64,000 nucleotides of DNA from positions 1,376,001 to 1,440,000 of the forward strand of contig OY970208.1 of the NCBI GenBank assembly GCA_963713865.1, read 5' to 3'. The DNA comes from an uncultured candidate division Zixibacteria bacterium (GTDB lineage Bacteria; Zixibacteria; MSB-5A5; RBG-16-43-9). Positions 1 to 64,000 of this stretch are shown here, piece by piece; within the stretch, counting starts at the first letter, position 1; each line of letters starts with the position of its first letter. Position numbers and translations under genes: made by a program. The notes under the pieces were generated by a model, which saw only the letters and a program-made list of their open reading frames with translations, made no database searches and was not told where the DNA came from.

Positions 1-14
1 TTAAAAAGATTAAC

Positions 15-1136
15 TTGCAGATATTAGCAATAAACTGGCAGGACATAACCAGTCCCAGGGCAGGGGGGGCGGAGATTCATTTCCAGGAGATCTTTAAAAG
101 GATTGTTCAAAAGGGGAATGACGTTACCCTGCTCTGCTCGCATTATCCCGGAGCCAAAAAATATGACGAGATAGACGGGATAAAAATTATACGTACGGGT
201 TCGTTTCTTCTCTTTAGCTTCTCTGCTTTCTGGGAGGTTAGAAAGATATTAAAGGAAAGGAAATGGGATCTGGTAGTAGAGGATATAAATAAACTTCCTT
301 TCTATTCTTTTTGCTGGCATAACCTTCCTCTTTTAGTCGTAGTGCATCATTTTTTCGATAAAGCTATCTTTAGAGAAGTTAATCCTCTTTTCGGTGCTTA
401 CGTTTACCTTTCCGAGAGAAGTGTCCCCATATTTTATCGCCGTAAAAGCTTCTTAGCTGTATCCCAGAGCACTAAAGAGGAACTTCTGAGAAGAGGAATC
501 CCTGGGGAGAAGATTAAAGTTATCTATTGCGGAATCGATCATCAGCTTTACCGGGTTAATCTTGATCTAAAGAAGGATCCTGTCCCAACCATACTTTATT
601 TAGGAAGGTTAAAAAAATATAAAAGCACTGACCTTTTGCTCAAGGCACTTCCCCTGATAATGAAAAAAGTTTCAGATGTCAGATTAGTGATTGTGGGGGA
701 AGGTGATTATAAGTCGGAGCTTCAAAACCTGACCAGAAATTTAGGATTAGAAAACAGGGTCATTTTCACCGGCTTTGTGGATGAAAAGACCAAGGTGGAA
801 TGGTTTCATCGTGCCTGGGTTTCAGTTTATCCATCTATAAAAGAGGGCTGGGGTTTGACCAATATCGAGGCAAATGCCTGTGGAACACCAGCTGTTGCCA
901 GCAATGTGCCGGGCTTAAGGGAATCAATCCTGCCGGGGAAAACCGGTTTTCTATTTGAATACGGGAATATTCAAGATTTAGCGGATAAGATTATTAGAAT
1001 AATTATAGATAAAGAGTTGATAGATAGGTTATCCCAGGAGGGAATTCTCTGGGCAAGTAATTTTAGCTGGGATAAGGTAACCGAAGAAGTTGAAAAACTA
1101 CTTCAAGATATAGTAAGAAATCGGGGGGGAAGTTGA
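15..1136 (+). CDS. GT4 family glycosyltransferase
   Basis: GGAE N-terminal motif; 'YLGRLKKYK' and 'EGWGLTNIEANACGTP' GT-B signature. Confidence 0.92.
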   Translation: MQILAINWQDITSPRAGGAEIHFQEIFKRIVQKGNDVTLLCSHYPGAKKYDEIDGIKIIRTGSFLLFSFSAFWEVRKILKERKWDLVVEDINKLPFYSFCWHNLPLLVVVHHFFDKAIFREVNPLFGAYVYLSERSVPIFYRRKSFLAVSQSTKEELLRRGIPGEKIKVIYCGIDHQLYRVNLDLKKDPVPTILYLGRLKKYKSTDLLLKALPLIMKKVSDVRLVIVGEGDYKSELQNLTRNLGLENRVIFTGFVDEKTKVEWFHRAWVSVYPSIKEGWGLTNIEANACGTPAVASNVPGLRESILPGKTGFLFEYGNIQDLADKIIRIIIDKELIDRLSQEGILWASNFSWDKVTEEVEKLLQDIVRNRGGS

Positions 1137-2152
1137 AGAAAAGATTGTTAATCGGAATTTTCATCAGCTTAGTATTCTTATATTTTGCCTTCAGAGGAGT
1201 GGATTATCATACGCTGTGGGAAGCCCTACGGGGGGTAAACTTTTTCTACCTTTTCCTTTTTATGGTGGTGATAATATTTTTAATGTGGGTAAGGGCATAT
1301 CGCTGGAAGTTTATGGTTGACCCTTTAAAAAAAGTAGGATATTCAAGTCTTTTCTCCTCAACTATGATAGGGTTTATGGCTAATAATGTCCTTCCAGTCA
1401 GATTAGGCGAATTGGTCAGAGCCTATTCTTTAGGGACCAAAGAAAATATATCGAGGAGTGCAGCTTTTGCTACCATAGTGATGGAGAGGGTTTTCGATGG
1501 ATTTTCATTGCTTTTTATTCTTTGGCTGACTTTACTTTTTTTCCCTTTTTCACGTTCCTCCGCCAAGGTTGGGGAGTTGGTGAGAAAAGGAGCTAACCTT
1601 GCCCTGCTTGGCAATTTGCTTTTATTCTTGCTATTAATTCTACTGGAGTTAAAGCCTGATCTCACCTTGAATTTTTTTAAAAGGTTATTAAGACTTATAC
1701 CTGGAAAACTTTCCCAGAGAGCAGAGGGGATTTTAGATAAGTTTTCCAGCGGGGTCAGAGTTTTCAAGGACCTTCCACGGATGAGCTGGATTCTTTTCTG
1801 GTCTTTAATCCTCTGGGCAGGTATCGGAATCAGTAACTATCTGGTCTTTTTAGCTTTTGGACTTCATCCACCTATACAAGCCTCTTTGATATTAATGGTG
1901 ATCGTGACTTTAGGGGTAGTGATCCCTTCTTCTCCTGGTTATGTAGGCACAGTCCATTTTTTTACGGTAATTGCCTTAAGCCTTTTCGGATATGGGAAGG
2001 ATACCTCAGTTCCCTTTTCGATAGTTCTGCATGCCAGCCAGTATATTCCGGTAACCATATTAGGATTAATTTATCTTAAACTCGAACATTTCTCTTTAAA
2101 GATGGCAGAAAAGGATTCTAAGACTATAATGACAGATGAAATAGAAAGCTAA
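1133..2152 (+). CDS. Lysylphosphatidylglycerol synthase TM-domain / AglD2-like flippase family membrane protein
   Basis: Polytopic; 'NNVLPVRLGELVRAY', 'MERVFDG', 'PSSPGYVG' motifs. Confidence 0.85.
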   Translation: MKKRLLIGIFISLVFLYFAFRGVDYHTLWEALRGVNFFYLFLFMVVIIFLMWVRAYRWKFMVDPLKKVGYSSLFSSTMIGFMANNVLPVRLGELVRAYSLGTKENISRSAAFATIVMERVFDGFSLLFILWLTLLFFPFSRSSAKVGELVRKGANLALLGNLLLFLLLILLELKPDLTLNFFKRLLRLIPGKLSQRAEGILDKFSSGVRVFKDLPRMSWILFWSLILWAGIGISNYLVFLAFGLHPPIQASLILMVIVTLGVVIPSSPGYVGTVHFFTVIALSLFGYGKDTSVPFSIVLHASQYIPVTILGLIYLKLEHFSLKMAEKDSKTIMTDEIES

Positions 2153-2234
2153 TCTTGAAAGCGAAAGGGTTTACAGTATTTATGATGTTCTTCAACCTTG
2201 AGGCTTTTGTAGTTCGAGAAAGTGTCTATAAGGC

Positions 2235-2262
2235 TTGACTTTTTAAGGTTAAGTCCTATAAT
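2235..2262 (+). promoter_or_regulatory. sigma70-type promoter
   Basis: TTGACT-N16-TATAAT. Confidence 0.6.
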
Positions 2263-2308
2263 AGAAAGAGAATATGGTTCTGGAGATGTGGAAAGATCAA
2301 GTTTTTTT

Positions 2309-3274
2309 ATGCAGAAAGTGAACTGCCCTTTATGTGGATCCTTTGAGTACAAAGTTATCTTCAGGGCACCTGCAGATCCAGTTGAAAAGTTGGGTTATTT
2401 TTCGGTGGTAAGATGTCCGGAATGTGATTTCGTATTTACCAATCCTCAAGCAGAGGAGAAGGATTTAAAAAAACTCTACTCAACCGAATATTATGGAGAG
2501 GAACACCAGCGTTTCTGGACAATCGTCGAGAAATTCATAGAATTTTTTAGAAAAAGAAGGATAGATAAGATCGAGAAGTTCAAAAAAAAGGGGGTGATTC
2601 TGGACATTGGATGTGGTAGAGGGAAGATGTTAGCCGGACTTAGAGATAAAGGCTGGGAAACATACGGGACCGAACTATCGGAGGATTCCTCTAAATTTGC
2701 CCGGGAGAGGTTAGGGTTGAAAGTTTATCCGGGCGATTTTTTAAGCTCTAAATTTCCTGAGGTTTTTTTCGATTGTGTTACCCTCTGGCATGTACTGGAG
2801 CATCTGAAAGATCCTCTAAAGGTTTTGATGGAGATCAAAAGGATTTTAAAAAAGGATGGTCTTCTGCTAATCGCAGTTCCGGATTACGGCGGGGCTCAGT
2901 CGGTTTTCTCAGGCAGAGCCTGGTTTCATTTAGACGTTCCCAGGCATTATTCTCACTTCACTTTCAAAACCCTTAAAAGCTTTTTGGACAAAGCTGGTTT
3001 TAAAGTCCGACAGTCAAGGCACTTCTCCTTAGAGTATGACCCGATTGGAGTTCTGCAGAGCTTCTATAATCTTATGGGGTTTAAGCATAATCTACTCTAT
3101 GGGTTTTTGAGAGCCAAGAAAGACCGACTGAAGATCCTGAACGAACATAGATGGCAGAGTCTTTTCATCTTCTGGACTTTTCCAGGATTTTTAGGCTTGA
3201 GTTTGTTTCTGTCTTTATATTTTTCAGCCTGGAGAAGAGGCGGCTCCTTAGTGCTCTATGGCCTTAAAAGGTAA
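2309..3274 (+). CDS. Class I SAM-dependent methyltransferase with N-terminal CxxC..CxxC zinc ribbon
   Basis: CPLC...CPEC, 'ILDIGCGRG', 'WHVLEHL'. Start moved from 2222 to ATG 2309 (GTG 2288 possible) because a promoter lies at 2235-2262. Confidence 0.85.
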   Translation: MQKVNCPLCGSFEYKVIFRAPADPVEKLGYFSVVRCPECDFVFTNPQAEEKDLKKLYSTEYYGEEHQRFWTIVEKFIEFFRKRRIDKIEKFKKKGVILDIGCGRGKMLAGLRDKGWETYGTELSEDSSKFARERLGLKVYPGDFLSSKFPEVFFDCVTLWHVLEHLKDPLKVLMEIKRILKKDGLLLIAVPDYGGAQSVFSGRAWFHLDVPRHYSHFTFKTLKSFLDKAGFKVRQSRHFSLEYDPIGVLQSFYNLMGFKHNLLYGFLRAKKDRLKILNEHRWQSLFIFWTFPGFLGLSLFLSLYFSAWRRGGSLVLYGLKR

Positions 3275-3277
3275 GAG

Positions 3278-4027
3278 ATGGATAAGAAAGAAATGCTTAA
3301 AGTGGTAGTAGTGATGCCGGCTTATAATGCAGCCCGGACCTTAGCTTCTACTTATCAAAACATTCCCTCAGAAGTCGTAGATGAGGTCCTGTTAGTAGAT
3401 GATGCCAGCAAGGATGAGACGGTAAAGATCGCCTTGGACTTTCATCTCAGAGTGATCCGTCACCCGCATAACGTGGGGTATGGCGGGAATCAGAAAACCT
3501 GTTATTTAGAGGCTTTAAGGGAGGGGGCAGATATCGTGGTGATGCTTCATCCGGATGGACAGTATGACCCGCGCCTTATACCACAGATCATTGAGCCTAT
3601 AAGAAAAGGTGAGGCTGATTTTGTTTTAGGTTCAAGGCTCAGACAGAAAGGCGGGGCGCTCAAAGGGGGTATGCCTTTATATAAATTTTTAGCTAATAGA
3701 TTTCTGACTGCAATCGAGAATTTGATTTTAGGACAGAATCTCTCGGAGATGCATACTGGCTATCGGGCTTATAGCCGAAACTTCTTAGGGGAAATTCCTT
3801 TTTTACGTAACTCCAACGATTTCGTGTTCGATTCCCAGATTATAGCTCAAGCCGTGGCTTTTAAGCAGAGGATAGCGGAGATTCCGGTAAGCACCAAATA
3901 TTTTAAAGAGGCTTCCTCCGTCAATTTCAGGGTCTCGCTGGTCTATGGGTTTAAAACCCTGTGGACGATTTTCAAATTCGCCTTAGACCGGTTGGGAATT
4001 ATTCACTCTCGACTTTTCAGACCTTAG
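3278..4027 (+). CDS. GT2 glycosyltransferase (DPM/DPG synthase-like)
   Basis: 'VVMPAYN', 'VDDASKD', 'HPDGQYDP', 'EMHTGYRAY'. Confidence 0.9.
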   Translation: MDKKEMLKVVVVMPAYNAARTLASTYQNIPSEVVDEVLLVDDASKDETVKIALDFHLRVIRHPHNVGYGGNQKTCYLEALREGADIVVMLHPDGQYDPRLIPQIIEPIRKGEADFVLGSRLRQKGGALKGGMPLYKFLANRFLTAIENLILGQNLSEMHTGYRAYSRNFLGEIPFLRNSNDFVFDSQIIAQAVAFKQRIAEIPVSTKYFKEASSVNFRVSLVYGFKTLWTIFKFALDRLGIIHSRLFRP

Positions 4028-4032
4028 TCTAT

Positions 4033-5895
4033 ATGGGCAAAAAGAAGTCCAAATCTGGATCCATAGGAAAGAATAAAAAGCAGATCGTTCCGGAGATAAA
4101 GAAAGATCAAGTTTTTATTGATCAGCTTCTCAAAGGTCCTATTCTTTATATCTTTTTAGGGGTGATTCTCCTTTTAGGTATCTATCTGAGGTTTTCACAC
4201 CTTTCAGCTGATCCTCCCACGGATTTATCCTGGAGCCAGGGTTCCTATACGGATGAGGGTGCAATCGCCATCAATGCCCGGGATAAAGTCTTATGGGGAG
4301 AATGGAAGATGGACGATTTTTTCCGGATGGGTATCTCCTCTCTTTTGTCTTTCAGTTATTTTCTTATATTCAAGTTAGCTGGAATAGGATTTATTCAGAT
4401 CAGGATCCTGCCAGTTCTTTTAAGCCTGGGCACGATCCTTTTGGTTTTCTTTCAACTTAAAAGGGAGGGAAACTCTAAGGCGGCGATCTTCTCCTCTTTT
4501 TTCCTGACGATATCCTATATCTATGTTATGCACAACCGTCTGGCCCTGGAGGAAACCAGCCTGCTCTTCTTCCTTTTTCTCTCTTTGTTTTTTGTGCACT
4601 TGGGGAGGGATAAAAAAGCCTATTTTATTCTGGGTGGAGTAGCCTTTGCCTTGGCAGTTCTCTTTGTCAAGATCTCCGGGTTTTTCTTCTTTCCGCTGAT
4701 CATCCTGGAGATCTTTCGCTGGAAGTGGACAGAAAAGGAAAAGAAAAAAATTTTAAAGAGCCTCTTCTATTTTGGCTCAGGAATAGTTGCAGGCGTGATA
4801 ATCTGGCTGATTTTAGTTCTACTTCCATACAAAGATGCGGTGATAGGTTATATGAAGGCAGGGACTTTTAAATCTCCAGCCGGAAGTGCAGAGAATTTAG
4901 GTGCTTACTTGAGTAATCTTTTGACCTTAGGTATCAGTGATAAGCTTTTCCCCAGAACATTTTTCGTTTTCACTTTCTCTTTCCTCTATATCCTCTACTG
5001 GATAAAGAATATCCGGGAAAAACTCAGGGTAAGGTCTTCTACGGAATTTGTCTGTGTCTTGTGGATAATAGCCGGAATCCTTTTTCTCTCATACCCTAAT
5101 TACCACCCCATCCGTTATCAGCTGATCCTGGTTCCGCCTATGTGCATCTTAGCTGGTTTTTTTGTAGAGAAGATAATGGATGCGCAGAAGATCAAGCTTT
5201 CAGGTAAACTGAATCCTTTAAGCCTGGTTTTACAATTCGGGATATTGGTGGTTTTCATCTATAATCTCTATTATAGCATAATCTTATATATACTTTTCCA
5301 TTATCAAAGTTTCTACGGAACGGTTTCTTTCTTTTCCTCAGACCCGAATAGCTGGTTTGAGGGGATTTTTAGATTAGCTCAAAACTACTCCGCTCTGGTG
5401 ACAAGGTCGATAATTTTAGCTCTTTTGGTAACTGGTGGGGTTATAGGGCTTTCTCAGATTCAAAAGCTTAAACAGGGGTTTATTTTTCCAAAAAGCTTGA
5501 AATACCTGCTTGTAGGATTGATGCTCTTTCTGATCATCTTCAGCGATTTGAAGCAGTATTCAGTTTGGTCAGGTAATCTTACTTATGACCTTTTAGATAT
5601 TTCTAAGGACCTAAGTTCACTTCCTAAGGGGAGCATAATTGCCGGTCCCTGGGCGGCTACTTTAAGCCTGGAAAATCAACACCGGGCTATTATGATGCAG
5701 GATTTTGCCAATAAGGAAACGGTCATACAGAGGTTTAAACCTACCCATTTGATAATCTCCAAAGACGGCTGGGAGGATAAGTATTTCAAGCAAACCTATC
5801 CGGATTTAATGTCTAAGGCTATTTTATTAAAAGAATATCCAGTTCATACCTCGTATAATAGACCGCTCCTTTTATATGAACTTTCAAAGAAGTAA
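4033..5895 (+). CDS. GT-C superfamily membrane glycosyltransferase (ArnT/PMT-like)
   Basis: Many TM helices; 'YTDEG' acidic motif after the first TM; 'LALEET'. Probable ATG 4033, just after the upstream stop. Confidence 0.75.
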   Translation: MGKKKSKSGSIGKNKKQIVPEIKKDQVFIDQLLKGPILYIFLGVILLLGIYLRFSHLSADPPTDLSWSQGSYTDEGAIAINARDKVLWGEWKMDDFFRMGISSLLSFSYFLIFKLAGIGFIQIRILPVLLSLGTILLVFFQLKREGNSKAAIFSSFFLTISYIYVMHNRLALEETSLLFFLFLSLFFVHLGRDKKAYFILGGVAFALAVLFVKISGFFFFPLIILEIFRWKWTEKEKKKILKSLFYFGSGIVAGVIIWLILVLLPYKDAVIGYMKAGTFKSPAGSAENLGAYLSNLLTLGISDKLFPRTFFVFTFSFLYILYWIKNIREKLRVRSSTEFVCVLWIIAGILFLSYPNYHPIRYQLILVPPMCILAGFFVEKIMDAQKIKLSGKLNPLSLVLQFGILVVFIYNLYYSIILYILFHYQSFYGTVSFFSSDPNSWFEGIFRLAQNYSALVTRSIILALLVTGGVIGLSQIQKLKQGFIFPKSLKYLLVGLMLFLIIFSDLKQYSVWSGNLTYDLLDISKDLSSLPKGSIIAGPWAATLSLENQHRAIMMQDFANKETVIQRFKPTHLIISKDGWEDKYFKQTYPDLMSKAILLKEYPVHTSYNRPLLLYELSKK

Positions 5896-6010
5896 AGGAT
5901 TTCAAGACAAGGGCTTTATGTTCATTAGTGAGGTTATTAGAGATAGGGTCGAGGTTACCTTACCCCCTTGGATTCGCTCTAGAATTACAATATACCAGAA
6001 AGGGTTTAGG

Positions 6011-6038
6011 TTGACTTTTGGGATTTAAGGGATATATT
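6011..6038 (+). promoter_or_regulatory. sigma70-type promoter
   Basis: TTGACT-N16-TATATT upstream of 6085. Confidence 0.5.
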
Positions 6039-6084
6039 TACAAAACATGAGGATAAGGGTGGGGATACCCCGCCCTCATAGATT

Positions 6085-7017
6085 ATGCCTGAGAATAGAA
6101 ACGAGAATAGCTTTAAAATCTCAGTAGTGGTGCCAGCTTATAATGAGGAGGAGAATATCCCCCTTTTGTTAGAGAATTTCGAGAAAATGTTTAAGGAGTC
6201 TAAATTAGAAGGGGAGGTTCTTTTAGTAGACGACGGTTCTACAGATAAGACCTTTAAACTGGCCAAAGATTACGAGAAAAAATATTCTTTCCTGAAAGCT
6301 CTAACCAATAAAACTCATCGGGGGGTGACAACCGCCCTGCAGATCGGTTTCAAAAACGCCAGTGGCGATATTTACATTTTCTGGCCGGCTGACTTACAAT
6401 ACCTTCCGGAGGATATTCCCAGGCTTATCCAGAAGATTAAAGAGGGGAATGATATTGTGACGGGTTGGAAACAGGGGAGTTACGGGATTAAGACTTTTGT
6501 CTCCTTTTTCTACAATTCTTTATCCAGATGGCTATTTAAAGTTAAAGTTCACGATCTCAATTCGGTCAAGGCTTTCAGAAAAGAGGTCTTGGATGATCTC
6601 CCTTTGAGAAAAGACTGGCACAGATATATGGTGGTTATGGCTGCGGATAAGGGGTTCAAGGTGGATGAGGTCAAAATCCCACTTTATCCCAGGAGATTTG
6701 GTAAATCGAAATTCGGCCTCTGGAGGATTCCTATCGGAGTTTTAGACCTTTTCAGCGTCAAATTTCAGGTTTCCTTTATGCGCAAGCCGATGCTCCTTTT
6801 CGGCTCCTTAGGTTTGATCCTGGTGCTCTTGGGGGTACTGGCAGGTTTTTTAGCTATTTACTTGAGGATAATTATGCATGAAGGGTTCAGACCCATTTTA
6901 TATCTGGTCATCCTTTTAGTCTTGTCCGGGATTTCACTTTTCGCCTTGGGGTTTTTAGCTGAAGCGATTGTCAGCTTAAGAGAAGAGGTGGAAAGCTTAA
7001 AAAAGAACAGAGAATAG
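6085..7017 (+). CDS. GT2 polyprenol-phosphate glycosyltransferase (ArnC/GtrB-like, two C-terminal TMs)
   Basis: 'VVVPAYNEEEN', 'VDDGSTD', 'ADLQYLPEDI', 'HRYM', 'RRFGKSKFG'. Confidence 0.88.
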   Translation: MPENRNENSFKISVVVPAYNEEENIPLLLENFEKMFKESKLEGEVLLVDDGSTDKTFKLAKDYEKKYSFLKALTNKTHRGVTTALQIGFKNASGDIYIFWPADLQYLPEDIPRLIQKIKEGNDIVTGWKQGSYGIKTFVSFFYNSLSRWLFKVKVHDLNSVKAFRKEVLDDLPLRKDWHRYMVVMAADKGFKVDEVKIPLYPRRFGKSKFGLWRIPIGVLDLFSVKFQVSFMRKPMLLFGSLGLILVLLGVLAGFLAIYLRIIMHEGFRPILYLVILLVLSGISLFALGFLAEAIVSLREEVESLKKNRE

Positions 7018-7048
7018 ATAATAAGAAAGTTAGGCACTAAGATATTTT

Positions 7049-8245
7049 ATGCCAAGAGAAAAGATTTTGGTCTTAACTCATAATTTTATTCGATTCAAGG
7101 AGGACCTAGCTGGACAGTTTATCTACACCCTGATGAGGGAATTAACGCAGGATTATGAAGTTTTCGTCTTAGCGCCCCACCAAAAGGGATTAAAAGAATA
7201 TGAGGAAATAGATGATCTGAAGATATACAGATTTAGATATTGCTTTACGAGATATGAAAATTTAGCTTATCGAGGAGATATGCATGAGCAGGTCCTTCGT
7301 CACTTTTCCAGCAAGTTTCTTTTCATTTTCTTCTTCCTGGCTTTCTTTTTTTATACATTGAGGATTGTCGAGAAAAATAAGATTAAATTTATTCACTGCC
7401 ACTGGTGGGTACCTGCAGGCGTAGTAGGATATCTTACATCTTTTTTTGCTCCTGTTAAAATAATTTTAACCACCCATGGTTCGGATGTTTTTATATTGCG
7501 TAAATTCAGATGGTTATTGTCATTTGCTTCATTAGTCTTCAGGAAGGCTGAGTTTTCGACGGCAGTCTCAAGCTATTTAAAACATCTTCTCACCAAGGAG
7601 TTGAAAATCAGAGGGGATAAGATTTTCGTTTTTCCTATGCCTTTCGATGACAAGAAATTTTTCCCCTTGAAAGAGAAAAAGGTCGAAAAGGGAAGCATCC
7701 TAAGCATCGGGCGTCTAATTCAGAGAAAGGGTTATGACTACCTTTTAGAAGCCTGCGCCAAGTTGAAAGAAGATGGACAAATGTTTAAATTAAAAATTAT
7801 CGGTGAAGGACCGGAAGAGAGGAGATTGAAAAAATTAGCTAATTTATTAGGATTGGATGAGAACGTCGATTTCATTTCTAATCTTCCTCAAAACGAGCTG
7901 GTCTATTATTACAATAGCTGCGAAATCTTCGTTCTTCCTTCTATAACCGATTGGAAGATGGAGGCTGAGGGATTAGGGTTGGTTCTTTTAGAGGCGATGT
8001 CCTGCAAGGTCCCAGTGTTGGGGACAGGGTCAGGTGGCATTGTCGATATCGTACAGAATGAGAAGACTGGCCTTCTAATTCCAGAGAAGGATCCCTGCGC
8101 TCTGGCTCTGGCGATAAAACGCTATCTTGTGGATGAAGATTTGGAAAATAGAATGGCGGAGGGAGGATATAGATTTGCCCAAGAGAATTTCACTCCCAAG
8201 GCTACAGCGGGGAAACTTAAAGGGATTTACCAGAGGTTAAAATAG
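7049..8245 (+). CDS. GT4 family glycosyltransferase
   Basis: 'IGRLIQRKG', 'EGLGLVLLEAM'. Confidence 0.9.
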   Translation: MPREKILVLTHNFIRFKEDLAGQFIYTLMRELTQDYEVFVLAPHQKGLKEYEEIDDLKIYRFRYCFTRYENLAYRGDMHEQVLRHFSSKFLFIFFFLAFFFYTLRIVEKNKIKFIHCHWWVPAGVVGYLTSFFAPVKIILTTHGSDVFILRKFRWLLSFASLVFRKAEFSTAVSSYLKHLLTKELKIRGDKIFVFPMPFDDKKFFPLKEKKVEKGSILSIGRLIQRKGYDYLLEACAKLKEDGQMFKLKIIGEGPEERRLKKLANLLGLDENVDFISNLPQNELVYYYNSCEIFVLPSITDWKMEAEGLGLVLLEAMSCKVPVLGTGSGGIVDIVQNEKTGLLIPEKDPCALALAIKRYLVDEDLENRMAEGGYRFAQENFTPKATAGKLKGIYQRLK

Positions 8246-8279
8246 GAATATTTGTGGTAGCAGACCATCTATGATTTGA

Positions 8280-9197
8280 ATGGCCCAATTGGAAACAAAA
8301 GGTATAAAAGTATTTTTAAAGTTTTTTATAGTCGCAGTCATCCTTTTTTTCTTCATAAGATATGTCTATGAAAACTGGCGGGTGGTCTCTTTATATCAAT
8401 GGCAGTTTAAATATGGTCTGTTGGCCGTCTCCTTTGGAGTAGTGTTTTTGAATTTCCTTTTTTTTATCCAGATATGGAGAGGCTTGCTCCAAAAATTGTC
8501 TTACAAGCTACCCTTTAAAAAGGCATTCAAGATCTGGTTCTATTCTAACTTAGGAAAATATGTCCCTGGAAAAATCTGGTCAGTGATGGGGATGGTCTAT
8601 ATGTGCGAAAAGGAAGGAATCCCCAAGGCGGCCACGCTGAGCTCAGCTATTCTAAATCAACTTCTGAATATCATCGGCGGGTTGATCCTGGTTCTCATCC
8701 TTTCAGGAACGAAGTTTTTAAGGGGGATGTCCAAGCTTTATTATTTACCTCTGATTTTGGTTTTTGTCATATCTTTATATCCACGGGTGATGGAGAAGAT
8801 TTTGAATTGGGGATTAAAAAAGCTGAAAAAGGAACCCGTTAAGGTTAATTTAAGTTTCAAGGAAAACCTGTTTTTTACCCTTCTTTTTATGTTAGCCTGG
8901 GGAGTTTATGGGGTAGCTTTCAATATCTTCATCCTGTCCTTGACCGATTGCTCTTTTAACCTCTGGCCTTTTTTGACCTCGATCTTTGCTTTCTCCTACA
9001 TCCTTGGGTTTTTGAGCATTTTCGTGCCAGGGGGATTGGGGGTAAGGGAAGGAATTTTAGTTTATTATCTTTCAAGTTATTTCCCTCTGCCGGTAGCAGC
9101 TTTAATTGCCTTACTCTCGAGGTTGTGGATGACTGCGGCTGAGATTTTAGGATTGTTGATTTCCTTAAGGTTTCGATTTAAATTTAATAGAGATTAA
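8280..9197 (+). CDS. LPG-synthase TM-domain / flippase-like membrane protein
   Basis: 'SNLGKYVPGKIW', 'PGGLGVREG'. Confidence 0.85.
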   Translation: MAQLETKGIKVFLKFFIVAVILFFFIRYVYENWRVVSLYQWQFKYGLLAVSFGVVFLNFLFFIQIWRGLLQKLSYKLPFKKAFKIWFYSNLGKYVPGKIWSVMGMVYMCEKEGIPKAATLSSAILNQLLNIIGGLILVLILSGTKFLRGMSKLYYLPLILVFVISLYPRVMEKILNWGLKKLKKEPVKVNLSFKENLFFTLLFMLAWGVYGVAFNIFILSLTDCSFNLWPFLTSIFAFSYILGFLSIFVPGGLGVREGILVYYLSSYFPLPVAALIALLSRLWMTAAEILGLLISLRFRFKFNRD

Positions 9198-9221
9198 GAT
9201 CGAAACTTTATTTTAAAAAAC

Positions 9222-9508
9222 AAAAGGATCTTGAAACCTGGTGGGTTTTTTGATCTTCTCTGCGCCCAAACCCTATTCTTTTTAAAGAGATCCTGGGGAA
9301 TATTTTTAATGTTCCGAACAAAACCGGATACATTTATGGCTGGACTAAACAAACCTTTAGAAAATTGATACAGATTTGCGATTTCAAAATAGTGTCGATG
9401 ACCGGAACCTATCTGGTCCCCGGATTAGCTGGAACGGTTTCTATTCGCGTTCATTTATTTATAAATTACGTAAATAATAAGGTTAAACGAAGGTTCAACA
9501 AGCTTTAA
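9222..9508 (+). pseudogene. Decayed C-terminal fragment of a class I SAM methyltransferase
   Basis: KRILKPGG(F)LIFSAP, then after frameshifts 'IYGWTKQTFRKLIQICDFKIVSMTGTYL'; no start codon and no SAM-binding N-terminus. Confidence 0.55.
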
Positions 9509-9520
9509 AAGGAGTGAATT

Positions 9521-11980
9521 TTGTCAAAGAGAGATAGAGAGAGGAAAAAGGAAAAAGCCGAGATCAAGGTAAAAGAGAAGAAAGATTTATGGGTGGATAC
9601 TTTTGAAAAGGAAGGCAAAATATTTAATCTAAGCGCAATTCTTCTTTTTCTGATATTGACCGTAATCATGTTTGGCAAATTCATCTTCTCGGATATGATG
9701 CTTTTGGGTACGGATACCATTGAAGCCGGGGTTATGTTTAAAACTTTTTATGTAGATTTCATCAAACAATATCATTCCATGCCACTGTGGGAACCATATC
9801 TTTTTGGAGGGATGCCTTTTATCGATGCCATGCATGGTGATACCTTTTATCCTTTGGCTATTATCCAATTTATTCTACCTTTATATAAAGCCTTAGGCTG
9901 GAAATTAGTTCTCACTGTTTTTTTAACCGGGATTTTTACTTTCCACTGTATGAGAGCTTTTGGATTCAGCCGGTGGGTTTCGCTCATCGGCGCTTTAGCC
10001 TATATGTTCTCAGCCAATCTGGTTTCCTGGGTTTATGGAGGTCACGACGGTAGAATGTATGTTACCAGCCTTTTACCTTTAAATTTTCTTTTCTTAGAAA
10101 AAAGCCTAAAGTCCAGAAAATTGATTTATTTTATACTCTTCGGAGGGACAGTCGGTCTTCTGATCTTGGCGAATCATCCTCAATTGGCTTATTTTGCCAC
10201 GTGGGGTTTAGGTCTTTATTTTCTATTTAGCCTGATCTGGGATTATAAAGATAATAAAAAAATTGGAAGACTTGTAAAACCCGTGGTCTATTTTGTAGTA
10301 GCTGTCCTTTTAGGATTAGCTTTGTCTTTAGTTCAGATTCTGCCACCTTATATTTATGTAAACAAATATTCTCCCCGGGCAGAAGGTGGTAAGGGGTATG
10401 AATATTCTACCTCCTGGTCTTTTCACCCGGAGGAGATAGCGTCTCAACTTGTACCTGAGTTCGTTGGGATAAATTTACAAAACGAGGGTGATACCTACTG
10501 GGGAAGAAACAGTTTTAAGATTAATAGCGATTATGCTGGGATCGTTCCTTTAATTTTTGCTTTTTTAGCTCTTTTCCTGGTGCGTAACCGGAAGATCTGG
10601 TTTTTTTCGGGACTTTCTTTATTAGCTTTAATCTATTCTCTGGGGGCACATACTCCCATTTTCAGGCTTTTCTATCATTTCGTCCCACAGGTGAAAAGCT
10701 TTCGTGCTCCAGGGCTGATACTTTTCCTTATGGTTTTCTCTATTGCGGTTATAGCTCTTTTTGGACTGGAAAAAATCCTGGGTGGAATCAAAGATTTAAA
10801 AGAAAAGAAAAAAATCAACAATCTCCTCCTAATTCTGGTTATCTCTTTCTTTGGCTTAGCTTTTCTTTTCAGCGTGGCTGGTAGTGGGCTTCTTTCATTA
10901 TGGAATGCTGTTCTATACTCAGATATCCTTCCTCAGAAAAAAGAGGTAATGCTTTCGAATCTGTCTAATATCAGCAAGGGTTTCTGGATAACTTTCCTTT
11001 TAGTAAGTGGGGTATGTTTAAGTATCTACCTGTACCTGAAGGACAAATTAAAAAAAGGGTATTTTCTTTTCCTGGTGGGGATACTTCTTTTCCTGGATCT
11101 GTGGAGGTGGGATGCAAAATTTATCCAGAATTTTGATTACCATTCTTATTTCCAGAAAGATCAGATTGTCGATTATCTAAAGAATGATGGTGAGCCATAC
11201 AGGGTTATGGTTTTAGGAGGTACCTATCCTTCTAATAATTTCTTAGCTTTATACGGGATCGAAGAAGTTTTAGGATATCATGGTAATGAGCTAAAGAAAT
11301 ATGACGAGTTTACAGAAAAGGATTACTTAGAAAGTGCCAGAACTCAGGCTGAGGCTGGTGAAAGGTATCTTAGATTTCTTATGGGTCCAAAGCTTGACCT
11401 TCTGAATGTTAAATATCTTTTGTTCAGAGGTGTCTTCCCGGACACATCCAGGTATAAACTGATCTATAGAGCAGATGAGAAAAATCTATATCTAAACCCC
11501 AGATATCTTCAACGTGCCAGGATGGTTTACAAATATGAAGTTATTAAAAATAAAGAGATGATCTTAAAAAGGTTGAATGATCCTGACTTTAATTATCGTG
11601 AAACCATTATCTTAGAAGAAGATCTGGGAATTGCCACGTGTAGAGACGCATCGCTATGCGTCTCTGCACCAGCACGGATTATAGAGAATAAGATAAACAG
11701 TTTGACGATTGAGGCAAAAACCGATATTCCCGGATTTTTAGTCCTGGCTGAAAATAATTATCCCTCCTGGAAAGCTATAGTTGATGGTAAGGAGACTAAA
11801 ATATATACCGCAGATTATATCTTTCGGGCAATTCCCCTGGATAAAGGTGTACATAAGATCAAATTAGTCTATGATTCAAAATCTTATAAAATCGGTAAAA
11901 CGAGCAGTCTATTGACAGCCATATTTTATCTTTTTATATTAGGATTTTTCCTTACTGGAAAGCTTAAGCAAAGCCGATAA
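9521..11980 (+). CDS. YfhO-family (GT-C-like) membrane protein
   Basis: 'PLWEPYLFGGMPF', many TMs, C-terminal 'ENNYPSWKAIVDG...ADYIFRAI' domain. Confidence 0.85.
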   Translation: MSKRDRERKKEKAEIKVKEKKDLWVDTFEKEGKIFNLSAILLFLILTVIMFGKFIFSDMMLLGTDTIEAGVMFKTFYVDFIKQYHSMPLWEPYLFGGMPFIDAMHGDTFYPLAIIQFILPLYKALGWKLVLTVFLTGIFTFHCMRAFGFSRWVSLIGALAYMFSANLVSWVYGGHDGRMYVTSLLPLNFLFLEKSLKSRKLIYFILFGGTVGLLILANHPQLAYFATWGLGLYFLFSLIWDYKDNKKIGRLVKPVVYFVVAVLLGLALSLVQILPPYIYVNKYSPRAEGGKGYEYSTSWSFHPEEIASQLVPEFVGINLQNEGDTYWGRNSFKINSDYAGIVPLIFAFLALFLVRNRKIWFFSGLSLLALIYSLGAHTPIFRLFYHFVPQVKSFRAPGLILFLMVFSIAVIALFGLEKILGGIKDLKEKKKINNLLLILVISFFGLAFLFSVAGSGLLSLWNAVLYSDILPQKKEVMLSNLSNISKGFWITFLLVSGVCLSIYLYLKDKLKKGYFLFLVGILLFLDLWRWDAKFIQNFDYHSYFQKDQIVDYLKNDGEPYRVMVLGGTYPSNNFLALYGIEEVLGYHGNELKKYDEFTEKDYLESARTQAEAGERYLRFLMGPKLDLLNVKYLLFRGVFPDTSRYKLIYRADEKNLYLNPRYLQRARMVYKYEVIKNKEMILKRLNDPDFNYRETIILEEDLGIATCRDASLCVSAPARIIENKINSLTIEAKTDIPGFLVLAENNYPSWKAIVDGKETKIYTADYIFRAIPLDKGVHKIKLVYDSKSYKIGKTSSLLTAIFYLFILGFFLTGKLKQSR
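11639..11668. repeat. GTAG-type REP palindrome inserted in-frame in the YfhO-like gene
   Basis: TGTAGAGACGCAT-cgct-ATGCGTCTCTGCA; intergenic siblings at 25315, 28792, 45704. Confidence 0.8.
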
Positions 11981-12016
11981 AAGCCTTACGGCTCGTAGAA
12001 AGGAGAATCTTAAAGG

Positions 12017-12730
12017 ATGAAAACGTTAGTCATAATACCCACCTATAATGAAAAAGAAAATATAGGAAAGATCATCCCTTTAGTTCTGGAACAGGATCCG
12101 GATATAGAAGTTTTAGTGGTGGATGATAACTCTCCAGATGGAACTGGTAAAATAGTTGAGGAGATAATAGCTACAAACCGCAGAGTAAACTTAATACAGA
12201 GGGTGAAAAAAAGCGGACTGGGCACGGCCTATTTAGCTGGTTTTCAGTATGCCCTGGAAAATGGCTATGATTATATATTCGAGATGGATTCAGATTTTTC
12301 TCATGATCCTGCATATATACCGTATTTCCTCAGTGCTATACGGGAGGCAGACTTAGTTTTGGGCTCACGCTATATAAAAGGTGTAAATGTAGTAAACTGG
12401 CCTATTACTAGATTACTTCTTTCATATTATGCTAATGTCTATGCTCGCTGGGTTACAGGACTGCCAGTAAAGGATTCCACCGGAGGATTTAAATGTTTCA
12501 AAAAAGAGGTATTAGAGAAGATCGGTTTAGATAGAATCCATTCGAACGGTTATGCTTTTCAGATAGAGATGAGCTTCCGTGCCTGGAAAAAGGGTTTCAA
12601 AATAAAGGAGATACCGATTATCTTTGTAGATCGGAGGGAAGGCGAGTCCAAAATGTCCAAAAAAATTGTGCGGGAGGCTATCTGGATGGTCTGGAAGCTT
12701 AGATTCTTGAGTCTCTTAGGACGATTATGA
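12017..12730 (+). CDS. Polyprenol monophosphomannose synthase (Dpm1/Ppm1-like)
   Basis: 'IIPTYNEKENI', 'VDDNSPDGTG', 'EMDSDFSHDP', 'SNGYAFQIE'. Confidence 0.92.
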   Translation: MKTLVIIPTYNEKENIGKIIPLVLEQDPDIEVLVVDDNSPDGTGKIVEEIIATNRRVNLIQRVKKSGLGTAYLAGFQYALENGYDYIFEMDSDFSHDPAYIPYFLSAIREADLVLGSRYIKGVNVVNWPITRLLLSYYANVYARWVTGLPVKDSTGGFKCFKKEVLEKIGLDRIHSNGYAFQIEMSFRAWKKGFKIKEIPIIFVDRREGESKMSKKIVREAIWMVWKLRFLSLLGRL

Positions 12731-13674
12731 GATCCGAAATAGATCCTGCAGGGGCACGTTGTCCCGCCTCTGGCGGGATGCCCCTACCATCTTCCGAGGA
12801 TAAATACGATCTCTCTATCGTGATAGTAAATTATAAGGCTAAAGCGCTTTTAAAAGAATGCCTGGATTCTATCTACCAGTCAACAACTAACCTCCATTTT
12901 GACACCTGGCTGATTGATAACGCTTCCAGGGATGATACAGCAAAATGGGTGAGAGAAAATTTTCCAGAGGTTAAATTGATAGAAAATAGGTGGAATTCAG
13001 GTTTTTCAAAAGCAACTAACCAGGGGATAAGAAAAAGTCAGGGAAGATATTTGCTTTTGTTTAATCCGGACACGAAAATCGTTAGTGAGGGAATGGATCA
13101 GATTTTAAAGTTTATGGAGGAGAATCCAGAGGTCGGGATCTGTAGCCCTAAGATGATAGATGGAAAAGGGAACCTGCTTTATTCCTGCAGGTCTTTTCCC
13201 AATTATTTTACTTCTATCTCCTCTTCCCAATCTTTATTGAACCGATTCTTTCCCCAGAACCCGTTATCTAAAAGGTATCTTCTGAAAGGTCTGGATCGAG
13301 CCGAGGTGAGGGAGGTGGATTGGGTCTCAGGCTCCTGCCTTTTTGCTCGCAGGAAAATGCTGGAGGAGATCGGATTATTAGATGAAAACTATTTTATGTT
13401 CTGCGAGGATGTGGATCTGTGTCTGCGGGCAAAAAAAGGTGGCTGGAAAGTATTCTATTTCCCTCTCTTAACTATAGTGCATCAGATCGGTGGATCTACT
13501 TCTTTTAATCCCTTACGGGCAAAATTAGAACATCACCGCAGCATGTATTATTTTTTTAAAAAGCATTATCGACCAAATTGGATCTTGAGATTTTTAATAT
13601 TTAGCGGACTTCTTCTCCGTTTACTCTTTTTAGCTTTTAGTTTTATACTGACAAAACCTTCAAAAAGAGGGTAA
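12727..13674 (+). CDS. GT2 glycosyltransferase (WbbL-like)
   Basis: 'SIVIVNY', 'DNASRD', 'LFNPD', 'DWVSGSC', 'FMFCEDVDLC'; ATGA overlap with the upstream gene. Confidence 0.9.
   Translation: MRSEIDPAGARCPASGGMPLPSSEDKYDLSIVIVNYKAKALLKECLDSIYQSTTNLHFDTWLIDNASRDDTAKWVRENFPEVKLIENRWNSGFSKATNQGIRKSQGRYLLLFNPDTKIVSEGMDQILKFMEENPEVGICSPKMIDGKGNLLYSCRSFPNYFTSISSSQSLLNRFFPQNPLSKRYLLKGLDRAEVREVDWVSGSCLFARRKMLEEIGLLDENYFMFCEDVDLCLRAKKGGWKVFYFPLLTIVHQIGGSTSFNPLRAKLEHHRSMYYFFKKHYRPNWILRFLIFSGLLLRLLFLAFSFILTKPSKRG
12748..12787. repeat. Nested REP-like palindrome within the GT2 5' end
   Basis: GCAGGGGCA...TGCCCCTAC arms enclosing TCCCGCCTCTGGCGGGA. Confidence 0.75.
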
Positions 13675-13681
13675 AGGAAAA

Positions 13682-14752
13682 TTGGAACATTACATTTTTA
13701 TTCTGGCATTTTCATTTTTGTTAAGCTTAATCTTTACTTCTCTGGTCAAGCGGTTTGCGATCCAGTACCATCTTTTAGATTATCCCGATAAGAGGAAGAT
13801 CCATCAAAGCCCTACTCCAACCCTGGGAGGGATTGCTCTATTCTTTGCTTTTAATTTAAGTCTCTGGATAACTTTGATCTGGGAAAGTTCGGTCCTTTCA
13901 TACGATTTGAAGTATTTTTTAGGTTTTACCTTGGGAGGGGTGGTGATTTTATCCTCCGGGATTTATGATGACCTGAAAAACCTTAAAGCTCTCTGGAAAA
14001 TATCATTTCAATCCCTGGCCGTCTTAATCTTGATCTTATTCGGATTACACATAAATATTATTTATGTTCCCTTTTTTAAGGTGGTGAATCTGGGAATTCT
14101 TTCATTTCCGGTCACATTTATCTGGTGTCTGGTGATCATAAACGCGTTTAATTTGATAGATGGCTTAGATGGGCTGGCAGCTGGTCTCTCGTTTATTGCC
14201 TCCTTGACTTTGTTAGGGGTTGGTATTTTCCTCGGGGTGAAAATTATCTCTTTTATCTCCTTAGGGCTTTTAGGTGTTTGTCTGGGTTTCTTGAGATTTA
14301 ACTATCCTCCAGCCAAGATTTTCATGGGAGATTCCGGCTCTTTATATTTAGGATATATCTTCGCGGCGGAGAGCATCATCTGTCCGATAAAAAGTTATAC
14401 TGCCATAGCTCTGTTTGTTCCTCTTTTAGCTTTAGGATTACCCATATTTGAGACTTTCTTCTCCTTTTTCAGAAGGACTTTAAATAATAAGAGATTCTAT
14501 CACGCCGACAAGAGACACCTTTTTCATTTTTTGCTGGGAAAAGGGTTCAGTCAAAATTTAACTATCTGGATTTTTTATATTTTTTCCATTATATTAAATA
14601 TAATGACCTGGACTGTTTTGGTCCGGAAGTATAGATTTGCTTTTTCTTTTCTCATAACGATTCTGGGAATTCTGATTTTAGCTTTAGCATTCTTTCTGTT
14701 CAAGAAAAGTTTAACTGGTAGATTCGAGAGACGGATAAAAGGTAGTCGATAA
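13682..14752 (+). CDS. wecA: Undecaprenyl-phosphate GlcNAc-1-phosphate transferase (WecA/TagO, MraY family)
   Basis: 'PTLGG', 'GIYDD', '[12 protein letters not shown]', '[15 protein letters not shown]', 'DKRHLFH'. Confidence 0.88.
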
Positions 14753-14772
14753 AAACATTACGGTCTGTAAGG

Positions 14773-15774
14773 ATGAATGGTCAATATTTGGATTTCGAAA
14801 AGCCGATTCTGGATCTGGAAAAGAAGATCCAGGATATGAAAGATTTTGCTTCAGGTGAAAGCTTAGAACTCGCCAGGGAGATACTGTTTCTGGAAAGACG
14901 TCGGGATAAGCTCCAGCAGGAGATATATTCAAGACTTACCCGCTGGCAGAGGGTCCAGTTAGCAAGGCATCCACTGCGACCTCACAGTTTTGATTACATA
15001 AATCTGATGAGCACCGATTTCATAGAACTACACGGGGATAGAGAGTTTAGAGATGATAAGGCCTTAGTGGGGGGATTTGGAAAAATCGAGGGGAGACCGG
15101 TTATGTTTATTGGTCAGCAGAAAGGCCGGGATACAAAGCAGAAGCTTTATCGTAATTTCGGGATGATGCATCCAGAGGGTTACCGAAAAGCATTGAGGTT
15201 AATGCAACTTGCCTCCCGCTTTGAGAAGCCGATAGTTATTCTGATTGATACGCCAGGAGCCTTTCCTGGAATCGGAGCTGAAGAAAGAGGGCAGGCAGAG
15301 GCGATTGCCAGAAACTTAAGGGAGATGTTCAGGTTAAAAGTGCCAATTACCATCAATATTGTGGGAGAAGGGGCAAGCGGTGGTGCTCTGGGTATTGGAA
15401 TCGGAGATCTGGTTTTAATGTTAGAAAACTCCTGGTATTCAGTTATCTCTCCGGAAGGATGTGCTGCTATTTTATGGAGAGATAGCTCTAAGGCTCCACT
15501 GGCAGCAGAAGCCTTGAAACTTTCTGCCTTTGATTTAGAGGAACTAAAAGTTATTGATCGGATAATCCCCGAGCCATTAGGCGGAGCTCATAGAAATCCT
15601 AAAGGAGCTTCAGATATATTAAAAAAAGAGATAATAAAAGATTTGAATGAGCTTTCAAAATTAGGGGTAGAAGAACTTATAAAGAAAAGGATTGAGAAAT
15701 TCAGGAAGATGGGTGTATTTTTGAAGGAAGATTACCGAACTGAGGATAAAGAAGGTCAGATGGAAGGTATTTGA
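14773..15774 (+). CDS. accA: Acetyl-CoA carboxylase carboxyltransferase alpha subunit
   Basis: 'LDFEKPI', 'ELHGDR', '[17 protein letters not shown]', 'GEGASGGAL'. Confidence 0.97.
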
Positions 15775-15881
15775 GTAGAAGGAAGAAGATTTTGTATTAA
15801 ACTACAAAACCAGAGGTGAACATAGTTCTACTCAAAGTTGTAGTCAACCTAAACGAGAAAAATATTAAATGGAGGTAAGGG

Positions 15882-16334
15882 ATGAAACTTTCTAAATTCT
15901 GTGCAGAGGATTTAATCACTTTTGACCTTAAAGGTAAATTGAAAAACGAAGTCATAGAAGAGTTAGTGAATTTAACCTCCAAGTCGAAGTTGGTTAAGGA
16001 TAAAGAAGAGGTTTTAAAAGCGGTTTTAGAACGGGAGAAATTAGTTACCACGGGAGTGGGGTACGGAGTTGCTTTCCCTCATGCTAAGACTAAAGCTGTT
16101 AAGGGAATTGTAATTGCCTTTGGTCGATCTAAAGCGGGGATAGATTTTGAGGCGATGGATAAAAAGCCAGCTTATCTTTTTTTCCTGATTGTAGCACCAG
16201 AGGATGCCATAGGCGCTCATCTTAACGTTATGGCACGTCTATCCTATCTGATGAAAAGCGAAAAGAACCGGGAGAGCTTGATGAAGATAAGCAGCCCCAA
16301 GGAGCTTTTGGAGGTTTTAGACTCTGTAGAGTAA
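15882..16334 (+). CDS. PTS IIA component (fructose/nitrogen-regulatory PtsN-like)
   Basis: 'EREKLVTTGVGYGVAFPHAK' phospho-His motif. Confidence 0.9.
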   Translation: MKLSKFCAEDLITFDLKGKLKNEVIEELVNLTSKSKLVKDKEEVLKAVLEREKLVTTGVGYGVAFPHAKTKAVKGIVIAFGRSKAGIDFEAMDKKPAYLFFLIVAPEDAIGAHLNVMARLSYLMKSEKNRESLMKISSPKELLEVLDSVE

Positions 16335-16361
16335 TGATAAACTTCACGAGGGGGAGGGAAT

Positions 16362-17168
16362 TTGCCATTTTTTCCACTTGACATTCTAACCCAGAGGATG
16401 GGTTTATTCGTAAAAGGGAAAAGTTCAGTCACTTTTCTGGTTCTTTCCGTTTTATCTTTGATATTGTTGATCTTGCCAGTAAAGATGAAAAAAAATATTT
16501 CTGAGGGGATCTTTAGTTTTACTTATGGACCTTTCTATTCACTGTCTAATCGAATAGGAGAACTACACCAGGTCTATCAGAACAACAGGATTTTAATTGA
16601 GAAAGTTACCAGGCTTACTTTAGAAAATACCCGGTTGAAAGAGAAAGGATTAGAGAATGAAAGGCTGAAAAAGATGCTGGATTTCAAGTCGCAGAGCAGT
16701 TTCAAGCTAATCCCAGCTGAGGTTATCTCTGCAGAGCCGGGAAGATTCCCTGGTTCTATCTTGATAAATTTAGGGGAGAAAGATGGTGTTAAAAAGAATA
16801 TGACGATAATTAATATCGATGGTGTGGTGGGTAAAGTAAGTGAGGTCCTGGTGGGAAGTTCAGTGGTTCAATTACTCTTTCATCCTAATTGCAGAGTGGC
16901 GGCTTTTGATCAGAGGAGCAGAGTTCAAGGTATTGTAAAATCTAAAGGGGGAATTATTCTGGATTTAGATAATGTTCCCTTAGATGAGGATGTTAAGCCC
17001 GGGGACGAAATTTATACTTCGGGATTAGGCGAAATATTCCCTGCAGGCTTAAAGGTTGGTCGGGTGATTATAATATCCCGAGAGAACAATTCGGTTTTTA
17101 AAACCATTAAAATTAAACCAGCTGTGGATTTCTTCAGTTTGGAGGAGCTTTTTTTAATTAAACCCTGA
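16362..17168 (+). CDS. mreC: Rod shape-determining protein MreC
   Basis: TM, coiled coil 'ENERLKKMLDF', 'TSGLGEIFPAGLKVG', 'PAVDF'; start may be ATG 16398. Confidence 0.93.
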   Translation: MPFFPLDILTQRMGLFVKGKSSVTFLVLSVLSLILLILPVKMKKNISEGIFSFTYGPFYSLSNRIGELHQVYQNNRILIEKVTRLTLENTRLKEKGLENERLKKMLDFKSQSSFKLIPAEVISAEPGRFPGSILINLGEKDGVKKNMTIINIDGVVGKVSEVLVGSSVVQLLFHPNCRVAAFDQRSRVQGIVKSKGGIILDLDNVPLDEDVKPGDEIYTSGLGEIFPAGLKVGRVIIISRENNSVFKTIKIKPAVDFFSLEELFLIKP

Positions 17169-17194
17169 TCTTAAAAAGGATTTTTAACTCCAAA

Positions 17195-17722
17195 ATGCCA
17201 GTAAGGTATCTAAACTTATCAAGGATAGTGAATATAATCTTGTTACTTTTGGTAGTGGTAGTATACCAATCATTATTCTCTGAGCTTTTAACCATTCGCC
17301 AGATAAAACTGGATCTACCTTTACTTATTCTGGTATATGTTGGATTAACCCGGGGTCCGGCTTCCGGTGCCCTTTTTGGATTTCTTGTTGGGTTATTGTT
17401 AGATCTATCTAATCCTTCTTTTTTAGGTCTGGGAGCATTAATTAAAACCTCCTTAGGGTATCTGGTAGGAAGCTTCAAGGACACTTTATTTTTAGAAAGT
17501 AACGTTTCTAAAGGGGGAGTGATATTTTTAAGCCTTGGTCTGAACGATTTTTTCTTTTATCTCTTTTCCAGTGGATTTAATTTGAACTATACCTTTTTCG
17601 TCTTCCTTAATTATACCCTTCTTTCCGGGATTTATACCGCTTTAGCCGGGTTTGTGTTTTTGTGGTATCTCCAGATCAGGAAAGCTCAAAGTTTAGCTAA
17701 TAGTTATCCTGCTAAGTTATGA
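17195..17722 (+). CDS. mreD: Rod shape-determining protein MreD
   Basis: Hydrophobic, 'GFLVGLLLDL'; between mreC and mrdA. Confidence 0.85.
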   Translation: MPVRYLNLSRIVNIILLLLVVVVYQSLFSELLTIRQIKLDLPLLILVYVGLTRGPASGALFGFLVGLLLDLSNPSFLGLGALIKTSLGYLVGSFKDTLFLESNVSKGGVIFLSLGLNDFFFYLFSSGFNLNYTFFVFLNYTLLSGIYTALAGFVFLWYLQIRKAQSLANSYPAKL

Positions 17723-19536
17723 AAGGGAGTAGAATCTCAGATTATAATCGGGGGAAGGTGGCCTATTATTTTTTGGGGGTCATAGCCTTTGCATTGATAT
17801 TCAGGCTGATTTATCTTCAGATCATCGATTTTGCCTATTATCGTAAAGTATCTGAGGAGAATAGAATCAGGCTGGTATCAATTCCTGCTCCCCGAGGGGT
17901 GATCCGGGACCGAAATCAAAAAAAGATGGTTACCAATCGCACCTCCTATACCCTTTTTTTATTACCGTACGAAATTTCAAATCTAGATGAGCTGGTAAAG
18001 AAAACTTCAACTATTTTAAAATTAGATGAATCTTTTTTAAAAGAGAAGGTTAAGGCAGGTCTGGTGAATCGTTACACGCCGGTAAAGCTAATAAGAGATA
18101 TAGATTTTAAAACGATATGTGTTCTGGAAGAGCAGAACGATGAATTGCCCGGGGTGATCTATCAAGTGGAGAAAGTGAGGAGTTACCCGCGGGCTTTCTG
18201 GTCCGGTCATCTTTTTGGGTATGTGGGGGAGGTTTCTCAGAAAGAGATAGATAATTCAGGGGATAAAGGATTGAGACTGGGAAGTAACATTGGCAAAGAA
18301 GGTTTGGAAAAAGAGTATGATGAGATCCTGAGGGGGGTGGATGGGATGAGTTTCTTAGAGGTAAGTGCAAGTGGAAAGGTCCTGGGACCTCTTAAGGATA
18401 AAGAATCTTTACCTTCTTTAGCCGGATCTGATCTGGACTTAACCATAGATTATGATTTGCAGATAGAGGCAGAGTCAGCTTTGAGTAACTTTAACTCCTG
18501 CGCTCTGGTAGCTCTGGATCCTCAGAATGGTGAGGTACTGGCACTGGTGAGCAAGCCCGGGTTTGATCCGAATCAATTCAGCTCTTTCTTGGATGAAAAG
18601 ACCTGGCAGACATTGATTAATGACCCATCCCATCCTCTGCTTAATCGTTCGATTCAAGGGGTTTATCCTCCAGGCTCGACTTTTAAGCTGTTAACTGCAG
18701 CTGCTGCCTTAGAAGCGGGAATCGCGGATCGAAATACAACTTTTTCAAGCTGCTATGGCAGTTACACTTTCGGAAACAGGATTTTTAAATGTTGGAAACC
18801 TAAAGGGCATGGCAGGCTTAATCTGATTCAAGCTATTGTACAATCCTGCGATGTTTATTTCTATCAGTTAGCTTTGAAGCTGGGTTTAGATCGATGGAGC
18901 TATTATGCTTTAGAGTCCAAACTGGACAAAAATTTTAAAATAGATCTCCCGGATGAGGCTTCCGGGATGATTCCTACTCACTCCTATTACCAGAAAAAAT
19001 TCGGGAATGGTGAATGGGTCAAAAACCTGGTTATTAATTTAGGAATAGGACAGGGTGAGGTTTTGACTACCCCTTTAGGAATGGCGGTTTTCTATTCCGC
19101 CCTGGTCAATGGGGGGATTGTTTATCAGCCGCACATTCTGAATAAGATAAAATCACCCGAAGGGAAGGTTTTTATTAATAAGAGAATAGTTCTATTTCAT
19201 CTTCCTTTTTCAGAAGCCACCCTTGAAGTTTTGAAAGAAGCGCTAGTCGAAGCGGTGAACTCCCCTTCGGGAACTGGTGGATTAGCCCGTATTCCGGATA
19301 TCACCGTAGGGGGAAAAACGGGAACAGCTCAAAACCCGCACGGTAAGGAGCATGCCTGGTTTGTCGGTTTTGCGCCAGCCGAGTATCCGAAGATAGTTGT
19401 GGCAGTGTTAATAGAACAGGCTGGTCACGGTGGAACATTTGCTGCACCGGTAGCTAAAAGGATTATCACAAAATATCTCAAAGGCAAAATCGAAGAACCA
19501 GCGGAAGAAGGGAATAAAGAGTTTCTAACTGATTGA
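17719..19536 (+). CDS. mrdA: Penicillin-binding protein 2
   Basis: 'APRGVIRDRN', SxxK 'PGSTFK', 'SCDVYFY', 'KTGTAQ'. Confidence 0.95.
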   Translation: MKGSRISDYNRGKVAYYFLGVIAFALIFRLIYLQIIDFAYYRKVSEENRIRLVSIPAPRGVIRDRNQKKMVTNRTSYTLFLLPYEISNLDELVKKTSTILKLDESFLKEKVKAGLVNRYTPVKLIRDIDFKTICVLEEQNDELPGVIYQVEKVRSYPRAFWSGHLFGYVGEVSQKEIDNSGDKGLRLGSNIGKEGLEKEYDEILRGVDGMSFLEVSASGKVLGPLKDKESLPSLAGSDLDLTIDYDLQIEAESALSNFNSCALVALDPQNGEVLALVSKPGFDPNQFSSFLDEKTWQTLINDPSHPLLNRSIQGVYPPGSTFKLLTAAAALEAGIADRNTTFSSCYGSYTFGNRIFKCWKPKGHGRLNLIQAIVQSCDVYFYQLALKLGLDRWSYYALESKLDKNFKIDLPDEASGMIPTHSYYQKKFGNGEWVKNLVINLGIGQGEVLTTPLGMAVFYSALVNGGIVYQPHILNKIKSPEGKVFINKRIVLFHLPFSEATLEVLKEALVEAVNSPSGTGGLARIPDITVGGKTGTAQNPHGKEHAWFVGFAPAEYPKIVVAVLIEQAGHGGTFAAPVAKRIITKYLKGKIEEPAEEGNKEFLTD

Positions 19537-20760
19537 ATGATGTCGCTTAAATTCAAAACAGATGAAATTGATTTCAAGCTTTTCTTCACGGCTTTACTCT
19601 TATCTTTGATCGGAATTCTTCTGATCTACAGCGCCAAACACAATTCCATAAGTGAGCAGAGTCTTTTTCAAAAACAGCTCTTCTGGCTTTTTTTATCCTT
19701 GATCGCTGCCGGAATATTATACATAATCCCCCTGAGGCTGCATGAGATCATCTCTTACCTGTACTATCTTCTGGCTATCGTTTTACTGGTTGCGGTCCTC
19801 TTCTTCGGAGCAAGCCGACTGGGAGCTATTCGTTGGTTTGAGTTAGGAGGGATGACTTTTCAACCCTCAGAATGGGCAAAGATTGCCACAGTCTTTGCTC
19901 TGGCACGCTACCTTTCTTATACCAAGCGTTCTTTTACCTCTATTCTCTGGATTGGAACAGTTATAGTTATAGGATTTGCTCCTCTGCTTTTAGTTTTGAG
20001 AGAACCTGATTTAGGAACTTCCTTAGTTTTTTTAGCTATAATTTTATCTATGCTCTATTGGGCTAAAATCCCGCTCTTCTTTATCTTTTTAATCTTCTCT
20101 CCTTTGATCAGCCTAGTAGCTGGTTTCCACTGGCTCTCCTGGGGAATTTTCTTTTTTATTCTTATCTATCTTTTATACTGGTTCAGACCAGGATTTTTGT
20201 TTTCTTTCTGGATTATAATCTTTAATTTAATCTTTGGTATCCTTACTCCTTTACTCTGGAACAGGTTGCATGACTATCAAAAACTAAGGATCCTGATATT
20301 TCTGGACCCGAACAGAGACCCTTTAGGAGCAGGTTATCAGATTATCCAGTCTAAAGTTGCTATTGGTTCAGGTGGTATTTTGGGAAAAGGATTTTTACAT
20401 GGTTCTCAAACCAAATTAGCCTTTCTACCAATGCAGCATACCGATTTTATTTTCTCTGTAGCCGGTGAGGAGTTCGGGTTGATCGGCTCTTTGATCTTTT
20501 TAGCCCTTTACTTTTTTCTGATCTTTCGCGGGATATCCATCGCTTCTAAATCCAGGAATAGTTTTAACGGCTACGTTGCTTTTGGATTAACCTCGGTTTT
20601 TATTTTTCAGGGTGTTGTGAATTTAGGAATGGCTATGGGTCTTCTTCCGGTAACCGGTATAACTTTTCCGCTGGTAAGCTACGGGGGATCATCCCTCCTT
20701 ATGAGCTGGGTATCTATTGGCTTACTTTTGGCGATTCATTATAAGTGGACGGAATATTGA
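19537..20760 (+). CDS. rodA: SEDS peptidoglycan polymerase RodA
   Basis: 'FQPSEWAK', 'EPDLGT', 'GAGYQIIQS', 'HTDFIFS', 'SYGGSS'. Confidence 0.95.
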   Translation: MMSLKFKTDEIDFKLFFTALLLSLIGILLIYSAKHNSISEQSLFQKQLFWLFLSLIAAGILYIIPLRLHEIISYLYYLLAIVLLVAVLFFGASRLGAIRWFELGGMTFQPSEWAKIATVFALARYLSYTKRSFTSILWIGTVIVIGFAPLLLVLREPDLGTSLVFLAIILSMLYWAKIPLFFIFLIFSPLISLVAGFHWLSWGIFFFILIYLLYWFRPGFLFSFWIIIFNLIFGILTPLLWNRLHDYQKLRILIFLDPNRDPLGAGYQIIQSKVAIGSGGILGKGFLHGSQTKLAFLPMQHTDFIFSVAGEEFGLIGSLIFLALYFFLIFRGISIASKSRNSFNGYVAFGLTSVFIFQGVVNLGMAMGLLPVTGITFPLVSYGGSSLLMSWVSIGLLLAIHYKWTEY

Positions 20761-20905
20761 CGTATATATTAAACAATGACAGATATCAGATAACAAATGA
20801 CAAATATAAGATTGAAGATAATTAGAGTTATGCTTTCAACTAAACTAATATCTTTCTCTTTAATCCTTGAACCCTTTATCTCTTTTACCTTTTTAAGAAT
20901 AATTT

Positions 20906-21721
20906 ATGTGTCCAGTTCTTTTTAAGATCGGTCCTGTTTCGATTAAGAGTTATGGGCTTTTTTTGGTTTTCGCTTTTATAGCCGGAATAATTTTAGCATT
21001 ATGGAGAGGTAAAAAGAAAGGCGTGAGACCTGAAAAAATTATTGACCTGACCCTTTTAGTATTGATAAGTTCTCTGGTAGGTTCAAGATTTTTTTATGTG
21101 GTCTATCATTTAGATGAGTTTCAGGGACACTTCTGGGATGTGATAAACCCTTTTCAAAGCTCAGGCGAGATCGGGATAGGAGGGCTTTCGATGATGGGTG
21201 GGGTAGTTCTCTCGATAGTAGCAGGCATAATTTATCTTTTTTTAAAAAAGATGCCAGTATGGAAAATCGCAGATATAGTAGCACCGTCCTTCGCTTTAGG
21301 TTTAGGGTTTGCACGGATAGGCTGTTTCCTGAATGGATGCTGTCCTGGAAAGGTAACCGATAGCTTTTTAGGAGTGGTTTTTCCGCCTGATTCTTTTGCC
21401 GGTTATTTTTTCCCGGGGACCAGGCTTTTACCGACCCAGCTTTTTGAATCCCTAGCAGGGTTTGTTATTTTTTCTCTTTTGATCTTGTCAGAGAGATTTA
21501 AGACGTTTGAGGGGTTTACTTTCTGGCTGATGTTAGTTTTTTATTCTGTCTGGAGATTTATTATCGATTTTTTCAGGTATTATGAGCAGAGTATGGTAGT
21601 TGCCAGTTTTGGGAGTATTCGGTTCTCAGCTAACCAGGTTTTATCCCTTCTGATTTTTATCATCTCCATTTCGATGTGGTTTTATTTCAGGTCTAAGAAG
21701 ATAAAAAAGAATGTGGTTTAA
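20906..21721 (+). CDS. lgt: Prolipoprotein diacylglyceryl transferase
   Basis: 'SYG', 'GSRFFYV', 'RIGCFLNGCC', 'PTQLFES', 'RFIIDFFR'. Confidence 0.9.
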   Translation: MCPVLFKIGPVSIKSYGLFLVFAFIAGIILALWRGKKKGVRPEKIIDLTLLVLISSLVGSRFFYVVYHLDEFQGHFWDVINPFQSSGEIGIGGLSMMGGVVLSIVAGIIYLFLKKMPVWKIADIVAPSFALGLGFARIGCFLNGCCPGKVTDSFLGVVFPPDSFAGYFFPGTRLLPTQLFESLAGFVIFSLLILSERFKTFEGFTFWLMLVFYSVWRFIIDFFRYYEQSMVVASFGSIRFSANQVLSLLIFIISISMWFYFRSKKIKKNVV

Positions 21722-21766
21722 GTAGCATCGGGCTTGACCTCCGACGAATAAAGCGACCCTGTCCTG

Positions 21767-21830
21767 CGGTGGCTACGAGCCCGCCCGTCCTTCAGATCCG
21801 TAGGATAGGGCGCCGAACGTAGTCTCCGCT
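21767..21830. repeat. Dispersed structured repeat, copy 1 (copy 2 at 59980-60025)
   Basis: CGGTGGCTAYGAGCCCGCCC-[variable]-GGGCGYCRARCGTAGTCTCCG shared by both copies. Confidence 0.7.
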
Positions 21831-21861
21831 AATAGAAAAAGAATCGCACGACGAAAAAGAT

Positions 21862-22618
21862 ATGAAAATCTTAAGAACCTGTCTCGAGTTGAAAAATTCT
21901 CTTCTGGATTTTGTCTTTCCTCCTCATTGTCTTCTGTGTAATCGATTAATATCTTCGGAGGAGGGTAAGTTTAACGGAATTCGTCCTGCAGGTCTGGTCT
22001 GTCAGGACTGCTGGAAAAGCTTGAACGTTCTGCCACATCCTTTTTGTCCGACCTGTCGGACTTTTTTAAACCAGAGTATGAGAAAATGTCCAAAATGTTC
22101 AGAATCGTCTTCTCTTAATATGAACAGGTCACTGGGTCTTTTTGATCCTGATTACCAGAACCCTCTTGCACCATTTTAAATATAAAAGGAAAATCTCCCT
22201 GGGTAAGGAGTTGGGTAAAAGATTAGGAGAGCTTTTAATACAAGATGAGTTTTCAAAAGATTATGGTTATCTTATACCGGTCCCCCTTCATAGCTCAAGG
22301 AAAAGGGAAAGGGGTTATAACCAGAGCAAAATCTTAGCGGAGGAGATTTCCGAGTTGACCTTTTTACCTCTTTTAGATAAGGTTCTGATGAGAAAGAAAA
22401 ATACCAGAGATCAGACTAATCTTAATGCAGAGGAAAGAGAGAGGAATGTAAGAGGGGCTTTCGTCGTAAGGGATAAGCTCGTGCCTAAAGGGGAAAGGGT
22501 TATTCTGGTGGATGATGTTATGACTACAGGTGCGACTTTAAAAGAATGCTCCAGAGTTTTAAAGGAGGCAGGCGTAAAAGAGGTGGCCGGGGTTACAGTG
22601 GCGGTAGTGAATTTTTAA
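21862..22618 (+). CDS. comF: ComF family phosphoribosyltransferase-like protein with double zinc ribbon, split by a +1 frameshift near 22159
   Basis: Zinc ribbons in 21862-22179; 'PVPLH..RERGYNQS' and 'LVDDVMTTGAT' in 22142-22618; deleting one A restores DYQTLLHHFKYK (251 aa). Confidence 0.85.
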
Positions 22619-22675
22619 AATTAATCCGCCACCGGGTGGACTAAAGGTTTCAAAAATTTCTAAACGGAGGGGATT

Positions 22676-23326
22676 ATGTCACTTTTAAGTGAAGAGATTA
22701 AGAAGGAATTGAAAAGGGAACTGGAGGGGTTAAAAAATGAAGTGAAGCTGATCGTCTTTACCCAGGAGTTAGAGTGCCAGTACTGCAAGGAAAATCATAT
22801 GTTGGCTGAGGATATTGTTTCACTAACAGATAAGATTAAATTAGAGGTGTATAATTTTACCTTAGACAAAAATAAGGTAGAGGAGTATAAGATTGATAAA
22901 ATTCCGGCTATGGTGGTATGTGATGAAACAGGAAAAGACTATGGAATAAGATTCTATGGTATTCCAACTGGATATGAATTCACCTCTTTGATTGAAGCTA
23001 TCAGAAATGTATCCATAGGTGAGTCTGGGTTAACTGAGAAAAGCAAGGGGGAACTGAAGAAACTTGCCAAACCAGTTCATATACAGGTTTTCGTTACATT
23101 AACCTGACCATACTGCACCCAGGCAGTTAGCCTGGCTCATCAGTTAGCTTTAGAGAGCGATTTGATAAAGGCGGATATGGTTGAGGCAGGTGAGTTCCCA
23201 CATCTTTCGCATAAATATGATGTCTTCGCTGTTCCCAAAGTGATTATAAACGAAAAACACGGTTTTGAGGGTGCCCTGCCAGAGGAAAGTTTTATAGCTG
23301 AGGTTTTAAAGGCATCTGAATTTTAA
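22676..23326 (+). CDS. Selenocysteine-containing protein disulfide oxidoreductase (two thioredoxin folds, CQYC + UPYC), 216 aa
   Basis: In-frame TGA 23105-23107 at the first Cys position of FVTLT-U-PYC; the frame continues with family-typical 'ADMVEAGEFPHLSHKYDVFAVPKVIINE..FEGALPE' to TAA 23324-23326. Confidence 0.9.
23119..23135 (+). promoter_or_regulatory. Bacterial SECIS-like hairpin
   Basis: CCAGGC-agtta-GCCTGG starting 11 nt after the UGA, with a G in the loop. Confidence 0.7.
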
Positions 23327-23527
23327 TTAAGTTACATTAAACATGGTTAATACTCTCCATAATGTCGTATACGTACGGAGTTTATTGTCTTCTTTAAAAT
23401 TATCCTATGTATAAAAGAAGACTCTGGATGGATATCTTTGTGTATTAACTACAACTGCCAGGTTAATTAAGGAGGCGGAGGTTGATATTCATCGGGTGAT
23501 AAAGGAGAGGGTAAAGATTTTAGTAGT

Positions 23528-23558
23528 GCGACCATATAAGGGTCGTTTTTCTTTTTTG
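23528..23558 (+). terminator. Intrinsic terminator
   Basis: GCGACC-atataag-GGTCGT followed by TTTTCTTTTTT. Confidence 0.55.
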
Positions 23559-23678
23559 TAAGAAATCTGCATTTTGGTTTGAAAATTCATGTTAAATTTT
23601 AAGATTTTTGTTGACTTAAGATTCTTAATTTCCGTAATTAATATAGAAATAGGGAATAACTTCAAAGAAAACATTAAA

Positions 23679-24215
23679 ATGAATTATTTTTTAACTGGAT
23701 TGCCAGGAATTGGTAAAACCTCCGTAATTAAAAAAGTAATTGAGAAAATGGATAGATCCACCTGCGGTTTCTTTACTACCGAGATTAGAGTTGGTGAGAA
23801 CAGGGTGGGTTTTTCTGTTCAGACACTTTTTGGGATGGAGGGGGTTTTAGCCCACAAAGAATTCAAGAGTAAATACCGGATGGGTAGCTATGGAATATCG
23901 GTTACTGGTTTTGAGAAGATTGTCTCCCGGGAATTAGAAAGGTGCTTAAGAGGACGTAGCATCATAATTATAGATGAGATCGGAAAGATGGAGCTTTTCT
24001 CCAGAAGGTTTCAAGAGCTGGTCCTGGTTTGTCTGGATGCTCCTAATCCGGTGTTGGGGACGATTATGTATGGTTATCACCCATTCGTGGAGAAGGTGAA
24101 GAAACGGGAAGATGTTAAACTCTTTGAAGTGACCAAACAGAATAGAAACCAGATGGTTAATATTTTGATGGAGGAATTTAAGAAAGAAAAGGTGAACGAA
24201 GGCTCCCCCCAATAA
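23679..24215 (+). CDS. NTPase (THEP1/NTPase_1 family)
   Basis: 'LTGLPGIGKT', 'GFFTTEIR', 'IIIDEIGKMEL'; probable ATG 23679. Confidence 0.9.
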   Translation: MNYFLTGLPGIGKTSVIKKVIEKMDRSTCGFFTTEIRVGENRVGFSVQTLFGMEGVLAHKEFKSKYRMGSYGISVTGFEKIVSRELERCLRGRSIIIIDEIGKMELFSRRFQELVLVCLDAPNPVLGTIMYGYHPFVEKVKKREDVKLFEVTKQNRNQMVNILMEEFKKEKVNEGSPQ

Positions 24216-24295
24216 AAAATTACCTGAATATCGTTACCACGTTGAATAAATCGAAAATTTAAATGTAGGGGCGTATTGTAATACGTCCCTACATT

Positions 24296-25297
24296 TTATG
24301 GTATTTCCAATACTCCAGCTCCGTTTATTTTCCCCTGCTTGAGTAATTGTAAAGCCTGATTTGCTTCTTTTAAAGGGAAAACAGAGACCTGGGTGCGGAT
24401 AGGGATTACTTCAGCCAGTTTGAGTAACTCTTCGCCATCTTTTCTGGTGCTGTTAGTCACGCTTCTTAAGGTCTTCTCATAATATAGATGTTCGGTGTAG
24501 TCCAGTTGGGGGGTAGGAGTCATATAGATTCCAGCCAGGATAAGTGTTCCGCCTTTGTTTAAGGATTTTAAAGCAGAGGGAACTATTTCTCCTGCAGGTG
24601 CAAAGATGATTGAGCTGTGGAGCTTTTTTGGGGGTGTTTGTTCTGTTTTCCCTGCCCAGACTGCTCCTAATTTTAAAGCTAATTTCTGATGTTCTGTGCT
24701 TCGAGTAAAGACATACACCTCACAATTCCAGTGAATAGCTATTTGTATAGTGATATGCGCTGAGGCTCCAAAGCCATAAAGTCCCAATCTCTCTCCTGGT
24801 TTGATTTCGCTCAGTTTTAAAGCTCGATATCCGATTATTCCTGCACAGAGTAAAGGAGCAGTCTCAGCGGGAGAGAGTTTATCTGGAACAGGGTAGGCGA
24901 AATCTTCTTGGATGACTGTATATTGGGCATAACCTCCATCTAAATGATAACCGGTGAATTTTGCCAATTCGCATAGATTTTCTTTTCCGCTTTTGCAGAA
25001 CTCGCATTTACCGCAGGTGTAATTTAACCAGGCAATACCAACTCTATCTCCGATTTTGAATCTTTGTGCATTTCCCCCTTTTTTCTCAACTATGCCTACA
25101 ATTTGATGTCCTGGTATTAGAGGTAGCCTGGGTAAAGGAAGTTCTCCTTCAACCGTATGCAGGTCGGTATGGCAAATTCCACATGCCTGCACGCGGATTA
25201 AAATATCCTCTGGTCCGATTTCTGGTATCGGGCTTTCTTTAAATTGAAGAGGATTTTTCTCGATTAAATCTGGTTTTTTTAAGAGCATTGCCTGCAT
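24296..25297 (-). CDS. Zinc-dependent alcohol dehydrogenase family protein
   Basis: 'CGICHTDLH', 'PGHQIVG', CGKCEFC..C structural Zn site, 'GLYGFGASAH'. Confidence 0.93.
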   Translation of the reverse strand: MQAMLLKKPDLIEKNPLQFKESPIPEIGPEDILIRVQACGICHTDLHTVEGELPLPRLPLIPGHQIVGIVEKKGGNAQRFKIGDRVGIAWLNYTCGKCEFCKSGKENLCELAKFTGYHLDGGYAQYTVIQEDFAYPVPDKLSPAETAPLLCAGIIGYRALKLSEIKPGERLGLYGFGASAHITIQIAIHWNCEVYVFTRSTEHQKLALKLGAVWAGKTEQTPPKKLHSSIIFAPAGEIVPSALKSLNKGGTLILAGIYMTPTPQLDYTEHLYYEKTLRSVTNSTRKDGEELLKLAEVIPIRTQVSVFPLKEANQALQLLKQGKINGAGVLEIP

Positions 25298-25314
25298 AGG
25301 ATTTCCTTCTGGTG

Positions 25315-25803
25315 GTAGAGACGCATAGCAATGCGTCTCTATTGTTCTCCATGGACAATCTCTTTATTTTGTGTGTCTGTCGGGTCCCCTGACCCGACAG
25401 ATTATTTTCTGAATAAACAATCTACCTCTAATGAAAACTTTTAGCAAGAAAATTTTGTTGTAAGGGCAAATGTGCTCGTCGTCCGCCTCAGGCGGACTGA
25501 CCCGTAGGTGGGTAGCACCCTCAACCAGTCGTTTAACATAGGTGATAAAAAATGGTAAAACAGGCATCCTGCCTGTTTCCCAAAGCTCAGATCCTGGAAA
25601 CGGGTCCGTTGGTCAGGAATGTCTGAGCTACCATTATGGATTCAGGTCCTAAAAATGGGTATGTAGGACGAGGACGCCTGACCCACCAACCCATCTACAT
25701 TGGGTGGTACTCTCAAACTCGTTTGAGGGTGATTCAGATTTACAACATCCCCCGTAGGGGGATGGCGCTCTGCTGTGGTGGCCTATAGCCATACACCCCT
25801 ACT
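25315..25803. repeat. Intergenic mosaic of REP-like palindromes
   Basis: GTAGAGACGCAT/ATGCGTCTCTA, TCTGTCGGGTC/GACCCGACAGA, GTCCGCCTCAGGCGGAC, AAACAGGCA/TGCCTGTTT, CTCAAAC/GTTTGAG, ...CCCCTAC. Confidence 0.75.
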
Positions 25804-25846
25804 TTTTTCTTGCTACATTTTTATTCTTCTGATATATTCTTTCAGT

Positions 25847-26338
25847 ATGGAAAAACCAGATAAAAAATCTACACCTAATAAAGAAGAGATTAAAATAATT
25901 GCCACTAATCGGAAAGCGCGGCATGAATATATTATCATAGAAACTTTTGAGGCAGGGTTGGTTCTGAAAGGAACTGAGGTGAAATCGCTGAGGGAAGGTA
26001 AGGCCAATCTCAGGGACTCTTATGCTAAAATAGATAAGGAGGAAGCAGTTCTCCTGAATATGCATATCAGTCCCTATGAAAAAGGTAATAGATATAACCA
26101 GGATCCAACCCGACCAAGAAAACTCCTTTTACACAAAAGCCAGATAAAAAGGCTGTTAGGTAAAGTGGTCGAAAAAGGTTTGACCTTAATCCCTCTCCGA
26201 CTCTACTTTAAGGGAAGTTATGCTAAAGTTGAATTGGCCGTAGCTGTGGGGAAGAAGCTTTTCGACAAAAGGAAATCGATTACGGAAAGGGATGTGGAAC
26301 GCGCTTTAAGAAGAGCTCTAAAGGAAAGAAATAAATGA
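25847..26338 (+). CDS. smpB: SsrA-binding protein
   Basis: 'NRKARHEY', '[15 protein letters not shown]', 'RKLLLHK', 'GKKLFDKR'; ATG 25847. Confidence 0.97.
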
Positions 26339-27796
26339 GCAGGCAGATTAGACACTTCCTGATATTATCTTTAATAATTTTTCTACATACTTTGTCATCT
26401 GCGGATACGATTACCATAGATAAAGGGGGAGAAAAATATCAGATAGAGAGTCTGGAGATAGAAGGGTATCAATATATCGATCTCTCAGATTTAAAGAAAA
26501 TCTATGGTGGGGAGCTTTTCTGGGAGCCACTGGGGAAAAAAGTAATGTGGGAGGTAAATGAACATCAATTCAAATTCGACCTTTTCTCGCCTTACATCCT
26601 GTTAGATCAGGAGGCTTATAATCTGACCTTGCCGGTTGAATTAAAGCAGGGCAAAATTTATCTTCCCTTTAAAACTTTCTGGCCTGTTTTAGAGTCGATT
26701 GAACCTCCGGAAGGTGTGGTAAAAAAAAGAGATTATAATATTTATGATCTAAAAGTTAGTCAGAAATTGAACGGATTTCTCATAGAGATAAATCTTTCCG
26801 AACCTCTTAATTATGAGGTTTTTAAAAGTGAGGATAACTGGCTTATTATAAATTTCTTTGAAGGTAAAATCGACACTCTCCTTTTCTCAAATTTAAATAT
26901 CCCTGAGATTATATCAGAAAGCAGGGCTTATCAATTTCAGGGATCAGCCCAGCTCTCTTTAAAACTTTACAAAGAATTTCCCCGAGAAGATCACTTTATA
27001 AAATCCACCCCGGATGGACTTTATCACTTGCAGATAACTATAGAGGACACAACTCAGAGTCAGTCTCCTGAGGAAAAGGAAGAGATGGAAAAAAATCAAT
27101 TCAATGTTATCATATTAGATCCGGGGCATGGGGGGGAGAATTCTGGAGCAGTTGGTACCAAGGGTTTAAAGGAAAAGGATGTAGTTCTGGATATCGCCCT
27201 GAGACTGGAAAAACTCCTGAAAGCTACTAAAAATGAAGATCTTAAAGTATATCTTACCAGAAAAGGCGATTATTTCGTTCCTTTAGAACAGAGGTCCTTG
27301 TTCGCCAATCAAAAAGGAGGAGATCTGTTTGTAAGCATTCATGCCAATGGAGCTAAAAGGAAAAAGGCATCAGGCACTGAAATATATTTCTTAGCCCAGG
27401 CGAATAATGATGAAGCCCGGGCCGTGGCAGCCTTAGAGAATTCAGCTATTCTGTTTGAACGCCCGGAAGGAACTCAGGTAGATACCTCAGTGCTTGATTT
27501 CATATTGATGGATATGCTCCAGAACAGAGTTTCTGAAGGAATCCAGCAACTTAGCTCAGATGATTCATGATCGGATGAAAAGTTCTCTCAATATCCAGAG
27601 TAGAGGAGTGGATCAGGCAGGGTTTTTCGTGTTAAATAAGACCTATATGCCTTCGGTTTTAGTAGAGACTGCTTTTATCACTAACCCGGAGGAAGAAAAG
27701 CTTTTAAATAAAGGCACTTTCAGGCAGAAGATAGCTGAGGCGATCTATCAGGCGATTCTGGATTTTAAAAACAAATATGAGGTTAAAGAAAAGTGA
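26335..27796 (+). CDS. N-acetylmuramoyl-L-alanine amidase (Amidase_3, AmiC-like), split by a +1 frameshift near 27523
   Basis: 'LDPGHGG', 'EKDVVL', 'FVSIHAN', and in the next ORF '[13 protein letters not shown]'; deleting one A gives [18 protein letters not shown] (486 aa). Confidence 0.88.
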
Positions 27797-28605
27797 GAGT
27801 AAATGAAAAAGCTATAGGGGTTTTCGATTCGGGCGTCGGTGGTCTGACTGTAGCAAAGCAGATTTTCAAAAAGCTCCCTTTTGAAAATGTGATCTATTTC
27901 GGGGATACAGCCCGGACACCTTATGGTCCCCGTTCCGCAGAAATAGTCAGGAAATTCTCAGTACAGAATATAAGCTTCCTTTCAACTCAGAGAGTAAAAT
28001 TAATCGTAGTTGCCTGCAACACCGCTTCAGCTGTAGCTCTGGATTATCTAAAAAAGATATTTCAACTACCTCTGATGGGAGTTATAGAACCTGGTTCCAG
28101 GGCTGCGGAAAAAGTAACTAAAAACGGAAGAATAGGAGTGATAGGAACTGTAGGGACTATTCGCTCAGAATCATATACTAAGGCTATTAAAAAGATAGAT
28201 AAAAAAATAAAGGTGTTTGGGTACCCCTGTCAACTTTTTGTTTCTCTGGTAGAGGAGGGTTATATAGATAAAAGAGCCACTCACCTGATAGCTGAGGAAT
28301 ATTTAGCCCCTTTGAAAAAACAGAAGATAGATACCCTGGTTTTGGGATGCACTCATTATCCTCTTTTGAAAAAGGTAATATCAGAAGTTATGGGTGACAA
28401 AGTTACTTTAATCGATTCAGCTGAGGAGACTGCCTTAGAAGTTAAAAGAACCTTAGAAGAAAAGGAAATGATAAATATCTCACACTCAGAACCCCAGTAT
28501 AAATTTTACGTGTCAGATTTCCCAGAAAAATTTGCTCAGATAAGCGAAAGATTCTTGGGGGAGAAGATTAAAGAGGTAAAGAAAATAGATATTAATAAAT
28601 ATTAA
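27793..28605 (+). CDS. murI: Glutamate racemase
   Basis: 'FDSGVGGLTV', 'VACNTAS', 'LGCTHYP'. Confidence 0.97.
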   Translation: MRVNEKAIGVFDSGVGGLTVAKQIFKKLPFENVIYFGDTARTPYGPRSAEIVRKFSVQNISFLSTQRVKLIVVACNTASAVALDYLKKIFQLPLMGVIEPGSRAAEKVTKNGRIGVIGTVGTIRSESYTKAIKKIDKKIKVFGYPCQLFVSLVEEGYIDKRATHLIAEEYLAPLKKQKIDTLVLGCTHYPLLKKVISEVMGDKVTLIDSAEETALEVKRTLEEKEMINISHSEPQYKFYVSDFPEKFAQISERFLGEKIKEVKKIDINKY

Positions 28606-28651
28606 AAGACGTGACCATGATACGTGAGCGTTATTCGTAGTAACATTTAAT

Positions 28652-28733
28652 CTGTCATTCCGAGGACGACGAAACAATCCCTATAGGGTAAACGGATTGC
28701 TTCGTCCGCCTCTGGCGAGACTCGCAATGACAG
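28652..28733. repeat. GTCATT...AATGAC-type palindromic element
   Basis: CTGTCATTCCGAG...CTCGCAATGACAG ends, internal GAAACAATCC/GGATTGCTTC, nested GTCCGCCTCTGGCGAGAC; relatives at 50764-50865 and 51475-51513. Confidence 0.7.
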
Positions 28734-28836
28734 CCAAAACACATCGGGCTCACGTATCCGTTGAGTCACCTGACCTAATAGTAGATGAGTTGAGACGCAT
28801 AACTATGCGTCTCTACAAGTACTAATAAAAAATAAA

Positions 28837-29439
28837 ATGAGAATAATTTTAGCTACCCGGAATCAACATAAAATAAAAGAGATAAAAAAGATTCTGGCAA
28901 ACCAACAAATAGAGATTCTGACCTTGGAAGATTTTCCAGATATGCCTGAAGTTAAGGAGACAGGAAAGACTTTAGAAGAGAATGCTGTCCTTAAAGCAAA
29001 ATCTGTTTTTAATGCAACTGGAATACCTGCCTTAGCAGATGATTCAGGTCTGGAAGTTGATGCTTTGGATGGTGCGCCGGGGGTTATGTCTGCAAGGTTT
29101 GCCGGTCCGGGATGCAGTTACGAAGATAATAATCTGAAACTCTTAGGTTTGTTGAAAGGAATCCCGGATGAAAGAAGAGGGGCGAGTTTTAGATGTGTGA
29201 TGGCTCTGGTTTTAAATCCAGATAATATAAGGATATTAGAGGGTAGAGTAAGAGGAGTTATTACCCAAAATGAAATCGGGGAAAACGGATTTGGTTATGA
29301 CCCGGTTTTCTTTTTTCCGGAATTGGGTAAAACCTTTGCCCAGCTTGAACCCGAGGAGAAGAACAGAATCAGCCACAGGGGGATAGCTTTAAGAAAAGCG
29401 AAGGAATTGATAAAAAGAAAAATGACGGATAGCGGATGA
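28837..29439 (+). CDS. rdgB: Non-canonical purine NTP pyrophosphatase (RdgB/HAM1)
   Basis: 'ATRNQHK', 'ADDSGLEVDALDGAPG', 'GFGYDPVF', 'KNRISHRG'. Confidence 0.96.
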   Translation: MRIILATRNQHKIKEIKKILANQQIEILTLEDFPDMPEVKETGKTLEENAVLKAKSVFNATGIPALADDSGLEVDALDGAPGVMSARFAGPGCSYEDNNLKLLGLLKGIPDERRGASFRCVMALVLNPDNIRILEGRVRGVITQNEIGENGFGYDPVFFFPELGKTFAQLEPEEKNRISHRGIALRKAKELIKRKMTDSG

Positions 29440-29687
29440 CGGATAAAGAATAAAAATAATATCCTCTGGAGTGTAAAGCCTCAAGATCTTATCCACGGGA
29501 TCCTGGTGAAAACTTTAGCTTTACGTTTTTGTTTTAAATAAATAATAAGTGCACGACATGCCGTGCTCCTACTTTTTGGGTTGACTAAAAATCAAAAAAG
29601 AGTATATTTAGTAATTGAGGGGAGAGGAATATAAATTAAGTATCCGAAGGGAAAAGTCGATTTTCTTAATAAAAAAAGGAGAAAATT

Positions 29688-32543
29688 ATGAAAAAGATAA
29701 GCACAGTCCAAAGGGTCCAACTTCGGATTATTTTCTTTGTCTTTCTGTGGATACTATTTTCCTTTTCAGTTATCTGGTCAAACGGGATTAACAAATCATC
29801 TTTTTACCAGGCTCTTTTAGAGGAAAGGGTAAATTTGGGTGACTCTGGATATACTTCTCAAGAAATCTTGCAACAGAGGCTGAGTAAAGATGATTTTCTG
29901 GTCAGGTCGTCTAACTTTATCTCCGGAATTCATTTTTCACCTTCGCTTAAAGCTTCCTATCTGTTAGGAGATTTCAGAGTAAATGAGGAGAATTATCCGG
30001 CAACCTTTTCTCAGAGAAAGCCAGATTTAGCTTTGTTTAAAGATGGCAGTTTTGTCTCGGTGTGGGAGGATGAGAGGAATGGTGATAAGGATATATTCTG
30101 CCAGAAAGTTAACTCCGTAGGTGGAATAACAGAGTCAAATCTTAAATTAGTTGCAGATGATCTTCATACTGACCAGTTAGAACCATCCATCTGCAGGTCT
30201 TTAGATAGCAATCTAATCCTGGTATGGGTAGATGGGACTGAGCTGAATATCTACGGAAGAAGGTATCTTCCTAACCTTTCGCCTTCAGGGGATACTTTCA
30301 GAGTAAATGATAGTCTGATTCCAAATAGTGCCTGGGAACCGGAGATTGAGTCTTTTACAGATGGGAGTTTTTTGGTGGTATGGGTAGATGTTAGTTCCGG
30401 GAATAATCTCTATGCCAGAAGATATGACTCCTCCGGGAACCCCTGGGGTCCCAGTTTTAAAGTTAATACGGTGGAAGGGATTGCACCTCCAAAATCACCT
30501 TCAGCCTCTTTTGATAAAAATGGCAGATTCGTAATTGGCTGGGAGGATTACAGAAACTTAGATGCGGATATATATTTTCAGAGATATGATTCCTCTGGTA
30601 CTCCTTCAGGTTCCAATGTCTTAGCTAATGTAGATTCGTTGAGCGAGGATCAATATTACTCTTCAGTAACCAAGATACCGAAGGGCGATTTTATGGTAAC
30701 CTGGGTGGATACCAGGGGCAGTAAAATAGATATCTATGCCCGACTGTTTGACTTTTCTGGAAATCCGAAAACTACCCGATTTAAAATTAATTCAGATGAT
30801 GGGTCAGCTCAGCACTGGGAACCAGATATTGATGCAGATTCGAATGGTAACTATCTGGTTGCCTGGGGAGATAACAGGAATGAACCATCAATTTTCTTTC
30901 AGAAATTTGATTCCACTGGTGCAATGGTTGGATCAAATATAAAGTTAAGTCAGGACGGAGTCTCTGGGTTTAAAGATGATCCGGCATTATCTGTTAAGGA
31001 AAACGGTGATTTTGACGTGGTCTGGAGCGACCACAGGGGTAAAAGCTATGACATCTATTCTCAGAAAGTTTTGGATGGGATTCTTTCCGGGATAAATTTT
31101 ATGCTGAATGATGATTTAGAGGGAGCCATACAGAAAGAACCAGCCATAACTGAAGATTTAGACAAGAATTTCATTATCACCTGGACAGACCAGAGAAACG
31201 GAAACGATGATATCTATATTAAGAAATTCGCTCGGTTCGGAGATTTAATCTTTTCTGAACGTAGAGTTAATACTAATACTTCTTCCTCTCCCTGTGCCCA
31301 ACCGGATTTAGCTATAGATGGTTCCAGAAACATATTAGTTGTCTGGCAGGATTCCAGAGATGGTTTGAATATATATGCCCAAGGATACGATCCCTCTGGC
31401 AATTCATTAGATACAAATTTTAAAGTGAATAACTCTACAGGTACCATTCTGCACAATTCTCCTGCCTGTGCTAAAGCTTATGACGGGAAAGGGGTGGTGG
31501 TCTGGTCTGCTGCCCTATCCGGGGTCAAGAATATTTACGCTCAGCGCCTTAGCAGTTCTGGTACACTGGTAGATACCAGTTTTAAAGTGAATGATGACCT
31601 GCAGGCTGTAGATCATTTAAGCCCAAAAGTTGGAATGGACAGCATCGGGAATTTCACAGTTGCCTGGTATGACCGGAGAGATTCAGAGGAAAGAATTTAT
31701 TTACAAAGGTACAATTCTTCAGGTGTTAAAATCGGATCTAACTTTGCATCTTTTTGCGATTCTTTAAATCCGATTCAGAGAGAATTCGATTTAGCTATGA
31801 ACAGTAAGGGGAATATGGTACTTAGCTGGACTCAACTGGATGGAGATAAGATAAATCTATATGCCCAGAGATATTCAAGTTCGGGTTCTATTTTAGGTAA
31901 TAATTTTCTGGTGAATGATTTTTCCGGGATCCCTGAAGCTCCTTCGGTTTCAATAGATGATGATACTTTTTTCGTTGTCGTATGGACAGATTATCGTACC
32001 GGCAATCCTGATATCTATTATCAGATCTATTATTTTAACGAAGGTATTCCCCTGGGAGCAAATTCAATTCTGAGTACTGATTTTGCAAATGCTCTCAATT
32101 TCGATCCAGATGTCACTCTTTCTCCACCCAATATTTACACTGCCTGGATGGATAACCGGATTCCAGGTTCCGGGTTTGATATCTTTGCCAGTGCCATCAA
32201 ATACAGACAGACTAAGGTCGAAGAGGAGGAAGTTAACCATCCGTTTTCGTTTGATTTGGGGCAGAATTATCCGAATCCCTTTAACCCAACCACCACCATA
32301 CCCTTCATAGCAAGTAGCAAGGAGCTTGCAGCTGGTAGTCCCATCCGTACAACCCTGATTATCTATAATATACTGGGGGAGAAGATAAGGACTTTGGTGG
32401 ATGATAAAAGACAGCCGGGGAACTATAAGATTATTTGGGATGGAAAGGATGAAAAAGGTAAAGATGTAGCCAGCGGGATTTATTTCTATAGATTGAAAAT
32501 GGGAGAGAACTCTATTTCAAAAAGGATGGTGCTTTTGAGGTAA
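29688..32543 (+). CDS. Secreted beta-rich repeat protein with C-terminal FlgD-Ig / T9SS-type-A-like sorting domain
   Basis: Signal peptide; about 12 'F(V/I)VxWxDxRxxxxDIYxQxxxxxG' repeats; 'LGQNYPNPFNPTT', 'WDGKDEKG..VASGIYFYRL..KRMVLLR'. Confidence 0.8.
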   Translation: MKKISTVQRVQLRIIFFVFLWILFSFSVIWSNGINKSSFYQALLEERVNLGDSGYTSQEILQQRLSKDDFLVRSSNFISGIHFSPSLKASYLLGDFRVNEENYPATFSQRKPDLALFKDGSFVSVWEDERNGDKDIFCQKVNSVGGITESNLKLVADDLHTDQLEPSICRSLDSNLILVWVDGTELNIYGRRYLPNLSPSGDTFRVNDSLIPNSAWEPEIESFTDGSFLVVWVDVSSGNNLYARRYDSSGNPWGPSFKVNTVEGIAPPKSPSASFDKNGRFVIGWEDYRNLDADIYFQRYDSSGTPSGSNVLANVDSLSEDQYYSSVTKIPKGDFMVTWVDTRGSKIDIYARLFDFSGNPKTTRFKINSDDGSAQHWEPDIDADSNGNYLVAWGDNRNEPSIFFQKFDSTGAMVGSNIKLSQDGVSGFKDDPALSVKENGDFDVVWSDHRGKSYDIYSQKVLDGILSGINFMLNDDLEGAIQKEPAITEDLDKNFIITWTDQRNGNDDIYIKKFARFGDLIFSERRVNTNTSSSPCAQPDLAIDGSRNILVVWQDSRDGLNIYAQGYDPSGNSLDTNFKVNNSTGTILHNSPACAKAYDGKGVVVWSAALSGVKNIYAQRLSSSGTLVDTSFKVNDDLQAVDHLSPKVGMDSIGNFTVAWYDRRDSEERIYLQRYNSSGVKIGSNFASFCDSLNPIQREFDLAMNSKGNMVLSWTQLDGDKINLYAQRYSSSGSILGNNFLVNDFSGIPEAPSVSIDDDTFFVVVWTDYRTGNPDIYYQIYYFNEGIPLGANSILSTDFANALNFDPDVTLSPPNIYTAWMDNRIPGSGFDIFASAIKYRQTKVEEEEVNHPFSFDLGQNYPNPFNPTTTIPFIASSKELAAGSPIRTTLIIYNILGEKIRTLVDDKRQPGNYKIIWDGKDEKGKDVASGIYFYRLKMGENSISKRMVLLR

Positions 32544-33005
32544 AGTCGAACAGAACGGTATACCCAGATTGCCCCCAATGTGGGCAATTCAATCCGTCTT
32601 GAGGGCAAAGCCGGATTACCTATTATTGTAGCAATAACTCTTCATAGCGCCCGATCTTTGTGTCGGGCGTAATCGTTTTGTAGTGACAGAATAGTGTTAT
32701 GTCTTTTATAGAGGGGAAATGTAGGAACAATTTCCAATTGGATCCATACTGTGCTTGAATTACTCCACAGGCGACCCTGAAAGGGTCGCACTTCGAAAAT
32801 ACTGTGAACGCTGGGATTCCCAGCCAACAATGGGCAAGCCCACCTTTAATGATTCGCACCATTAGCATAATAATCTGGTTTAAGTAAACCTTAAAATCCT
32901 AAAATATACAACGAGTTATAAATGTTCTATAATTACCACTTGACTAATTCTACATTTTGGTTAAATTAAAATCGAAAAAGAGTTTTTACTTTAATAAGGA
33001 CCAAA

Positions 33006-34625
33006 ATGAAAATAACCCGTCTCAATTTATTTTTCTTTTTTATACTTGATCTTTTCATATTTCAATTCTTAATCCTATCTGCCTTCGCAGTCATCCCCTT
33101 GGAAACTTCTCCTTCCTGGCGTTCGACTGAAACTAATGTATATTCTACAGGTGCGGTTTTTGGAGATATGGATGGGAACGGGTTTTTAGATTTAGTGGTC
33201 TCAAATGGGAACGATATGATTAAAGCTCCGAATTTCGTTTATTTCAATTATAACGGTAGATTAGATACTATTGCTGGTTGGGTCTCGGCTAATTCCGAAT
33301 TCTCCGGTCACTGTGCTTTGGGGGATATTGATAAAGATGGTTATCCGGAACTGGCAGTTTCAAACTATACTGAAAATAGCTGGGGGAAAACAGTTGTTCA
33401 GCTCTATGATAATGTCAATGGCTCTCTTTCTGTTTCACCTACCTGGTCATCTGCTGATTCGATGCATACTTTCACCTGCGCTTTCGGTGATGCGGATGGG
33501 GACGGGGATTTAGATTTAGCAGTTGCCTGTGGTGAGGCTTATAACCATTATTATGAACGTAACAGGATCTATTATAATCACAATGGAGTTTTAGAAACGA
33601 CCCCCTCCTGGATCTCCGGGGATTCTGGGTACTGTTACGACGTGGATTGGGGAGACGTGGATAATGATGGCGATCTGGATTTAGCTTTTATCTCTTCTGG
33701 AGGGCAGATAAGAGTTTATAAAAATTATAGTGATTCCATTGAAACTTTCCCCTCCTGGAAGTCAAAAGATTCAGATAACGGGAATAGTTTAGCCTGGGAC
33801 GATTTGAACAACGATGGTTATATGGATTTAGCAGTAGCTAATAATACTCAGTTGAGCGGAAAAGGTTATTTTGAAGTCTATCTGAATTATTCCGGAGTTT
33901 TAGATACACTTCCTTTCTGGACCTCATCCACCAAGGGTTATGGTTCTGCAGTTTCCTTTTGCGATGTGGATAACGATGGAGATAAAGATTTAGCTGCCGG
34001 GAGATGGTGGGGTTATTCAATGGTCTATGAAAATACAGGTGGTAATCTAACTACAACCCCTGTCTGGAGCTGTATATCTTCATATCAAAGTGTTATCGAA
34101 GAGATGGTCTGGGCAGATTTAGATGGGGATGGGTTGATAAAGATTAAAAATGAAGCTCACTCAGCAGATGGGATAAAAAAAGTTTATTATTTGAACCATT
34201 ATCCTGCTCATAAATTAGATCGGGTTATAGCAGATGAAGATACTTTGACTATAGATGACTATTGTTATAGTTTAGCCTCTGGCTGGGTCTCTTTTAAAAA
34301 CCCTCCGGTTTCTCAGGTCCTATTTGATTATAAGTTTTCTTTGAAACCGGATCTGGCTGTTAGTAACTGGGACCGGGAGAATTATTGTTTTTACAATTTG
34401 AATCAGTTATATCTAAGCGGAGATGCAAATCAGGACCAGAAGGTCTCGGTCTCAGATGTGGTATATCTGATTAATTATCTTTTAAAAGGAGGACAGGAGC
34501 CTTATTTTTTAGCCAGTGGTGATGTGACCCGCGACTGTCAAATCAACATCAATGACGTTATTTATCTGATCAATTATCTTTTCAAAGATGGACCAGCACC
34601 TTTAACCGGATGTGTAAAAGCATAA
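33006..34625 (+). CDS. FG-GAP/VCBS repeat protein with C-terminal dockerin-like domain
   Basis: About 7 'GDxDxDGxxDLA' repeats; 'GDANQDQKVSVSDVVYLINYLLKGG...GDVTRDCQININDVIYLINYLF'. Confidence 0.85.
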   Translation: MKITRLNLFFFFILDLFIFQFLILSAFAVIPLETSPSWRSTETNVYSTGAVFGDMDGNGFLDLVVSNGNDMIKAPNFVYFNYNGRLDTIAGWVSANSEFSGHCALGDIDKDGYPELAVSNYTENSWGKTVVQLYDNVNGSLSVSPTWSSADSMHTFTCAFGDADGDGDLDLAVACGEAYNHYYERNRIYYNHNGVLETTPSWISGDSGYCYDVDWGDVDNDGDLDLAFISSGGQIRVYKNYSDSIETFPSWKSKDSDNGNSLAWDDLNNDGYMDLAVANNTQLSGKGYFEVYLNYSGVLDTLPFWTSSTKGYGSAVSFCDVDNDGDKDLAAGRWWGYSMVYENTGGNLTTTPVWSCISSYQSVIEEMVWADLDGDGLIKIKNEAHSADGIKKVYYLNHYPAHKLDRVIADEDTLTIDDYCYSLASGWVSFKNPPVSQVLFDYKFSLKPDLAVSNWDRENYCFYNLNQLYLSGDANQDQKVSVSDVVYLINYLLKGGQEPYFLASGDVTRDCQININDVIYLINYLFKDGPAPLTGCVKA

Positions 34626-34656
34626 CATCAGATCCTATATTAGAATTATAAAATAA

Positions 34657-34681
34657 AAGGACAGCCATAGTGGCTGTCCTT
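34657..34681 (-). terminator. Intrinsic terminator between convergent genes
   Basis: AAGGACAGCCA-tag-TGGCTGTCCTT with an A-run on the left (U-tail on the minus strand). Confidence 0.65.
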
Positions 34682-34729
34682 ACTAGATTCAATCAGGGCG
34701 AACCTGAAAGGTTCGTCCTACGAAATTAA

Positions 34730-36073
34730 TTACTTTCCGCTGACTACCATCTCAGAGAATTTTAGTGTAGGGGAGGTGATGCTTCCCCTGAAAACCAGAT
34801 CATTACCTACCATCTCTATCCCTTTTAACATATCCATAATCGTTCCAGCAATGGTTACCTGGGAGACCGGAAAAGTAAGCTCTCCATCTTCTATCCAGAG
34901 ACCTTCTGCCATCTGGGAATAATCTCCGGTGACGATATTCATTCCAAAACCAGCTAAATCGGTTACATAAAAACCCTTTTTAACACTGCGGATAATATCT
35001 TTCGGATCAGTTTTTCCGTTCTCCAGGTAGAAATTCGAAGCTGAAATTCTGGGGATGGAGTCATAACCCCGGGAAGCATTACCGGTGGAAAAGGTTTTCA
35101 TCTTTCTGGCGGAATAATTGTTATGCAGAAAAGTTTTCAGAATCCCGTTCTCGAACACTTTTTTCCTCTGGGTAGGAATTCCTTCGCCATCGAAAAGACA
35201 GGAACCCACCCCTCTGGGTAAGAGAGCATCATCCCAAACAGTCAAAAGGTCTGAGCCGATTTTTTCATTCATCTTTCCGGCCAAAAAAGTAGAATTTTTT
35301 GCGGCTAATTCTCCGTTTACCCCATAAGAAAGTCCAGCCAGAAAACCAGAAGCAGTTAACGGGTCAAAAATAATGGGCACTTTTTGAGTTTCTATCTTTT
35401 TGGAACCGAGCATCCTTAAAGCTCTTTCTGCAGATATTTTGCCAATTCTTTCAGGAGATTCTAAATCCTCTAAAAGAGATTTATAATCCCAGAAACCATT
35501 CCCTCTTTTCTCACCATCTTTTTCAGCTATGGGTGAACAGGATAAGCTGACTGATGTTCTTTGATAGCTCAAATTCACGCCAGAGGAATTAGCCAGATGA
35601 ATCTGCGTTTCATTGTCTCGGTACTCTGCACCATCGGAATTGGTTATCCTCGAATCAGTACTGAAAGCAGTATCTTCCGCCCTTCGGGCTAATTCTATCT
35701 TCATCTCAGTTGGGAAATTCTTCAACTGGCTATCGTATATTTTTAAATCGGTTTTTTCAGGGATTGGCTCTACTTTCTCAGGTAGTCCGTTAAATTCATC
35801 CTCACTTGTATTTTTAGCCAGAAAGATGGTTTTTTCGATCAGGTCATCTAAAGGTTTTAGAGTGAAATCTGAAGTATAGGAGAAGCCTAATTTTTTATTG
35901 AGGAAAATCCTTAATCCTAATCCTTTGGTACGGGTTTGTTTCAAGACCTCGATTTCTCCTTTTCTGACCCGGATTAAAAACTCTCTGCCTTCCTCCAGAT
36001 AAACCTCAGCCTGGTCAGCCCCGGTTTTGAGTGATTTTTTTATGAGTTCTGCAGGTAATTCCTTATATTCCAT
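34730..36073 (-). CDS. pmbA: PmbA/TldE family protein
   Basis: 'GADQAEVY', 'FDGEGIP', 'TGNASR', 'TGDYS..AEGLWIEDGE'; lacks HExxxH. Confidence 0.92.
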   Translation of the reverse strand: MEYKELPAELIKKSLKTGADQAEVYLEEGREFLIRVRKGEIEVLKQTRTKGLGLRIFLNKKLGFSYTSDFTLKPLDDLIEKTIFLAKNTSEDEFNGLPEKVEPIPEKTDLKIYDSQLKNFPTEMKIELARRAEDTAFSTDSRITNSDGAEYRDNETQIHLANSSGVNLSYQRTSVSLSCSPIAEKDGEKRGNGFWDYKSLLEDLESPERIGKISAERALRMLGSKKIETQKVPIIFDPLTASGFLAGLSYGVNGELAAKNSTFLAGKMNEKIGSDLLTVWDDALLPRGVGSCLFDGEGIPTQRKKVFENGILKTFLHNNYSARKMKTFSTGNASRGYDSIPRISASNFYLENGKTDPKDIIRSVKKGFYVTDLAGFGMNIVTGDYSQMAEGLWIEDGELTFPVSQVTIAGTIMDMLKGIEMVGNDLVFRGSITSPTLKFSEMVVSGK

Positions 36074-36120
36074 TTTTTCTCCTTCTACAAGGGCGTATTT
36101 TAATACACCCCTACCTGATA

Positions 36121-37659
36121 TTAAATTACTGTGGGTTTAAAGGCGGTTCCTCCAATGGTTATTTCTGAGAACTTGATTGTCGGTTGACCCACCCCCGCAT
36201 AAACCCATTGTCCATCTTTTCCACAGGTGCCGGTGGTTTGGTCAACCAGCAAGTCATTTCCTACCATCTCAATTTTCTGGATAGCCTCCGGTCCATTACC
36301 TATCAGGACTGCACCCTTTATCGGTTTAGTTATTTTACCATCTTCAATCAAATATGCTTCACGAACCAAGAAGTTGAAGTTACCGGAGGTAGTGTCAACT
36401 GAACCGCCTCCCATTTTTTGAGCATAAATTCCTTTTTTTACAGATTTGATTATATCTTCCGGATCAGTTTTTCCCTGTTCTATAAAGGTATTGGTCATCC
36501 GGGGTATGGGAAATTCTCGATAGGAGGTTCTTCTACCGTTTCCGGTTGATTTGGTTTTCATCAAACCAGCATTCAGTTTATCATACATATAACCTTCTAA
36601 AATGCCATCCTTGACCAGCATCTTTCTCTGTCCGGGAGTTCCTTCATCGTCGATGTTGAAAGAACCTCTGCCGTAGGGGATGGTGGCATCATCTATCACA
36701 CTAACTACCTCGGAAGCAACTTTCTTTCCAAGTTTATCCGCCATTAAAGAGGTATTTTTTCTAATGCCGTCACCTTCCAAAGAATGCCCGAACGCTTCAT
36801 GGATTAAAACGCCTCCCCAGCCAGGTCCGACAACTACCGGGTTTAATCCGGCTGGAGCATCTTCTGCCTGAAGCATAACGATAGCCTGTCTAACTCCATC
36901 TTTACCTACCTTCTCCGGGGAGTTTTTCTGAAAATAATCAAAATCTACTCTTCCACCGGCAGAGGCATAACCTTCAAACCTGTTACTTCCTTCGACTGCT
37001 AAAGGATAAACCGCTAATCTGGTTATGAACTGGTCATCCTTAGCTTTCAAACCTTCAGAGTTTACTATCATAATCTTCTTAGCTTCGTCATAATAATCTA
37101 CCCTTACTTGCTCAATCCTTTTATCATAATCCCGGGATGATTGATTGGCTTTCTTTAAGAGTTCAATTTTTTTCGCCTCAGAAGCTAAAGCCACTGGTGA
37201 TTTAAGGGTGAAATATGGGTTAAGTTTTTGCAGGCTTAAATTAGCCGGTTTCTGGATATTGTCTGAGCTGGCGATAAATGCTGCCACCTCTGCGGCTTCT
37301 TTCAGCTCGGGATAGCTTAAATCATCTGAGAATGCATATCCGGTTTTTTCTCCGGAGATTACCCTGACACCAGCCCCTTGAATGATACCGTAAGTAAAGG
37401 ATTTAATTTTATCCTCATCCAGTTGTATCTCAGTTCGGATAAGATGCTGGAGATAAATCTCTGCAAATTCCCCCCCTCTGGATAAAGCAGTTTCGAGTAC
37501 CTTTTTCAAATCCTCATCTGCAAGGGTTTGTTCTAAAATATTTTTAGTATCTTCTGTGAACCCGAAGGCAGAGTTAAGCCAGAAAGGTGCGGTAAGCAAA
37601 GCTACTCCTCCTTTCAAGAAGCTCCTCCGATTGAGCTTGTTTTGATTTTTGTTAATCAT
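36121..37659 (-). CDS. tldD: TldD metalloprotease with twin-arginine signal peptide
   Basis: 'HEAFGHSLEGD', 'DDEGTP', 'PIPRMTNT', 'CGKDGQ'; N-terminus 'NRRSFLKGG...SAFG'. Confidence 0.93.
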   Translation of the reverse strand: MINKNQNKLNRRSFLKGGVALLTAPFWLNSAFGFTEDTKNILEQTLADEDLKKVLETALSRGGEFAEIYLQHLIRTEIQLDEDKIKSFTYGIIQGAGVRVISGEKTGYAFSDDLSYPELKEAAEVAAFIASSDNIQKPANLSLQKLNPYFTLKSPVALASEAKKIELLKKANQSSRDYDKRIEQVRVDYYDEAKKIMIVNSEGLKAKDDQFITRLAVYPLAVEGSNRFEGYASAGGRVDFDYFQKNSPEKVGKDGVRQAIVMLQAEDAPAGLNPVVVGPGWGGVLIHEAFGHSLEGDGIRKNTSLMADKLGKKVASEVVSVIDDATIPYGRGSFNIDDEGTPGQRKMLVKDGILEGYMYDKLNAGLMKTKSTGNGRRTSYREFPIPRMTNTFIEQGKTDPEDIIKSVKKGIYAQKMGGGSVDTTSGNFNFLVREAYLIEDGKITKPIKGAVLIGNGPEAIQKIEMVGNDLLVDQTTGTCGKDGQWVYAGVGQPTIKFSEITIGGTAFKPTVI

Positions 37660-37881
37660 AAAAAATCTCCTGTATGAAAATGATGTTTAGATTGCAATTT
37701 AAGGTTTTTTCGAAAGATGTCAAGGGGAAAGAAAAACAAACGAATGACGGATAAAACGTAGGGGAAGAGCTTGTCCCCTCCAGATTTTTTGTTTTTCGTA
37801 GCACTGCCCTTAAGGAGATTTTTGTAGGGACAACCCTTGTGGTTGTCCTTTTTTCTGTCCCTACGTTTTTTGGGCTCTGAA

Positions 37882-38053
37882 AGGGACTGTTGAAAAAGTG
37901 TTTTTGGAGTGCAAAGCTTGCTTTTACGATTTTTTTTGAAATTTAGATCTCTTTAGAGTTTAACTACTTAGATTTTTGAGAAAAACAGCACCAGCCTCAA
38001 GGTCAACTTCGACAAGCTGGTGCACTCCGATTCAGGATTTTTCAACATACCCT
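37882..38053. mobile_element. Candidate MITE (172 bp)
   Basis: Terminal inverted repeats AGGGACTGTTGAAAAA / TTTTTCAACATACCCT (14/16 match); internal GGAGTGCA/TGCACTCC; no ORF. Confidence 0.55.
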
Positions 38054-38105
38054 GAAGGGTCGCGCTACGATAAAAAAGCAGAAAATTATTTTTATCATAA
38101 AAAAA

Positions 38106-38130
38106 CCCCGGTCTTTCAAAAAGATCGGGG
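38106..38130 (-). terminator. Intrinsic terminator of the 1046-aa gene
   Basis: CCCCGGTCTTT/AAAGATCGGGG stem next to an A7 run. Confidence 0.6.
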
Positions 38131-38155
38131 CTTAAAAAATAATTAAAAGATAAGG

Positions 38156-41100
38156 TCAGCACCCAGGAGCAGGTCCTCCTTTGAAAAGATAATTAATCAT
38201 AAAGATCACATCTGAGACATTAACCTTACCGTCACATTGTATATCCCCGCAGGTTAAGATGGGTTGTGGAGGAGGGCCGCCCTTGAAAAGATAGTTAATC
38301 AAATAGATAACATCCGTCACATTAGCCTTGGCATCGGCGTTGGCATCACCCGGCATACAGGAGGGCACATAGAAACTGAAGGTTTGGGTAGACCAGGTCC
38401 CTTGAGTATTGGTATCTTTAGCTTTGACCTTCCACCAGTAGAATATTCCGATCTCCAGTTGAGGAGTAGTATAGGTTGAATCAGTTAAATTAGCCACCAC
38501 AACCGCTGTGCTGAAATCCGGAATGGTATCATAGTAGAGGTCGTATTTGACAACATCTCCGGGGTCAGGGTCCTTTGCCTTTCTCCAGATCAAAGTAGGT
38601 TCCAGGGAGGAAAGGGTATCCTCGTTTGGAGGAGAAACTAAACTGAAGGGTTTGGGTGGCTGAGGCACATAAAGGGTTACCTTGAAAGTTCCGGTTGACC
38701 ATCTGCCTGAGGTATTGATATCTCTTGCCTGAACTTTCCAGTAGTAACTGCTGTCATCCCTTACTGTGACAGTTCTTGTGGTGTCTTTCAGGTTGATAAT
38801 CTTCCTGGGATTGGTAAAGCCGGAATTAATATCATACCAGAGGTCATAGAGTATCGAGTCGCCAGGATCAGGGTCGGTAGTAGACTGCCAGTAGAAGGTG
38901 AAAGTGGAGTCGCTCAAAGTAGCATTATTTAACGGAGATAATAAAGTAAAAGTATTGGGTTGCTGAGGATAATAAACATGGAAACTCCAGTATGGATCTG
39001 TGCTCCAGCTTTCTCCTCCATAACTATCTTTTGCCTTGACCTTCCAGTAATAAGTGGAATCATCATAAAGACTGGTGGTCAGGGTTTCCAAGGTGTCGGT
39101 GGATAAGACTGAATCGTAGACTGCAAAAGTATTATCGCGGGAGTAATAAACTATGTAACTTATCGCGTCAAGTGGGTCAGGGTCAGATGGTTTATTCCAT
39201 CTCAAGGTTGGGGTGAGGACTGAAACTGTGCTTCCATTTGAAGGAGAGATCAAGGCGAATGAAGATGGTGCCACATTCAATGTGCGGAAACTCCAGTAAG
39301 GCTGGGTGCTCCAGGTTGTCAAATTAAATTTGTCTTTTACCCTTACTTTCCAGTAGTAGATAATATCATTCAATAGTCCGGGCAAAGTATAGGAAGTATC
39401 CGTGATTGCACCTGATGAATCTGTGTAAATCAGGGAATCAAGTGACCAGAAAACTTTGTAGGATAACTGGTCATTAGGATCAGGGTCTGTTGCTTTGTGC
39501 CAGTATAATTTGGGATGTAAAATTAATGTGTCCTTATCATCCGGCGAGGCTAAGCTGAAAGAATTAGGAGCTTGCGGCACATAGACATTAAACCGCCAGT
39601 TAATCTGGGTACTCCAGCGGCCGGAGGTATTTATATCTTTTGCCAGGACTTTCCAGTAATAGGTGCTATCGTCCTGGCCAGTAAAATAGTAAAAGGTATC
39701 AGGTAAGTTCGCAACAATAACGGGATTGGGGAAACCTGAACGTGAATCGTAATAAAGGTCATAGAGAATAGAATCACCAGGGTCAGGATCTGTGGTTGAG
39801 CGCCATCTCAAAGTATCTGAATACTGATAGATAGTATCAAGGTTAGGAGGGTAGACCAGGCTAAAGGTTGCAGGCTGTTGCGGGTAATAGACACGGAAAT
39901 TCCAGGTGTTGTTGCTCAAAGTAGTCTTTCCCCATTTATCCACTGCCTTGACTTTCCAGTAATACACTGTATCATCGCTTAGAGCGGGCATAACCCGGAA
40001 GGTATCTGCTATATTATAAAAAGAGTCAATTGGGGTGAAGTCACTTTCCTTAGAATAGTAAAGAGTATATTTGACAGTATCCAGTGGGTCAGGGTCGGTT
40101 GCCTTGTGCCATCTGAGTGTAGGAGTTAAGGTGGAAACAGTGGAGCCGCTATCTGGTGAAATCAAAGTAAAGGCGGCCGGGGCAACATTTACCACCAGGA
40201 TCACTGTAGTTGAATGGGTCTGGCTTCCTGTTCCCTGTATGGTCAGGGTATAAGTTCCAGCAGGTGTGGAGCCAGTGGTGTTAACATTCATAACAGAAGA
40301 GGTGGTTGGTGATTTTACAGGGTTTGGACTGAAACTGGCTGTTGTTCCACCAGGCAGACCCGAGACAGATAAGGTGCAGGGATGTGCAAATCCGTAAAGA
40401 TAACCCAGGTTTACAGTGTAGTTAGTAGAGGCACCCACATCGATCGTCCTTGAACCTGGTGTTGCTCCAATGGTAAAGTCAGGTATGGAGAAATCAGCAT
40501 CACTTCTATCCTTAGGAGCACCATCTGCAGCGTCTGAGACCCTCACCCGGTTATTAGCAGATGGCGTATTCGGGATGGTCCAGGTATGAGTTCCATCATT
40601 CGGGGTGCTGGCTATGATGGTTGTCCAGGCGGTTCCAGAATTAGTTGAATTTTCGAGTTTGACATTTCCAGTAAAGCCCACTGATCTCCAGAGTATATCC
40701 TTATTCTCCCCCACATACCAGACCTCTCCTCCATCTGGATCTAAAATCTCAAGAGCAGAGCCTAAACATCCGGCTACATACTTGGGAGTAAATCCAAGCG
40801 CGGTGGCGGAATTGGTGAACTCCAGTTGATTAGCAGGGGGGACAAAGGTAGAATCGATTATTATCCCGATGTCTGATTTCCAAGTTGAGCTGGTGGTGAA
40901 ATAGATGGTGCATATTGGACCACTGCCAGCGTTAAAAGCTCCACTCCATACTGCCCAGATATTCATTCTATAATTTGCAGTATCCACATAATTAGGGGAA
41001 GTTGGATCTCCAGCATAACTTTGCGCTGGGTTAGAAGTGAATCTTGACTCCCAATGAATAGAATCACAGCGCAGATCTAAGTTATCAGGGTTGTAAAAAG

Positions 41101-41296
41101 TTAAAGGAATGGTAAACCCTCCCAAATTCTGGTCATTATAAATATAGACTTTAACTGTAACCTGCTGGCTGGGACCCACGGTGAGCTTTTGTTCTACTCT
41201 ACAGGTGTCAGGGTTACCGGTGTCCTGGGAGAAGGCAGGGGGAGTAAGGAAAAGAAATAACAGAAGCATTAAAAAAACTAATCCTCTTTCTTTCAT
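38156..41296 (-). CDS. Large secreted protein: cohesin-like N-domain, Ig-like domains, six FN3/cadherin-like DPDPxD repeats, C-terminal dockerin-like domain
   Basis: Signal peptide; 'VTVKVYIYND..LGGFTIPLTF...GSGPICTIYF'; six 'W..DPDPxD..Y...YYWKV.AKD' modules; 'GDANADAKANVTDVIYLINYLFKGG'. Confidence 0.78.
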   Translation of the reverse strand: MKERGLVFLMLLLFLFLTPPAFSQDTGNPDTCRVEQKLTVGPSQQVTVKVYIYNDQNLGGFTIPLTFYNPDNLDLRCDSIHWESRFTSNPAQSYAGDPTSPNYVDTANYRMNIWAVWSGAFNAGSGPICTIYFTTSSTWKSDIGIIIDSTFVPPANQLEFTNSATALGFTPKYVAGCLGSALEILDPDGGEVWYVGENKDILWRSVGFTGNVKLENSTNSGTAWTTIIASTPNDGTHTWTIPNTPSANNRVRVSDAADGAPKDRSDADFSIPDFTIGATPGSRTIDVGASTNYTVNLGYLYGFAHPCTLSVSGLPGGTTASFSPNPVKSPTTSSVMNVNTTGSTPAGTYTLTIQGTGSQTHSTTVILVVNVAPAAFTLISPDSGSTVSTLTPTLRWHKATDPDPLDTVKYTLYYSKESDFTPIDSFYNIADTFRVMPALSDDTVYYWKVKAVDKWGKTTLSNNTWNFRVYYPQQPATFSLVYPPNLDTIYQYSDTLRWRSTTDPDPGDSILYDLYYDSRSGFPNPVIVANLPDTFYYFTGQDDSTYYWKVLAKDINTSGRWSTQINWRFNVYVPQAPNSFSLASPDDKDTLILHPKLYWHKATDPDPNDQLSYKVFWSLDSLIYTDSSGAITDTSYTLPGLLNDIIYYWKVRVKDKFNLTTWSTQPYWSFRTLNVAPSSFALISPSNGSTVSVLTPTLRWNKPSDPDPLDAISYIVYYSRDNTFAVYDSVLSTDTLETLTTSLYDDSTYYWKVKAKDSYGGESWSTDPYWSFHVYYPQQPNTFTLLSPLNNATLSDSTFTFYWQSTTDPDPGDSILYDLWYDINSGFTNPRKIINLKDTTRTVTVRDDSSYYWKVQARDINTSGRWSTGTFKVTLYVPQPPKPFSLVSPPNEDTLSSLEPTLIWRKAKDPDPGDVVKYDLYYDTIPDFSTAVVVANLTDSTYTTPQLEIGIFYWWKVKAKDTNTQGTWSTQTFSFYVPSCMPGDANADAKANVTDVIYLINYLFKGGPPPQPILTCGDIQCDGKVNVSDVIFMINYLFKGGPAPGC

Positions 41297-41523
41297 ACTA
41301 ACCTCCTTTCTTTGGGTTTTAATTTAGATAACTATTCTTAAGAAACTTAAATGATGGGAATTTCTCAAAGTCGATCTCGGTTTCCATTTTTGAATTACAA
41401 AAAAGAGGAAAAAAGACTTATATACTTAATGTAAATAATACTTTCATTTTGTCAAGTTAAAATTAGTGTTTTTTTAGGAATTAACCCAATAAAGATAGGT
41501 TTTGTTTGGTTTTAATCTAAGAA

Positions 41524-41536
41524 TATCAAGAGGTTA
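41524..41536 (+). promoter_or_regulatory. IHF consensus site
   Basis: TATCAAGAGGTTA matches WATCAANNNNTTR; in the divergent intergenic region. Confidence 0.35.
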
Positions 41537-41805
41537 AGGGTTAGAAGGTTAAAGAGGATTGATCTGATGATTAATGACAAATATCGAATGATTTATAATA
41601 AAACCATTCTTTGCTTATTCCTTTTAAAAAGGAGGTTATAGATTGGTATGGGCGAGGACTTCTCGCCCTTTACTTATCTACCCTTACAACTACACCTTTT
41701 TATAATTTTCATTTTCCTTGACAAAACAATGAATGAGATTTAGTTTATTTAGATAGAGGAGTATAATTATCGTTTTAACAAATATAATTTTCAAGAGGAG
41801 AAAAG

Positions 41806-43977
41806 ATGAAAAGAGTATTTAGATATTTTGTGTTTATCATCTCTATTCTAACCCTTTGCTCTTCGGTTTATGCACAAAGGTATATGCAAGCAAGAATACA
41901 CTTTAAAGATAAAGCGGAGATGAAAAAGGTTTTAAGCCTGGATTTAGATAGAGCTTATCTAAAGTATGGTGAGTATTTAGATATAGTTACAGATTCAGCC
42001 GAGGTTGAAGAGCTAAGAGCTTCAGGCTATCAGGTCGAAGTGGTAATTGAAGATCTGGTTCAGTATTATCAAAGGAGGATGAAAAAGGCTTTAGATATGG
42101 GTGGGTTTCATACTTATGATGAGACCGGGTTAGCTCTGGATTCGATTCATAACCTGTATCCGCAGATTACTACCTCTAAAATTACCATTGGCTATTCTTT
42201 AGAGGGAAGGCCAATCTGGGGAATGAAGATCTCTGATAATCCGGATATAAATGAAGATGAGCCGGAGGTGTTCTATAGTGCCCTGATTCACGCACGGGAG
42301 CCTATAACTATTGAAGTATTGCTATACTTTATGCGATATCTGTGCGGGAATTATGGTTCTGATTCTCTGGCTACTTTTCTGGTGAATAACCGGGAGTTAT
42401 GGTTTGTCCCGATTATAAATCCAGATGGTTATGAATTTAATCGTTTGACTGAACCGTATGGTGGAGGGATGTGGAGGAAGAATAGAAGACTTAATTCAGG
42501 CGGTTCTTACGGAGTGGATTTAAACCGGAACTTCGGGTATATGTGGGGATATGATAACATAGGTTCTTCTTCTGTTCAGAGCTCTGAGATCTACAGGGGA
42601 ACAGGACCGTTTTCCGAGCCAGAAACGCAGGCTATCAGAGCATTCGTTGATTCCTCAGAATTTGTCTTAGCCTTGAATTATCATTCTTATGGAAATGATT
42701 TTCTCTATTCATGGTGCTATGATGACCTCTATACGCCAGATCAACAAATTTTCAAAGCTATAGGGGATAGCGTTCAAACTCTGACCGGATTCTGGGCTGG
42801 AACCAGCTGGGAGATATTGTATAATACTAATGGAGATTCGGATGACTGGATGTATGGGGAACAAACTGAGAAGAACAAAATCTTTGCCTTTACTCCGGAA
42901 GTAGGAGATGAGTATGATGGTTTCTGGCCTGACCCTTCGAGGATAATCCCTTTAAGCGAGTTAATGCTCGGAACTAACCTTCTGATAGCTACAATAGCAG
43001 AAAATCCTTATATATTTTTATCTCCCGATCCACCGGTTTTAGCTGAACTGGATAGTGTGGCTACTGATAGCTTTAGTTTAAGCTGGATTCATTCTGATAC
43101 TCTTAATCCAGCAGTAAGCTACACTTTATTGGAACTCAAAGACCTTAACGTTGAAAGCTATGATGGCGAGAGTGGAACTGCTGGCTGGGATTTAAGCGGG
43201 TTTACGCTTTCCACAACCAAAAGTTATTCCCCCACTCACTCTCTTTTCTCAGGCTCCGGTGATGACCTGGATAATTACGTGGTAACATCAGATTTCATCT
43301 CTATTCAGCCGGGTGATACTCTGACCTTCTGGTGTAATTATGAAATAGAGGAGGGATATGACTATCTCTATGTAGAGGTATCATTTGATGGAAAAACATT
43401 TCAGTCCATTCCTGGAAATATCACTACCAATGATAATCCTTATAGTCAGAACCTGGGGAACGGGATAACCGGAAGCTCTGGAGGCTGGATTAAAGGGATT
43501 TTCGATTTAAGCCAGTTTGAAGATAAAGATATCCTTTTACGTTTCCATTATAAGACAGATGTGTGGATAGCTTATTCGGGGTTTTATGTGGATGATATTT
43601 ATCCTGTGGCGAAATTTCAGAGGAGTTCCATCTTAGCAGATACTATATCTCAAAAGAATTATCTGGTTCAGAGGAAATGTTCGGATGTTTACTACTATAA
43701 ATTGAAAGCTAAAGATGCTCAGGGTCAGGAGAGCCTGTGGAGCAAAAGGGAAAGAGTGGCAGTTGGTCTTGATTTCATACGGGGTGATACCAATTCTGAT
43801 GACAAGCTCTCCTTAGGGGATATAGTTTTTCTCATAAATTATCTTTTCAAGTTTGGACCTGCACCTGAACATTCGCAATCCGGTGATGCTAATTACGATG
43901 GTAAAGTCAGCCTTGGGGATATCGTCTATTTGATCAACTATCTATTTAAAAGCGGATCGCCGCCGTGCGTGGATTAA
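41806..43977 (+). CDS. M14 zinc carboxypeptidase (carboxypeptidase T-like) with jelly-roll domain and C-terminal dockerin-like domain
   Basis: 'IHAREP', 'NPDGY', 'WRKNRR', 'GVDLNRN', 'SEPET', 'YHSY', 'FTPEVG'; 'GDTNSDDKLSLGDIVFLINYLF'. Confidence 0.92.
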   Translation: MKRVFRYFVFIISILTLCSSVYAQRYMQARIHFKDKAEMKKVLSLDLDRAYLKYGEYLDIVTDSAEVEELRASGYQVEVVIEDLVQYYQRRMKKALDMGGFHTYDETGLALDSIHNLYPQITTSKITIGYSLEGRPIWGMKISDNPDINEDEPEVFYSALIHAREPITIEVLLYFMRYLCGNYGSDSLATFLVNNRELWFVPIINPDGYEFNRLTEPYGGGMWRKNRRLNSGGSYGVDLNRNFGYMWGYDNIGSSSVQSSEIYRGTGPFSEPETQAIRAFVDSSEFVLALNYHSYGNDFLYSWCYDDLYTPDQQIFKAIGDSVQTLTGFWAGTSWEILYNTNGDSDDWMYGEQTEKNKIFAFTPEVGDEYDGFWPDPSRIIPLSELMLGTNLLIATIAENPYIFLSPDPPVLAELDSVATDSFSLSWIHSDTLNPAVSYTLLELKDLNVESYDGESGTAGWDLSGFTLSTTKSYSPTHSLFSGSGDDLDNYVVTSDFISIQPGDTLTFWCNYEIEEGYDYLYVEVSFDGKTFQSIPGNITTNDNPYSQNLGNGITGSSGGWIKGIFDLSQFEDKDILLRFHYKTDVWIAYSGFYVDDIYPVAKFQRSSILADTISQKNYLVQRKCSDVYYYKLKAKDAQGQESLWSKRERVAVGLDFIRGDTNSDDKLSLGDIVFLINYLFKFGPAPEHSQSGDANYDGKVSLGDIVYLINYLFKSGSPPCVD

Positions 43978-44046
43978 ATTGAAATTCACAGGGGCATCCC
44001 GTTAGGTGCTGGACAAATTGAACTTAAAGTTCTGCAGGGATATGAT

Positions 44047-44973
44047 ATGAAATCAAAGTTGATTTATTCTGTGGTTTTGATTTTTCTAATATCAGTTCCA
44101 TTAGCTTTAGCAGATGATGGGTTCTTTGCAGGTGAAGGAGAGACGGTCTGGCCAATTGAAAGTAAAGAGATTGAAATGGTGGCTGAGACGGTTAAAGTTC
44201 AGAGTGGGGAAGTAGGTTGGGAGGCTAAATGTATTTTCATCTTGAGGAATACGGGAGAGGAAATTATGGCTCAAGTTGGATTCCCGGATATGGTCGAAGA
44301 AGGTGATGGTGCAGATACAAGTAAGGGAACAATTGAAAATTTCAGATGTTTTGTAGATGGTGAAGAGATTCAAGTTGAACATAAGATAGCGGTGCAAAAT
44401 CTCTTGAAACCTGAGCTTAATTATCCTTTTGCCTATATCTGGAAAATGTCATTCAAAAAAGGACAGATACGTAAGATAACAAACACTTACAGTTTCAAGG
44501 GAATAGGTATTTCTGATGGTTCAGTTTCGTTAATTTACATACTGAAGACTGGTTCCTTATGGAAAGGTACCATTAAAAGTGCAGTTATTGAGTTTGATTT
44601 GGGTAAATTTGATCCTGAGTTATGTTATTCTATAAAACCTTCAGGATACGAAATTGAAAAGAATAAAATAATCTGGGGTTTTTCAGATTTTGAGCCTGCA
44701 GAGGATATCGATATATATTTTAATGCATTAGTTCAATATTGGTTGATACAAGCAGATGAATGTCTTAAATCAGATTCTATACAAGCATTGAAAAATTTGT
44801 TAGATGAAGGGCTTTTACACTGGAACTTTTATATCTATCCATCACTGAATAAAAAATTCATTCCAACAGCAGAAAAAATAATTAAAAGATTAAAGCCATA
44901 TATGGATGTAAAAGTCTATGAACAATCTCTTGCTGAGAGGGGAAAAGATCTTAAAGATATCGGACATAAATGA
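44047..44973 (+). CDS. Secreted protein, DUF4424-like
   Basis: Signal peptide; 'IEMVAETV', 'VGFP', 'YILKTGSLWKGTI'. Confidence 0.6.
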   Translation: MKSKLIYSVVLIFLISVPLALADDGFFAGEGETVWPIESKEIEMVAETVKVQSGEVGWEAKCIFILRNTGEEIMAQVGFPDMVEEGDGADTSKGTIENFRCFVDGEEIQVEHKIAVQNLLKPELNYPFAYIWKMSFKKGQIRKITNTYSFKGIGISDGSVSLIYILKTGSLWKGTIKSAVIEFDLGKFDPELCYSIKPSGYEIEKNKIIWGFSDFEPAEDIDIYFNALVQYWLIQADECLKSDSIQALKNLLDEGLLHWNFYIYPSLNKKFIPTAEKIIKRLKPYMDVKVYEQSLAERGKDLKDIGHK

Positions 44974-45128
44974 GTAAATATTTTGAAGAACTCAATAATA
45001 AGAAATAGTCATCAGAAATATTATTTTCTATAAAAATCAAAAAGCGCCATCTTTCCGCCAGGGGCGGGATAATAAAAATGGCGCTTAAGTTTTTTATAAG
45101 CTAAGATATCTGTCTTGACAAAAAAAGC

Positions 45129-45452
45129 TTATTTCTTCTTAGTTTTCTTGGCCTCATCCACTTTCTTGGTGAGCATTCCCTTGGTCCAATCGTTTGCCAT
45201 CATCTTATCGACCATGGTCGTAACCAGAGTAGTATCGTTCAGGAAGGAATCCATTACCTGGGTCATAATTGCCGGGTCCTGCATCATCTTCTGCATAACC
45301 TCTGCCTTCATCTCCGGATTTTCCATCATCTTGGTCATCATCATGGTGGCTATCTCCTTGTTAGCCATCATCCGTTCTACTGCTTTCTCCTGGCTGCAGC
45401 TTAAAAAGACTAAGAATAATACGGGGATTAGAAGGATTAGAAATTTTTTCAT
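45129..45452 (-). CDS. Small methionine-rich lipoprotein
   Basis: GAGGAGGTG SD; lipobox FLSC; five 14-aa repeats. Confidence 0.75.
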   Translation of the reverse strand: MKKFLILLIPVLFLVFLSCSQEKAVERMMANKEIATMMMTKMMENPEMKAEVMQKMMQDPAIMTQVMDSFLNDTTLVTTMVDKMMANDWTKGMLTKKVDEAKKTKKK

Positions 45453-45767
45453 TTAGTTCACCTCCTCGGGTTAAAAAGTTTTAGTGAATTTAATCTCCAG
45501 TGAAGTAGTTTGTCAAGTAAAATTAGTAAAATTTGTAAAGAATGGTTAGGGGTAAGACGTGAGACGACAGATGTAGGGGCGAGGTAACCTCGCCCAAAAG
45601 TAATCCCACCTTTTAGTTGGTTCGGGAATTCCAATTTCTGCACAAACGAGCATGTGGGTTTAAAATAGGTAAACCCACGTTACCCTCAACGTGGGTTAAA
45701 AAATGTAGAGACGCATTGCATGCGTCTCCATTATCTTTCATCGTCGGGCGTAAAGCCCGACGCTACG

Positions 45768-46508
45768 TTAAGAGGTATTCTCTGCCATTTTCAATACATA
45801 AATAGTCCAGGGAGCAATCCTGGTTTCATTGACCCATTGGTAGGGCTCATTCCCTTTGGCTAAGGGCTTGTGGGTTTTGACTAATTCTAATCCTGCCTGC
45901 TTAAAGGTCTCCCGGTAATACTCATCCGTCCAGATAATATCCTCTACCGGTCTTTTATCCTCCAAATCTGTTACGATTATTTTTACTATGTCTCCGCTTT
46001 TTGCATATTTATTCTCCGGGAAATCCTTAGTAGAAAATGATGCCCATTCATTTGTGTATATTTCAGGTGATGAGACCAGGTTAACTATTCTTCCTTCGCT
46101 TTTCAGCAGACTACGGAGTTCTCTGAATAGTTTGACCTTCTTTTCCATGGTGGGGATATTATCAAATGTAAATGCGGACAGGACAAGATCACAGGTATTA
46201 CATTTCAACTGGCTAAAGCCTTCATCTTGAATAAGACGATAATCTCCATTTGGATCAGTTTCTCTGGCTTTCTTTATCATACTCTCTGATATATCGATTC
46301 CGGTAACATCAAATCCAAGTTTTTGCAGAAATCTGGTAGAGCGTCCGGTGCCGCATCCAAAATCTATGGCTTTTCTTCCTTTTACCTGTTCAAATATGAT
46401 TTCAGGTAAATCCCTGTAGGCTAAATAATAGGTGTTATGAAACTCCAATTTAGCATAGGCTTCCGCATACTTAGCATCTTCATAGGTATTGGAAAAGTCC
46501 ATAATCAT
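45768..46508 (-). CDS. Class I SAM-dependent methyltransferase
   Basis: 'AIDFGCGTGRSTRF', 'GIDISESMI'. Confidence 0.88.
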   Translation of the reverse strand: MIMDFSNTYEDAKYAEAYAKLEFHNTYYLAYRDLPEIIFEQVKGRKAIDFGCGTGRSTRFLQKLGFDVTGIDISESMIKKARETDPNGDYRLIQDEGFSQLKCNTCDLVLSAFTFDNIPTMEKKVKLFRELRSLLKSEGRIVNLVSSPEIYTNEWASFSTKDFPENKYAKSGDIVKIIVTDLEDKRPVEDIIWTDEYYRETFKQAGLELVKTHKPLAKGNEPYQWVNETRIAPWTIYVLKMAENTS

Positions 46509-46679
46509 CTTTTCAATATTGCGCTAAAAATAATAATAACCGCGTTCCCGTTCTTGAGTCAAGAGATTTTTACACGATAATTAGTAAATCTGTTTGCAAC
46601 TCTGTGATGTACTACCCATACAGAAGAGGAGTCGAGCAATCTTTAACCGCCCAGCCCATGATGACTTAGCACAAAGGAG

Positions 46680-48503
46680 TTATCTATTCTTTAAACTTAT
46701 TTTAGATTTTGTATGGATTTTAGTCCGGTAAGATTTACATTTTTCTTTGATTAAACTCAATTGAATTTCCGAAAGCTGATAGGTACCATTATTCGTTTTT
46801 TTAAATTCAGACATTCCTGTTGTTCTTGCCGCAGCTGTAACCTCACCCCAGTTAATAAAATATTCGTCAAAGTAATTAATAGGGAATTTGCTTAGTTTTA
46901 TGACGTCATCTCTATTCGGTATTCGTCCGAGTTGTTTAGATATATTTTTTACTTCAAGTTGAAGCACCTTTTTACTAACCTGATACTTTTGTTTTTTGAG
47001 TCTTTTGACAGGGCTATTCTTTGCTTTAGGAATATCACCATTCTTTCTAAATGGATCAAGACCAAATTCCAATTCTTTGTGCCTTTTAGATGCAAGCCTG
47101 TAATAATACTCTGAAAATTCAATACCAACATATCGCCTTCGCAATTGTTGCGTGGCCAAAGTTGTAGTTCCCACTCCATTAAATGGATCAAGAACTATCT
47201 CATCTTCATGCGTAAACAAAGCTATCAAGCGATACATAAAGTTCGGTGGAAGTTGGCAAGGATGATCGACTCTACGGCTATTATGTTTCAGACGGTGAAT
47301 ATCCCACCAAAGATTTGAAGTTGTTTCAGCATCCTTGTGTTTCAATAATTTTCTCGTATTCATACAGTTCGGTCTGATACAATAATTTTCCGACAATGTC
47401 TGAATTGCCATCTTCTCAAGGGCAGTTTGATTTTGACGCGTCAATCCTGGTAACGGTCTTGGTTTGCCTTTTGAAAAACAGAGTATTGAATAATGGGCTG
47501 GCATTATCATTCTGACTGGCATACTGAGCCCTTCCCAAACTATCCAGTCTTGGTAATCCATTATGGTTTTTAAATATCTAAAATACCTTATACACCATTG
47601 TGGTATATTTAATACTGCAAGAGTCCTGCCAGGTTTTAATACCCTTGCTAATGAACTTAGCCATTTGTCGCACCAACCAAAATAGGTCTGAATATCAATA
47701 CCATCATTCCAGCTTTCGTATTTTTTGTTTAGGTTGTATGGGGGGTCTGCGAAACAAAAATCTATACTGTTATCCGGAATGCGATCTAATTCTTCTAAAC
47801 AATCTCCCTTTATTAAGGCCGAATGTTTTGGATATTGATTTTCAGTATGAGAATATTTCTTATAATTTAATTTGGCATACAAAATTGGTTTGTAATATTT
47901 TCTTTGATCATATATATTCACCGATTCGTATTCAGCTAAACCGAATAAATCCTGCAATCTTTTTACGACATCCTGAGGATAGGTTTCGAAATCAACCGTT
48001 ATGTCACGCCAAACATCTGACACTAATGTTCCAAATTCGTGATAAAGATGTTTCTTGCCACCATAATCTTTTGTTGTTCTATGGCAGGAGGGACAATACG
48101 TATAGGCAATCCTTGTTTTTGTATGCCGCAAGCTCCCATGGTATCGTGTGAATATCAGCAAGGCAGCATGCCTTTGAACTAGCCCTCCCTCCTTTGAAAA
48201 GGAGTGGTCGAGCTTTACTGCTACCCAAAGCTTTAGATAGGATCGATTTTTATTTGACGCCGAACAAAAGTCTGCCGCAAATATTGGGGAACTCAGAATC
48301 GCTATAGTAGAAGTTGGATTGGCTCTGTTAAAAAAATCATTAAGATCTTTATATAGGGCTTCTTTATTTGGAATTTCCTCGATTGTTTTGAAGTAAGGTA
48401 GAATTATAAATTCTACATTTGCTCTATTAGGCATGCACATAGTGAGATTATCATTTATATTTCTTTCTTTCATAGGACTGGGATTTTCACTTAAATGTGA
48501 CAT
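46680..48503 (-). CDS. N4-cytosine/N6-adenine DNA methyltransferase (beta class) with N-terminal extra domain and C-terminal HNH-associated-repeat-like helical domain
   Basis: 'GDCLE', 'FADPPY', 'HPCQLP', 'VLDPFNGVGTT', 'GIE'. Confidence 0.88.
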   Translation of the reverse strand: MSHLSENPSPMKERNINDNLTMCMPNRANVEFIILPYFKTIEEIPNKEALYKDLNDFFNRANPTSTIAILSSPIFAADFCSASNKNRSYLKLWVAVKLDHSFSKEGGLVQRHAALLIFTRYHGSLRHTKTRIAYTYCPSCHRTTKDYGGKKHLYHEFGTLVSDVWRDITVDFETYPQDVVKRLQDLFGLAEYESVNIYDQRKYYKPILYAKLNYKKYSHTENQYPKHSALIKGDCLEELDRIPDNSIDFCFADPPYNLNKKYESWNDGIDIQTYFGWCDKWLSSLARVLKPGRTLAVLNIPQWCIRYFRYLKTIMDYQDWIVWEGLSMPVRMIMPAHYSILCFSKGKPRPLPGLTRQNQTALEKMAIQTLSENYCIRPNCMNTRKLLKHKDAETTSNLWWDIHRLKHNSRRVDHPCQLPPNFMYRLIALFTHEDEIVLDPFNGVGTTTLATQQLRRRYVGIEFSEYYYRLASKRHKELEFGLDPFRKNGDIPKAKNSPVKRLKKQKYQVSKKVLQLEVKNISKQLGRIPNRDDVIKLSKFPINYFDEYFINWGEVTAAARTTGMSEFKKTNNGTYQLSEIQLSLIKEKCKSYRTKIHTKSKISLKNR

Positions 48504-48510
48504 GCCGCAC

Positions 48511-49524
48511 CTAATTTTTGTCGATATTTTTAAGGAAATCTAAAAGTTTATCAAGCTCGCTATCTTTGAAGGTGACAATACAATCGCTAAACTGGCATAT
48601 ACTCTTCAGCGCCGAGGCTCGTTCAAAATTGCCAGCCCCATCAATGACATAAGCAATTTTGTGGCCATATTTATGAAGAAGTCTTTGTCTTGCTTGAGCC
48701 TGTCCTGCTTTTCTTTCAATGGTGCTATTAGTTGTAACCTGGAAGCTGACTTCGATCGCACAAAACTTGCCTTTAGGGGAAGAAGCAACAATGTCAAACG
48801 ACAGCGAAGTTCGATCATTCTGGCTGATTTTCGGAATCTGTTTTTTTGTCAAATCCCAGGTAGGAAGTTTGCTCTTAAGGTAGTTAACCACGTATTTTTG
48901 AGCTAAATTTCCTAGCGCATTTGCAGTCGCTCCACCGGTTATTCTACTTACCCAAATATAACGTTGTCTGACGAAAGCATCCAATTCCTTTTTCTGCCCG
49001 ATTAACGTTCCAATTAAGCATTTTTCTGTAATAACTGACGGTAACTTTTCCACTGCAGCAGTGCTGCCAAATAGAATCAGACTAATTACATCTTCCATCA
49101 TTGGAGAAAGCCGTTCACTTTGTGCAAGTCCATTGCCATCAACTTTCAAGTGCGGATTACTCCATGTCTTTCGTTTCCGAAGCGTTTGGAACTTATAACT
49201 ATGATTTGAGCCATTCCAGATAAATTCCATTGTTGAGTTTGGGAATATCATCGGCAATTCCTTCTTGAAACGCATGAGTTTTTCGCCACCTATATCGGAG
49301 AGAACAATAAGATGTTTTAAGAATAGATTTGCAGACAACTTCTTTGATGTGGCAAGCACATTCTTCCATGCAGTCGGTGATGAGTCAGCAATATTTAGTA
49401 AACTAATGAATTTATCCTGGGTCTCAAGCAGCATCGGTATTATGCTTGCATCTCGTTCTATCTCGGATAATTGATCAGGCCACCATTTGATTGCATTTCT
49501 TTCCAAATCAATTAAATCCCGCAT
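48511..49524 (-). CDS. Type II restriction endonuclease, BanI/HgiCI-like
   Basis: PD-(D/E)xK-like 'FDIV...AIEVSFQVTTNSTIERKAGQA', 'ERNAIKWWP', 'NLFLKHL', 'VSRITGGA', recalled as BanI-like; adjacent to an MTase. Confidence 0.75.
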   Translation of the reverse strand: MRDLIDLERNAIKWWPDQLSEIERDASIIPMLLETQDKFISLLNIADSSPTAWKNVLATSKKLSANLFLKHLIVLSDIGGEKLMRFKKELPMIFPNSTMEFIWNGSNHSYKFQTLRKRKTWSNPHLKVDGNGLAQSERLSPMMEDVISLILFGSTAAVEKLPSVITEKCLIGTLIGQKKELDAFVRQRYIWVSRITGGATANALGNLAQKYVVNYLKSKLPTWDLTKKQIPKISQNDRTSLSFDIVASSPKGKFCAIEVSFQVTTNSTIERKAGQAQARQRLLHKYGHKIAYVIDGAGNFERASALKSICQFSDCIVTFKDSELDKLLDFLKNIDKN

Positions 49525-49662
49525 TTATTTACTATCTCCAATTTTGTATTTACTGTTTTGCATCTGTTTTGAATTAGGTCAGAAATTCTAAGTATTTCGC
49601 ATATACCAACTCTGGCTAAGATATATTAATACTGTACTTCAACATTGGAGTCAAGACATTTT

Positions 49663-50724
49663 TTACTGTCCTTCTTCCAGCGCTTTAGCAAATGCAGGCC
49701 AAAAGGGGTCAACTCTCGGATGCTCTAACGGTTTTTCCCTGCCTTTTTCAACTAAGATTATTCTTTTGCTCTCAGGAATAACCTCGCCCACAACTGAAGC
49801 CGGGATTTTCTTCTGAGAGAGTTTCTTTAAAAGTAAATCTACTTTTTTCTCCTTGCAAGTCAGGATTAAAGTCCCTTCGGATATGGAGGAATAAGGGTCC
49901 ATTCCGAATTTAGAGCAGATTTTTTCCACTTCATCTAAGACGATTATTTTTTCTTTTTCAATTCTCATTCCTACTTTTGAGGCTTTAGCGACTTCGTATA
50001 ACCCTCCCCAGATTCCGCATTCGGTCGCATCGTGCATTGCGGTTACCCCTTTTTCTCTGGTGCCAATTGAGGCAGCGATCAGGGCATCCTCAACCACGGA
50101 CATCATATAAAAAATCTTTTCAGCTCTAAGACTGAATTCTTCACCGAAATATTCTGTGATTCTGTCTTTGAATGCCAGGGCAAAAATACCGGAAGCTTCG
50201 ATAGCAGCGCCTTTAGTGATTACTATCAAGTCACCTTTTTTTGCCATCTGTGGGGTAACATATCTGGATTTTTCTCCAACGCTGATCACAGTTGCCCCGC
50301 CTACCATCGGATAATTGCACCCGGTATATCTGGCAGTATGCCCGCAGACAACAGCGACTCCCATTTTCTTGCATTCGTAATCTATCTTTTTCCAGACTAT
50401 CTCTAACTGTTCTTTGGTCATACTCAAAGGCAGGTTCAGGTCTATCGAGAGGTAGGTGGGTTTTAAACCGGAGGTGACTGCATCTGAGCATAGGATATGA
50501 ATGGCAAACCAGGCTGCCCTTTCAAAACCATATTCCGGAACAATAAATACCGGGTCAGTGGTGATTGCCATCACTTTTCCACCACCTATGTCGATTATGC
50601 CGATATCCACTCCATGCTGTGGTCCAACTAAAACTGATTTCGATTTTTTGCCCAGATGAGGATAGATTAACTCATCGAAGATCTCCGGTGAGATTTTACC
50701 GATATCGGGCAATTGATTAGACAT
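49663..50724 (-). CDS. AIR synthase-related (PurM/HypE/ThiL superfamily) protein
   Basis: 'GKIS', 'GPQHGVD', 'TTDP', 'VCGHT', 'AMHDATECG', 'ISEGTLI'. Confidence 0.85.
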   Translation of the reverse strand: MSNQLPDIGKISPEIFDELIYPHLGKKSKSVLVGPQHGVDIGIIDIGGGKVMAITTDPVFIVPEYGFERAAWFAIHILCSDAVTSGLKPTYLSIDLNLPLSMTKEQLEIVWKKIDYECKKMGVAVVCGHTARYTGCNYPMVGGATVISVGEKSRYVTPQMAKKGDLIVITKGAAIEASGIFALAFKDRITEYFGEEFSLRAEKIFYMMSVVEDALIAASIGTREKGVTAMHDATECGIWGGLYEVAKASKVGMRIEKEKIIVLDEVEKICSKFGMDPYSSISEGTLILTCKEKKVDLLLKKLSQKKIPASVVGEVIPESKRIILVEKGREKPLEHPRVDPFWPAFAKALEEGQ

Positions 50725-50763
50725 TTAAACCTCCAGGTTTTAATTTGATTTTCTCAATGAGAC

Positions 50764-50865
50764 TGTCATTCTGACCCCGCCTTTGGCGGGGGAAGAATCT
50801 GTTTGACTAAGCTAAACAGAGATTCTTCGGTCGTCCACCTTTGGCGGGACATCCTCAGAATGACA
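50764..50865. repeat. GTCATT...AATGAC-type palindromic element inside the riboswitch leader
   Basis: TGTCATTCTGA...TCAGAATGACA ends, GAAGAATCT/AGATTCTTC internal, two nested CCRCCTTTGGCGG hairpins. Confidence 0.75.
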
Positions 50866-50898
50866 AAAAGATAAACCGTTACCTGATTGGTAACGGTT
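50866..50898 (-). terminator. Riboswitch expression-platform terminator
   Basis: Minus strand AACCGTTACC-aatca-GGTAACGGTT-TATCTTTTT. Confidence 0.7.
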
Positions 50899-50919
50899 CG
50901 ATTTTCATCTAATTCATTT

Positions 50920-51015
50920 TTTCCCTCCGCTGGCATTACCCAGATCAGGTTCTTAGGGTTTTCTCTCAGCCTGTCCTCGCCCGCCTTTGAGCGGGAAAAC
51001 AAGCACCCCGGTTTT
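50920..51015 (-). ncRNA. TPP riboswitch (THI element)
   Basis: Minus strand GGGGTGC...GGCTGAGAG..ACCC..GAACCTGATCTGGGTAATGCCAGCGGAGGGAA matches the THI-box consensus. Confidence 0.93.
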
Positions 51016-51174
51016 TAGAGAAAATATGAAAATTTATTTAGCTGTCAAGGATTAATTAATAAAAGTTCAGGGATTTAAGAGACAAGGGAAAATTAAAGAA
51101 GGAAGACGGAAGATAAGAAAAGTGAGAAGTAAGACGGAAAACGAGAGTAGAGCAAGGTTTTGATCTTGTGAAAT

Positions 51175-51515
51175 AGGTAGGGGTGGGATTACCCCGCCTT
51201 ACAAAATATTTCATAAGTTCTATAAGTGCTGTCAGGAAGAAACTCGTAACACCACTGTAATTTATCAGTTGCAGAGCACATGACCTACGAAACTACGAGG
51301 CTGACACACGAGGTTCGTAGCGCGACCCTTTTAGGGTCGCAATGCGAGGCTGAAAGCCTCGCGCTACGATGAACTTGCAATGGCAGCAAACTTTCATGGT
51401 CGAGCCTTGGGGGAGCAGTTTTACGTTACAGAAATCTGAATCCTCTGCTATGCACTATACGTTTGAGAGAGGAAGGATTGCTTCATCTCGCTTTTGGCGG
51501 ACCCACAATGACAAA
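51175..51515. repeat. Intergenic mosaic of REP-like palindromes
   Basis: GTAGGGGTGGG/CCCGCCTTAC; TCGTAGCGCGACCCT..AGGGTCGC..GCGAGGC/GCCTCGCGCTACGA; half GATTGCTTC..AATGACA element. Confidence 0.7.
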
Positions 51516-51664
51516 TGATAGAAAATAAAAGTCGCCAAGGTTAATCTGGGAGCGCTGCTTTACGGATTCAGATGATGATTTCCTCTGGGGGGTGTGATCA
51601 GAGGTCTTGGATCATTCTCTGAATTCCCCCTTGGCGACTTTTTAGTGAAACTATCCTCGGTTAA

Positions 51665-51856
51665 TTATCCGCTAAGCGGATGCGTGGGAGAGGAGAGTTT
51701 CGACTTTGGGCTTTCTGTCTCCCTCATCCAGGAGGGAAGAAAACTTTTCTTCACTCTTCGAATTCTATCCTTATCGGGTTTATTGTTTTTACCGTTGTCC
51801 GGTCCGCCTTTAGCGGGTTCGTCTTTAGATCCTCTGGTTTTCAAACACTGGTCCAT
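51665..51856 (-). CDS. Small hydrophilic hypothetical protein (63 aa, MDQCLKT...)
   Basis: GGAGG-aaag-ATG just after the upstream stop; no homology recognised. Confidence 0.4.
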   Translation of the reverse strand: MDQCLKTRGSKDEPAKGGPDNGKNNKPDKDRIRRVKKSFLPSWMRETESPKSKLSSPTHPLSG

Positions 51857-51882
51857 CTTTCCTCCAGTAGAGAGAGCTTTTT

Positions 51883-53142
51883 TTAAAATCTTAATCCACA
51901 ACCAAGGGATATACCTATACCTTTGCTATCATCTGGCATTAACGCTTTTTTATTAGCTATACCTATATCAAGAAAAACTGCTCCGAAGTCCAAACCGAAA
52001 CCGCCACTTAAAGATAATCCCTCTTTACCTCCAAAAGAGATTCCACTTCTCAGGGGCAAGAAGCTTATTATTTTCAGTTCTGTGCCCAGGGAAAACTTAG
52101 GGGTTTTAGTCACTCCAGGTCCGTTTTCAAAACCCTGTTCCCAGTCAAAAGCAAGTAATATCTTCCTGGCTTTATAGGCAACTCCAGCTTTAGCTATCAA
52201 CGGGAGATGGGTGATAAAAGGGTCGATATCCTTTTCGTAGTCTTCGCTTAAAACTACCGAATCATCATCCGAGTTGGAGAGGTTAAGGGAATCGATCTTG
52301 AATTCGTAGCCTTTTTCCTCTGTTTCCCGGTCCCATTTAATTCTGCTGATGGGATTAGACAGGAATAGACTCAGGGACCATTTCCGGTTTAACCTGGTAG
52401 CTATTCCCAAATCCAATCCATAACCTTTTCCTCCTGTGGCTGAATGAAGGATAAGATCGGACTCGCCTTCGATCTGGTCCTCGTTTACCCTTACTTCTCC
52501 CGAAGCTTTGATTACTTTCTGGTAGATTATCCCCCGGAGGTATTTCAAATTTACACCAATACCGAATTCCTTTTCCCCTTTCCGGTACAAAGATTTTCCA
52601 TAGGACAATGATAAAACACCATAAGCATAGGCTTCACCAGAGGTTCCTTCAAGGCTCATAGTATCATTTGTCTGATTACCCATAAGGAGCAGCTCAAACG
52701 GGTCTTTGGGGAAACTTAAATCCGAGACTCCAGAAGCCCAGGTTACCAAAGATAAAGAACCAATGGATAATCCGAGGGCAGATGCTTCTACCTGGGCATT
52801 CAGGTTTAAGCCGGTAGAGGGGATCAGACTCAAAATTTTATCTTTATCCTCATCTTCCCAGAATTTACCGTTATATTGGTTATAATCGTTTAAGTTGAAA
52901 GCATTGTTCTCAACAAAGACACCTACTGAGAATAAATTCAAGCTGAAGCCACGATTATCTTTAAAAGAAAGATTGGCCGGGTTCCATAGAGGTGCTTCAT
53001 TATCTCTCGCCACTGCAGTATAAGCTCCTCCCAAACCCAGACTGCGTGCATTGGATAATCCCAGGGGAGCCGATTGATCTGTCCAGAGAAGGATTAAAAA
53101 TAAAGCTAAAAATAACGCTTTGATTATCGATTTAGCCCCCAT
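51883..53142 (-). CDS. Outer-membrane beta-barrel protein (DUF5723/TraF/FadL-like)
   Basis: Signal peptide, 'ARSLGLGGAYTAVA...WNPANL', alternating strands, terminal Phe. Confidence 0.8.
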   Translation of the reverse strand: MGAKSIIKALFLALFLILLWTDQSAPLGLSNARSLGLGGAYTAVARDNEAPLWNPANLSFKDNRGFSLNLFSVGVFVENNAFNLNDYNQYNGKFWEDEDKDKILSLIPSTGLNLNAQVEASALGLSIGSLSLVTWASGVSDLSFPKDPFELLLMGNQTNDTMSLEGTSGEAYAYGVLSLSYGKSLYRKGEKEFGIGVNLKYLRGIIYQKVIKASGEVRVNEDQIEGESDLILHSATGGKGYGLDLGIATRLNRKWSLSLFLSNPISRIKWDRETEEKGYEFKIDSLNLSNSDDDSVVLSEDYEKDIDPFITHLPLIAKAGVAYKARKILLAFDWEQGFENGPGVTKTPKFSLGTELKIISFLPLRSGISFGGKEGLSLSGGFGLDFGAVFLDIGIANKKALMPDDSKGIGISLGCGLRF

Positions 53143-55141
53143 TTTTTACCTCCAGTTCTAAATGTGAATTTATCTGGATATAATCTGTAACTAAAAACTT
53201 GACTTTTTGACCATTAGTTCCCTGAAAAGTGATTTTTCCTCCAGAACAGAAGGTTGGATTCTGGAAAACATTTAAATCGTCTTTAGTTAATTGAATTATA
53301 TTTTCAGTGATTACCGGATTTGTAACTAGTCCGGAACTGTCGGTTTCAGCCGGATCGAGTAAGACCGGACCTACTAAAAGTTGTGGATTAGTATATAAAT
53401 TATCTGAATTCCGGCTGAAAAATAGCTCAACTTTTGCTCCCAGGGGAAGGTGATTTTCCAGATTAAGATAGACCTTTGCCCAGTTGACCTTGTCGTTTAA
53501 TCCATCTCTTAAGTCTTCATCCAGTGAATTCGTATCCGGATCAACTTCGATCTGGGTTGAGTCCAGAACAAATTCAAAGGGGGAACTTAAAAGGAATTCC
53601 CCGGTTATGAAATCGTTTTCCGTTACCGAACCTGCACTTCTTCCATCTCCGCAGATTGCATTTCCATTCAGAAACACCTGTTCCGGGACCGGGTTAAGAA
53701 AACTACCTGGATTATTTTCTCTAATCTCGGTGATTACCGGATTTTCAGGTGAGCCTGGCTGAATTCCTCCACTTATTATGAGGGATTGACCATCTTCACC
53801 CGCAAGATTCAAATCTAAAGAGCCGGGAAAACCAACTCCGTTTTTAATCCTCAAACTTAGCACAGCATCAGTTAAAGAAACAGAAGAGAGTCCCTGGGGA
53901 AGGTCTAAATTTATCTGCATTGGCTCTATCTGAACAGTAGTTGGCTGGATTATGCCCGACAGAGCAGAGAAAAATAGCGTGTCTGTATAGACAGAGAAAG
54001 AGATCGAGTCTGAGCTGCTTATGCTCACTAAGTTTTCTCCACTGCCTTCAGTCTGGCCACTTATCTCTATTCTGAGATTCTGTTCTGACGGCTGGAAATC
54101 ATAACCCTGTAGCGGGATGGAAATCTCCAAACTGTTCAAAGCTTCGATATATCTGGATAAACCAAAAGGTTCACCAGATGAAGTTAAGTTTGGCAAGATG
54201 ATATTAAGATTTGCCGGGAGATTGGTCCCGTTATAGAGCTGTAAGTATAGGTTGCCGGATTTAATCTGAGCCAAGTGAATGATATTTTCGGTTGGAAGCT
54301 CAACTGTCTGGCTCTTCGATAAATTTATAGCTGGAACCCTGGCAATTGCAGAGTGTACTACTACGGTCTCCGGAAAACAAAGGCTGAAGCCAATATATTT
54401 ATCTGCCAGGCTGAGGATGGTTCCACCAGGGGTATGACCTTTATTATTTCCTGAAAATCTGGAAGAAAAAGATTTCTCTGAGAGATTAAAATCTCTTATG
54501 GCGGAGCTGTCCTGCGGTATTCCAGACTCAAAGACCACAGTGCCTATGGAGGTACCAGAAGCTGAATCTATCAATTCTACGGAGAATGAATCTAGATCTA
54601 ATCCTAAATGGTTTTCCGCTTTCAGCCGGGCTATACCTCTTTTTATGGCTACTTCCTGAAGGTCATTTAACTCTGGAAAATTTAGATCTATGTTGAAACT
54701 AAAGGGAGGAACTGAGCCTTCGCCTCCAGGATAAATCTCGGATAGAAAGACCTCTGAGCTCTGAGTATCAGAGGAGATAAAAGGTATCTCCCCTATGGTA
54801 TCCTTGAAAATATCAGACAAGGGAGAAAGGTCTAAATTTTCCCTTACATAGATGGTATCGATATCTTTTTGAATCGATATTCCCAGGTTCCCTGAAGAAT
54901 CGATTATCAGAGAAGGATCGTCGATTTTATCAAACAGAGTTCGCATATCATAGGTTTTTACCAATAGAGGGAGATTGTAACGGCTGTTCCAGGTCGGAGC
55001 GGAAGGTTTTTTAACTGAACACTGCACCAGGGTCAGAAAGATCAGAAAAAAGATAATCCCGCACAAGCTCCAGAAAACCCAGCTTACTAACTTGTCTAAA
55101 AAACTTTTTTCTCCTCTTCTTCTCATTGTTTTAGCCCCCAT
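53132..55141 (-). CDS. Large beta-rich putative lipoprotein
   Basis: Hydrophobic stretch ending LVQC, then 'PSAPTW'; 'ENHLPLG' motifs; overlaps the downstream barrel gene. Confidence 0.65.
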   Translation of the reverse strand: MGAKTMRRRGEKSFLDKLVSWVFWSLCGIIFFLIFLTLVQCSVKKPSAPTWNSRYNLPLLVKTYDMRTLFDKIDDPSLIIDSSGNLGISIQKDIDTIYVRENLDLSPLSDIFKDTIGEIPFISSDTQSSEVFLSEIYPGGEGSVPPFSFNIDLNFPELNDLQEVAIKRGIARLKAENHLGLDLDSFSVELIDSASGTSIGTVVFESGIPQDSSAIRDFNLSEKSFSSRFSGNNKGHTPGGTILSLADKYIGFSLCFPETVVVHSAIARVPAINLSKSQTVELPTENIIHLAQIKSGNLYLQLYNGTNLPANLNIILPNLTSSGEPFGLSRYIEALNSLEISIPLQGYDFQPSEQNLRIEISGQTEGSGENLVSISSSDSISFSVYTDTLFFSALSGIIQPTTVQIEPMQINLDLPQGLSSVSLTDAVLSLRIKNGVGFPGSLDLNLAGEDGQSLIISGGIQPGSPENPVITEIRENNPGSFLNPVPEQVFLNGNAICGDGRSAGSVTENDFITGEFLLSSPFEFVLDSTQIEVDPDTNSLDEDLRDGLNDKVNWAKVYLNLENHLPLGAKVELFFSRNSDNLYTNPQLLVGPVLLDPAETDSSGLVTNPVITENIIQLTKDDLNVFQNPTFCSGGKITFQGTNGQKVKFLVTDYIQINSHLELEVKNGG

Positions 55142-55184
55142 AGATGAAAGTTAAATTTTTATTGATTGTAACGATTATATTTTA

Positions 55185-55200
55185 TGCAACAATTGTGCCA
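55185..55200 (-). promoter_or_regulatory. sigma54 (-24/-12) promoter
   Basis: Minus strand TGGCAC-AATTG-TTGCA, exact TGGCAC-N5-TTGC, about 45 nt upstream of 55141. Confidence 0.8.
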
Positions 55201-55652
55201 GAAGAAAGCTAAATATGCCAAATATTTGGTGAGGAGTAACCTCTTTCAAATAAACGGATTAGAGGTTAAACCCTGATTGAGTGCAAAACGGATTTATCAA
55301 ATAGTTATCTCCATCAGTTAAAAATGTGGGAGAAAGTCAATAGTTTATTGGGGAAATGCAAGTTGAAAGCAATTACGGATGACGAATGATGGATGATGAA
55401 ATAATGATAAGAAAGACTGCTCTATCCTAATTTATCATCAGGACCCAAAATCGTGGATCCATAGTATTGGTTTACTCCAACGAAGTTGAACATAAAGATA
55501 TTGGTTAGGAGACCAACGTCCAGCAGGATATGTTTAGAATTCAATTAAAAAACTCTTTACAAAGAAGAAAGATAAATATATAATAAACTGATGTTTTGGA
55601 TAACTTAGAGTGGCATCAAGGTTAATTCTTTAAAACTCTTTTGATCAGGTAG

Positions 55653-58600
55653 ATGGGAAGAGAGCTTTTCTTAGGAATCGATATCGGCTCAGTCTCGGTT
55701 AAGATTGTCCTTTTATCTCCGGTAGGGGCAATTTCCGAATGGATCCATACTGGACATGAATTGCTCCTACAAAGAGGGGATACTTCAAAGCAAATAATTT
55801 ATCATTCTTATACCCGTCATGAAGGACAGCCCTATAAGGTCCTTTTTGACCAGCTTCAAAAACTATTTCATAATTACGACTACAGAGAGATAAAAGGAGT
55901 TGCCACGACCGGTACAGGGGGAAAGCTTGCGGCTGAGCTCCTGGGGAGTAAGTTTGTCAACGAGGTTATCTCTCAGGTTAAAGCTACTTCTTTTCTTTGT
56001 CCTGAGGTAAGATCAATAATCGAGATGGGGGGAGAGGATTCCAAACTCCTTTTGCTCAAAGAAGATAGTAATTCCGGTGCCCTTTTATTAGATGATTTCT
56101 CTATGAATACCCTGTGTGCGGCTGGAACTGGCTCTTTTTTGGACCAGCAGGCAAAAAGGTTAAATATAAATATTGAAAATGAGTTTAGCCAGTTAGCTCT
56201 TAAATCAAAAAATCCACCCCGGATTGCTGGAAGGTGCAGTGTCTTTGCTAAATCGGATATGATTCACCTTCAGCAGATAGCTACTCCGGATTATGATATT
56301 GTGGCAGGGCTGTGTTATGCTATGGCCAGGAATTTTAAATCGAGCATTGCCCGGGGTAAAGAATTAAGAAAAAAAATATCGTTTCAGGGTGGTGTAGCAG
56401 CCAATTCAGGGATGGTTAGAGCTTTCCAGGATGTCTTTGAACTGGATGTAGATGAGTTAATCATTCCGCAGTTTCATTCAGAGATGGGCGCAATAGGTTC
56501 AGCTCTGAGCCTTTTAGAAGATGGAAGAGAAGAAGCTGATTTTAAAGGTTTAAATAGACTGAGTGAATATCTCTCCACACCCAGGAATCGTAAGGGAAAA
56601 GAGAAACTTCATTTCAACTATCCTGAAACTAAATATTACTCTCAAACTTCAGCTTTTCAAGTACCAGAGGGGAAAGATATTCCAGCTTATCTGGGGATTG
56701 ATGTGGGCTCTTTGTCCACTAATGTTGTGGTGATTGATGAAGATAACATGGTGCTCTCCAGAACGCTATCTAATGACCGAAGGGAGACCGATTGAGGCGG
56801 TAAGAAGAGGGTTAGAAGAGGTGGGGAATGAAATTGGAGATAGGGTGAAAATTTTAGGAGCAGGTACTACTGGCTCAGGCAGGTACCTGATTGGTGATTT
56901 TATAGGGGCAGACATCGTACACAACGAGATAACCGCCCAGGCAAGAGCAGCAATTGAGTTCGATCCCGAAGTAGATACCATCTTTGAGATAGGGGGACAG
57001 GATTCTAAATATATAAGCTTAGAAAACGGCATCATAGTTGATTTCGAGATGAATAAGGTCTGTGCTGCTGGAACAGGCTCCTTTTTGCAGGAACAGGCAG
57101 AAAAGTTAAATATAAAAATCGAAGAGGAGTTTGGGAAGTTAGCCCTGCAGGCCGATTATCCGGTAAACTGCGGCGAGAGATGCACGGTATTTATGGAATC
57201 AGACCTGAATGCTCATCAGCAAGCAGGCGTGAATAAAGATGATTTAGTCGCCGGGCTGGCTTATTCTATAGTCTTTAATTATCTGAATAAAGTAGTTGGG
57301 AAGAAAAGAATCGGGAATAAGATTTTCTTCCAGGGTGGGGTTGCCTGGAATGAAGGGGTGGTTTCAGCTTTCGAGAAAGTCCTGGGTAAAGAAATTGTCG
57401 TGCCACCTCATCACGATGTCACCGGGGCAATAGGGGTGGCTATCTTAGCTAAAGAAAGGAATGATACTGGAAAGACTAATTTCAAAGGGTTCGACCTTTC
57501 AACCAGAAAATATGAGATAGAGACTTTTGAATGTCAGGATTGTGCCAATCATTGCGAGATAAAAAAAGTTTCAGTGGAAAGGGAGAAACCTCTTTTTTAC
57601 GGGAGCAGGTGTGAAAAATACGATTTAGAGAAAAGAAGCTCTAAAAAATCTGATCTTCCAGATCTATTTGAGGTAAGGGATAGAATTCTTTTATCATTAC
57701 ATCAGGAGTTTACTCCTAAACTTGAGAAAAAAGGGGAAATCGGTATTCCAAGAGCTCTTTTCTTTTACGAGTATTTCCCCTTCTGGGCAACTTTTTTTGG
57801 GAACTTAGGGTATGAGGTGATCTTATCAGACAGGACTTCCAAGCGGATTATTCGTCAGGGGGTGGAAACAGTTTTAGCTGAAACCTGTTATCCAATAAAA
57901 GTTGCTTTTGGACATATTCAAAATCTTTTAGAGAAGAAAGTCGATTACATCTTTTTCCCCAGCCTGATTAACCTGAAGAAAGATGATCCAGACTCAGAGA
58001 GCTATTCCTGCCCTTATGTTCAGGCTTTTCCTTATATCCTTAAAGCTACATATGACTTTGAGCAGAAGGGGATAAAGCTTCTTTCGGCTCCGGTTCACTT
58101 CCAGAGAAGGAAAGGAGCTTTGTTAAAAGAACTGGTCGAACTATGCAAGGACTTGAAGGTCAAGAGATCATTACTTAATACAGCTTTTAATAAAGCAGAG
58201 GCTTGTCAAAATGAATTCTACAGGAGAATCCGTTCATGCGGAGAGGAGATACTGAAAGATTTGAAAGGAAGAAATACACTGGTGGTGCTGGGAAGACCTT
58301 ATAATACCTGCGATCCTCTCTTGAGCTTAGAGCTTTCTAAGAAATTAAAAGAATTAAGATGTTTAAGTCTGCCTTTAGATTTTCTTCCTTTGAAATCATC
58401 CGCATATAATTCCATCATGCAGAATATGTACTGGAAATATGGGCAGAAAATCTTAGCGGCCACAGAATTTATCAAGAAAACTCCAGGGCTTTTCCCGGTC
58501 TATGTGACCAATTTCGGATGCGGTCCTGATTCCTTTATCCTTCATTTTTTCAAATACAGTCTGGGCAAGAAACCTTTTCTTCAATTAGAATTAGATGAAC

Positions 58601-59964
58601 ATTCTGCAGATGCAGGGATCATCACCCGGTGTGAGGCTTTCTTAGATAGCCTTGGAGGTTATAAGGAAGATAGAAAGAGTCTCCCCGTACAAGCACCATA
58701 CCTGTCCCCCAATGGTCATAAAAAAGTCTTATATATACCTTATATGGCTGAGCACGCTTTTGCTATAAAAAGTGCCTTTATAGCCTGCGACATAAAAGCG
58801 GAAGTTATGCCAGAGTCGGATGAGAAGACTTTGATTTTAGGACGAAAATATACCTCTGGAAAAGAATGTTATCCCTGTATCCTGACCACAGGAGATATAG
58901 TCAAATTAGTCCAGAGTCCGGATTTCGACAGAGATAGATCAGCGATTTTTATGCCCCAGGCAGATGGTCCCTGCAGGTTCGGGCAATATCAGAATCTCCA
59001 GCGGATAATCCTGGATGAATTAGGTTATAGGGATATCCCCATTTGTTCTCCGAATTCGAAAGACTCCTATAGTCAGATTCTGAATTTAGATGACAATTTC
59101 AGACGGGTTGCCTGGAAAGGTATAGTGGTAGTTGATATTCTAAACAAACTTTTGTGGAAAACCCGTCCTTATGAGTTAAACCAGGGAGAGAGTGAAAAAA
59201 GATATGGAGAAGGACTGGAGGAAATCTGCCAGGCATTAGAAGGAAAAAAGGACTTGGAAAAGCTCTTAGAACATATCCAGAATGTTTTTTCACAGATTAA
59301 GGTAGAAAAAGATGGCAGAAAACCTTTGATCGGGGTAGTCGGGGAGATATATATCAGAACCAATCGGTTTTCCAATCACGATGTAGTAAAAAAGATAGAA
59401 GAGTTGGGAGGAGAGGTAAGGGTGGCTCCGATGGCAGAGTGGTTTTTCTATACCAACTTTATGTATAAGAAGATGAGTTTGGCTGAGAAAAGGTACGGAG
59501 AGTATCTGAAGGCAATACTCAAAGACCGGGTTCAGAAAAAAGATGAAGAGATTTTGTATGAAAAGTTAAAAATACTCTTAGAGGGAGAGCATGAGCTTCC
59601 AATAGAAAAAATCATAGAACTTGCCAGTCCTTATCTGCACTTCACCTTTGGAGGTGAAGCTATACTTTCAGTGGGGAAGTCAATAGATTTTATTAAAAAA
59701 GGATTTTGTGGGGTGGTAAACACGATGCCTTTTACCTGTATGCCGGGGACTATCGTTACAGCCATTGCCAAAATAATCCGGGAAAAATATCATAACTTCC
59801 CCTGGCTGGATATGGCCTATGAAGGATTAGAGGATTCAAATGAGTTAACCCGCCTGGAAGCATTTATGTATCAGGCAAAGGAGATGCAGAAAAAAACGTT
59901 TAATCCGCCTTTGGCGGACAAAGGTTTAAAGGTTCAAGGAGTTATAAATAAAACCTCTCCCTGA
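55653..59964 (+). CDS. 2-hydroxyacyl-CoA dehydratase activator-like multidomain protein (2x BadF/BcrA/D ASKHA ATPase + DUF2229), split by a +1 frameshift near 56762
   Basis: 'GIDIGSVS', 'EMGGEDSK', 'CAAGTGSFL' twice, 'RCSVF'/'RCTVF', 'CYPIK', 'FGCGPD', 'GPCRFG'; deleting one A gives VLSRRYLMTEG (1436 aa). Confidence 0.88.
55722..55770. repeat. GTAG-type REP inserted within the activator CDS
   Basis: GTAGGGGCAATT...CATG-AATTGCTCCTAC with a nested 21-nt ATGGATCCAT-containing insert. Confidence 0.75.
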
Positions 59965-59979
59965 CCCTCTACTTTCCTC

Positions 59980-60025
59980 CGGTGGCTATGAGCCCGCCCT
60001 TTGGGCGTCAAGCGTAGTCTCCGTT
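59980..60025. repeat. Dispersed structured repeat, copy 2
   Basis: Matches 21767-21830 with a shortened central hairpin. Confidence 0.7.
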
Positions 60026-60369
60026 CAGGAAAAAAGGAGAGGGAATTATTCCTGGTGGTCGTCCACTGAACGGAAAATGTAGCGGAGGTCTTCAGACCTC
60101 TATAGGTTAAAAATGAAGGTTCGTTCATGCATGAATTGGTCCGCCTCGGGTTTGTAGGTCAAGCATGTCCGCCCTTCGACAAGCTCCTTTCGGTCTGAGC
60201 CTCAAGGTCGAAGACAGGGTAGTGAGTGGATTGACCTTGTTCACCATCCTTAGAAAATTGAGGAGCAGAGCTGAACCGGAAGACTGCTTGACAAAAGAAT
60301 ATTTGAACAGACAGAGTAAATTTAGATGATTGATTAAAGATAAATAAAAAGTTACTAAAGGAGAAATAG

Positions 60370-62010
60370 ATGAACAAAGGATTTCAAGCCTTAGTTGAAC
60401 AGATATTGGAATACAGATGGAAGGCTAATCCAGTAGAGGCGACTTTTACAGGTATTCATAAATATGATGGACAATTCGAAAACTTTTCCTTGGCTTTCAG
60501 AAGAAATTATCATAACAAATTAAAAGGATTTTCTAAAAAGCTAAAAAAGTTTTATTCAAAGAAAGAAAAACTATCAGAGGGAGAACTTTTAGATCTTGAA
60601 ATCCTTTATTCCACCTTAGAAACAGAAGTTAAATACGAAAAGGTATATAATAGATTTATGCGGGATGCAAGTTTTTATCCGTCTTTAGCCTTGAGTGGTT
60701 GTAATGTTTTTATCATCCGGGACTTTGCTCCACCAGAACAGAGGGGTAGAAGTCTTTTGCAGAGGTTAAAACAAATTTCGGCTTTCTTAAAACAGGGAGA
60801 AAGGAATTTAAAAAAAGTGAGTAAAATTCCAAGAGTTTGGACTGAAATCGGGATGGAAACGACCATGAGTGGAAAAACTTTCTTCCAGACTTCCATTCCG
60901 GAATTTGCGGAAAAAGTTCCTCAACTCAAGAATTCGATTTTGAAAGCAGCGCAGGTAGCAGAGAAAAGCTTTGAACGATATTATAATTTCTTGAAAGAAA
61001 AGGTCCTGTCAAAATCCAGAGGGGATTTTGCCTGTGGTAAAAAACTTTTTGATTACCTTTTATCCAGCTATCATCAGCTCCCTTATGATACAAAAGACCT
61101 TTTGAAAATTGGGGTAAAAGTGATTAGTAATACACAGGATGAACTGGAAAATATTTCTAAAAGAATTGATCCAGGAAAAAACTGGTCTGAGATTTTGACT
61201 GATATTAAAAAGCTTCACCCGGACAGAAAAAATCTTTTGAATTTCTATAAAGAAGAGATGATGAAAAGTTATGATTTCGTTAAAAGTAAAGAGCTGGCAA
61301 CTTTACCTAAGGAAGAAGAGTTGGAAGTGATTGAAACTCCAGTCTACGTAAGGCATCTTATCCCTTATGCGGCGTATATGTCCCCGGCTCCATTTGAGAA
61401 AACCCAAAAAGGATTTTACTGGGTTACTCCCGTGGCCCAGAATCTACCTATTGAAAAGCAGGAACAACAACTTCAAGGACATAATGTTTTCAAATCCGTA
61501 GTCACCACTTTGCACGAAGGGTATCCAGGCCATCATTTGCAATTAGTTCTGGGCAATCGGATAGATTCCAAAGTCAGAAGGGTTTTTGGTACTACCGTTT
61601 TTGTGGAAGGCTGGGCTTTATATTGTGAAGAGATGATGTATGAACAGGGTTACTACACTGATATCAGAACCAGGTTTTTTCAACTCAAAGACCAGCTCTG
61701 GCGAGGATGTCGGGTAGTGATTGATGTTAAACTCCATACTAAGAAGATGAGCTTTGACCAGGCAGTGGATATGCTGGTGAACGTAGCTAAGTTAGAAAGA
61801 GTAAATGCCATAGCAGAAGTGAAAAGATATACCCAGGAGCCAACCCAGCCAATGAGCTATGTGATAGGGAAATTGGAGGTTTTAAAGCTTAGAGATGAAT
61901 ATAAAAAACTAAAAGGAGCAGAGTTCGACTTGAAGAAATTTCATGACCAGCTTTTGAGTTATGGCTCAATCCCGGTCAGATTAGTCAGGGAGAAGATGCT
62001 TGCAAGATAG
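60370..62010 (+). CDS. DUF885 family protein (putative metallopeptidase)
   Basis: 'HEGYPGHHLQ', 'FVEGWALYCE', 'FHDQLLSYGSIP'. Confidence 0.9.
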   Translation: MNKGFQALVEQILEYRWKANPVEATFTGIHKYDGQFENFSLAFRRNYHNKLKGFSKKLKKFYSKKEKLSEGELLDLEILYSTLETEVKYEKVYNRFMRDASFYPSLALSGCNVFIIRDFAPPEQRGRSLLQRLKQISAFLKQGERNLKKVSKIPRVWTEIGMETTMSGKTFFQTSIPEFAEKVPQLKNSILKAAQVAEKSFERYYNFLKEKVLSKSRGDFACGKKLFDYLLSSYHQLPYDTKDLLKIGVKVISNTQDELENISKRIDPGKNWSEILTDIKKLHPDRKNLLNFYKEEMMKSYDFVKSKELATLPKEEELEVIETPVYVRHLIPYAAYMSPAPFEKTQKGFYWVTPVAQNLPIEKQEQQLQGHNVFKSVVTTLHEGYPGHHLQLVLGNRIDSKVRRVFGTTVFVEGWALYCEEMMYEQGYYTDIRTRFFQLKDQLWRGCRVVIDVKLHTKKMSFDQAVDMLVNVAKLERVNAIAEVKRYTQEPTQPMSYVIGKLEVLKLRDEYKKLKGAEFDLKKFHDQLLSYGSIPVRLVREKMLAR

Positions 62011-62171
62011 CAGGTAAACGGTAAACCCTATGTGGTCGTCGTCCGCCTCAGGTGGACTGCCCCGATTCGCCAGAGGCGAACCAGGTCAAGGGACCTGGCA
62101 AGCACAGGAACGATGCTTTATTAATCGATAGAGGGATTTAATCCGCCTGAGGGGGATGAACCCTCAGGATA

Positions 62172-62657
62172 TCATTTTTTCATCTTAGAAAGATAATAAG
62201 AATAAGCCTCTTCTAAGTGGGTTTTTAATAATTCGAGGCTGAAATCTTTAAAAGTCATTTCTTTTTCTGTGTGGGAATAGATAATCTTTATTTTATCTTC
62301 GTATCCTTCTAATCTTTTTATGGCTTCAGGATGGGGGAATTCTATTTGAGCGATTAGTTTTTCTACTGGCTCATCTGGTTTTAGCCAGTTTAAAAGTGAA
62401 CTTTTTTGTCTGGTGATTTCAAGGATTACTCCTCCAGTATAATATTTTTTACCAGTAAGCTCATCTATCTCTTTATGCCTGAGGTTAAAAAGCTTTACTT
62501 TTGCCTTGCTTACCTGAGCAAACTCTTTAGCTAAATTCTCAGCTTTTTCTATCCAGTAACTCACCCGGCTGGCTAAGGCACTTGCCTCATCTTTTTGTTT
62601 TTCTTTAGATGTTTGTGCTTCGGTCTTAATTTTTTTTAGCTTTTCTTTCCAGCTCAT
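62172..62657 (-). CDS. Hypothetical protein
   Basis: Open frame; probable ATG 62657 (MSWKEK) because a TTGACA promoter overlaps the longer start. Confidence 0.6.
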   Translation of the reverse strand: MSWKEKLKKIKTEAQTSKEKQKDEASALASRVSYWIEKAENLAKEFAQVSKAKVKLFNLRHKEIDELTGKKYYTGGVILEITRQKSSLLNWLKPDEPVEKLIAQIEFPHPEAIKRLEGYEDKIKIIYSHTEKEMTFKDFSLELLKTHLEEAYSYYLSKMKK

Positions 62658-62879
62658 ATTGATTTGAGGTTTTTCCCTTATATATAGTTCCAGAATTGAT
62701 TTTGTCAAGGATAACCTGAGAAATTTCTGAAAAAGTCAAATTTGGGGAAATAAGCATTGGAGTATATCCGCCTTAGGTGGACAGCTTCACCTTTTTTGTT
62801 TATACTCCAATTTCCCTCGAATAACTAATTTTAAGAGCTATCTTTATACCGGAGTGACTTTCTACCTATGGTCTTCAAT

Positions 62880-62910
62880 AAAAAAATCCCCCCTCGAAGG
62901 GGGGGATTTT
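62880..62910 (-). terminator. Strong intrinsic terminator (possibly bidirectional)
   Basis: AAAATCCCCCC-tcgaa/ttcga-GGGGGGATTTT with U7 on the minus strand. Confidence 0.8.
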
Positions 62911-63023
62911 ATAATTTCAATGGGAGTGGTGGAGGGGGGATGCCCCGAATCCATCGGGGTGGCTGGGTTTTAGTATACCAGCACTCACCACTCCCAAGTC
63001 CTTAGTAATATCACTCGACCTTT
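62880..63023 (-). ncRNA. Candidate sigma54-dependent structured small RNA
   Basis: Upstream -24/-12 box, multibranch fold and terminator; no convincing ORF. Confidence 0.5.
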
Positions 63024-63033
63024 CTAAATTATA

Positions 63034-63049
63034 TGCAACTTATATGCCG
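63034..63049 (-). promoter_or_regulatory. sigma54 (-24/-12) promoter
   Basis: Minus strand CGGCAT-ATAAG-TTGCA (GG-N10-GC). Confidence 0.65.
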
Positions 63050-63382
63050 AACCGTTTCACTTACTAAAGTATTAGTTTAAGTCAAGGCATTGTCTTTATC
63101 CTCAACTTTACATAGATGACATAACTATCTATTGATTATAGAGTTAATATATCCAAGGTCAATTATTAATTTAGATGGTATGGATTTTTTGAAAACCAGT
63201 TATTTTTGGTAAAGCCAAAATATAAACCCGATTTTATGCAAGTAAATTCATACATTTTGCAACTATTTTAACAAAGATATGGGGTGTATTTATCATATAC
63301 CCCTAAGAGTTTTTCGTTGAAACAACAACCCCTTGTGGGACAGGAGTCAAACTCCTGCCCCAGTTGTTAGAGAGATTATAAA

Positions 63383-64000
63383 CTACGGATTAGTATCAAC
63401 TTTGTAAGTAATACCCCAGATTCTGGAGTCATAGGAGTAAGTGGAGTCTCCATAAATCGAAGAGTATTTAATCACGTCAATGGCAGCATGTCGTATTACC
63501 ACATCATATGTATCTACCGAACAGTCTCCTATGACCCAGGTGCCGGTGAAAGTCCCGTCACCGTTATTGTAAAAAGGCTGACGGTGAGGTTTGCAATTAT
63601 AATAGTAACAGGGTGGTCTATGTAAATAGACTAAATCTGATGGGTCTCCCGTAAAAACAGTCAGGGTTACTGAATCTCCAGCATTGAAGATTAGTAAACT
63701 GTCTCTGGAGGTAATCTTGGTAATATCATCTTCAGTAAATATGCGGTCATATCCGGGAGAGAGAAGATGAACTGAATTTATCTGTCGGGTATTATTCGGG
63801 AATGAGTGAACCAGAACCTCCGAGATCCCTATCAATCTCCAGCCACGATGCACATCTTCATTGGTTCCTCTTTTTTCAAAATAAGCCCTCTTTACGGCTT
63901 CGTCCGTTAAAGATTTGATTGTCCGAACTAAAGAATGAGAACTATCCTGGCTTATAATTATCAGGCGCCCAAAAAGAGTATCAATCACAGTAACATAAGC
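63383..64000 (-). CDS. Hypothetical beta-rich protein, 5' end beyond the window
   Basis: The open frame runs to the window edge; GGGACAGGAG/CTCCTGCCCC hairpin downstream. Confidence 0.65.
   Translation of the reverse strand, partial: AYVTVIDTLFGRLIIISQDSSHSLVRTIKSLTDEAVKRAYFEKRGTNEDVHRGWRLIGISEVLVHSFPNNTRQINSVHLLSPGYDRIFTEDDITKITSRDSLLIFNAGDSVTLTVFTGDPSDLVYLHRPPCYYYNCKPHRQPFYNNGDGTFTGTWVIGDCSVDTYDVVIRHAAIDVIKYSSIYGDSTYSYDSRIWGITYKVDTNP

Follow-up and report, generated by a model that had tools for sequence, protein, structure and literature searches.

Genes broken at CCAGAAC in a Zixibacteria genome assembly point to a recurrent consensus artefact at CCAGAC sites

Three otherwise intact genes in the analysed window (the whole 64,000-nucleotide stretch of DNA from an uncultured Zixibacteria bacterium) are interrupted at the same heptamer, CCAGAAC. 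This raises the question of whether the extra A belongs to the DNA of the organism or only to its assembly. The preliminary description favoured the latter, namely a systematic basecalling or consensus error at a modified CCAGAC motif. The genes, the heptamers and an intact control copy are as follows, in window coordinates.

21862–22618, + strand: comF-like gene (double zinc ribbon and phosphoribosyltransferase), split into ORFs 21862–22179 and 22142–22618
22155–22161, + strand: CCAGAAC in the comF-like gene, the putatively spurious A being one of 22159–22160
26335–27796, + strand: N-acetylmuramoyl-L-alanine amidase gene, split into ORFs 26335–27570 and 27560–27796
27519–27525, + strand: CCAGAAC in the amidase gene, putatively spurious A at 27523–27524
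55653–59964, + strand: gene of a double-ATPase CoA-enzyme activase (two BcrAD_BadFG domains and DUF2229), split into ORFs 55653–56795 and 56734–59964
56758–56764, + strand: CCAGAAC in the activase gene, putatively spurious A at 56762–56763
27184–27190, − strand: control CCAGAAC, intact in frame like 12 further copies in the window; removal of an A shortens its ORF

All three breaks were recovered at the reported places on the + strand, starting at 22155, 27519 and 56758. At each of them the ORF in frame f runs on for 20–60 nt before it stops, and just upstream of the heptamer a long ORF opens in frame f+1; such pairs are the signature of one extra base. Dropping one A at the comF site fuses 112 and 151 codons in the ORF-merge test, and the gene matches the Pfam profiles DZR_2 (E 4.2e-10) and then Pribosyltran (E 3.9e-11). 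The amidase break cuts the Amidase_3 profile cleanly, with positions 1–106 in the first ORF and 107–173 in the second. In the activase the first BcrAD_BadFG domain is complete and the second is without its first 39 profile positions. The peptides that were said to be restored by dropping one A, YQTLLHHFK, MLQTEFLKES and LSRRYLMTEG, follow from the sequence. The window contains 16 copies of CCAGAAC, of which only these three look like frameshifts in the ORF test. An intact CCAGAC had been noted in frame near 60885, and this copy indeed sits within an unbroken DUF885 gene. The ORF overlaps of the window were checked, and no frameshifts besides the three at CCAGAAC were found. The other long overlap (3275–4027 with 3955–5895) was rejected as a frameshift, as it represents two genes, GT2 and a PMT-like transferase.

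An unbiased k-mer scan (k = 5–8) was applied to the 2.72-Mb genome in zones where ORFs overlap in the manner expected of one extra base (“+1” zones). CCAGAAC was the top heptamer, present in 66 of 342 such zones against 3.7 expected, so that its occurrence at frameshift junctions exceeds chance. The “−1” zones contained it in only 4 cases out of 340 and showed nothing comparable. The preliminary description had proposed enrichment across the genome as the test of its own explanation, and the outcome is strongly positive. Of the 671 genomic copies, 88 (13.1%) join two long ORFs once one A is removed. The corresponding rates are 0.3–1.3% among ten control heptamers and never above 3.3% among the other 21 variants of CCAGAC with one inserted base, the effect being specific to one variant out of 22. 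Relative to the maximal-order Markov expectation, CCAGAC is short by 103 copies and CCAGAAC is in excess by 112. The affected fraction is estimated at ~8%, that is, about 100–110 of about 1290 CCAGAC sites, which puts a figure on the earlier remark that the effect is partial. No second motif linked to frameshifts emerged from the genome scan at k = 5–8. Apart from CCAGAAC the assembly looks sound. Homopolymers of every run length stay at the ~1% background across the genome, and homopolymer errors were rejected as a general cause of the frameshifts given the lack of excess at any run length. The ORF test gave two false positives among 85 junctions, both formed by adjacent genes (sdhC and sdhA at 49044; an unknown ORF and dusB at 2550597).

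The sites were then compared with those of relatives, which are other strains or species with 88–95% identity. One base fewer was found in all six aligned relatives at the comF site, in all seven at the amidase site and in all eleven at the activase site, and at each of the three sites two same-genus genomes read CCAGAC. At the control copy (27184–27190) none of the six aligned relatives has an indel. The same holds over all sites compared: the extra base is confined to this genome at all nine predicted error sites covered by same-genus genomes, and no indel was observed at any of the five covered CCAGAAC sites that are not frameshifts. At the compared sites the relatives have an uninterrupted frame with one base fewer. 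Contigs from four runs, of metagenomes or organisms, were compared as well; those of two studies (runs X1 and X7) omit one base at 27523, and those of X4 and X5 do not reach this position. No public sequencing run was found to contain at least half of the words sampled from the assembly.

A fixed heptamer at every break resembles, at first sight, a recoding signal, with a real extra A compensated by programmed ribosomal frameshifting, transcriptional slippage or RNA editing. The preliminary description argued against ribosomal frameshifting from the codon phase, which differs in the activase (phases 2, 2 and 1 were computed for comF, the amidase and the activase, respectively). The complete set strengthens this argument. 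Relative to the coding strand, the 88 affected sites comprise 29 in sense orientation (8, 10 and 11 in the three codon phases) and 59 in antisense orientation (23, 29 and 7). The background CCAGAC sites are distributed as 397 sense (85, 118 and 194) and 652 antisense (263, 324 and 65). All six classes of orientation and phase are therefore occupied, in proportions matching ordinary CCAGAC. Programmed +1 frameshifting (as in prfB) and slippage likewise depend on a fixed short sequence where the frame moves by one base, but those signals keep to the sense strand and to one codon phase, and relatives share them. CCAGAAC is antisense at two thirds of the sites, is found in every phase and does not occur at the orthologous positions of relatives. 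Transcriptional slippage requires a minimum run length of identical bases, and CCAGAAC offers just AA. Moreover, the genes for these proteins have no extra base in relatives, and the remaining 583 of the 671 CCAGAAC copies are read in frame with no shift. A recoding mechanism is therefore barely conceivable and close to refuted.

The extra A could also be real without compensation, if CCAGAC were a mutational hotspot at ~100 sites, for example because a modified or enzyme-bound motif is damaged or wrongly repaired. The relatives that do not have the base are different strains, which is compatible with such mutations. However, the identity of the broken genes argues the other way. In 32 of the 85 junctions the coordinates of a single Pfam profile abut across the break, and the genes of this kind include glyQS, metG, adk, ftsA, ligA, guaA, purM, radA and nuoG, nuoL and nuoN; at 51 junctions the break is not covered by any family at E ≤ 1e-12. 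No second copy was found by tblastn for the eight genes tested (glyQS, metG, adk, ftsA, ligA, guaA, purM and radA). This is contrary to what would be expected of real pseudogenes or phase variation, which affect genes that are dispensable or have intact copies. If the insertions were real, glyQS, metG, adk, ftsA, ligA, guaA and purM would be left with no working copy, which a living cell would not tolerate. In addition, the affected sites are drawn from CCAGAC at random as regards orientation and phase, so that purifying selection against hits within genes has left no trace. Hence we consider real mutation very improbable.

In contrast, it is highly probable that the extra A is a systematic long-read consensus error, likely originating from CCAGAC methylated at N6 on one strand, and is not a part of the organism's DNA. 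The initial reading, a basecalling or consensus error at CCAGAC, is supported. The artefact rests on the specificity for one motif, the indifference of the error to gene orientation, codon phase and essentiality, the breaks in essential genes present once, and the lack of the base in relatives. That the motif is modified, at which base and by which enzyme, and that a given sequencing platform is behind the miscalls, we infer. The penultimate A of CCAGAC would be N6-methylated on one strand only, the most likely agent being an enzyme of Type IIG. The modified strand would give miscalled reads and the opposite strand would not. The A of the terminal GAC would then be called twice at ~8% of sites, yielding CCAGAAC and, inside a gene, a false +1 frameshift. 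Only where the sequence context and the strand coverage favour the error would it enter the consensus, and this dependence on local conditions would account for the partial effect. A bolder and rather unlikely reading is that the miscalls reveal a genuine, hitherto undescribed epigenetic mark of this lineage, an adenine modification on one strand of CCAGAC installed by one of two Type IIG-like enzymes of the genome. In its strongest form the mark would be bulkier or installed only in part, and the ~8% miscalled sites would be the truly modified ones, not the outcome of a consensus tipping at random.

The preliminary description noted a BanI-like enzyme in the window and predicted that another modification system should exist. 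The BanI-like enzyme is indeed present with its methylase (46683–49524), and elsewhere the genome encodes two Type IIG-like fused enzymes that are candidates for CCAGAC.

48514–49524, − strand: BanI-like restriction enzyme (RE_BanI E 6.7e-129)
46683–48503, − strand: N6_N4 DNA methylase of the BanI-like system (N6_N4_Mtase E 5.4e-41)
395484–398139 of the genome: candidate Type IIG-like fused enzyme with an HSDR_N nuclease, Eco57I/N6_Mtase/MmeI_Mtase and a TaqI_C specificity domain
719455–722574 of the genome: candidate Type IIG-like enzyme (N6_Mtase/Eco57I)

BanI recognizes GGYRCC, and the BanI-like system is not a likely source of the effect at CCAGAC. The candidate at 395484–398139 is itself split, with HSDR_N in the first ORF and Eco57I, N6_Mtase, MmeI_Mtase and TaqI_C in the second. 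The nuclease, the N6-adenine methylase and the specificity domain form one polypeptide only if CCAGAAC at 395903 is read as CCAGAC. Besides these two enzymes several N6_N4 methylases are encoded, and CCAGAC is assigned to none of them. BREX and phosphorothioation (Dnd) systems were rejected as modifiers on the basis of searches for PglZ and DndC: the genome has no match to DndC, and its single PglZ-domain match, at 1571024, is far from both methylases, so that the BREX pairing of PglX with PglZ was not found. No literature pairing CCAGAC or GTCTGG with REBASE was found, motif tables in supplements being out of reach of the search; for CCAGAC as a methyltransferase motif, only primer-type matches were among those listed.

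An artefact might also arise in unmodified DNA, if the basecaller, the consensus caller or the polisher were weak at the k-mer CCAGAC. This would fit all the artefact evidence equally well, and a dependence on flanking bases would be expected. The base following the motif is A at 40% of the affected and 20% of the unaffected sites, and T at 11% and 30%, respectively. These preferences are modest, and neither the k-mer scan nor the flank comparison revealed a strict flanking base extending the motif. On the other hand, caller faults of this sort concentrate in homopolymers, which show no excess here, and an asymmetric six-base motif with the error at the penultimate A has the shape of a Type IIG target in a genome encoding two Type IIG-like enzymes. 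Thus we regard a caller weakness as unlikely. The affected sites also show a weak, unexplained bias by genome strand (55 on the + strand and 33 on the − strand, against 606:580 in the background). A replication-strand effect was rejected, since the bias keeps its direction across both GC-skew arms.

Taken as an assembly consensus artefact, likely of an already known kind, the feature has practical rather than conceptual significance. As the extra A is in all probability an assembly error, the broken genes should be read as intact. The genome serves as the representative of its species, and about 100 of its genes are liable to be annotated as pseudogenes or split genes due to one recurrent miscall. 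Among them are aminoacyl-tRNA synthetases, DNA ligase, FtsA, adenylate kinase, three complex I subunits and one of the genome's own restriction-modification enzymes. Marker completeness is 94% for this single closed contig, compared with 98% for a draft of the same genus, and the CCAGAAC miscall may have lowered it. Breaks linked to CCAGAAC should be read through whenever this record is used to infer gene loss, metabolism or the repertoire of defence systems. As a by-product, CCAGAC emerges as a motif that is probably recognized by an adenine methyltransferase in a member of an uncultured phylum.

Two known systems resemble the proposed one. Type IIG restriction-modification enzymes of the Eco57I and MmeI type recognize asymmetric 6-bp motifs, as CCAGAC is. 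In sites of the MmeI family, such as TCCRAC, the methylated A is penultimate and is modified on one strand only. With the break read through, the candidate at 395484–398139 has the Type IIG combination of a nuclease, a gamma-class N6-adenine methylase and a TaqI_C-type specificity domain. Unlike MmeI, it has no MmeI-specific N-terminal, helical or TRD domains among its Pfam matches; of the MmeI domains only MmeI_Mtase matched, more weakly than Eco57I did. As to the error itself, a bioRxiv preprint (10.1101/2023.09.15.556300) reportedly deals with consensus errors associated with methylation motifs in Oxford Nanopore data. According to the accessible parts of published studies, such errors occur in Oxford Nanopore assemblies at Dcm (CCWGG), Dam (GATC) and strain-specific motifs (PMC6591954, PMC12392509, PMC11610603), and are confined to one strand, the modified one (PMC11610603). 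No insertion of the modified base appears among the methylation-linked errors described in the parts of PMC6591954, PMC12392509 and PMC11610603 that were available; the errors reported there are mainly substitutions, whereas at CCAGAC one A is duplicated and the modification is predicted. As far as these parts go, the published errors follow the modification pattern of the strain and outlast long-read polishing, and, like the case described here, they affect one short motif throughout the genome with a fraction of its copies miscalled.

The genome under study (G000) is a single contig of 2,723,046 bp with 40.4% G+C, in which positions 1376001–1440000 form the window. It was searched for overlaps between a stop-to-stop ORF and the open frame of a downstream ORF on its strand; a zone was counted if the first ORF had 80 or more codons ahead of it and the second 80 or more codons beyond it. 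We found 342 zones of the one-extra-base type (‘+1’) and 340 ‘−1’ zones. In a scan without a prior motif, the top-enriched heptamer of the ‘+1’ zones was CCAGAAC or its complement, present in 66 of the 342 versus 3.7 expected; in the ‘−1’ zones only words of the start-codon and ribosome-binding types were enriched. The preliminary description had read CCAGAAC frameshifts as consensus errors at a modified CCAGAC, and the genome-wide enrichment at frameshift junctions anticipated there is indeed observed.

Removal of one A was scored as positive if the spanning ORF grew by 50 or more codons, with a minimum of 30 on either side. This was the case for 88 of the 671 genomic CCAGAAC copies (13.1%), compared to 0.3–1.3% for ten control heptamers and 0–3.3% for the 21 other heptamers derived from CCAGAC by a one-base insertion; looser thresholds yielded 117 of 671 versus 1.3–6% for controls. 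Under a maximal-order Markov model, CCAGAC is depleted (1186 versus 1289 expected) and CCAGAAC is in excess (671 versus 559). Since the deficit matches the excess, the extra A is present at about 100–110 of about 1290 true CCAGAC sites, or roughly 8%, and the effect is thus partial, as had been proposed from the window. Homopolymer-linked frameshifts show no excess in the G000 assembly at any run length, only a background of ~1%, and therefore the motif accounts for essentially all detectable excess. The bases next to the motif have an influence, though they define no longer motif: A follows 40% of affected versus 20% of unaffected sites, and T follows 11% versus 30%.

The window contains 16 copies of CCAGAAC versus 7.25 expected from shuffles. 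At three of them the frame changes from f to f+1 between two long ORFs, and the remaining 13 are read in frame. The three broken genes (domains from Pfam) are:

22155, comF-like gene; the break separates the zinc ribbon from the phosphoribosyltransferase domain of a ComF-type architecture
27519, amidase gene; one Amidase_3 domain broken between profile positions 106 and 107
56758, double-ATPase CoA-enzyme activase gene; the second BcrAD_BadFG domain is devoid of its first 39 profile positions

The sequence bears out the initial description of the restored peptides, the codon phases (2, 2 and 1, respectively) and an in-frame CCAGAC at 60885. Apart from these three, the window has a single overlap of long ORFs, rejected as a frameshift because two distinct genes form it. 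The window also encodes three secreted-looking proteins with C-terminal type I dockerin domains: an FG-GAP repeat protein (33006–34622), a large Ig-domain protein (38159–41296) and an M14 carboxypeptidase (41806–43974).

Genome-wide, the 88 positive sites form 85 distinct junctions. Both halves of each were scanned against NCBIfam or Pfam (E ≤ 1e-12), and in 32 of the 85 junctions the profile coordinates of one family abut across the break, including:

guaA, profile positions 1–436, then 427–512
purM, 1–177, then 178–331
glyQS, up to 300, then 300–453
metG, 3–227, then 227–648
adk, 1–145, then 142–212
ftsA, 2–92, then 93–371
ligA, 1–504, then 496–664
gcvT, tdh and a HypD-type glycyl radical enzyme, abutting coordinates
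radA, nuoG, nuoL, nuoN, kdpA and porU, abutting coordinates

Two junctions were rejected as adjacent genes (sdhC/sdhA; unknown ORF/dusB), and in the others one or both halves had no family match at this threshold. A tblastn search for second copies of glyQS, metG, adk, ftsA, ligA, guaA, purM and radA found none. The affected sites give no sign that selection has spared essential genes, which is what absence of the extra bases from the cell would predict. Two N6_N4 DNA methylase genes (genome positions 1921225–1922117 and 2683782–2684926) are split between frames with overlaps containing no CCAGAAC, so the motif does not explain every broken gene in G000; these two may be real pseudogenes.

Comparison with other genomes and metagenome contigs, all of them relatives rather than the sequenced strain, shows one base fewer in all aligned relatives at 22155 (6 of 6), 27519 (7 of 7) and 56758 (11 of 11). 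Two same-genus genomes (88–95% identity) have CCAGAC at all three sites. A control CCAGAAC at window position 27184 has no indel in relatives. In two further regions, same-genus contigs cover six predicted frameshift sites, and G000 is one base longer at each; the four non-frameshift copies that they cover have no indel. The breaks at genome positions 1199951 and 1201223 are CCAGAAC sites with one base more than in the same-genus genomes. Four metagenome runs were compared; contigs of the two covering 27523, from different studies, omit this base. Among public sequencing runs, none contained at least half of the words sampled from G000. A relative from the same order (G029), a single 2.6-Mb contig, has only 74% marker completeness and may contain consensus-error frameshifts of its own. 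Short intergenic stretches of 25–60 bases in one locus (L082:1480–1615, 3489–3535, 5455–5575; genome about 2163600–2167700) have matches of 80–100% identity at dozens of positions in the two same-genus genomes and look like dispersed small repeats.

The affected sites comprise 29 sense and 59 antisense motifs, with codon phases 8/10/11 and 23/29/7, respectively. For unaffected CCAGAC lying in ORFs of 150 codons or more the ratio is 397:652, with phases 85/118/194 and 263/324/65. Given this resemblance, the affected sites sample CCAGAC almost at random, and a signal acting in translation or transcription at the motif is therefore excluded: all phases and both orientations are used in near background proportions, which bears out the earlier phase argument against ribosomal frameshifting. 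A weak genome-strand bias is seen (55 CCAGAAC on the plus and 33 on the minus strand; background 606:580), in the same direction in both GC-skew arms. Cumulative GC skew is lowest near 2.70 Mb and highest near 1.91 Mb, which implies that the two replication arms are very unequal in length, at about 1.93 and 0.79 Mb.

The frameshifts are almost certainly not biological and belong to a known class of assembly artefact. As far as tested here, the original interpretation is supported by the genome-wide enrichment, the independence of phase and orientation, and the relatives’ missing base. We infer the modification of CCAGAC, its chemistry, the responsible enzyme and the sequencing platform. Modification on one strand would disturb half of the reads and tip the consensus only at some sites, which would explain the partial effect.

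The BanI-like enzyme noticed in the window was found there together with its methylase, and is a separate system from the CCAGAC effect. Several N6_N4 methylases are also encoded in G000. The Type IIG-like fused enzymes are:

395484–398139 (genome; locus L046), HSDR_N, then Eco57I/N6_Mtase/MmeI_Mtase, then TaqI_C
719455–722574 (genome), second Type IIG-like fused enzyme

The former is a candidate writer of a putative CCAGAC mark; its gene is itself split by CCAGAAC at 395903. The genome search found no DndC. The single lone PglZ match (1571024–1571443, locus L103), far from any DNA methylase, possibly belongs to a PorX-type regulator rather than BREX, given that type IX secretion genes are present.

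Enzymes of the MmeI type recognise an asymmetric site of 6–8 bp and methylate its penultimate A on one strand. The shape of CCAG-A-C agrees with such targets; any pairing of the motif with an enzyme is a candidate one. In Nanopore assemblies, strain-specific DNA methylation motifs are known to produce systematic errors in the consensus (PMC6591954; PMC12392509), and methylation-linked errors are reported to be confined to the modified strand (PMC11610603). In the passages of these three papers covered here, the published errors are mostly substitutions and no insertion form is described, whereas in G000 the error is an insertion of A.
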